NCBI GenBank assembly: GCA_036679605.1
Contig: JAZDCZ010000420.1
Span: 1 to 29,889, forward strand
DNA length: 29,889 nt
Source of the DNA: Gemmatimonadota bacterium
GTDB lineage: Bacteria; Gemmatimonadota; Gemmatimonadetes; Gemmatimonadales; GWC2-71-9
Direction of reading: 5' to 3'
Shown in pieces: positions 1-29,889 of this stretch. Position 1 is the first letter of the stretch. Every line of letters starts with the position of its first letter. A model generated the notes under the pieces. The model was not told where the DNA came from, made no database searches, and saw nothing but the letters and a program-made list of their open reading frames with translations. Both the position numbers and the translations under genes were made by a program.

Positions 1-2
1 GA

Positions 3-578
3 ATAGTACCCACGACACCGCTATGCGGTACAGCGCCGGAGCCCGCGATCAGTTGCCGCCAAGCAACACCGGGCAAGGCCTCGCTGCTGATCAAAGACAA
101 AACACCCGGGGCGGACGACAAGCGGGATCAGTTCAAGTGGAAGTGGACCAAGGAGGCGGCAGCCGATGTCGGCGCCTTCGACGACCCGGTCTTCTCGGCA
201 CCGGTCTACCGCGTGTGTCTATACGACAACGCCGGGTTGCTCAGCGAGATCGACCTCCCGCCGGGCCGAACCTGCAACGGCAAACCCTGCTGGAAATCGA
301 TCGGGCCGGCTATCTCGCCCAAGGGCTTCAACTACAAGAACAAGTCGGGCAACCCGAACGGACTCGTTTCCGCCAAACTGAAGGCTGGAGTCGCCGGCAA
401 GGCCAAGCTTCAACTTGCTGCCAGGGGGGTCGAGTTCAGCACGCCGCCCTTGCCGCTGACCACGCCGGTGACGGCTCAGTTCTTGGTTAGCGACGGTGTC
501 GGCCTCGAGTGCTGGCAGACCACGTTCACACAAGCAAAGAAGAATCAGGACGGAGTGTTCAAGGCCAAGGGCCCCTGA
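3..578 (+). CDS. C-terminal part of a probable secreted/surface protein (5'-truncated by window edge); Lys/Gly-rich C-terminal domain with paired Cys
   Basis: Frame of ORF 213..578 is open back to base 3: IVPTTPLCGTAPEPAISCRQATPGKASLLIKDKTPGADDKRDQFKWKWTK...YRVCLYD...CNGKPCWK...KGFNYKNK...GKAKLQLAARG...CWQTTF...FKAKGP*. Resembles a C-terminal domain I associate with Ca. Binatia secreted proteins (recall, not searched). Confidence 0.75.
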   Translation: MVPTTPLCGTAPEPAISCRQATPGKASLLIKDKTPGADDKRDQFKWKWTKEAAADVGAFDDPVFSAPVYRVCLYDNAGLLSEIDLPPGRTCNGKPCWKSIGPAISPKGFNYKNKSGNPNGLVSAKLKAGVAGKAKLQLAARGVEFSTPPLPLTTPVTAQFLVSDGVGLECWQTTFTQAKKNQDGVFKAKGP

Positions 579-883
579 TGGGTACTGCCGCCCGGCATGA
601 CATTCCGCAAATCGGTCGGCGGCGCTTCGCACTGCGCAGTCAGCAAAGCGCCCGGATCCAAGCTCCCTGTCGGAGTGACAGCGGAACGCCTCGGCGTTAC
701 GTTTCGCACACCCGTCGCAAGGGCGATTAGACACGACGGCGCCATCACAGGGTCAGGCTAACCTGGGGCACCAACACATTTGTCGCGCTAAGTCCCTGAA
801 TCCAGGACATTCTCCACGCCGTTAGCGTTGCCGTTCGAGTTTTCCTCGATCACACGACCGTGCACACGAGCGCCAACATCCGG

Positions 884-899
884 TGGCATAAGGGTTGCA
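884..899 (+). promoter_or_regulatory. sigma-54 (-24/-12) promoter for the tetraheme cytochrome gene at 988
   Basis: TGGCATAAGGGTTGCA: TGGCA...TTGCA with exact GG-N10-GC spacing, ~90 nt upstream of ATG 988. Confidence 0.8.
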
Positions 900-987
900 C
901 AGCTATTGGGCCTGACGGCCCTCTTGCCTCCAAACGTGAAAACGGAAGCCCAAGGCAAAAGCACAAGAGCACGCGACGATACTTGAG

Positions 988-1620
988 ATGCGAAGCTTCG
1001 CATATAGACTTTTTTGGACCTCTCTCACGGTGCTGTTCTCGTGCAGCATCGGTACACTCAGTATCGCCGCAGAAATGAGCAGCGGTCATGATTTCACTTT
1101 AGGCGGCGCGAACACGACCGGCAGATGCGCAGTCTGCCACATGCAGACCTGGTCCGAGGTCGACGCATCTACGCAACTGCTCTGGCGCGACGGTCCGCGA
1201 ACTGACCAACGGGTCTCCGCAGTCTCCGGCACGTACGGCTCCCACCCCTCTCGTCAATGGCAAGTCACGAAGAGTTGCGTGTCCTGTCACGACGGTTCGG
1301 TTGCCGCGCACAATGCCCCCGAGCTGGCCCGAGCCGACTCCTCGGGTTCATCGCAAACATTGGGCCCGATCTCTTCTCTTGGCACCACTCACCCTGTCGC
1401 GCTCGTATACGATAGTGAATTGGCCCGGCGCAATCCCGGCTTGGCCGATCCCGCGGTCACATCGAGCGGACTTGGCGGCACCATCGCCGAAGATCTCTTG
1501 ATCGACTCACGTGTCGAGTGCTCCAGCTGTCATACCGTACATGATCGCGTCGGCGACGGCCGCTTCCTACGTATCGCCAACACGCGCGGGGAACTCTGCC
1601 TTACCTGTCACAAACTCTAG
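988..1620 (+). CDS. Secreted tetraheme cytochrome c, divergent OmcE-like
   Basis: Signal peptide; HDF, CAVCH, LLW, CVSCHDG, HPV, ECSSCHTVH, FLR, LCLTCH in the same order and similar spacing as Geobacter OmcE-type tetrahemes and the paralogs at 18042 and 19572. Confidence 0.9.
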   Translation: MRSFAYRLFWTSLTVLFSCSIGTLSIAAEMSSGHDFTLGGANTTGRCAVCHMQTWSEVDASTQLLWRDGPRTDQRVSAVSGTYGSHPSRQWQVTKSCVSCHDGSVAAHNAPELARADSSGSSQTLGPISSLGTTHPVALVYDSELARRNPGLADPAVTSSGLGGTIAEDLLIDSRVECSSCHTVHDRVGDGRFLRIANTRGELCLTCHKL

Positions 1621-1637
1621 CGTTGGAACTGCCCCCG

Positions 1638-1669
1638 GTATCGGCCGCGAACGCGCCGATACACTCTTC
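1638..1669 (+). terminator. Putative terminator/stabilising hairpin after the tetraheme gene
   Basis: GTATCGGC...GCCGATAC stem 17 nt after the stop, followed by ACTCTTC (weak U-tract). Confidence 0.4.
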
Positions 1670-1968
1670 GCCGGCTCGCCTATCTAATCGGAAACCCGCG
1701 TCGCCTTGACCCCCTTCCCGGAGAGCGAAACCCAGACAGACCGCTGGATGGAGAGCCCCCCGTATGCGCCTACACAGTCTTGCGCCCCCGGCTAGCTGCA
1801 GGACCGGGGATCGGTCCCAAATCTAGCTCTTCGCAACCCGCCTAGCCGGGGGAGTGCCTACGAGGCCATTAAGATGGCCACTCTTTATCTATGCAACATA
1901 CTTGACCTCTGGGAATATAGCGTGGTAGACGACTTTGTCGAAGGGGGGTCGGCACAGGGAGGCGTGTC

Positions 1969-4119
1969 ATGGAGAACATCAGCAGGAGCAGAACCATCTG
2001 GGTTGCCAGTACGATGGCGGCACTCACTTGGTTACTAGCAGTCTCGGACGCACGCGCCACGACATTGCTTCTCGAAAGCCTCGGTAATTTCCCGGACGCC
2101 GTGGAGGTTACGGCTCGCTTTGGCACCTTCGCCGGGCTGCAGATCAACGGCGACGAGATAAGCGCGACCGGCTTCCACTTTACGGTACGCAACACTTCGT
2201 TCGGCGACGGCGCTGCATCGTCCTTCGAGGCTGATCCTGATGGCGACTTCGCCGAGAACGACATCCTGACGGCGGCGGCGGCCGCAGCGATCTCCGCCCG
2301 ACAGCCCTACGGTCTCTACATTTTCGGTGCTGGGCTGCCGCCCGGATCGGGCGCGGTTGTTTCGGCGCCGCCCGGGTTCAGCCTCAATATCCAGGGCGGA
2401 GAGGTAAACTTCGAGAAGGATCCGGGCAATCCCGACGGCTTTCTATTCGATAATGACGCCCCATCGATTCCATCCCAATTTACGAACCCACAGACAGGGG
2501 TCTTCGACTTCTTCATTTCGACCGTCAGTCTGAACCTGCTCGACAACCTGTTGGCCGAGGATGACGGGATGCCCGCCATCAACATCATGACATCGATGGC
2601 TTGGGTGGAAACGGGGTCGGTGCAGACGGTGTTCTCGGCGCCGGGTGCGCCATTCGATGGTGAAGAACTCCGCCCGCGTGGCGAGCTTATCGCCGCCGCG
2701 GTGTGTGGGAACGGCGTGCAGGACCCAGGTGAGGAGTGCGATACTCTGGACGACACCGCCTGTCCCGGCGCCTGCACTTTGAATTGCACTTGCGCGCCTA
2801 CCCCGATGTGCGGTGACGGTATCGTCAACCAGGCGGGTGAGATCTGCGACGGCCTCGATGACGCTGCCTGTCCGGGCGCCTGCCAGGCTGACTGTAGTTG
2901 CCCCGCGTTGCCGACCTGCGGTGACGGCAGCGTCAACCAGGCGGGGGAGGTCTGCGACGGCGCCGATGATGCTGCGTGCCCGGGCGCCTGCAAGATCGAT
3001 TGTACCTGTCCGGTAGGACCCTTCTGCGGCGACGGCAGCGTCAACCAGGCGGGGGAGGTCTGCGACGGCGCGGACGATGCTACCTGCCCTGGAACCTGCC
3101 AGGTGGACTGCACCTGTCCCGTCGGACCCGTTTGCGGAGATGGGTCGGTCAACCAGCCGGCTGAGGAATGTGACGGGGCCGACGACAGTGCGTGTCCAGG
3201 TCAATGTCTGCTCGACTGCACCTGTTCGATACCGCCCTTCTGCGGCGATGGTAGCGTCAACAAGGCCGGCGAGGCTTGCGACGGCGCCGATGATGCTGCG
3301 TGCCCGGGCGCCTGCCTAGCGGACTGCACCTGTCCCGCCGGCCCCCTGTGTGGAGACGGCTCGGTCAACCAAGCTGGAGAGGAGTGCGACGGCGCCGATG
3401 ATGCTGCGTGCCCAGGTGCCTGCCAGGCGAACTGTACCTGCCCCATTGGACCATTCTGCGGCGACGGAACGATCAATCAGGCGGGCGAAACCTGCGACGG
3501 CGCCGATGATACTGCGTGTCCGGGCACTTGCCAGGCAGACTGCACTTGCCCCGTTGGTCCGTTCTGCGGCGACGGTGAGGTCAATCAGACGGGAGAGGAA
3601 TGCGACGGCGCGGACGCCGACCTCTGCCAGAACCGTTTGTGTCTCGCCGATTGCACATGCGTTCCTCCGATCTTCAACGACCCGGCCAAGATCCGCTTTC
3701 GACGTGGTCACCAATTGCTCGATCGGTTCGACGGACACGGGCAACTAGTCACTTCGCACGACCCGGCCAAGATCGCGAGCGGATTGACAGTAAGACTGAC
3801 CAACCCAAGCGGAGTCTTGTACGAGGGGGAGCTTGTCTCCGGCGACTGCAGGGTCAAAAATAAGGGCCGACGTTGTCGATTCCGCGACAAGGGAGCACGC
3901 AAGGGCGAGGGCATCCGGGATGGCCTCGGCGTTCTCAAGCTACGCTCGGTTCGTATCGGCTACACGTTCCGTTTCTCGGCCTTCGCGGACCTTTCTGCGG
4001 CGACGGATCCCGACATGACGATCAGCTTTCAGCTCGGAGACGAACTCTTTGCAACTCGAGGTTTGTGGAAACAGAAGAAGAACGGCTGGAATCTGAAGTT
4101 TTTCTCCCTCCAACAGTGA
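1969..4119 (+). CDS. Secreted Cys-rich repeat protein (DUF4215/myxobacterial disulfide-repeat-like) with unknown N-terminal domain and basic C-terminal domain
   Basis: GGAGG RBS; signal peptide ending ARA; nine CGDGxVNQxGExCDGADDxxCPGxCxxDCTC repeats; Lys/Arg-rich C-terminal ~150 aa. Confidence 0.9.
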   Translation: MENISRSRTIWVASTMAALTWLLAVSDARATTLLLESLGNFPDAVEVTARFGTFAGLQINGDEISATGFHFTVRNTSFGDGAASSFEADPDGDFAENDILTAAAAAAISARQPYGLYIFGAGLPPGSGAVVSAPPGFSLNIQGGEVNFEKDPGNPDGFLFDNDAPSIPSQFTNPQTGVFDFFISTVSLNLLDNLLAEDDGMPAINIMTSMAWVETGSVQTVFSAPGAPFDGEELRPRGELIAAAVCGNGVQDPGEECDTLDDTACPGACTLNCTCAPTPMCGDGIVNQAGEICDGLDDAACPGACQADCSCPALPTCGDGSVNQAGEVCDGADDAACPGACKIDCTCPVGPFCGDGSVNQAGEVCDGADDATCPGTCQVDCTCPVGPVCGDGSVNQPAEECDGADDSACPGQCLLDCTCSIPPFCGDGSVNKAGEACDGADDAACPGACLADCTCPAGPLCGDGSVNQAGEECDGADDAACPGACQANCTCPIGPFCGDGTINQAGETCDGADDTACPGTCQADCTCPVGPFCGDGEVNQTGEECDGADADLCQNRLCLADCTCVPPIFNDPAKIRFRRGHQLLDRFDGHGQLVTSHDPAKIASGLTVRLTNPSGVLYEGELVSGDCRVKNKGRRCRFRDKGARKGEGIRDGLGVLKLRSVRIGYTFRFSAFADLSAATDPDMTISFQLGDELFATRGLWKQKKNGWNLKFFSLQQ
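2704..3670 (+). repeat. Nine tandem ~108-bp (36-aa) intragenic Cys/Asp-rich repeats
   Basis: Repeating TGCGGCGACGGC..GTCAACCAG..TGCGACGGCGCCGATGATGCTGCGTGCCCGGGCGCCTGC units, 6 Cys each. Confidence 0.95.
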
Positions 4120-4130
4120 GAGCCGGTAGG

Positions 4131-5906
4131 TCAGGGTCTGCCAGCCGGAAACACGTGATGCCTTGCACCCGACATCGGCTGGGTGTCGGGATAGCTCAGC
4201 GGATTATGATCGACGTTGTGACAGGTGAGAAAACACTCGCCTCGCCCACGTCCCATAGAACGGAACTCCAATAAACCGCTCGACGAAGCGGTAATCACCT
4301 CTTCGCCCGCGCGTCCGAGCCGAAGGAAGTTGATCAAGGCACGATTCGATCTCGAACCGTGCGCATCGTGGCAAACCGCACAAGAAGTTTCTTCAGTTAC
4401 AACGTGCTGAAAATGCGAAAACCCGCTGGCGTCCGCAAGCAATGAAGCCCGGTTGTGGCATCCGTAGCACAACCCATAGCTCTGGAATGCTTCCATACTC
4501 GGATCCACGATCTGATACAGTGCGCGCAGGATGGGCTCGAATGTCGACCCATGCGGGCCGCCGGTGTTAGCGGCCACTCCTCCCCCGGACCCGTGACAGT
4601 CGCTACACTTAATGATCGACGATGCTGTGTAGCCCGGTTCCAGCCCTTCGATCGCCTGGTTACGCCCCGCCGCTTCTATGGGGTGATACGACTCATTGTT
4701 GGTGGCCACCTCGAGCCGGGTATTGGATACATTGTCTTGTCGGGTCACGAACGCGTCAGCTTCGTCCTGTAACCCGTGGCACTTGTAACAAACCTCGTAC
4801 TCCGCGTTGGCAACTGCACGAAGTACGCCCGATGAATCGATTCCACTAGCCGCGCCCACGCCCCCCCCACCGACCGCTTGTGCCGTAGCTATCTGCACCG
4901 AATGAGGATCATGACAGTCGTTGCATGTCACGTGTCGAGGCATGATGAGAGGATCTTCGTCAGGCTCGTGGACATCCTGCGATATCTCTATCGGATGTGT
5001 GCTGAACGCCCGGAATGCCTCTCCGACATCCGTTTTCGCCATGCCGCCGTCATGACAGGTCAAACAAGTACCGGCTTCGTCCGTTCCCGTGAGCAGCCAT
5101 TCAGGATGAAGAGCAGCGTGGGAGCGGTGGCAGTTCGCGCAACCATTGTCCTCGACGGTCTGATAGTCGGTGTGCGGCCATGGGTTCGCACCGCTAGTGT
5201 GAACAGCCGACGAAGTTGCATGCACGGACCCACGCCAACCGCTGATCCTGTGACAAGACACGCAAAGTTTTGAACCTCGGTTGTCCATCACCAAGAAATG
5301 TTCGTTGTTATCAGTGTGAGCATCGTGGCACGAGGTACATTGCAACTGCTGAGTAGAATCGAGTTTGACCTCTTCGGGTAAGCTGGTCGGATCGGCCAAT
5401 TCTTGGCGGCGAACGGATAGAGCCGTGTCATAGACGAAAGAGATCGGGTGATGACCCGAAAGATCAGTACCGAAAGTAGTGCGAGCCATCGGACTCAATC
5501 GGCTCCGGACGGTTGCGGGCAGAGATCGAGAATGCGACAACGCAAGAGTCCCGTCATGACACGATAAACACATTCGCGAAGCGCCGGTCGGCTGTTGCAG
5601 AGTCGCTTCGAGTGTCGAACTTTCGTAGAGTCGGTACATCGTTCCGCCGGCATTACGCGCCCATCTTGCGACCTTCGGCTCCTCCCGATGCGTTATATGG
5701 CAGTACACACATGTCCCGGGTCGCGCTGTGGCTTTCCGGACTCCCGCGGTGAACGAACTCCTACCCGCGACCGGAGCGAACTTACTGAAATCGTGGCGGG
5801 TTCCCTCGACTCGCGCCGACGCCGACGGAACGGTTAACACCGCGATCGCGACGGTAAGGAACGTCCTCCAGAACAAAGAACGGCAATGGACAGCGAAATC
5901 GATCAA
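4131..5906 (-). CDS. 12-heme cytochrome c: N-terminal OmcE-like tetraheme domain plus C-terminal 8-heme module
   Basis: 11 CxxCH plus 1 CxxxCH (CFLTCH); signal peptide ending ASA-R. Start moved to the in-frame TTG at 5906 just after the upstream stop (5911); ORF-track start 6044 overlaps the upstream gene. Confidence 0.9.
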   Translation of the reverse strand: MIDFAVHCRSLFWRTFLTVAIAVLTVPSASARVEGTRHDFSKFAPVAGRSSFTAGVRKATARPGTCVYCHITHREEPKVARWARNAGGTMYRLYESSTLEATLQQPTGASRMCLSCHDGTLALSHSRSLPATVRSRLSPMARTTFGTDLSGHHPISFVYDTALSVRRQELADPTSLPEEVKLDSTQQLQCTSCHDAHTDNNEHFLVMDNRGSKLCVSCHRISGWRGSVHATSSAVHTSGANPWPHTDYQTVEDNGCANCHRSHAALHPEWLLTGTDEAGTCLTCHDGGMAKTDVGEAFRAFSTHPIEISQDVHEPDEDPLIMPRHVTCNDCHDPHSVQIATAQAVGGGGVGAASGIDSSGVLRAVANAEYEVCYKCHGLQDEADAFVTRQDNVSNTRLEVATNNESYHPIEAAGRNQAIEGLEPGYTASSIIKCSDCHGSGGGVAANTGGPHGSTFEPILRALYQIVDPSMEAFQSYGLCYGCHNRASLLADASGFSHFQHVVTEETSCAVCHDAHGSRSNRALINFLRLGRAGEEVITASSSGLLEFRSMGRGRGECFLTCHNVDHNPLSYPDTQPMSGARHHVFPAGRP

Positions 5907-5910
5907 CCGT

Positions 5911-6957
5911 TCAGTTTCCGGCCAGGAATCGGAATACCTGGATCCGATGGTTATGAGAGTCGGCAACATAAATCGTGTCATCCCTGGCGATAGCCAATCC
6001 CGTCGGCAACCAGAACTCTCCAGGACCGACGCCGCGCTTTCCAAACGACAGCAGTAACTCCCCCGTCACGTCGAAGATCTGAACGGAATCGAACAAGGCA
6101 TCCACTACGTATAGATTTCCGTTACTATCGCGTGCAATACCCTTCGGACGTGCGATATCGCCCGAAACATTTCCGGCACGACCGAAAGTCGATACGAACG
6201 TGCCGTCGCTCTTGAATACCTGCACGCGGAAATTGAGCGAATCTACGACGTGCACCAGTTCGCCGGGGTCCACGTATACGTGACTCGGCCAATTGAACTC
6301 TCCTTCGCCTAGTCCATGGGTGCCGAAGGTAAACAGAATTCGCCCCTCGAGGTCGTACACCACGACATGATGGCGAGCCGCGTCAACTACATAGAGCCGC
6401 CGCAGAGTTTCATCGATTGCCACTCCGCTGGGGCGGGCCAGTTCTCCTTGTCCCCACGTATCACGCAGACGGCCGTCACGCCCATAGAGGTATACGCGTC
6501 CGAGTGCGGAATCGGTCAAGTAGACGGTTCCCTCATTACCGATTGCGACCCCCACGGGCGAAACCAGCTCACCCGCGTCGCCTTCGGTTATTTTTTTATA
6601 GCGCCTCGCTTGACGGTCGACGAGAAACAGTGCCGCTTTTCCCGGGTCCGCTACCGCCAGAAGACTGCCGGCAGTCGCGATCGCCGTAGGCCGCACGAAA
6701 GCCTCGTCACTGCTGATACCCGCGATACGTCCAAGCAGGTCAAAGAATGATCTGCTCACGCCGAGATCGGCAGTGCCGTTGAACGCGGTCACGTAGGCGA
6801 TCTTGGGCGGATATGGCGCCGCCGGCCAGAGGATTTCTTCTGCCGGAAGACGATCCTCCGGTATACGCTCGGGGTAGCGCGGACCCGCAGAGGAACATCC
6901 GCACGCCCACGCAAACATCAAGCAGGCGACAGTCGTGACGATCTGACCCTGTTTCAT
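5911..6957 (-). CDS. NHL-repeat six-bladed beta-propeller lipoprotein
   Basis: Lipobox-like AWACGC; WPAAPYPPKIAY motif; repeated F..P.GIA.D..G.LYVVD..N.RVQVF blades. Confidence 0.92.
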   Translation of the reverse strand: MKQGQIVTTVACLMFAWACGCSSAGPRYPERIPEDRLPAEEILWPAAPYPPKIAYVTAFNGTADLGVSRSFFDLLGRIAGISSDEAFVRPTAIATAGSLLAVADPGKAALFLVDRQARRYKKITEGDAGELVSPVGVAIGNEGTVYLTDSALGRVYLYGRDGRLRDTWGQGELARPSGVAIDETLRRLYVVDAARHHVVVYDLEGRILFTFGTHGLGEGEFNWPSHVYVDPGELVHVVDSLNFRVQVFKSDGTFVSTFGRAGNVSGDIARPKGIARDSNGNLYVVDALFDSVQIFDVTGELLLSFGKRGVGPGEFWLPTGLAIARDDTIYVADSHNHRIQVFRFLAGN

Positions 6958-6967
6958 AGTGGCATCC

Positions 6968-9076
6968 TCAAAATAACCGTCTTACTATCTTCAAATCAAA
7001 ATGGAACGCTGTCGACTCTCGGTCTCCGACCATCCGGCGGCTCACGCGAAAGTTCGGGACGATTTCGAGCTTCGCGAAATCCAAGCGTAAGCGCACCCCA
7101 GCGTCGATATGCTGTTCTTCGGGAGCCAACGAATCGTCGCGTTGGAGATAGGCCGCATAGTATTCGGTCTTCAGATAGCGTGTTGGTTGCCACCGTATCG
7201 ACAACCTCCCCAGCAGTGTCGTAGTGTCGCGGTCGGGATCGGTGAACTGGAAGAACGACTGACTCAGATCGGCAGTAAAAAACAGCCGTCGCTTTGGGTG
7301 CATGGAAAACGACTGCCTGAAAATGGGAGATGTGTAACTCAAGCGGTCGGATCGGAAATCTCGATACTCGGCCGCTAACGTCATCGATCGTGCCGGCTGC
7401 GCCCACTTCAAACGAATTCCCGTGTTGAAATCTTTCATGTCGTTGAGAAAGCGATCGTCATCGCCCTCAACGAGATCTTGCTTCGTTTCGAAACGCTTCA
7501 CGAAGATCAATAGCCAATCGTAGTCGAGTGCTAGATCGACGTCGAACCTCCTGGTAGTAAACTCGAAGGCATTCGAGGTGAGGAAACGGTAATCCACCAA
7601 GAGAGTCTGATTGTCCTGAAAGAGGCCGCCCGGCAACCGTTCCAGAGCCGTCGCATCGCCGACCTGGACAATGCGGTAATCCACTCCCTCATTGAAGATC
7701 GTCGTACCCGCTTGGTCCGTTACCCGGATGGTTCCGGGAACCACGAACGAATTGTCGAGAAAAATGAGCGCGAAGCCGGAAACCAGCCGTACTTCTCCGA
7801 ACACGAAGAGCTGTCCAGCCGGGGATTCCTGTTGGTCCACACGGTAGGAATTGCGTATGCCCACCTGCAAGCGGCCGTTGCGTGGAATTCTCTTTTTGTA
7901 TCTTAGCCCGCCGACACCTTCATAGCCCCTAATCGTACCGAAGTCGCCGTCGGTCTCGTTGGCCGTAGCCTGTAGTGAACTCGTCAAGCTGCTGTAAAGC
8001 TGATGTTGAATGCCCACCTTGGCGAGTTGTGTGATGGTCGCACTCCCGTCCTGATCCGTCTCGAGATAGGTATAGTCATACAGCGACGCGAACGAGTCCG
8101 TGTGGTCCATCCGTAGGTTGACGTCCGCTCTGCCCGTGCTCAGATCAAACCTCCCCTGTCGCGAAAAGTACCGCAGGCGGGTTCTGAGATCCTTTTCCAG
8201 GTACGGGCCGAAGAACAACCGGTAGCCGATCGCCCCGTCGTGGGCGTTGAAACTGAGACTCGTTACAACTTCATCTTCGACGTCCTGGAAACGATAGTCC
8301 AAGCTCAGCTCGCTGACTTCTCCAAGCCTCGTGCCGCTATAGGACAACTCGCTGCGGTTCTCCGCACGACGGAACACATCGGGTCCGAAACGCTGAACCT
8401 CGTCGAACTGCTCGCTCAGATAGCCGAGCACCGATCGCAGGCGGGGATCGTCGAGGTGCAGCCGAACACCGAGGGTCTGGGCTGTAATGTCCTTGGTCCC
8501 GGCGAATTGCTGCGACTGAACATCCTTGGTTCGACTGGCGGAAAGATCAAGAGAATACGGCTTACCCCCGAGGAACGTCGCGCTCGTGTCGTATCCGACC
8601 AACTCTCCCTCGGCATTCCCGGATTGTCCGACGGAATCAAAAGATTCCTGGAACATTCCGAACGTCGCTCCCAAGCGAAACGTCAACAGCCTAGGGTCCC
8701 ACACCATTCCACGTGTTCTCACTCTCAATCTCTCGTCAAAGTGGACACGACTAAAGCTGCTCGAGGAACCTTGACTGCGAGACACGTCCTGTTTGTCCCA
8801 CTGAAAACCCAACTGAAGTTCTCCGCGCCAGCCTCCTATCAAAAATATCGGACGCTTGCGTACACCAACGGGCACCAGCGGCGGAGCTCCCTGGTAAAGC
8901 GACAACGAAGCTTTCTCCGCGACTGGAACAAGAGGGGACGGCGCTTTTGCTGTGGTTTTCTCCGTATCGTCTTCTGCGACCGGAGGCTGGCCTTGCGCAG
9001 CGACACGCGCACCCGGGACAACCAGAACAGCCCCAAGCGCAAGCGTCGCGATAGTTTTTCCGCGATCCTTCCTCAC
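6968..9076 (-). CDS. Large outer-membrane beta-barrel protein (putative cytochrome export/conduit channel)
   Basis: Start at GTG 9076 (GTGA overlap with upstream stop) gives signal peptide ...ARVAA-Q; many alternating amphipathic strands rich in Y/F/R; C-terminal beta-signal ending LKIVRRLF. Confidence 0.85.
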   Translation of the reverse strand: MRKDRGKTIATLALGAVLVVPGARVAAQGQPPVAEDDTEKTTAKAPSPLVPVAEKASLSLYQGAPPLVPVGVRKRPIFLIGGWRGELQLGFQWDKQDVSRSQGSSSSFSRVHFDERLRVRTRGMVWDPRLLTFRLGATFGMFQESFDSVGQSGNAEGELVGYDTSATFLGGKPYSLDLSASRTKDVQSQQFAGTKDITAQTLGVRLHLDDPRLRSVLGYLSEQFDEVQRFGPDVFRRAENRSELSYSGTRLGEVSELSLDYRFQDVEDEVVTSLSFNAHDGAIGYRLFFGPYLEKDLRTRLRYFSRQGRFDLSTGRADVNLRMDHTDSFASLYDYTYLETDQDGSATITQLAKVGIQHQLYSSLTSSLQATANETDGDFGTIRGYEGVGGLRYKKRIPRNGRLQVGIRNSYRVDQQESPAGQLFVFGEVRLVSGFALIFLDNSFVVPGTIRVTDQAGTTIFNEGVDYRIVQVGDATALERLPGGLFQDNQTLLVDYRFLTSNAFEFTTRRFDVDLALDYDWLLIFVKRFETKQDLVEGDDDRFLNDMKDFNTGIRLKWAQPARSMTLAAEYRDFRSDRLSYTSPIFRQSFSMHPKRRLFFTADLSQSFFQFTDPDRDTTTLLGRLSIRWQPTRYLKTEYYAAYLQRDDSLAPEEQHIDAGVRLRLDFAKLEIVPNFRVSRRMVGDRESTAFHFDLKIVRRLF

Positions 9077-9405
9077 TGCTGCACATGACACACGGGGCAC
9101 TTGTCGAAGGTAACAGACCAGGCTGTCTCGGAGTTGTGGCAGGCGCCGCAGTACTGTCCCGCACTGATGGCATCCATGGTGATCTCGGGGCCCGTGATTT
9201 CCATCGGAAAGATTTTCGTATGGCACACCGCGCACTTGAACCGTATCCGGTGAAACCAGTGAGGAAACACGGCCGGAGGGATATCAGTGACGGTCTCTCT
9301 TGCTGGAAACTGAATGTCGGCCGGAGCGGCAACCGCTCGATGCACAGGCGTAGAGGCGAACATCACCACACACGCAGCCGCAAGCACTATCCACCGTATC
9401 GCCAC
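9073..9405 (-). CDS. Small c7-type triheme cytochrome c
   Basis: FPHWFH, CAVCH, IF.M, CGACH, CPVCH; signal peptide from GTG 9405 with GAGGTG RBS (alternative GTG 9417). Confidence 0.9.
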   Translation of the reverse strand: MAIRWIVLAAACVVMFASTPVHRAVAAPADIQFPARETVTDIPPAVFPHWFHRIRFKCAVCHTKIFPMEITGPEITMDAISAGQYCGACHNSETAWSVTFDKCPVCHVQQ

Positions 9406-9406
9406 T

Positions 9407-11587
9407 TTAACGGTCACCTCTTGCGAGATCGGTACGCGTCGGCGCCAGTGAGAGCACGTGGTAGACGATCGGCCAGGCAAGCTCGGGGTCGAGAACATCC
9501 CCGAACGAAGGCATTGGAGTGCCGTCGAGGCCCGTCATGATAGTGCGGTAAATATCTTTCAGGGAAGGGCCGCTCTTCAGAGACCTACCGCTGGCGAAGT
9601 TGGCCGGTCGGATCGGATATCCCCAGTTGTCGGCAAGTCCTTTCGCCGACGGCCCGTCCCCGCGCCCGAGTTCGCCGTGACAAGAGCTGCAACCGGCATC
9701 CTTGAACAACTGTGCCCCCTGGACCATCAGCTCCGGGGTAAGTGGCATCGGTTCCGGGATTTCAATCGCGTCGGTCGCCTCTTCCTCCTCGAACCGTGAC
9801 GAGAACGTTTTCAAGTAATGAACCAATGCCCAACGCTCCTCGCGCGGCAACAAGGACCAGGGGGGCATCGACGTTCCCGGCACGCCTACAGTTATCGTGC
9901 GATAGATGTCCGCGTCGGTCGGGATCACTCCACCCGGCGTTGTGCGAAACTTGTAGGTTCCTTGGCGAAAGTCACGCGGTTTCGGATCGACATTTTCCGC
10001 AGCCATGCCCGCTCCGTCCCCTGCTTCTCCGTGGCACACGGCACACTGTTGAAAATACACCAAGGCTCCGAGTTCGAGTAGTTCCGCAGTAGCAGAGACG
10101 GGGTTCGCACGGGCTTCAGCGAGATCGGCCGCCACAGTCTCGACATCGGGCATGAATATGCCGGGCTCATTTTCAGGGTGTCCGCGACGTGACCGAGCAC
10201 TCGCTTTGTCGCGCAACGAGACGACATGATACATGATCGGCCAGGCGTACTCTTCGCCCAAGACCTCCCCGAAATCGGGCATCGGCGTGCCGTTGAGTCC
10301 AGTCATCACGGTACGGTAGATCGACATGATGCCGGGCCCGCTCTTCAACGGCTTGTCACTGAGAAAGTCGGCCGGCCGAATCGAATAACCCCAGTCGTCG
10401 TGCAAACCCGATGCCGATTGCCCATTGCCATCGCCGGTATCCCCATGACATGCGCTGCAACCGGCGTCTTTCCAAAGCTGAGCACCCTGTTCGAGCAGCT
10501 CATCGGTCACCGCCACGGGCTCCGGAAAGTTGATCGGTTCAGCCGGTTCTTCCTCCTCGAATCTATCGGAGAACGACTTCACATAATGCACCAAGCCCCA
10601 ACGATCCTCGTAGGAGAGTCGCGCCCAAGCTGGCATCGACGTGCCCGGCGCTCCCATGGTGATAGTTCGGAATATGTCGGCATCGAGCGGCAACGAACCA
10701 CCCGGCGTCGTACGGAACTTGTACGTCCCTTGCCTAAAATCTCTCGGTTTCGGATCCAGGTAGGTCGCACCGGCTCCCACACCATCACCCTCCTCTCCGT
10801 GGCACATGACGCAGTACTGGGCGTACGCGACCTTGCCCTTTCTCAAGAGGCGCGTAGTCGCGGGCATGGGGTTGGTTCTCGCGCGCTCGATATCCACGTC
10901 GACGACATCGCCCCTCGGTGGTGCTCGTAGCCCGGTGTGGCACCGCACACAGTTGGCTCTGGGATCGAAAGCCACCTTGCCGTGACAACGGCCACAGTAT
11001 TTGCCGGCGAAAACGTCTTCCATCTCGAACTCATTGGAACCGGCCTGCATCTTGAAAATTGAAGGATGGCAATTCGAACAGTCCAGCCACAGGGTGTGAG
11101 AGAAATGCGGAAAGGTAACCGTAAACGGCGATTCTGGATCCATGACGATATCCAATGGAAACGGCATCGGCGTGCGCAGATCCGGGTCGCGGAATCCGCG
11201 CGGTGCCACCGTCCCTGAACGTACCGCTTCCACCCAGTCGACCTCGCCGGTAATGTTCTTGGGAAGCATCGCGACTGCGTCGTCCCATGTATGCACGGTC
11301 TCGATCTCTGGAACCTCAGGCTCCGGTGGCAGCTCCTCTTCGGGCTGGTCAACCTGCTCGGGGCCTTTGCCGATTTTCCACGCGACCAAGCGTCGCGTAC
11401 GCATCGGTTTGCGCTCCGGACGTTCGACTCCCGCAGGCGGAACGTCGTCAAAAATAGAGGTCAGAACACGATAGCGCAGTTGTGGATCACACCCGCTGAG
11501 AAAAGCGGTGCCCAATGCAAGTACGAGCGCGATTCCCCCCTTCGACACCCCCCGGCTTACCGAATGCCTTGGTCTAACCGTAGGCAC
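9407..11587 (-). CDS. 7-heme hybrid cytochrome c lipoprotein: c7-type triheme domain plus two duplicated class-I diheme modules
   Basis: Lipobox FLSGC; CSNCH/CGRCH/CVRCH preceded by FPHFSH; CVMCH, CSACH, CAVCH, CSSCH each followed by PR/PA(D/N)F and GT(S/P)MP Met-ligand motifs. Confidence 0.92.
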   Translation of the reverse strand: MPTVRPRHSVSRGVSKGGIALVLALGTAFLSGCDPQLRYRVLTSIFDDVPPAGVERPERKPMRTRRLVAWKIGKGPEQVDQPEEELPPEPEVPEIETVHTWDDAVAMLPKNITGEVDWVEAVRSGTVAPRGFRDPDLRTPMPFPLDIVMDPESPFTVTFPHFSHTLWLDCSNCHPSIFKMQAGSNEFEMEDVFAGKYCGRCHGKVAFDPRANCVRCHTGLRAPPRGDVVDVDIERARTNPMPATTRLLRKGKVAYAQYCVMCHGEEGDGVGAGATYLDPKPRDFRQGTYKFRTTPGGSLPLDADIFRTITMGAPGTSMPAWARLSYEDRWGLVHYVKSFSDRFEEEEPAEPINFPEPVAVTDELLEQGAQLWKDAGCSACHGDTGDGNGQSASGLHDDWGYSIRPADFLSDKPLKSGPGIMSIYRTVMTGLNGTPMPDFGEVLGEEYAWPIMYHVVSLRDKASARSRRGHPENEPGIFMPDVETVAADLAEARANPVSATAELLELGALVYFQQCAVCHGEAGDGAGMAAENVDPKPRDFRQGTYKFRTTPGGVIPTDADIYRTITVGVPGTSMPPWSLLPREERWALVHYLKTFSSRFEEEEATDAIEIPEPMPLTPELMVQGAQLFKDAGCSSCHGELGRGDGPSAKGLADNWGYPIRPANFASGRSLKSGPSLKDIYRTIMTGLDGTPMPSFGDVLDPELAWPIVYHVLSLAPTRTDLARGDR

Positions 11588-11610
11588 GGGTAGTAGAAAT
11601 ACACCGTTTG

Positions 11611-13917
11611 TTAAGGGGAAATAGGGTTATCATCGCCTTGGTCCGGACGGTATTGCTCACCATTCATCGTTTCTCCGTGGCAGCTCAAGTAGCAGCGCCT
11701 CCGGAGAGTGGATGTATTGATCTCCCATTCCGGCTTGGCCCGTCCGCCTATGGGTAATATATCCGGCGAGAAGTTGATAAGATGGGTATGGGTCCCCTCT
11801 GGAGGCGTTTCCGAGGTCACGCCGTCAATATTGTATTGCGTATTGCTCGCCGTAACATTGCTGTGGATGTTGAAGTGGCAATTCTTGCAGACAGCTCTCG
11901 ACTTGTCGATTTTGTCGAGAAGATGGCGCCAGTGCAGATTGTCCCTCCCGTCGATATCGTCGTAGAAATTCGTTGCGGCGCCGTCTTTCCATTCACGCGC
12001 CCTGACCAACTTGTTCACGTTATGGCATAAGAAACAGAGTTCGAAATTATTGGCGTCCCAATTGCTCGGTCCCAGCAGACCCGTCCAATAGTTGCCGCGT
12101 CGAATCGTACCGTTGACCGAGCCGTGTGGACCCTTAGTATTACTCGATGAATTCGACGCCGGACCTTGCGCATCAGCGGTCGCGTCGCTGTTATGACAAT
12201 CGGTACACTTGACGGTCGAAGTAGTCGACAACCCCCCCTGGAGCTGCGCAGCTAGATTAGCCGATTGGTTTCTGCCCGCAGCCGTCACCGGGTGAAACGC
12301 ACTATTGACCGGCTGGAAATCCAGACGCTTATTGGTCGTGTCGGGCCGAGTCGCATTGTAGGTGTCGCCGTGACAACTGAAACATAGCTCGTACTCGACG
12401 ATGTCGACGGGATTGGCGGTGCCCGGTCCAATGGGCACGCCGTTCAGATCGATACCGTCCACGCCCTTGTGCTTGTCGGCGGCGGTTGCCTTATGCGGGT
12501 TATGACAATTCACGCACTCGACCGAACGGCCCGGGGTCTGCTCTGAATCCTTCACCGGATGATGGAAGATGACCGCACCGTTGGTCCCCTTGTTGAAGTC
12601 GCCGCGAATGTCCGATCCTGCGGGGGTGCCGTCGTGACAAGTAAAACAAAGATCCTCGGCATCATCAGGATCCGTACCGTCGCTGGTCGTATCGTAACGC
12701 TCCACCCAGAATCGATCATAATCCTCCGGCGGGTTTTGATCGTCGGGCCACCCGTGCGGCCAGTGACAATTGACGCACAGACCTTGTTTATCCGGGCTGT
12801 GTGCGGGAAACGTCGAGCCATATTGTCCGCCGGGCCATAGCAGGCCAGTGGTCGTATTGAGATGCGAAGCGGTGTCGCGGTCGCCGATCGTGTGGCAGTT
12901 ATAACAAAGATCGCCGATCGAAAGATTGAGAAGGTAGCCGTCACCGGCTCCCCCGTTAGCACCGCCGGAATCGGTAAAGTGAGGATTGTGGCAAGTCGTA
13001 CATTCGACAAGTCCTTGCGACAAGGGAAGATCGGCCGGTTGCTGGAAGAATCCGCTGCTCGGAACCGAGACACCGACAGGGTGTGAGCCCTGTCCTAAGG
13101 CCTGCACGTTGCGGACACTGTGGCAGACATGACACATTTGATTAACATCGTTGTCGGCGCGTTGGTAATGTCTGCCCCATCCTGTTCCCGATCCTCCGTA
13201 CGCAGGTGCGGCCGGGTCGAACGGTGTTTTCTCTTGCGAGTGTTGATTGTGACAACTCGAGCAGACCACCTTGTCATCCATGATGCGTAGTGCCATTGAT
13301 CGTTCGAAAGGATCGTTGGGATCGGGCAGGCGTAGGTCCGTTCGTACCGCAAGCGTCCAGCTATCGTTGAGCACAAAAGACGGCGCCGTATCACCGTCGT
13401 CAAAGGTCAGTGTCAATCCCTCACCGATCGCAACGTCGACACCCGTGAGTGCCGATCCGTTGTTGCCGGCTCCATCGTCCCATGAGAAAAAAGCCGCGCC
13501 AACATCACCCGCTTGGGCGATCGTGATCGCATAGCTTTTTTCGATCCGTCCCGTGAAAGCACCACCTGAGACCACCAAGCCCGGCGACGTGTTGCTCAGC
13601 GCGGCTTTTACATGACCGGACGGGCCTGAATCGAAACGGTGGGATGTCCCCGTCACTCCCGGGAAGGCCTGGTCGCTGTCGGCAAACGGCCGGTTCGAGG
13701 CCAAACCGGTCGGATTGTGGCAACTCATGCAAAGATTCGGGTTGCCGGCCACTTTCGTAATGGTTCCGCCCGGTGCGTTGTGAACCATATGACAGCCGAT
13801 CGTGCAGTTGATCCCGTTGACCTCGTTGTGGGGCGGGTCGAGAGCGGCGGCGAGAGCCGGGACGAGCATAGCCGCCAGAGCAACGATCCACGACAGCGAT
13901 GTTGGTCTTCGTCTCAT
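11611..13917 (-). CDS. 14-heme secreted cytochrome c with an inserted heme-free beta-rich domain
   Basis: 12 CxxCH plus 2 CxxxCH (CTIGCH, CYLSCH). Start ATG 13917 (MRRRPTSLSWIVALAAMLVPALAAA signal peptide), just downstream of the upstream stop at 13926. Confidence 0.92.
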   Translation of the reverse strand: MRRRPTSLSWIVALAAMLVPALAAALDPPHNEVNGINCTIGCHMVHNAPGGTITKVAGNPNLCMSCHNPTGLASNRPFADSDQAFPGVTGTSHRFDSGPSGHVKAALSNTSPGLVVSGGAFTGRIEKSYAITIAQAGDVGAAFFSWDDGAGNNGSALTGVDVAIGEGLTLTFDDGDTAPSFVLNDSWTLAVRTDLRLPDPNDPFERSMALRIMDDKVVCSSCHNQHSQEKTPFDPAAPAYGGSGTGWGRHYQRADNDVNQMCHVCHSVRNVQALGQGSHPVGVSVPSSGFFQQPADLPLSQGLVECTTCHNPHFTDSGGANGGAGDGYLLNLSIGDLCYNCHTIGDRDTASHLNTTTGLLWPGGQYGSTFPAHSPDKQGLCVNCHWPHGWPDDQNPPEDYDRFWVERYDTTSDGTDPDDAEDLCFTCHDGTPAGSDIRGDFNKGTNGAVIFHHPVKDSEQTPGRSVECVNCHNPHKATAADKHKGVDGIDLNGVPIGPGTANPVDIVEYELCFSCHGDTYNATRPDTTNKRLDFQPVNSAFHPVTAAGRNQSANLAAQLQGGLSTTSTVKCTDCHNSDATADAQGPASNSSSNTKGPHGSVNGTIRRGNYWTGLLGPSNWDANNFELCFLCHNVNKLVRAREWKDGAATNFYDDIDGRDNLHWRHLLDKIDKSRAVCKNCHFNIHSNVTASNTQYNIDGVTSETPPEGTHTHLINFSPDILPIGGRAKPEWEINTSTLRRRCYLSCHGETMNGEQYRPDQGDDNPISP

Positions 13918-13925
13918 CTGTCTGT

Positions 13926-15767
13926 CTATGGGGCGCCGCAGCTCGACTGCCGAGCCTCGATCGCCGCCGCACGCTGAGCCTCCCAGGTAATCAAGCCGAG
14001 TCGCCGACCCTGGCGCGCCCTGCGCCATACACACTTGGAGTAACGAGATTGTTTCTTCCATGCGAGGCCCGGCGCCGGGCCTCGACACGGGCACAAGCGA
14101 TCCACGCATCCGCGGACATCCGCGAGATTGGTCAGCGTCGATTCAGGGCAAAGTCCGCCGCACCCCGACTGCTTGGCGGCTTGCACACGGGCGCGGCGCT
14201 CGGACCACGACATCAGGTTATCTTTCATGAACTCGTGGGTCTTACGGCGAATACACGTGACATACTTTGCGTGTCGCAGCCAAGATTCCCGCTCACCGGG
14301 ACCCGCGCAGGGGCATAGTTGATAGACGACACATCCCTCTGCATCAGTGGTCTTCCCGGGCAGAGTGGAGTCACACGCATCGGCCTCGTCGCAGACCCCG
14401 TCACCATCGGCGTCGCCGGCATCGACGATCTCGACCCGAGATTCTGCCTCGAAAATCTTGCCGGATAGAGAGCCGGAGACACGCAACACGCCATCGACAG
14501 CGCCAGGATCTGCCAAGTTATCGAGAAGCAGCTCTCTGTCGAACTCGAGACGAAGTTCCGGGATCGAGTCTCGGTCGGTATCTTCAACCACGGCGGTTAC
14601 TGAGTTCGGCGGCACGCCGTTGGCCGTGATCGTATTCATATCGACCGCGTCCAAAGGATAGCCGGGGATCTCCACCCAGGCTACGACCGTAGCGTCCGTA
14701 CATCCGCGCACCACAGGAGTCGGTGAACTTCGAACTTCCGCAGGGAGGACGATTTCCGGATCACTGAAACTATCGATACCGAATACTTCCAGCCTCGCGT
14801 TGTTGGCCGCCGCTATGAACAGCCGATTCGAACTGTCAATCACGAGATCGACTGGAACCCTGGTCTCGCCGGGCTTCGCACCAAAGGCGGCAATGAATCC
14901 GAGCGAGTCGCCGTCGCGCTCGAGCACCTGCACCCTTCCATCGAAGGCGTCGGCAACAAAAATGCGCCCGCGAGCATCGACCCACACCCCTTGGGGAAAA
15001 TTGAATCTGCCCGCCGTACTGCCTCGCCGGCCGAAGCAATAGATGAAGTTCCCGTTAGGATCGAAAACCTGAACGCGCGAGTTGAGTTGGTCGGTTACGA
15101 AGACCTCTGCCGTAGGGCTGTTGACGAATATGCCCGCTGGAAAGTCGAATGCACCGTCCACGGTCCCCAGCCCGCCGAAACTGAAAAGGCTACGGCCGTC
15201 GCTGTCGTAGACTTTCACTCTATGCGCTTTGCTGTCGGTCACATAGACCCGACCGCTGCTCAAATCGATGCCGATATCGTTAGGCAAGAGGAACTCGCCG
15301 ACCCCTGCACCCAGCATGAACAGCTGCTGCCAATCGGAATCGAAAACCGTGATCGTGCCGGTGATTCCGTCACCCGCGTAGACCCGCCCCTGTCCATCGA
15401 CGGCCAGGCTGATCACATAGCCGAGCCCCGACTTCCGTGACAACACACGGCCGTCGGGCGCACGAACGAAAATCTCGCCCTTGATCGGGTCGGCCGCATA
15501 GATATTGCCGGTCGAATCCGTCGCCAATCGCGCCGGTACGGCAAACGAATTCCGGTAGCTGCGCAGGAACGTGACGGTCGGAGGTGTCGCACTGGATACA
15601 CCCCCTTGCACGCAGGACGCCAAGAGCGGCGAGGGGAACAGAAGCAGGACAAGAAAGAACAGCGCTGCCGTTATCCACCGAGTCGGCTCGGCGACGTGTT
15701 TACCTACCGAGGTGCGCTCGATCCACGGCGGCAGCCTATGCAGTTTCTCATTCTGCATCGGCCTCAT
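13926..15767 (-). CDS. Secreted NHL beta-propeller protein with C-terminal beta-rich, Ca-binding-like (DADGDGVCDEAD) and duplicated Cys-rich domains
   Basis: Hydrophobic signal segment, six NHL-type blades, two LCPCxGP...W....Y..C motifs. Start uncertain (15767, 15758 or later). Confidence 0.85.
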   Translation of the reverse strand: MRPMQNEKLHRLPPWIERTSVGKHVAEPTRWITAALFFLVLLLFPSPLLASCVQGGVSSATPPTVTFLRSYRNSFAVPARLATDSTGNIYAADPIKGEIFVRAPDGRVLSRKSGLGYVISLAVDGQGRVYAGDGITGTITVFDSDWQQLFMLGAGVGEFLLPNDIGIDLSSGRVYVTDSKAHRVKVYDSDGRSLFSFGGLGTVDGAFDFPAGIFVNSPTAEVFVTDQLNSRVQVFDPNGNFIYCFGRRGSTAGRFNFPQGVWVDARGRIFVADAFDGRVQVLERDGDSLGFIAAFGAKPGETRVPVDLVIDSSNRLFIAAANNARLEVFGIDSFSDPEIVLPAEVRSSPTPVVRGCTDATVVAWVEIPGYPLDAVDMNTITANGVPPNSVTAVVEDTDRDSIPELRLEFDRELLLDNLADPGAVDGVLRVSGSLSGKIFEAESRVEIVDAGDADGDGVCDEADACDSTLPGKTTDAEGCVVYQLCPCAGPGERESWLRHAKYVTCIRRKTHEFMKDNLMSWSERRARVQAAKQSGCGGLCPESTLTNLADVRGCVDRLCPCRGPAPGLAWKKQSRYSKCVWRRARQGRRLGLITWEAQRAAAIEARQSSCGAP

Positions 15768-16875
15768 CCTCGGGCAGCTCTATGAAACTGTCTTCGGCCG
15801 TCGTATTGATCAGTTGATAAATATCGAGGCGGTTATTCAGGTAATCGGCGACATAGATCCTGTCGTCGTCGTCGATCGTCAGCCCGGTCGGATTACGAAG
15901 CAATCCGGGGAAAGCGCCACGTCCCCCGAAGTACAAGAGGACCGTCCCCTCTTGGTTGAAGATCTGAACATTCGACCAGCCCGAATCGACAACATAGATA
16001 TTGCCGAACGAGTCGAGCGCCACACCTTTGGGCTTGTCGAACATGCCGAAGCCGTTACCACGCTCGCCGATCTGACGAACGAAGGTCCCGTCGGGTTCGA
16101 AAATGCATACCCGGCTGTTGACCGTATCCGTGACGTAAAGCCTCCCCTCGTCGCCGATCGCGAGATAGGTGGGAAACATAAGATAACCGTCTCCTGTGCC
16201 CTTGCCCTTGCCGATGTTGCGCAGGAAATGTCCTTCTTCGTCGAAAACCTTCACGTAGTGATTCGACGATTTCTGGTGTGAGCCGTCGACGACGTAAATC
16301 ACTCCACGTTCCTCGTCGACTTCGATATCCGTCGGTCGTTCCAGAGACGGATCGGTGAACTGTCGCACAATACGGCCGCTGCGATCAAAGACGCTTATGA
16401 TCTTCGTTTCTTGTTCGACAACGTAGAGATTTTCTTGGTCGTCCAGCGCGATACCGAAGGGATACGACCAGGTTCTCTGTTCGCCTCCTATTTGTATCAT
16501 CTCCTTGCTGTCGCGGTTCAATAGATAAACGCTTTGAGTTCCGAAATCCGAGACGTAGATACGCCCCCCATCCTCGGACACAGCAATATCCATCGGCTGC
16601 ACGAGATGATCGGCGGGAGGCTTGTCGCCCGTCAGGAACGCACTCACAGTATCAGCGAAAGTGGTCTCTCGGCCGAGATCGCGTTCACTCGCGAGCGCCG
16701 TCAGGAACTTGATCCTCGGCTCGAGCGGAGGTTCCGGCCACACCGGTTGGACAATGCGCGAAGCCTCCGTCGACTGGTTCGACTGCGTGACGCTACAAGC
16801 GCCGACCATGCCGGCGATGACAACGGGCAGGAGTAGTCCTGAGGCGATACGTACTCTCAATCTCATCATCACCAT
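15748..16875 (-). CDS. NHL-repeat beta-propeller lipoprotein
   Basis: Lipobox MVGAC; WPEPPLEPRIKF motif; NHL blades such as FDKPKGVALDSFGNIYVVDSGWSNVQIF; paralog of 5911-6957. Confidence 0.92.
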   Translation of the reverse strand: MVMMRLRVRIASGLLLPVVIAGMVGACSVTQSNQSTEASRIVQPVWPEPPLEPRIKFLTALASERDLGRETTFADTVSAFLTGDKPPADHLVQPMDIAVSEDGGRIYVSDFGTQSVYLLNRDSKEMIQIGGEQRTWSYPFGIALDDQENLYVVEQETKIISVFDRSGRIVRQFTDPSLERPTDIEVDEERGVIYVVDGSHQKSSNHYVKVFDEEGHFLRNIGKGKGTGDGYLMFPTYLAIGDEGRLYVTDTVNSRVCIFEPDGTFVRQIGERGNGFGMFDKPKGVALDSFGNIYVVDSGWSNVQIFNQEGTVLLYFGGRGAFPGLLRNPTGLTIDDDDRIYVADYLNNRLDIYQLINTTAEDSFIELPEDEADAE

Positions 16876-16929
16876 ATAACCATTCTAGCGGCAACGGCCC
16901 ACTCGAACCCGAATTTCGCCGTTGCGATG

Positions 16930-17646
16930 CTACTTGCTCAACACGAATGTCACGGCCGCTTCACCTCCCGAGGACACCGACACCTTCTGCGTCTTTTTCC
17001 CCAGCGTTTCGTGCCAGACCTTGAGTTCATAGTCTCCCGCAGGCACGTCCTCGAGCTTGAAGGCGCCTTTTTCGTCGGTAACGGCATAATATGGATGCTC
17101 GCGGACAACGATATAGCCTTTCATCCATCCGTGCGCGTCGCAGGCCACTTTGACGAACTCGGGAGAGGCAAACTTCCGTTTCATCTTCTTTTTGAAACCC
17201 GGCTGCGCGACATTGAAGGCGCGGTTCGTCTTACTGTATGAATGTAGGTTATGCAGAATTCCGTCACTGTTGAGCACCTCCATCTCGGTATCCGGTGTGG
17301 CCAGCACGACATGGGGATCGAAGTGACAACCGTTCTGATCCAGCGTTACCGTCTCGGCCGGCCAGGCCTTTCCTTTGCCGATAGCCGCCAAGTACACGAC
17401 CGCATTCTGAACACCGCCGTCAGCGCCAACAATCAGTTCTTCGGAAAGTTTGGACTCCTTACCGCAGACTTCTTTGTCCCTGTCTATATTGATCGCCGCT
17501 CTTGCTGGTGCTGTTCCCGAAAACTTTACTACACCGGCAACCACACCTCCGCCGCTTACCTCTCCGGCCTCGTACGCCCCTACCGCCGCCGGCATAAGCA
17601 TCGAAATGAACAGTCCTGACAGAACTATTATAAAGCCAAAACGCAT
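16930..17646 (-). CDS. Secreted cupredoxin-like protein with carboxypeptidase-regulatory-like domain; putative type-1 copper site
   Basis: Start ATG 17646 with GGAGG RBS and signal peptide; LDQNGCHF.P, NSDGILHNLH, CDAHGWM (H...C-x2-H-x2-M); TDEKGAFKLEDVPAGDYELKVWHE. Confidence 0.85.
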   Translation of the reverse strand: MRFGFIIVLSGLFISMLMPAAVGAYEAGEVSGGGVVAGVVKFSGTAPARAAINIDRDKEVCGKESKLSEELIVGADGGVQNAVVYLAAIGKGKAWPAETVTLDQNGCHFDPHVVLATPDTEMEVLNSDGILHNLHSYSKTNRAFNVAQPGFKKKMKRKFASPEFVKVACDAHGWMKGYIVVREHPYYAVTDEKGAFKLEDVPAGDYELKVWHETLGKKTQKVSVSSGGEAAVTFVLSK

Positions 17647-17760
17647 GATTACTTCCTCCTGGTCTCTTTCCTGTGTATCTAAATCAAAAACGTGAGGGAG
17701 CCAGAGCATTTGCACGCCCCGGCTCCCCCTTTGCAGTCTTGTTGCACGCCATCGCGGTAT

Positions 17761-17808
17761 GTCCCTAAGAGGAGTCGAACCTCTGTTTCCGCGCCGAGCA
17801 AGGAGTGT
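17761..17808 (-). other. Degenerate tRNA-Glu-like 3' half (non-functional remnant)
   Basis: Minus strand ACA-CTCCT-TGCTCGG-CGCGG-AAAC-AGAGG-TTCGACT-CCTCT-TAGGGAC: perfect 5-bp T-arm, 4-nt variable loop, CTC at the anticodon position. Anticodon stem is broken and no D-arm or 5' acceptor strand is present. Confidence 0.4.
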
Positions 17809-17973
17809 TAAGGAATCTGATTCGCACACATTGCCTTGCGTTCACCCCCGGACGCGGCGTCCTGGGCCACTAGACGATAGGGACTGTATTCTCGCGATAG
17901 ACTACGACTTACGCTCAGTATCGATCCGCAAGCCCGTCGAAAATATCGACTACACTCGACCTCCTTTGAGAAG

Positions 17974-18000
17974 CCGCCGCCCCTTGGAGAGGGGCGGCGG
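17974..18000 (-). terminator. GC-rich hairpin downstream of OmcE-like copy B
   Basis: CCGCCGCCCCT-TGGAG-AGGGGCGGCGG 11-bp stem ~40 nt past the stop; followed on the minus strand by CTTCTC (weak tail). Confidence 0.65.
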
Positions 18001-18041
18001 GTCACGGAACTCGAAACTACCCGTTGCGTCTGCGCGACCAC

Positions 18042-18875
18042 TTACTTGTCGTGACACTTCAGGCACAGATAACCGGAGGGGCCGCTCGAGTTGCCCGTTA
18101 GAGTTCCGCGCAGGAAGTAAGAGTCCTGCACCGTCGAACTGTTGTGCGGGTCATGACACGAGGAGCACTCGATACCGGCGTTGCCTTCCTGTGCTCCGGC
18201 CAGGGCGCTGCCCGCACCGGAATCGACGAAGAGCCGAATGCCGTTGACGCGAGGGTCGGGCACCCACTCCATGACGACGTCCGCTCCTGTGGTTATGCCG
18301 TTGTAGGTCTCACCGCTGGTGTTATTGAACGGGAACGGCACACCCACCGGATGGTTACCGCTCAGGTTACCCCCTTGACCGACCGTGATCGGCTGGTCGA
18401 GATGGGTTTCCGGATTTAGAGGCGTAGTCGGCGCAACCTTGTCGAACCAAGCTACATCGCCGATAGCGACGCTACCGTCGTGGCAAGACAGACAGTTACG
18501 TGTCGGCCCTATCCACGTCTGCAGGTTCGATGGCAGGTCCGTGCCGCCCATCGTCGTTGTCTCATCCCAAGTATAAGCCTGGGAGGCCATGGTGTGGTTC
18601 CACAGCAAGCGTGTACTGATCGCGCGGTGAGGCGTGTGGCAGAATGTACACAGCCCGACGGCGACCGGGGCCGCGCCCCCCGTGGATGTCCCGTCGGTGA
18701 AGTCGTGTGGACTGCCGGCCAATCCGCCTTGGGCCAAGCTGGACGCGGGCATGATCATGATCAACACCATGGCAACGGCCACCGACATCGCAGCTAGGGC
18801 CGCTGTCCGTGGCCGCAACAGGTTATTGCTCTCGTCTTCGATTTGATTGAGTTCGATCTTGTATGTTCGCTTCAT
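18042..18875 (-). CDS. OmcE-like tetraheme cytochrome c (putative nanowire subunit), copy B
   Basis: SPHDF, CTFCHTPH, LLWNH, CLSCHDG, NHPVG, ECSSCHDPH, FLR, LCLKCH: the motif order of Geobacter OmcE; long signal peptide ending SLA-Q. Confidence 0.92.
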   Translation of the reverse strand: MKRTYKIELNQIEDESNNLLRPRTAALAAMSVAVAMVLIMIMPASSLAQGGLAGSPHDFTDGTSTGGAAPVAVGLCTFCHTPHRAISTRLLWNHTMASQAYTWDETTTMGGTDLPSNLQTWIGPTRNCLSCHDGSVAIGDVAWFDKVAPTTPLNPETHLDQPITVGQGGNLSGNHPVGVPFPFNNTSGETYNGITTGADVVMEWVPDPRVNGIRLFVDSGAGSALAGAQEGNAGIECSSCHDPHNSSTVQDSYFLRGTLTGNSSGPSGYLCLKCHDK

Positions 18876-18937
18876 GGCTTGCCCCCCCCCATCGGAGCGA
18901 CCGTAAATCGTAATTCACTGACTAGTGACTTACACAG

Positions 18938-18954
18938 AGCAAAAGGGCTGCCAG
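18938..18954 (-). promoter_or_regulatory. sigma-54 promoter, copy B
   Basis: Minus strand CTGGCAGCCCTTTTGCT, GG-N10-GC. Confidence 0.9.
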
Positions 18955-18988
18955 CTCGGCGGAGCCCCCACGGCAAGCTCCCAATACC

Positions 18989-19013
18989 GGCTAACTAGCT
19001 AATTAATAGTATG
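18989..19013. promoter_or_regulatory. AT-rich IHF-like bending site, copy B
   Basis: GGCTAACTAGCTAATTAATAGTATG, identical in both duplicated promoters, 35-60 bp upstream of the -24 box; partial match to YAANNNNTTGATW. Confidence 0.55.
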
Positions 19014-19270
19014 GTTTACCGATCCACGCGTGCTCGACGAATGTCGATAAACCCAGCGGGCCGTCCCAGCCCTGAGACAATTGCGACCGCAGGGCAAACT
19101 AAGAACTGGAGGTATCTAATTAAAAAGATTCGGGAATCATCCCCGTCCTAGGCTTGTCACGCGAACGAGACGGCTGTCACCGGATTCTCTGTGGTGAAAC
19201 CGCTCGGGGACAGTCTCCTGCAGCCGCCAGCGTCGGGTTCGGGCGAAGGCATGAATCGCAAAGCGGCGTT

Positions 19271-19483
19271 TCAAGTGCGGAAGTCTTCGGGGGTCAGAGC
19301 GTGCTTCTTCAGCAAACGGTAGAAGGTGCCGCGCGGAAGCTGTGCATGCTTCGCAGCCAAAGAGACATCACCTTCGAATCTTCGTAGTAAATCGGTCAGA
19401 TAGTCGCGCTCGAACCTGTCCCTACACTCGGAACGAAGTCGGAAAAAGCCCTCCCGAACGGACGCCTTGCCGGCCCGGATCAT
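19271..19483 (-). CDS. Stand-alone Fis-type HTH derived from the 3' end of the sigma-54 regulator (small gene or pseudogene fragment)
   Basis: TDLLRRFEGDVSLAAKHAQLPRGTFYRLLKKHALTPEDFRT nearly identical to the C-terminus of 20710-22089; ATG at 19483 where the parent has GTG; frame intact. Confidence 0.6.
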   Translation of the reverse strand: MIRAGKASVREGFFRLRSECRDRFERDYLTDLLRRFEGDVSLAAKHAQLPRGTFYRLLKKHALTPEDFRT

Positions 19484-19502
19484 AACGCACCCGTCTACGG
19501 GA

Positions 19503-19536
19503 ACCCGCCGCCCCTTGATAGGGAGGGGCGGCGGGT
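19503..19536 (-). terminator. GC-rich hairpin downstream of OmcE-like copy A
   Basis: ACCCGCCGCCCCT-TGATAGGG-AGGGGCGGCGGGT 13-bp stem; homologous to 17974-18000; no clear U-tract. Confidence 0.6.
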
Positions 19537-19571
19537 CAACGAACTCGAAACTGCCCGTTGCGTCTGCGCAA

Positions 19572-20402
19572 TCACTTGTCGTGACACTTCAGGCACAGAT
19601 AACCGGAGGGGCCGCTCGAGTTGCCCGTTAGAGTTCCGCGCAGGAAGTAAGAGTCCTGCACCGTCGAACTGTTGTGGGGGTCATGACACGAGGAACACTC
19701 GATACCGGCGTTGCCTTCCTGTGCTCCGGCCAGGGCGCTGCCAGCACCGGAATCGACGAAGAGCCGAATGCCGTTGATGCGAGGATCGGGCACCCACTCC
19801 ATGACGACGTCGGCTCCTGTGGTTATGCCGTTGTAGGTCTCACCGCTGGTGTTATTGAATGGGAACGGCACACCCACCGGATGGTTACCGCTCAGGTTAC
19901 CCCCTTGACCGACCGTAATATCCTCGTCGACATGCTTTGCCGGGTTTAGAGGCGTAACCGGTACGACCTTGTCGAACCAAGCTACATCGCCGATGGCAAC
20001 GCTGCCGTCATGGCAAGACAAACAGTTACGTGTCGGTCCTATCCACGTCTGCAGATTCGATGGTAGGTCCGTGCCGCCCATCGTCGTTGCTTCATCCCAA
20101 GTATAAGCCTGAGAGGCCAAGGTATGGTTCCACAGCAAGCGCGTACTGAACGCGCGGTGAGGCGTGTGGCAGAATGTACAAAGGCCGACGGCGACCGGGG
20201 CTGGCCCCATCTCTGTTCCGTCGGTGAAGTCGTGCGGACTGCCGGCCAATCCGCCTTGGGCCAAGCTGGCCGCGGGCATGACCATGATCAACACCATGGC
20301 AACGGCCACCGACATCGCGGCTAGGGCCGCTGTCCGTGGCCGCAAAAGGTTATTGCTCTCGTCTTCGATTTGATTGAGTTCGATTTTGTATGTTCGCTTC
20401 AT
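19572..20402 (-). CDS. OmcE-like tetraheme cytochrome c (putative nanowire subunit), copy A
   Basis: Same motifs as copy B; differs mainly in two loops. Confidence 0.92.
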   Translation of the reverse strand: MKRTYKIELNQIEDESNNLLRPRTAALAAMSVAVAMVLIMVMPAASLAQGGLAGSPHDFTDGTEMGPAPVAVGLCTFCHTPHRAFSTRLLWNHTLASQAYTWDEATTMGGTDLPSNLQTWIGPTRNCLSCHDGSVAIGDVAWFDKVVPVTPLNPAKHVDEDITVGQGGNLSGNHPVGVPFPFNNTSGETYNGITTGADVVMEWVPDPRINGIRLFVDSGAGSALAGAQEGNAGIECSSCHDPHNSSTVQDSYFLRGTLTGNSSGPSGYLCLKCHDK

Positions 20403-20447
20403 GATTTCTCGGAGCGTCTGTAATTCGCTGGTTTCTGCCCCTCACAA

Positions 20448-20464
20448 AGCAAAAGGTCTGCCAG
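20448..20464 (-). promoter_or_regulatory. sigma-54 promoter, copy A
   Basis: Minus strand CTGGCAGACCTTTTGCT, GG-N10-GC. Confidence 0.9.
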
Positions 20465-20499
20465 CCCGGCGGAGCCCTGAGGGCAAGCCCCCCAATATC

Positions 20500-20524
20500 G
20501 GCTAACTAGCTAATTAATAGTATG
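20500..20524. promoter_or_regulatory. AT-rich IHF-like bending site, copy A
   Basis: Identical 25-mer to 18989-19013. Confidence 0.55.
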
Positions 20525-20662
20525 TTTTACCGGTCCGACCGTGCTCGACGGATGTCGATCAACCCCGTGAGCGGTCCTAACCCTGAGACAGTTGCTACCG
20601 CGGGGGCAGGTCCTCAATGGGGTACTTTACTGAAAAGACTTGGGAATTGTCTCTACTCCGAG

Positions 20663-20705
20663 CTTGTCACGCGGACGAGTTCCGACTTGTCACACGGACG
20701 AGACG
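20663..20705. promoter_or_regulatory. Candidate upstream activator sequence (bEBP enhancer): 17-bp direct repeat
   Basis: CTTGTCACGCGGACGAG (20663) and CTTGTCACACGGACGAG (20686), 23-bp period, ~200-240 bp upstream of -24; homolog CTTGTCACGCGAACGAG at 19153 in copy B. Confidence 0.55.
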
Positions 20706-20709
20706 ACGA

Positions 20710-22089
20710 TCAGCGGAAGTCTTCGGGAGTCAAGACATGCTTCTTGAGCAAACGGTAGAAGGTACCGCGTGGAAGTTGGGCGTGTTTCGCAGCCGAAGAG
20801 ACATCACCTTCGAATCTTCGCAGCAAATCGGTGAAGTACTCGCGCTCGAAGCTATCCATACGCTCGGAGCGAAGTTGGAAGAAACCCTCGGGAGCGGAGG
20901 CCTCGCCGGCCTTTACCACAACTTCGTCGGGCAAGTCGTCGACCGAGATTTGGTCGTCGCGGGCCAGCACGAGGGTACGCTTGACGACGTTCTGCAGCTC
21001 GCGAACGTTCCCCGCCCAAGGCGCACGTGACAGAACATCCAAACACTCCGCGTCGATACGGGGTTCACTCCGCCCCATTTCCTGCGCGTAGCGCTCCACA
21101 AAATGAGTCACCAACAAGGGAATGTCGCTTCGCCGTTCGCGCAACGGCGGTACTTCCAGGTGAACTACGTTTACACGGTAGTATAGGTCCTCCCGGAAAC
21201 TCCCGGCACGCATCGCAGCCATCAGATCTGTCCGGGTCGCAACCAGCACACGTATGTCGACTTTGATCTCCTTTTTTCCTCCCACGCGCCGGAAAGTCCT
21301 CTCTTGCAAAGCGCGCAGGAGCTTCGCCTGTAGCGACACCGGAAGCTCGGCGACCTCGTCTAGAAAGAATGTCCCACCATCAGCGAATTCCAGCAGTCCG
21401 ATCATTTGCGTGTCGGCCCCGGTGAACGCGCCTTTTTCGTGACCGAAGAACTGGCTTTCCATCAAGTTTTCCGGGATTGCTGCACAATCCACGGGCACAA
21501 ATCGAGCACCGCTTCGTCGACTCCGTTTATGTATGCTTCTCGCCACCAACTCCTTGCCCACTCCCGTCTCTCCCGTTATGAGCACGTCGGCTTCGGTATC
21601 GGCGACTCGATTGATGGTATCGAATATCTCCTTCATCGGCGCACTAGAGCCGATGATCTCATCGAATCGATAGTCGCGTTCTACTTGTCGCTGAAGCAGG
21701 CTGTGTTCTACACGTAACCGCTTCTCATCGAGAAGCCTTTCGGCGATAGCCTGTAACTCATCGGGCTGAAACGGCTTGATCACATAATCTGCCGCGCCGA
21801 CCTTCAGCGCTTCGACCGCCGTGTCGACCGTCGGAAACGCCGTAAAGACGAGTACGCTGAGATTCGGTTCGGCTTCCTTCGCCAGGCGCAAAAGTTCGAT
21901 GCCGTTCATGCCGGGCAATCGGATATCGGTGATCAAGAGGTCGAAGCTCTCCGCCGAGATACGTTCGGCCGCTTCGCGCCCGTCCGTCTCGGTCACGACC
22001 TCGACCGATGGGATCTTGCGAAGAATATCGCGACAAACTTCAAGAATGCCGACCTCATCGTCGACTACCAAGACGCGACGTTCAGCCAT
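20710..22089 (-). CDS. sigma-54-dependent response regulator (NtrC/AtoC family: REC-AAA+-HTH)
   Basis: VLVVDDE / LITDIRLPGMNG receiver; GETGVGKE Walker A; ESQFFGHEKGAFTGA; FLDEV; WAGNVRELQN; Fis-type HTH. Confidence 0.97.
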   Translation of the reverse strand: MAERRVLVVDDEVGILEVCRDILRKIPSVEVVTETDGREAAERISAESFDLLITDIRLPGMNGIELLRLAKEAEPNLSVLVFTAFPTVDTAVEALKVGAADYVIKPFQPDELQAIAERLLDEKRLRVEHSLLQRQVERDYRFDEIIGSSAPMKEIFDTINRVADTEADVLITGETGVGKELVARSIHKRSRRSGARFVPVDCAAIPENLMESQFFGHEKGAFTGADTQMIGLLEFADGGTFFLDEVAELPVSLQAKLLRALQERTFRRVGGKKEIKVDIRVLVATRTDLMAAMRAGSFREDLYYRVNVVHLEVPPLRERRSDIPLLVTHFVERYAQEMGRSEPRIDAECLDVLSRAPWAGNVRELQNVVKRTLVLARDDQISVDDLPDEVVVKAGEASAPEGFFQLRSERMDSFEREYFTDLLRRFEGDVSSAAKHAQLPRGTFYRLLKKHVLTPEDFR

Positions 22090-23914
22090 CTACCGAGCCG
22101 CCCTCGTCGGCGCCAAGCACCAAACGCAACTTGACCCGGAAAGCCGTGCCGCGACCCGGTTCGCTCTCGATATCTATCTCGCCGCCGTGGCTCGTGACGA
22201 TGCCCAAGCAGATCGCCAAGCCCAACCCGGTGCCACGCTGTTCCCCCTTGGTCGTGAAAAACGGTTCGAATATACGACTGCGCACTTCATCCGGAATACC
22301 TACTCCGGAGTCCTCGACTATGATCGCCAGGCAGCGTTGACCGTTCGAGAGGCGCTCGCCCGCAGTACTTATCGACACCGTTAACGAGCCGCCGTTGGGT
22401 AGTGCGTCGAGCGAGTTCAGAAATAGGTTCAAAAATACCTGCTCCATTTCGTCGGCGTTCGCCTCCACAAGCGGTACCCTTTCGTCGATGTTGTCGACGA
22501 TCCGTACCTCCATCTTCTTGGCTCGTTCCGACAACATTGCGAGGGAACGTCGGATAGAAATCGAGACGTCTACGGGCCCACAAACGCCCGTAGAAGGCCG
22601 ACTGTAGGATAACAATCCTCCCGCGATTGCCGCAACCCGGTCGGAAAGCCGAATGAATTTGGCTATCTCATCCGCACACTTGTCTGACATTTCGCCGCGA
22701 TGGTCGGAGAGCAACAAACGGGATTTGGCCCCAATAATTGTTATAGGGTTGTTGACCTCGTGGGCCACATGGCCGGCGAGCTCACCGACCGCGCTCAGAC
22801 GGCCCGCTCTGAGCATCTGCGCTTCGGCTTCTTTTTGCTGGGTAACGTCCTGTGCCAGCTGGACGACTCCGCGCATCGCTCCGTCGTCATCGACGAGAGG
22901 AGCCGTAGTCAGGCGAGCTATGTGTTCTCGCTGAAACATCAAGTTCGTCGATTCGGAAGCAATGGCGTCCGCCGGCAACGCACACTCGGTGATTCTCACC
23001 ATTTTGTCATCGCGTGTGCTCTGAGACGGCGCCGTGTGGCCACCGTTGTCAACGACCGATGTCGGCCCCGGACAACCGTCGTCGCTCACGACCGGGCCTT
23101 TTTCATGAAACCACTGTTCCCATAGCCGGTTCACCCAGCGCGGCTTCAACTGCATGTCTAATACACGCAGGCCGGCACCGGTCGTTTCGAGAGCTTGCTC
23201 TAGAAGCCGGTGTTCCGCCCGCGCTTGGTATACGGCATCTTCCAACTGATTCTCGTACGACCGCGCGCGTCGAGCCAAAGTAGTCACAAGATAGGCTACG
23301 ATAAACAGCTCGCCGATTTCAACTGTAGTTTCACGCACTACTTCGAGAGAGTCCCAATCGGTGCCGGATACCGGCCCGAAAGCTAACGGCCCGAGTTGAA
23401 AACCCAACGGATGGAGAACCCCCGCCCATTCGCCCCAGGTAACCAGCGACAACAAGACCGCGGCAACTATCGCTACCGCGTAACATTGTCGTGGCGAAAG
23501 CAATACGCCAGCCAAAATTACATGGAGAATGTACAACTCCGAAAACGGATTGCCGAGATAACCGGAAAAACTCAGAAGGATCGTAAGAATGGTAAGATCG
23601 CCATAGACCTGAAGCGGCAATAGCCTCTTTATCCAGATGCGTCTTGTTACCAAGAAGGAAACGACCAAGTTGAAAGCCGCCAGAACCGCGACGGTCGCGA
23701 GCAAGGGGATGAAAACCGTGTCGGGCAAAACCTCCAGGATCTTCACCGCAAAGACCGTAAGAACGCCCGCTCCCGCTACGGCGATCCACCGCAAAGCAAT
23801 GAACCAGCGGGCATACGTCGTTAGTCGATCGTCACCCTCGGCGTACTGAAGCGCCCGCCAAGGCGTCGCGGCGGCCTTCTCGTCGAAGCGCGGTGTAGAG
23901 AATTCCCGGTTCAC
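22082..23914 (-). CDS. Membrane sensor histidine kinase (multi-TM, PAS-like, HisKA, HATPase)
   Basis: Several hydrophobic helices; AHEVNNP H-box; QVFLNLFLNSLDA, EDSGVGI, IFEPFFTTK, GTGLGL; overlaps the regulator start by 8 bp. Confidence 0.96.
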   Translation of the reverse strand: MNREFSTPRFDEKAAATPWRALQYAEGDDRLTTYARWFIALRWIAVAGAGVLTVFAVKILEVLPDTVFIPLLATVAVLAAFNLVVSFLVTRRIWIKRLLPLQVYGDLTILTILLSFSGYLGNPFSELYILHVILAGVLLSPRQCYAVAIVAAVLLSLVTWGEWAGVLHPLGFQLGPLAFGPVSGTDWDSLEVVRETTVEIGELFIVAYLVTTLARRARSYENQLEDAVYQARAEHRLLEQALETTGAGLRVLDMQLKPRWVNRLWEQWFHEKGPVVSDDGCPGPTSVVDNGGHTAPSQSTRDDKMVRITECALPADAIASESTNLMFQREHIARLTTAPLVDDDGAMRGVVQLAQDVTQQKEAEAQMLRAGRLSAVGELAGHVAHEVNNPITIIGAKSRLLLSDHRGEMSDKCADEIAKFIRLSDRVAAIAGGLLSYSRPSTGVCGPVDVSISIRRSLAMLSERAKKMEVRIVDNIDERVPLVEANADEMEQVFLNLFLNSLDALPNGGSLTVSISTAGERLSNGQRCLAIIVEDSGVGIPDEVRSRIFEPFFTTKGEQRGTGLGLAICLGIVTSHGGEIDIESEPGRGTAFRVKLRLVLGADEGGSVDG

Positions 23915-23968
23915 AGTGATGGGTTCAGTTCCCTTTACGACGATAGCGGATCTCGGACAAGCCGTTTC

Positions 23969-24811
23969 TCACGGGCCGCCGCGTACCGCACGAGCCTGAA
24001 CTGCTGCTTCCTTAGCAACAAGTCCCACACCCCCGTTAGCGAAAAAGACGCTCCAGGCCAGGCTCGCATCCGAAGCGCTTGTGGAGGCCGATAGGTAAGC
24101 GGCGGCGTTTATGGCCGGACCGAAGATGGGGTCTATACAAGGGCCTACCCCGCCACCGCAAGCACCCCTGCTAAGGTCCACGATCGATTCGAGTTCGGCC
24201 GGTTCTCCGCTTTGCGATCCGCAACAACCGGCGCTGGTCGGCAGCCGCCAGTCACAGCGGCCTGCATAACATCCGCCCGGGGTCGAAGGATCGTTGAGGC
24301 CGACCACGAACACGGTGAAGGCGGTTCCATCGGCGGCACTTCCCACGGGACCGCCTGCGCTCCACGTAAAGGTCGTGTCTTTATCGGTCAGGCCGCCCAG
24401 GTCGTCTGTTTTTTGCCATTCCAGACCGGTTTGATGGTCAATGACCGTCCCCCGCCCTGTACTTTCTAAACGCGCGATCGAGCAGGCGGCGGTATCAAAA
24501 AGACAAGCCGGGCCACAGGCCAAGCCGATCCCGAACTGTCCTTGGTCCTCACAAACCTGTCCGCCCAGATCGCCGAAGTCGCAGTCCTCGCCGGCATCTA
24601 TCACACCGTTGCCACAGCCGGGGCCGGCCGATGCCGGACACATCAAAGTGATCTGTTGGCCGACCGCGCGACGCAAAACCAGCAACGCATCCGTGGTGTT
24701 GATCGCTCCGCTGCCATCGTGGTCGCCGCAAAGTTGGAGTTGCGCAAAGGCAGGAGCGGACGTCAGCCCCGCGAGCATGATTACTACCAGCATTCGCATA
24801 TCCATACCCAT
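23969..24811 (-). CDS. Secreted DUF1566 (Lcl C-terminal) domain protein with dockerin-like and CGNG Cys-rich modules
   Basis: Start moved to ATG 24811 (or the nearby Mets) giving signal peptide ...APAFA-Q; CGDHDGSGAINTTDALLVLRRAVG; CGNGVIDAGEDCD; GTVIDHQTGLEWQK, DWRLPT, AWSVFF, ARAVRGG. Confidence 0.85.
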   Translation of the reverse strand: MGMDMRMLVVIMLAGLTSAPAFAQLQLCGDHDGSGAINTTDALLVLRRAVGQQITLMCPASAGPGCGNGVIDAGEDCDFGDLGGQVCEDQGQFGIGLACGPACLFDTAACSIARLESTGRGTVIDHQTGLEWQKTDDLGGLTDKDTTFTWSAGGPVGSAADGTAFTVFVVGLNDPSTPGGCYAGRCDWRLPTSAGCCGSQSGEPAELESIVDLSRGACGGGVGPCIDPIFGPAINAAAYLSASTSASDASLAWSVFFANGGVGLVAKEAAVQARAVRGGP

Positions 24812-25033
24812 GATCCCGCCAGTATAGCGGTGCATGCACCTCCGAGGCTGCAAACCGCGCGGAAAAGTGCACAAATGACAACGTGGAGCCGGGTCGGCCA
24901 AGTCTAGCACACGTTCCGAAGCCGACAGAAAACCCGGCGCGGCACCGCCAAAGAACCAACCACTTCTTGTGATTTGCGATCCTATCTGCTCGACTGAGTA
25001 TCGAGTCTTTGACGTAGAGACGGGGGAATTCAA

Positions 25034-26308
25034 GTGCTTAAACGAGTCTCAGTGATCATGCTTTTTGTTCTCATCGCCGGAATCGGTGGTGGCGGTATTG
25101 GCTTCTGGATAGGGCGATCCGCAGATGATGCGAGGTCTGTCTCCGACAATTCGGCGCCAACAACACAAGAGAAGCCGCCGGGGCAGGTCGGTGAAAATGT
25201 GATCGAGCGAGCGTTGACGCGACCGGTAACCGAGAGTGTACAGTCACGGCTGCCCTCTCCGCACGCGCCTCACTTCGCGAACATGCAGCGCTTCGACATA
25301 GGTCGACGTAATGTGAAAGCTTTAGTTGCCGACGGACCGATCATATGGGCCGGCACGTCAGAAGGAATCGTCAGGCACGATACCATCACCGGCAAGCACC
25401 AGATCTTCAACAACGAGAACTCCGGCTTGCTCAGTCACAGCATCTTTTTTCTCGGTAACATCGACGGCCAAATGTGGGCCGGAACCTACGGCGGAGGTTT
25501 GTACATATTAGGCGACGAGACTTGGAAGAATTATAACATGGCGCAAGGATTGGCCGACGCGTTCGTGTACGGCGTTGCCAAGACTTCCAACGGCGACACC
25601 TGGATCGCAACATGGTCGGGTGCCAACCGCGTCATCGGCGGAAGGCTCGATGATCCCTCAGCATGGGAAACCTACACAGTCGAGAACACGAACGGCGGTC
25701 TTCCCAACGATTGGGTATACAGCGTACAGGCTGATCGGGACGGCGATCTGTGGTTCGCCACCGAAGGTGGCCTCTCGCATTACAACGGCGAGACCTGGAA
25801 GCATTGGAATCACGATAACGGCTTGGGCGCCCCCTACGAGAAGGTCAAGGATCAGTTGCTCAAAACCGTCGGTAGTGACCAACAGTCGAAGCATCATAAC
25901 TGGCAGAAGGCGAAACGAGGATCCGAGGAAGTCGATGTCGCTTACAACGCCAATTACATAGTCGCAATGTATGTGGATTCGCGCGGACGGGTTCTGTGCG
26001 GCACGTGGGGCGGGGGGCTCTCCATACTTGAAAACGGAGAGTTCAAGCGCACCTACACCGCCGGAGAAGGACTCGCGGGAAACTACGTGTCCATGATTAC
26101 CGAGTCAGCCGACGGTACGATCTGGGTGGGCACGAGTCAGGGATTATCCAAGGTAATCGGCGGTACGTTCGACGACGGCTTCGTCAACTACGACACGAGC
26201 GACGGCCTCTTCAGTAATTACGTTTTTTCGATGGCGTTCGCACAGGACGGCTCCCCCTGGGTGGGGGGTTTCGGCGGAGTCGTCCATTACGCCAACGGGC
26301 TGAACTGA
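25034..26308 (+). CDS. Membrane-anchored stand-alone beta-propeller (two-component regulator propeller / Reg_prop repeats)
   Basis: N-terminal TM; repeats GLxxxxVxxxxxDxxGxxWxxTxGG; no kinase domain. Confidence 0.85.
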   Translation: MLKRVSVIMLFVLIAGIGGGGIGFWIGRSADDARSVSDNSAPTTQEKPPGQVGENVIERALTRPVTESVQSRLPSPHAPHFANMQRFDIGRRNVKALVADGPIIWAGTSEGIVRHDTITGKHQIFNNENSGLLSHSIFFLGNIDGQMWAGTYGGGLYILGDETWKNYNMAQGLADAFVYGVAKTSNGDTWIATWSGANRVIGGRLDDPSAWETYTVENTNGGLPNDWVYSVQADRDGDLWFATEGGLSHYNGETWKHWNHDNGLGAPYEKVKDQLLKTVGSDQQSKHHNWQKAKRGSEEVDVAYNANYIVAMYVDSRGRVLCGTWGGGLSILENGEFKRTYTAGEGLAGNYVSMITESADGTIWVGTSQGLSKVIGGTFDDGFVNYDTSDGLFSNYVFSMAFAQDGSPWVGGFGGVVHYANGLN

Positions 26309-26357
26309 ACGCCGCACTCCCTCCGTACAGCGAAAGGCCTTCAAGTTAAAATCAAGC

Positions 26358-27281
26358 TCAATCCGGGGCACGCGCCCCGGAGACGGAACTCCACGTCAGA
26401 ACAGATGCCTCGCCTCGGTTGTCTGTCTTATGCAAGTGGCATGACACGCAAGATATTTCGAATACCCGCTTTCCCCACTCTTGATCGGGAGACAGCTCGT
26501 CCTCGCTCCCTTCGTGGAAGAAGTATGCGATCGACGATGTATACTTGCGTTGAAAATCAGACCACCCGTTGTTCGGGGAATGGTAACGGATGTTGCCGGC
26601 TTTCTCATCGACGAACGCATACCGTATGAATGCGACCACGCTTGCGATCTCGTGGTCGTTCAGGATAGTCGCAAAAGGCTGCATCGCCGTGCCGGGCCGG
26701 CCGTTTTTGACGGCATCCATCATCGTCGAAGTGCTGAGAGTGCGCATTCGCTTCGCATCGGTAAAACTTCGCGGCTTTGGCTTGAGGGTCGCTCCGGCCT
26801 GAGTCCGCGCATCGCCACCATAACCGTGGCACATATAGCAACGGTAGTTATACACCCCGCGACCCACCAAGATGTCCGGTTTTTTCGTCTCCTCAGGGAT
26901 GTCGAGTTTCATGAAATTTGAACGGATATAGGCGATCACAGCGTCTATCTGTTTCTTGTTCAGTTGTTCATCGAAGGGCTGCATCGCGGTCTTCGGGCGA
27001 CCGTCGCGGGTTGTGTTGATCATATCTTCGCGGGTGAGATATCGTATGACATCTGTATCCGTGAAGTCTCGCGGCGGAGGGTTGAGGGCTTTTGCTGCAA
27101 ATGATTGCCCATCGCCACGTTCTCCGTGACACACCGAACAGGTAACACGGTAAATCTCTTCGCCGTCAATCGTTCCCTTGGAAACGATGCCTATGTCGGC
27201 ATTTTTCTTAGTCGCAGCCTGCGTGCTCGCGGCACACAACACCAACAAGCCCGTCACCGCCAGACGGCGTATCTTGCTCAT
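26358..27281 (-). CDS. Secreted triheme cytochrome c (two class-I His/Met domains plus C-terminal CxxCH)
   Basis: Signal peptide from ATG 27281; CSVCH...PPRDFT...GRPKTAMQPF; CYMCH...KPRSFT...GRPGTAMQPF; CVSCH. Confidence 0.9.
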   Translation of the reverse strand: MSKIRRLAVTGLLVLCAASTQAATKKNADIGIVSKGTIDGEEIYRVTCSVCHGERGDGQSFAAKALNPPPRDFTDTDVIRYLTREDMINTTRDGRPKTAMQPFDEQLNKKQIDAVIAYIRSNFMKLDIPEETKKPDILVGRGVYNYRCYMCHGYGGDARTQAGATLKPKPRSFTDAKRMRTLSTSTMMDAVKNGRPGTAMQPFATILNDHEIASVVAFIRYAFVDEKAGNIRYHSPNNGWSDFQRKYTSSIAYFFHEGSEDELSPDQEWGKRVFEISCVSCHLHKTDNRGEASVLTWSSVSGARAPD

Positions 27282-27353
27282 GTTCGGCCGTTTTGGGATT
27301 TGCAACTACCGCCATACACGCTGCACACGCGCGTAGAACACTTGATCGAGGCC

Positions 27354-28112
27354 TTATTCCACGGTCACTTCCGCATTTTCGACGATCACATCGTAGTTGT
27401 AACCGAAACCGAAATCCCGTGAAGTCAACAACACACCCCGAACGAGGATGGTATCGCCGACTCTTACGCTCACACTGGTGGTAACAGTCAAGTCGGAGTT
27501 ACTTCCGGCGCTCGCGGTACCGTCCTGCAAATGGATCCAATTTGTCCCCATTATATTCGAGCTGAACTTCACGACCTTACCACGAATCAAAATCTCTTTG
27601 CCGGTGAGTTTTGCTTTGTCGTCAAAGATCCTCGCGACGGTAACGCCGCCTTCCACTTTCTCTATGCCCGAGAGGTCCAATCCGGTAGCGCCGCCGGGTC
27701 GAGGTGTGAGTTGCCCCAGTGTCGCGAACAACCCATGGCTGCGGGCACCCTCGACATCTACAAAAGCGACGAAGTAAATACGCTCGAAAACCCGGTCAAG
27801 GCCCTTGCTGTAGTAATCCCGCATAAGAGCCCCCACCGGAATCTTCACCTGGTCGCCAATGGAGAGTTTGGTTTGCGGAGCGGCAACCCAGATCTTCTCC
27901 GTGCCGTTGTCGACGTTCAAGTAGGTATAGTTCCCCACATCGGCGAGTTCCACGACTTCGCCACTCGTGGTCCACGTGACGTCCCCTTGCGCTCGACCCT
28001 CCGACCCTCCCGAGGAATCGGTAGCTTGCTCGTGCTGCGCAAAAACCGGACATACAACTGTAAGCGCACAGACCGCCATAGCCACACGTAGTATGCTGAT
28101 GTTTTTCATCAT
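27354..28112 (-). CDS. Secreted NrfJ-like / double OB-fold protein
   Basis: GGAGG RBS, signal peptide; GEVVE..DVGNYTYL.V....KIWVAAP; RGKVVK...NIMGTNWIHLQDGT; DFGFGY.Y.VIVE.A. Confidence 0.75.
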   Translation of the reverse strand: MMKNISILRVAMAVCALTVVCPVFAQHEQATDSSGGSEGRAQGDVTWTTSGEVVELADVGNYTYLNVDNGTEKIWVAAPQTKLSIGDQVKIPVGALMRDYYSKGLDRVFERIYFVAFVDVEGARSHGLFATLGQLTPRPGGATGLDLSGIEKVEGGVTVARIFDDKAKLTGKEILIRGKVVKFSSNIMGTNWIHLQDGTASAGSNSDLTVTTSVSVRVGDTILVRGVLLTSRDFGFGYNYDVIVENAEVTVE

Positions 28113-28285
28113 CGCTTTGCCTCCTCCCTACTGCTCCATCTAGAGCACAGCAAAGTAGAAAGGCAGCGACACTACCTTTTGTAGTCCCAGGCCTCAACTA
28201 CCACCGGGACCGCGAGTCTATGAGGGCCGACTCCGGACGCTGGTTACGCACAAGCCTGATAGCGAAAGCAAAGAAGTAGGGCCCG

Positions 28286-28331
28286 AATAAAGAAGGATCT
28301 GGGCGAGAACTGGAAAGTCCTCGCCCAGATC
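28286..28331 (-). terminator. Rho-independent terminator after the Cys-rich gene
   Basis: GATCTGGGCGAG...CTCGCCCAGATC 12-bp stem followed on the minus strand by CTTCTTTATT. Confidence 0.8.
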
Positions 28332-28367
28332 ACTGGGATCTATCCGCCAACGATCACCAAGATCGTC

Positions 28368-29090
28368 TCACGGAAGAGTGGTCGTCGTCGGCGTAAGCGG
28401 CAAGCACGATTCCACACAACCGGCCGCTGCCTCCCAACAAAGTTGCTGGTCCCCGAAGCGTTGGGCCCTGCAGCTTTTCTTGCACTCTCTGGCGCTAAGC
28501 TCCGGAGCACAGTCGAGCCGGCACTGTTTCTCGCCGGATTTCGAGCCGGCCAGGCACGTTCTTAGGTCACCGTTACACTGGTCCATGCACACGCGATCCA
28601 CCGGCCCGAAACAAATACTGCGGCAGGTCTGGCGGCCGGCGTCGCATGCGTCTTTGGCTAGATCGCGGGCGTCTTTGCCCGCGTCACGGCAGGTTTTTCG
28701 AGTGTCGTTGCAACTGTCGTGGCATTCGACGCAGCCCGCCTCGCAGTCGTCACGAATCGCGTCGCAGCCCTGTTGGCAGTCCGACGGGTCCGGGTCGCTC
28801 TGGCAGTTCGCGCGACATACATCGCGATCGACGTTACATGCGTCGCGACACGGATCTTTGCCCGCGTCGCAATCGGTTCTGCAGGTCTCACGGTCGGCGT
28901 CACAACCCGCACGGGAAATGTCGCGCACGGCCTTGGCGGCGTGCTTACACGCCTTACGTACAAGGCTGCAACTGCTGTGGCAGGTATGTGCCTGCGCGGA
29001 CGGCGCAGCCACGAGGAACAACCCGAGCATGGCCACGAAGGCCACGCCGGTCGCTTTGGTGAAAAGAATTGGGATTACTTGGCGATTCAT
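28368..29090 (-). CDS. Secreted Cys-rich (30 Cys) helical-repeat protein of unknown function
   Basis: GGAGGT RBS, signal peptide ending AQA-H, recurring C-x3-C-x6 spacing, PTTTTLP tail, downstream terminator. Confidence 0.85.
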   Translation of the reverse strand: MNRQVIPILFTKATGVAFVAMLGLFLVAAPSAQAHTCHSSCSLVRKACKHAAKAVRDISRAGCDADRETCRTDCDAGKDPCRDACNVDRDVCRANCQSDPDPSDCQQGCDAIRDDCEAGCVECHDSCNDTRKTCRDAGKDARDLAKDACDAGRQTCRSICFGPVDRVCMDQCNGDLRTCLAGSKSGEKQCRLDCAPELSARECKKSCRAQRFGDQQLCWEAAAGCVESCLPLTPTTTTLP

Positions 29091-29156
29091 AAGTCAATAC
29101 CTCCGATCCGTTCCTATAAATTGGGGGTGTTTGTTCCCTCTTAGCAAGGGGATGCT

Positions 29157-29172
29157 TGCATGCCCCATGCCC
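29157..29172 (-). promoter_or_regulatory. Possible sigma-54 promoter for the Cys-rich gene
   Basis: Minus strand GGGCATGGGGCATGCA, GG-N10-GC but imperfect flanks. Confidence 0.3.
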
Positions 29173-29416
29173 CCCTCATGGGGGGAAACGCTCTGTCTTT
29201 TCACAGACTTCGTGCAACAACCGTGCCGATTCCGCGCCGGCGTTGTCAACTGCGGCCGGCAACCCTTTATGAACGGTAGGTCGTGCGAAACGCCCTGCCA
29301 CCGTGCGCGCTTTCGCCCGCTCCGGGGCAGTTCGCCCAGGCCACGCGCGGGACAAGCAAAGCGGGACGAAGTTCGAATTTGACCTCAGACACGTGGCCAG
29401 CCAGGTTGAGCGACGC

Positions 29417-29889
29417 ATGGCCCGTATTGCCCAACCCGAGGTTAACGTCGGTGACTCTACGGCGGCCGGCCGTGAACTCGCCGTCGACGATGCATTGCTC
29501 GAAGAGGTCCGGCATGACCGCAGGCCACGCTTTCGAACCTGGACATGTCCCGTCTACACAGTCGTCTTGGGCCGTTCCGGCAAGGTCGCAACCGAAGTCG
29601 ATCTGCCGTTGTGCCGCAAACAGGGGATCGCGATCGTCCAACGCCCAAGCGGCGGCGGAGCGGTGCTCATAGGACCAGGCACACTGCAATGGACCTTTGC
29701 TTTACCGCATACGCTTTCGCCGCTTTTGGAAACTATTTCAGGCGCCAAGCGTTTCTGTAACCGCATGTTGCTCGAATCCCTGACCGAAAGCCTGTTGCCC
29801 TCGCGCGGGCCACAGTCGTCCTGTGATCGAACACTCCACGACGAGCCCGGTGGCGACCTAGTTCTCGGCGACCGTAAAGTCGGCGGTAT
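29417..29889 (+). CDS. Lipoate-protein ligase A family protein (3'-truncated; absent from the ORF track)
   Basis: Own translation: MARIAQ...ELAVDDALL...RTW....TVVLGRSG...VQRPSGGGAVLIGPGTL...GDLVLGDRKVGG, matching LplA motifs R.SGGGAV and D-L...(R)K..G. Confidence 0.85.
   Translation, partial: MARIAQPEVNVGDSTAAGRELAVDDALLEEVRHDRRPRFRTWTCPVYTVVLGRSGKVATEVDLPLCRKQGIAIVQRPSGGGAVLIGPGTLQWTFALPHTLSPLLETISGAKRFCNRMLLESLTESLLPSRGPQSSCDRTLHDEPGGDLVLGDRKVGG

Follow-up and report, generated by a model that had tools for sequence, protein, structure and literature searches.

A probable OmcE/Uet-type extracellular electron-transfer locus outside Geobacter on a contig binned as Gemmatimonadota

A core omcE cluster, consisting of OmcE, two propellers, a barrel and two multihaem cytochromes, has been published for five phyla (Petersen et al., mBio 2026, PMC13712944). 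In OmcE filaments, one haem takes a histidine ligand from the next subunit (PMC9473688, PMC13712944), and a nearby large beta-barrel together with a beta-propeller lipoprotein is the criterion by which PMC13712944 recognises an OmcE-type subunit. As PMC13712944 describes them, OmcE operons encode no OmcE-like tip or anchor candidate, and the anchoring site of nanowires and their electron entry point are named as an open problem (PMC12307469, PMC13712944). OmcS, a second cytochrome filament of G. sulfurreducens, has its own osc (OmcS companion) operon (Shen et al. 2025, as cited in PMC13194489 and PMC13712944). The uetABCDEFGHIJ (undecahaem electron transfer) cluster was described in Ca. Tenderia electrophaga/Tenderiales and Gallionella (Eddie et al. 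2022, bioRxiv 10.1101/2022.05.06.490989; PMC10734462), and in the preprint the tetrahaem is modelled as a surface cytochrome, with polymerisation raised merely as a possibility. In addition, a 2026 preprint presents an Acidobacteriota EET1 'porin-scaffold-cytochrome' cluster (Fiorito et al., bioRxiv 10.64898/2026.05.27.727921).

Here, we analysed contig JAZDCZ010000420.1 (assembly GCA_036679605.1, Gemmatimonadota bacterium) over positions 1..29,889; this whole stretch of 29,889 nucleotides is called the window, and the cluster lies at 4131..23914 (Table 1). The locus is a genuine gene set for a probable Geobacter-style haem nanowire outside Geobacter, of a cluster kind already described as widespread; the initial annotation had implied novelty, which does not stand, as the core was already published for five phyla (PMC13712944) and both uet and EET1 also precede it. 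Like the Desulfuromonadia omcE cluster (G. sulfurreducens OmcE, 7TFS; D. soudanensis OmcE bundle, 9YUQ), it has a full-length homologous tetrahaem with four CxxCH motifs and four further ligating histidines, and its neighbours are beta-propeller lipoproteins, a large beta-barrel and two multihaem cytochromes, the barrel and the propeller lipoproteins lying near the tetrahaem as in the criterion above (PMC13712944). OmcE is known from the solved filaments 7TFS and 9YUQ; the tetrahaems of the locus are putative filament subunits, only ~30% identical to OmcE and with two extra invariant histidines. Compared to the Desulfuromonadia operons as PMC13712944 describes them, the locus has three propellers rather than two and no glycosylation genes, an entire OmcE module is encoded within its 12-haem gene, and it adds a cupredoxin-like protein, a c7/class-I fusion cytochrome and a sigma-54 two-component pair.

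The uet cluster has the same parts list, namely a tetrahaem, a 28-strand-class barrel, c7 trihaems, an oversized cupredoxin, two NHL proteins and an 11-haem cytochrome, a likeness at the level of parts. The copper protein and the c7/class-I cytochrome had been taken as unusual accessories, whereas a cupredoxin and c7 cytochromes are already present in uet (bioRxiv 10.1101/2022.05.06.490989). The locus differs from uetA-J, as published, in gene order, in the fusion of its c7 domain to class-I domains and in an extra 14-haem/propeller pair, and a PPIase domain (UetB) was found in none of the window proteins by Pfam and NCBIfam. Our results connect the OmcE nanowire cluster with the 'Uet' electron-uptake cluster, a link for which no paper was found in the literature searched. 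EET1 is alike by the preprint's description, being a conserved cluster of porin, scaffold and multihaem cytochrome with OmcE-like models, reported as transcribed, in non-proteobacterial soil and peat MAGs.

Table 1. Features located in the window, in order of position
Feature	Position	Strand	Description
sigma-54 -24/-12-like element	884..899	+	~90 nt upstream of tet210; 1 mismatch
tet210	988..1620	+	divergent OmcE-like tetrahaem paralogue; 4 CxxCH, 9 His, signal peptide; convergent with main cluster
mhc12	4131..6044	-	UetJ-type 11+1-haem cytochrome; 11 CxxCH + 1 CxxxxCH
NHL348	5911..6957	-	NHL beta-propeller, partner gene of mhc12; Pfam NHL E 3.4e-28; lipobox-like N-terminus
barrel755	6968..9235	-	very large outer-membrane beta-barrel; AF2 model, pLDDT 81.9
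cyt7_726	9407..11587	-	7-haem cytochrome lipoprotein; c7-type trihaem domain fused to four class-I (His/Met, CcoP-like) domains
mhc14	11611..14109	-	14-haem cytochrome; 12 CxxCH + 2 longer motifs
NHL613	13926..15767	-	NHL propeller lipoprotein, partner gene of mhc14; Pfam NHL; ~270-aa Cys-rich C-terminal extension
NHL375	15748..16875	-	NHL propeller lipoprotein, partner gene of OmcE-like subunit; Pfam NHL E 1.6e-29
Cu299	16930..17829	-	cupredoxin-like domain + CarboxypepD_reg Ig-like domain; likely start = Met at 17646
stem-loop, omcE1	17973..18043	-	GC-rich, just 3' of stop codon; direct repeat D5; -35.8 kcal/mol, z -2.25
omcE1	18042..18875	-	putative filament subunit, OmcE-like tetrahaem; 4 CxxCH
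promoter, omcE1	18938..18953	-	sigma-54 -24/-12-like; 1 mismatch
activator remnant	19277..19364	-	remnant of activator gene 3' end; direct repeat D4, 85% identical to 20713-20800
stem-loop, omcE2	19507..19577	-	GC-rich, just 3' of stop codon; -41.3 kcal/mol, z -4.5
omcE2	19572..20402	-	second OmcE-like tetrahaem copy; 4 CxxCH
promoter, omcE2	20448..20463	-	sigma-54 -24/-12-like; 1 mismatch
sigma-54 activator	20710..22089	-	NtrC family (REC, AAA+, HTH); Pfam Sigma54_activat E 1.9e-69
sensor histidine kinase	22082..23914	-	6TM_PilS, PAS, HisKA, HATPase domains (Pfam)
cyt3_315	26358..27305	-	three class-I cytochrome c domains; recurrent accessory gene of such clusters
hyp252	27354..28112	-	secreted; recurs beside such clusters; homologues in 10/70 loci

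Open reading frames, Pfam domain searches, haem-motif reading and a barrel model recovered all of the genes listed by the initial annotation, on the minus strand throughout. A 3-haem cytochrome had been counted within the cluster; it exists, but the sole one, cyt3_315, lies beyond that interval, and the list had lacked the third OmcE-like tetrahaem, tet210. The stretch from 16875 down to 4131 is as compact as had been claimed, with neighbouring genes, taken as maximal ORFs, overlapping or separated by gaps of at most 171 nt. Genes for cytochrome maturation, Sec, Lol or Bam are absent from the window, and calling the filament system 'self-contained' was thus an overstatement. For hyp252, searches of Pfam and NCBIfam gave no match.

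The products of omcE1 and omcE2 (277 and 276 aa, inside the ~200-280 aa range of secreted OmcE-type tetrahaems) are 94% identical and are sisters in the tree (100/99); both have a signal-peptide-like N-terminus and CxxCH motifs at 76, 128, 237 and 271. In a single-sequence search, omcE1 matched OmcE 7TFS over its full length (E 1.2e-11, residues 33-277 against 8-232), and a tetrahaem profile run against solved structures retrieved 7TFS (E 2.6e-20) and 9YUQ (E 1.6e-15), the next match being at E 0.003. These searches bear out the initial assignment of the tetrahaems as OmcE homologues. The same profile gave E 0.88 against the hexahaem OmcS, which has no recognisable sequence similarity to the tetrahaem, and in this the osc operon differs, although it too is a dedicated gene set, as cited, with barrel-type secretion components that assemble a cytochrome filament. 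Four histidines (His57, His83, His175 and His244) and the four CxxCH motifs are invariant in 28/28 family sequences, and these histidines align with those of OmcE, so that all eight haem-ligating histidines are kept; His94 and His158 are also invariant in the 28 sequences and are absent from OmcE. An AF2 model of the tetrahaem, computed without haems, had a pLDDT of 38.7, too low to be usable. The PDB matches of tet210 were 9yuq (E 1.2e-11) and 7tfs (E 2.7e-9), and in the tree it forms a long branch outside the main family. The OmcE-like family comprises thousands of sequence clusters, to which the locus adds one more member.

Judged from the sequences, the locus probably encodes an OmcE/Uet-type extracellular electron-transfer system with the tetrahaem as the putative polymerising subunit. 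The cytochromes would be exported by Sec and receive their haems from host haem lyases, and the barrel, aided by the propellers, would pass them through the outer membrane or hold them in it. The tetrahaem would polymerise head-to-tail in the manner of OmcE, with one histidine of a subunit serving as ligand to a haem in the following one, and the 12-haem protein, of which the N-terminal third is an OmcE module and the rest a haem rod, would join the filament to the barrel. The c7/class-I fusion, as a periplasmic lipoprotein with a low-potential c7 trihaem, and the cupredoxin-like protein would link the conduit to the respiratory chain. Geobacter-style metal reduction may be no more likely than electron uptake or high-potential coupling, given the Uet precedent, the class-I domains, the cupredoxin-like protein and the many hosts that are lithotrophs or aerobes. 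Gammaproteobacterial lithotroph lineages contribute many of the 70 related loci that we compared. The tetrahaem is homologous along its whole length, and specifically, to two proteins known only as filaments, and all eight ligand positions are kept, while OmcE needs a next-subunit histidine for one haem (PMC9473688, PMC13712944), which argues against the original Uet model of a porin-cytochrome conduit without a filament. That model, which we consider unlikely, would have the barrel hold a multihaem cytochrome and the tetrahaem serve as a monomeric or short-oligomer carrier, at the surface or in the periplasm, that exchanges electrons with the 12- and 14-haem proteins; the extra invariant His94 and His158 would speak for it, as does the preprint, whose model of a barrel-based conduit has UetA and UetJ as its extracellular cytochromes (bioRxiv 10.1101/2022.05.06.490989).

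The AF2 model of barrel755 has ~30 long strands from residue 128 on and a small insert at 485-543. It has no Pfam or NCBIfam match, and Foldseek returned generic large barrels only (Cir, MtrB at rank 2, LptD and ushers) at TM < 0.4; homologues were found in 51/70 loci by tblastn at 1e-5 and in 48/70 under stricter identity and coverage thresholds. MtrB being the second-ranked structural match is a further point for a filament-free conduit, and the MtrCAB/Pcc systems are alike in placing multihaem cytochromes on both sides of a large barrel. They are unlike the locus in fold (TM 0.34-0.38) and strand number (26 compared to ~30 here) and lack its propellers and polymerising-type subunit. As for MtrA/MtrC family membership, no protein reached a Pfam or NCBIfam cut-off, and the decahaem models scored far below theirs.

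The 12-haem cytochrome mhc12 begins with a complete OmcE-like tetrahaem module (~residues 63-266), which is followed by a 7-8-haem rod. Its alignment to omcE1 spans the entire length of the latter (E 8e-16), and its sole PDB match is OmcE 7tfs, residues 12-231 (E 4.6e-16). The module is found in 29/29 mhc12 orthologues, and 28/29 loci have orthologues with 11 CxxCH motifs; an 11/12-haem partner that, by alignment, opens with a complete OmcE module is possibly a new observation. Since its N-terminus is a complete OmcE module, mhc12 is a candidate filament anchor. The rod is shared with the C-terminal part of mhc14 (E 7e-32), the N-terminal part of which is different; mhc14 had no match in a PDB search, and its orthologues in L010, L034 and L047 are 61-65% identical. 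Each exported cytochrome gene has one NHL propeller lipoprotein gene beside it. Tentatively, UetJ-type 11/12-haem proteins may be the missing base of OmcE-type nanowires: the OmcE module would seed or end head-to-tail polymerisation, the 7-8-haem rod would sit in the ~30-strand barrel and wire the filament to the periplasm, Uet clusters would be nanowire systems, every exported cytochrome would be served by an NHL propeller acting as its dedicated chaperone, and the nine-histidine tet210 could be a chain-ending subunit. If this were true, haem filaments with class-I cytochromes and cupredoxins attached would be widely used by aerobes and lithotrophs, for electron uptake as well as discharge. 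The candidate anchor is testable, being a cluster-encoded fusion of an OmcE subunit and a haem rod whose gene always comes after the barrel and its own propeller.

Among the other proteins, cyt7_726 was matched by Pfam Cytochrome_C7 and four Cytochrome_CBB3 domains and by NCBIfam nanowire_3heme (E 2.1e-18), and a lipobox and four MP motifs were read from its sequence. Homologues of cyt3_315 occur in 21/70 loci, often between the omcE and c7 genes. In Cu299, the ligand pattern H...C-x2-H-x2-M is kept in 11/11 aligned homologues; no family model matches its N-terminal part, Pfam covering the C-terminal domain only, no cupredoxin model or solved structure matches, and the Atlas gives CarboxypepD_reg clusters only.

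The synteny search called for by the initial annotation showed that the full core (OmcE, two propellers, barrel and two multihaem cytochromes) is present in 31/70 loci from at least nine phylum-level groups, which widens the range of the kit to take in Acidobacteriota, Myxococcota, Binatota, Rokubacteria and others and has a bearing on the prevalence of long-range electron exchange in soils and sediments. The barrel is directly followed by NHL348 in 36/36 loci, NHL348 lies directly upstream of the mhc12-type (undecahaem) gene in 33/34, NHL375 adjoins the omcE orthologue in 44/52 (33 upstream, 11 downstream), and in L034 and L047 mhc14 comes next after NHL613. The barrel, NHL348 and mhc12 are closest to the Binatia locus L058 (41, 52 and 51% identity), mhc14, NHL613 and Cu299 to L010, L034 and L047, and omcE, in the tree, to L007; these different nearest relatives suggest that the cluster is a mosaic, the pieces of which need not all work together. 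They would also fit a window that is not one system at all, being a chimera that arose in assembly or binning, or else two clusters that act separately, type A (barrel, NHL348, undecahaem) and type B (Cu protein, c7 fusion, NHL613, 14-haem). We regard this as very unlikely. At the supposed junctions, genes either overlap (NHL375 and NHL613, by 20 nt) or abut (mhc14 and cyt7_726, with a gap of 23 nt), GC content is even along the window, and just one barrel gene accompanies both cytochrome-propeller pairs. None of the 70 loci has both mhc12- and mhc14-type genes in its flanks, which would favour separate clusters, but genome G414 has both types, albeit on separate contigs.

A host outside Geobacter, as first proposed, is upheld by the survey of related loci, the bin's rpoB and the tetrahaem tree. 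The host assignment itself is uncertain, and the evidence on the Ca. Binatia-like lineage first suggested is mixed. The rpoB of the bin is that of Gemmatimonadota, and in 5 relatives of the bin no DNA matching the contig was found, a further point for a window that is not one system. The two best-matching named hits of a flanking LplA-like gene were Ca. Binatia and 'Deltaproteobacteria' (46-47%), weaker named hits being Planctomycetia and Pirellulales, and in the tree the tetrahaem clusters with loci of Myxococcota and Acidobacteriota.

The kinase matched 6TM_PilS at 30.0 bits (cut-off 27) and also HATPase_c, and homologues of the sigma-54 activator occur in 22/70 loci. Scanning with the -24/-12 pattern TGGCAC-N5-TTGCW gave 16 matches over the whole window compared to 12.5 expected, with no enrichment; such an element is present upstream of 10/60 omcE orthologues, compared to 49/5320 background windows. 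A PilS-like 6-TM kinase, an NtrC-type activator and sigma-54 promoters before a filament-subunit gene resemble PilS-PilR control of pilin genes, by analogy only; no pilin takes part here. The stem-loop following omcE1 has no T-run, and the terminator scan made no call there. Duplicated subunit genes with their own promoters and 3' hairpins are usual for major structural subunits and argue for the filament over a conduit with a carrier. The remnant of the activator gene was, by its sequence, carried along by a ~1.53-kb tandem duplication.

The window, which is the complete contig C358 (29,889 bp) of a 434-contig metagenome-assembled genome of 6.7 Mb (the bin), carries a real and well-preserved locus that was rightly recognised in the initial annotation. 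The gene set claimed for the minus-strand cluster is present, and the open reading frames, domains and haem motifs of the window agree with it. The 3-haem cytochrome that had been counted with the cluster also exists, at a position beyond the 4131-23914 range assigned to it. A search of sequencing runs listed no RNA run, and one DNA run contained 0.92 of the query words.

Features of the window (loci: the 70 related gene neighbourhoods compared)
Feature	Position	Strand	Remarks
Histidine kinase	22082-23914	minus	PilS-like 6-TM domain
Sigma-54 activator	20710-22089	minus	NtrC-type
omcE2, tetrahaem	19572-20402	minus	protein 94% identical to omcE1
omcE1, tetrahaem	18042-18875	minus	protein 94% identical to omcE2
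Cu299, 299-aa ORF	16930-17829	minus	CarboxypepD_reg domain at C-terminus
NHL375, propeller	15748-16875	minus	NHL
NHL613, propeller	13926-15767	minus	NHL; long C-terminal extension (C-terminal half, 13926-14900)
mhc14, cytochrome	11611-14109	minus	12 CxxCH and 2 longer motifs
c7 fusion lipoprotein	9407-11587	minus	c7 trihaem and four class-I cytochrome c domains
barrel755, 755-aa ORF	6968-9235	minus	matches no family
NHL348, third propeller	5911-6957	minus	NHL
mhc12, cytochrome	4131-6044	minus	11 CxxCH and one CxxxxCH
cyt3_315, 3-haem class-I cytochrome	26358-27305	minus	homologues in 21/70 loci
GTGACAAG-type word, two copies	20640-20700	minus	upstream of omcE2
GTGACAAG-type word, one copy	19150-19200	minus	upstream of omcE1
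Sigma-54-like site	884-899		precedes third tetrahaem
Third OmcE-like tetrahaem	988-1620	plus	divergent; four haem sites, nine histidines
Secreted 716-aa protein	1969-4119	plus	~7-9 tandem 36-aa Cys-rich repeats
DNA repeat within the 716-aa protein gene	2809-3611		108-bp period, 74% matches
Lcl_C-domain gene	23969-25033		starts with a similar Cys-rich unit, then Lcl_C

The AF2 model of the outer-membrane barrel barrel755 (pLDDT 81.9) has about 30 long beta-strands starting at residue 128, and Foldseek found no specific structural relative, returning Cir, MtrB (rank 2), LptD and ushers, all of them generic large outer-membrane barrels with TM < 0.4. For the cupredoxin-like protein Cu299, comparison with family models, PDB sequences and the Atlas gave no cupredoxin match and recognised the C-terminal domain alone; the pattern H...C-x2-H-x2-M is retained in 11/11 homologues drawn from related loci. 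Two Cu299-like genes per locus occur in L014 and L034, both from Acidobacteriota MAGs, one preceding the kinase gene and the other following omcE. The extension of NHL613 spans about 270 aa with two copies of a ~60-aa Cys-rich unit; a family search with it gave no match, and it is partly kept in the orthologues of L034 and L047. Gene adjacency suggests that each exported cytochrome has its own propeller.

The proposal that the tetrahaems are OmcE-like was borne out by full-length homology to both solved OmcE filament subunits. Searched as a single sequence, omcE1 aligned along its full length with 7TFS, the filament subunit OmcE of G. sulfurreducens (E 1.2e-11), and a 28-sequence profile matched 7TFS with an E of 2.6e-20 and 9YUQ, the OmcE bundle of D. 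soudanensis, with an E of 1.6e-15; with the same profile, the third-best match had an E of 0.003 and OmcS an E of 0.88. The four CxxCH motifs and His57, His83, His175 and His244 are invariant among the 28 family members and align with the OmcE histidines. In addition, His94 and His158 are invariant in 28/28 tetrahaems, and neither occurs in G. sulfurreducens OmcE or in the OmcE module within mhc12. In OmcE, a histidine of the next subunit ligates one haem, according to the accessible text of two papers (PMC9473688, PMC13712944). The AF2 model of the tetrahaem without haems (28-row alignment) had a pLDDT of 38.7, which is too poor for a fold search, and a complex prediction for two copies (residues 49-277), with 4 haems where 8 are needed, scored 0.26, under the mark of 0.42. 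True filament formation by the tetrahaem is putative and, in our judgement, somewhat favoured.

A third OmcE-like tetrahaem, which the initial annotation had missed, is encoded near the start of the window. It is without the histidine found after the first CxxCH in the rest of the family, and no closer relative of it was found among the 70 loci. A nine-histidine OmcE-like protein could be a chain-ending "anchor", as speculated in the accessible part of PMC13712944.

The most useful lead from the locus is the OmcE module of the undecahaem partner, represented here by mhc12. Residues 63-265 of mhc12 align with the entire tetrahaem (E 8e-16), and the PDB search gave a single match, to OmcE residues 12-231 (E 4.6e-16). 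All eight haem-ligand positions are conserved in the module, which was found in 29/29 full-length mhc12 orthologues; an H-D/N-x motif lies 19-29 residues (mostly 19) ahead of the first haem site in 24 of the 29 orthologues, those with a well-called start. The 14-haem cytochrome mhc14 has a C-terminal rod in common with mhc12 (E 7e-32), and the OmcE module is absent from it. In the accessible text of Petersen et al. (PMC13712944), OmcE operons are said to encode no OmcE-like tip or anchor candidate.

The two omcE genes sit in a tandem duplication of ~1.53 kb, the unit of which includes a remnant of the 3′ end of the activator gene. The copies are 94-97% identical in coding and 78-85% in non-coding sequence. 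An assembly artefact was rejected as the source of the duplication, because divergence between the copies ranges from 3 to 22% over the length of the unit and several other loci also have a second copy, in tandem or nearby. Both omcE1 and omcE2 have a one-mismatch -24/-12 site and a GC-rich hairpin at the 3′ side. Such sites were found upstream of 10/60 omcE orthologues and 6/38 NHL375 orthologues, compared to 49/5320 background windows, and the pattern showed no enrichment across the entire window. The short GTGACAAG-type word and the -24/-12 site flank an AT-rich palindromic stretch; the word and the stretch are candidate activator and bending-protein sites.

The tetrahaem family is large, with 4208, 2416 and 133 clusters at 50% identity for E thresholds of 1e-3, 1e-10 and 1e-30, respectively, and 350 matches among GTDB species genomes. 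The 70 loci kept for comparison, with taxon labels taken from record titles, were labelled Gammaproteobacteria (20), Betaproteobacteria/Burkholderiales (14), "Deltaproteobacteria" (12), Acidobacteriota (5), Myxococcota (5), Binatia (4), Nitrospirota (3), Rokubacteria (2), unclassified Proteobacteria (2), and Schekmanbacteria, Gemmatimonadota and "bacterium" (1 each). The commonest gene order was NHL375, omcE, c7 trihaems, barrel, NHL348 and an 11-haem cytochrome. The full core was present in 31/70 loci; the barrel was followed by NHL348 in 36/36, NHL348 by the undecahaem in 33/34, and NHL375 adjoined omcE in 44/52, counts in which many loci end at a contig end or at the 10-kb flank limit. As far as the accessible text goes, Petersen et al. 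(mBio 2026, PMC13712944) describe a minimal omcE cluster of OmcE, two multihaem cytochromes, two beta-propeller lipoproteins and a large barrel, with homologues in five phyla; in Ca. Tenderia, the uet cluster, proposed to act in electron uptake, encodes a tetrahaem, three c7 trihaems and an undecahaem together with a 28-strand barrel, two NHL proteins, a PPIase and an oversized cupredoxin (bioRxiv 10.1101/2022.05.06.490989, PMC10734462); and for Acidobacteriota, a porin-scaffold-cytochrome cluster with OmcE-like models is reported in a preprint of 2026 (10.64898/2026.05.27.727921). Uet and OmcE were not linked in the literature searched, where the single paper that names both treats them separately. 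The cluster is of a widespread, already described kind, and its composition is a new variant.

The window cluster is a mosaic in which the nearest relatives vary by block. Those of barrel755, NHL348 and mhc12 are in a Binatia locus (41, 52 and 51% identity, respectively), and those of mhc14, NHL613, Cu299 and the c7 fusion are in Thermoanaerobaculia, Polyangiaceae and "Deltaproteobacteria" loci, where the order is histidine kinase, response regulator, NHL375, omcE, Cu protein, c7 fusion, barrel, NHL613 and a 13-haem cytochrome. In the tree, the tetrahaems are sister to the locus of an unclassified MAG, in a group labelled Myxococcota, Acidobacteriota and Nitrospirota, with one Pseudomonadota row. 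Both long cytochrome types were found together within the flanks in 0/70 loci, and a single genome has both, on different contigs.

The bin itself belongs with Gemmatimonadota by rpoB (89-94% identity to the best matches, all named ones being Gemmatimonadota), and the GC content (58.2%) and tetranucleotide profile of the window agree with it. Among 400 genomes sampled from the phylum, none yielded a close tetrahaem homologue and three had matches at ≤40% identity. The 6-kb flank (23915-29889) had no DNA match in five relatives of the bin, and two control regions of the bin were collinear with a same-genus genome over nearly their full length (69-75% identity). The LplA-like gene of the flank reached at most 56% identity, with named matches in Ca. 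Binatia, "Deltaproteobacteria", Planctomycetia and Pirellulales, and the rpoB of the genome with the closest locus is just 42-59% identical to that of the bin. On these comparisons, the contig was either acquired as an island or mis-binned. At 6.7 Mb, compared to 3.7 Mb for a same-genus relative, the bin may contain foreign contigs; its listed family and order relatives have 2.0-4.6 Mb, and its estimated contamination is 6.3%. A Geobacterales origin was rejected, with that label in 0/70 loci and no relationship by rpoB between the bin and the closest-locus genome, and the placement of the locus outside Geobacter holds whether the contig was acquired or mis-binned. Two other contigs of the bin carry fragments of a second, divergent OmcE/Uet-type cluster: C119 (809-3740) has the end of a barrel, a gene resembling NHL348 and an 11-haem cytochrome with 40% identity to mhc12, and C128 (3-2049) encodes an OmcE-like tetrahaem and a 2-haem protein and has a gene resembling NHL375.

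The locus is likely to encode an OmcE/Uet-type electron-transfer system spanning the envelope. The four class-I domains fused to c7, the class-I cytochrome cyt3_315, Cu299 and the Uet precedent suggest coupling to high-potential carriers. Next to the cluster, the secreted 716-aa protein, for which family searches gave no match, carries the Cys-rich repeats, and a similar unit begins the product of the Lcl_C-domain gene.
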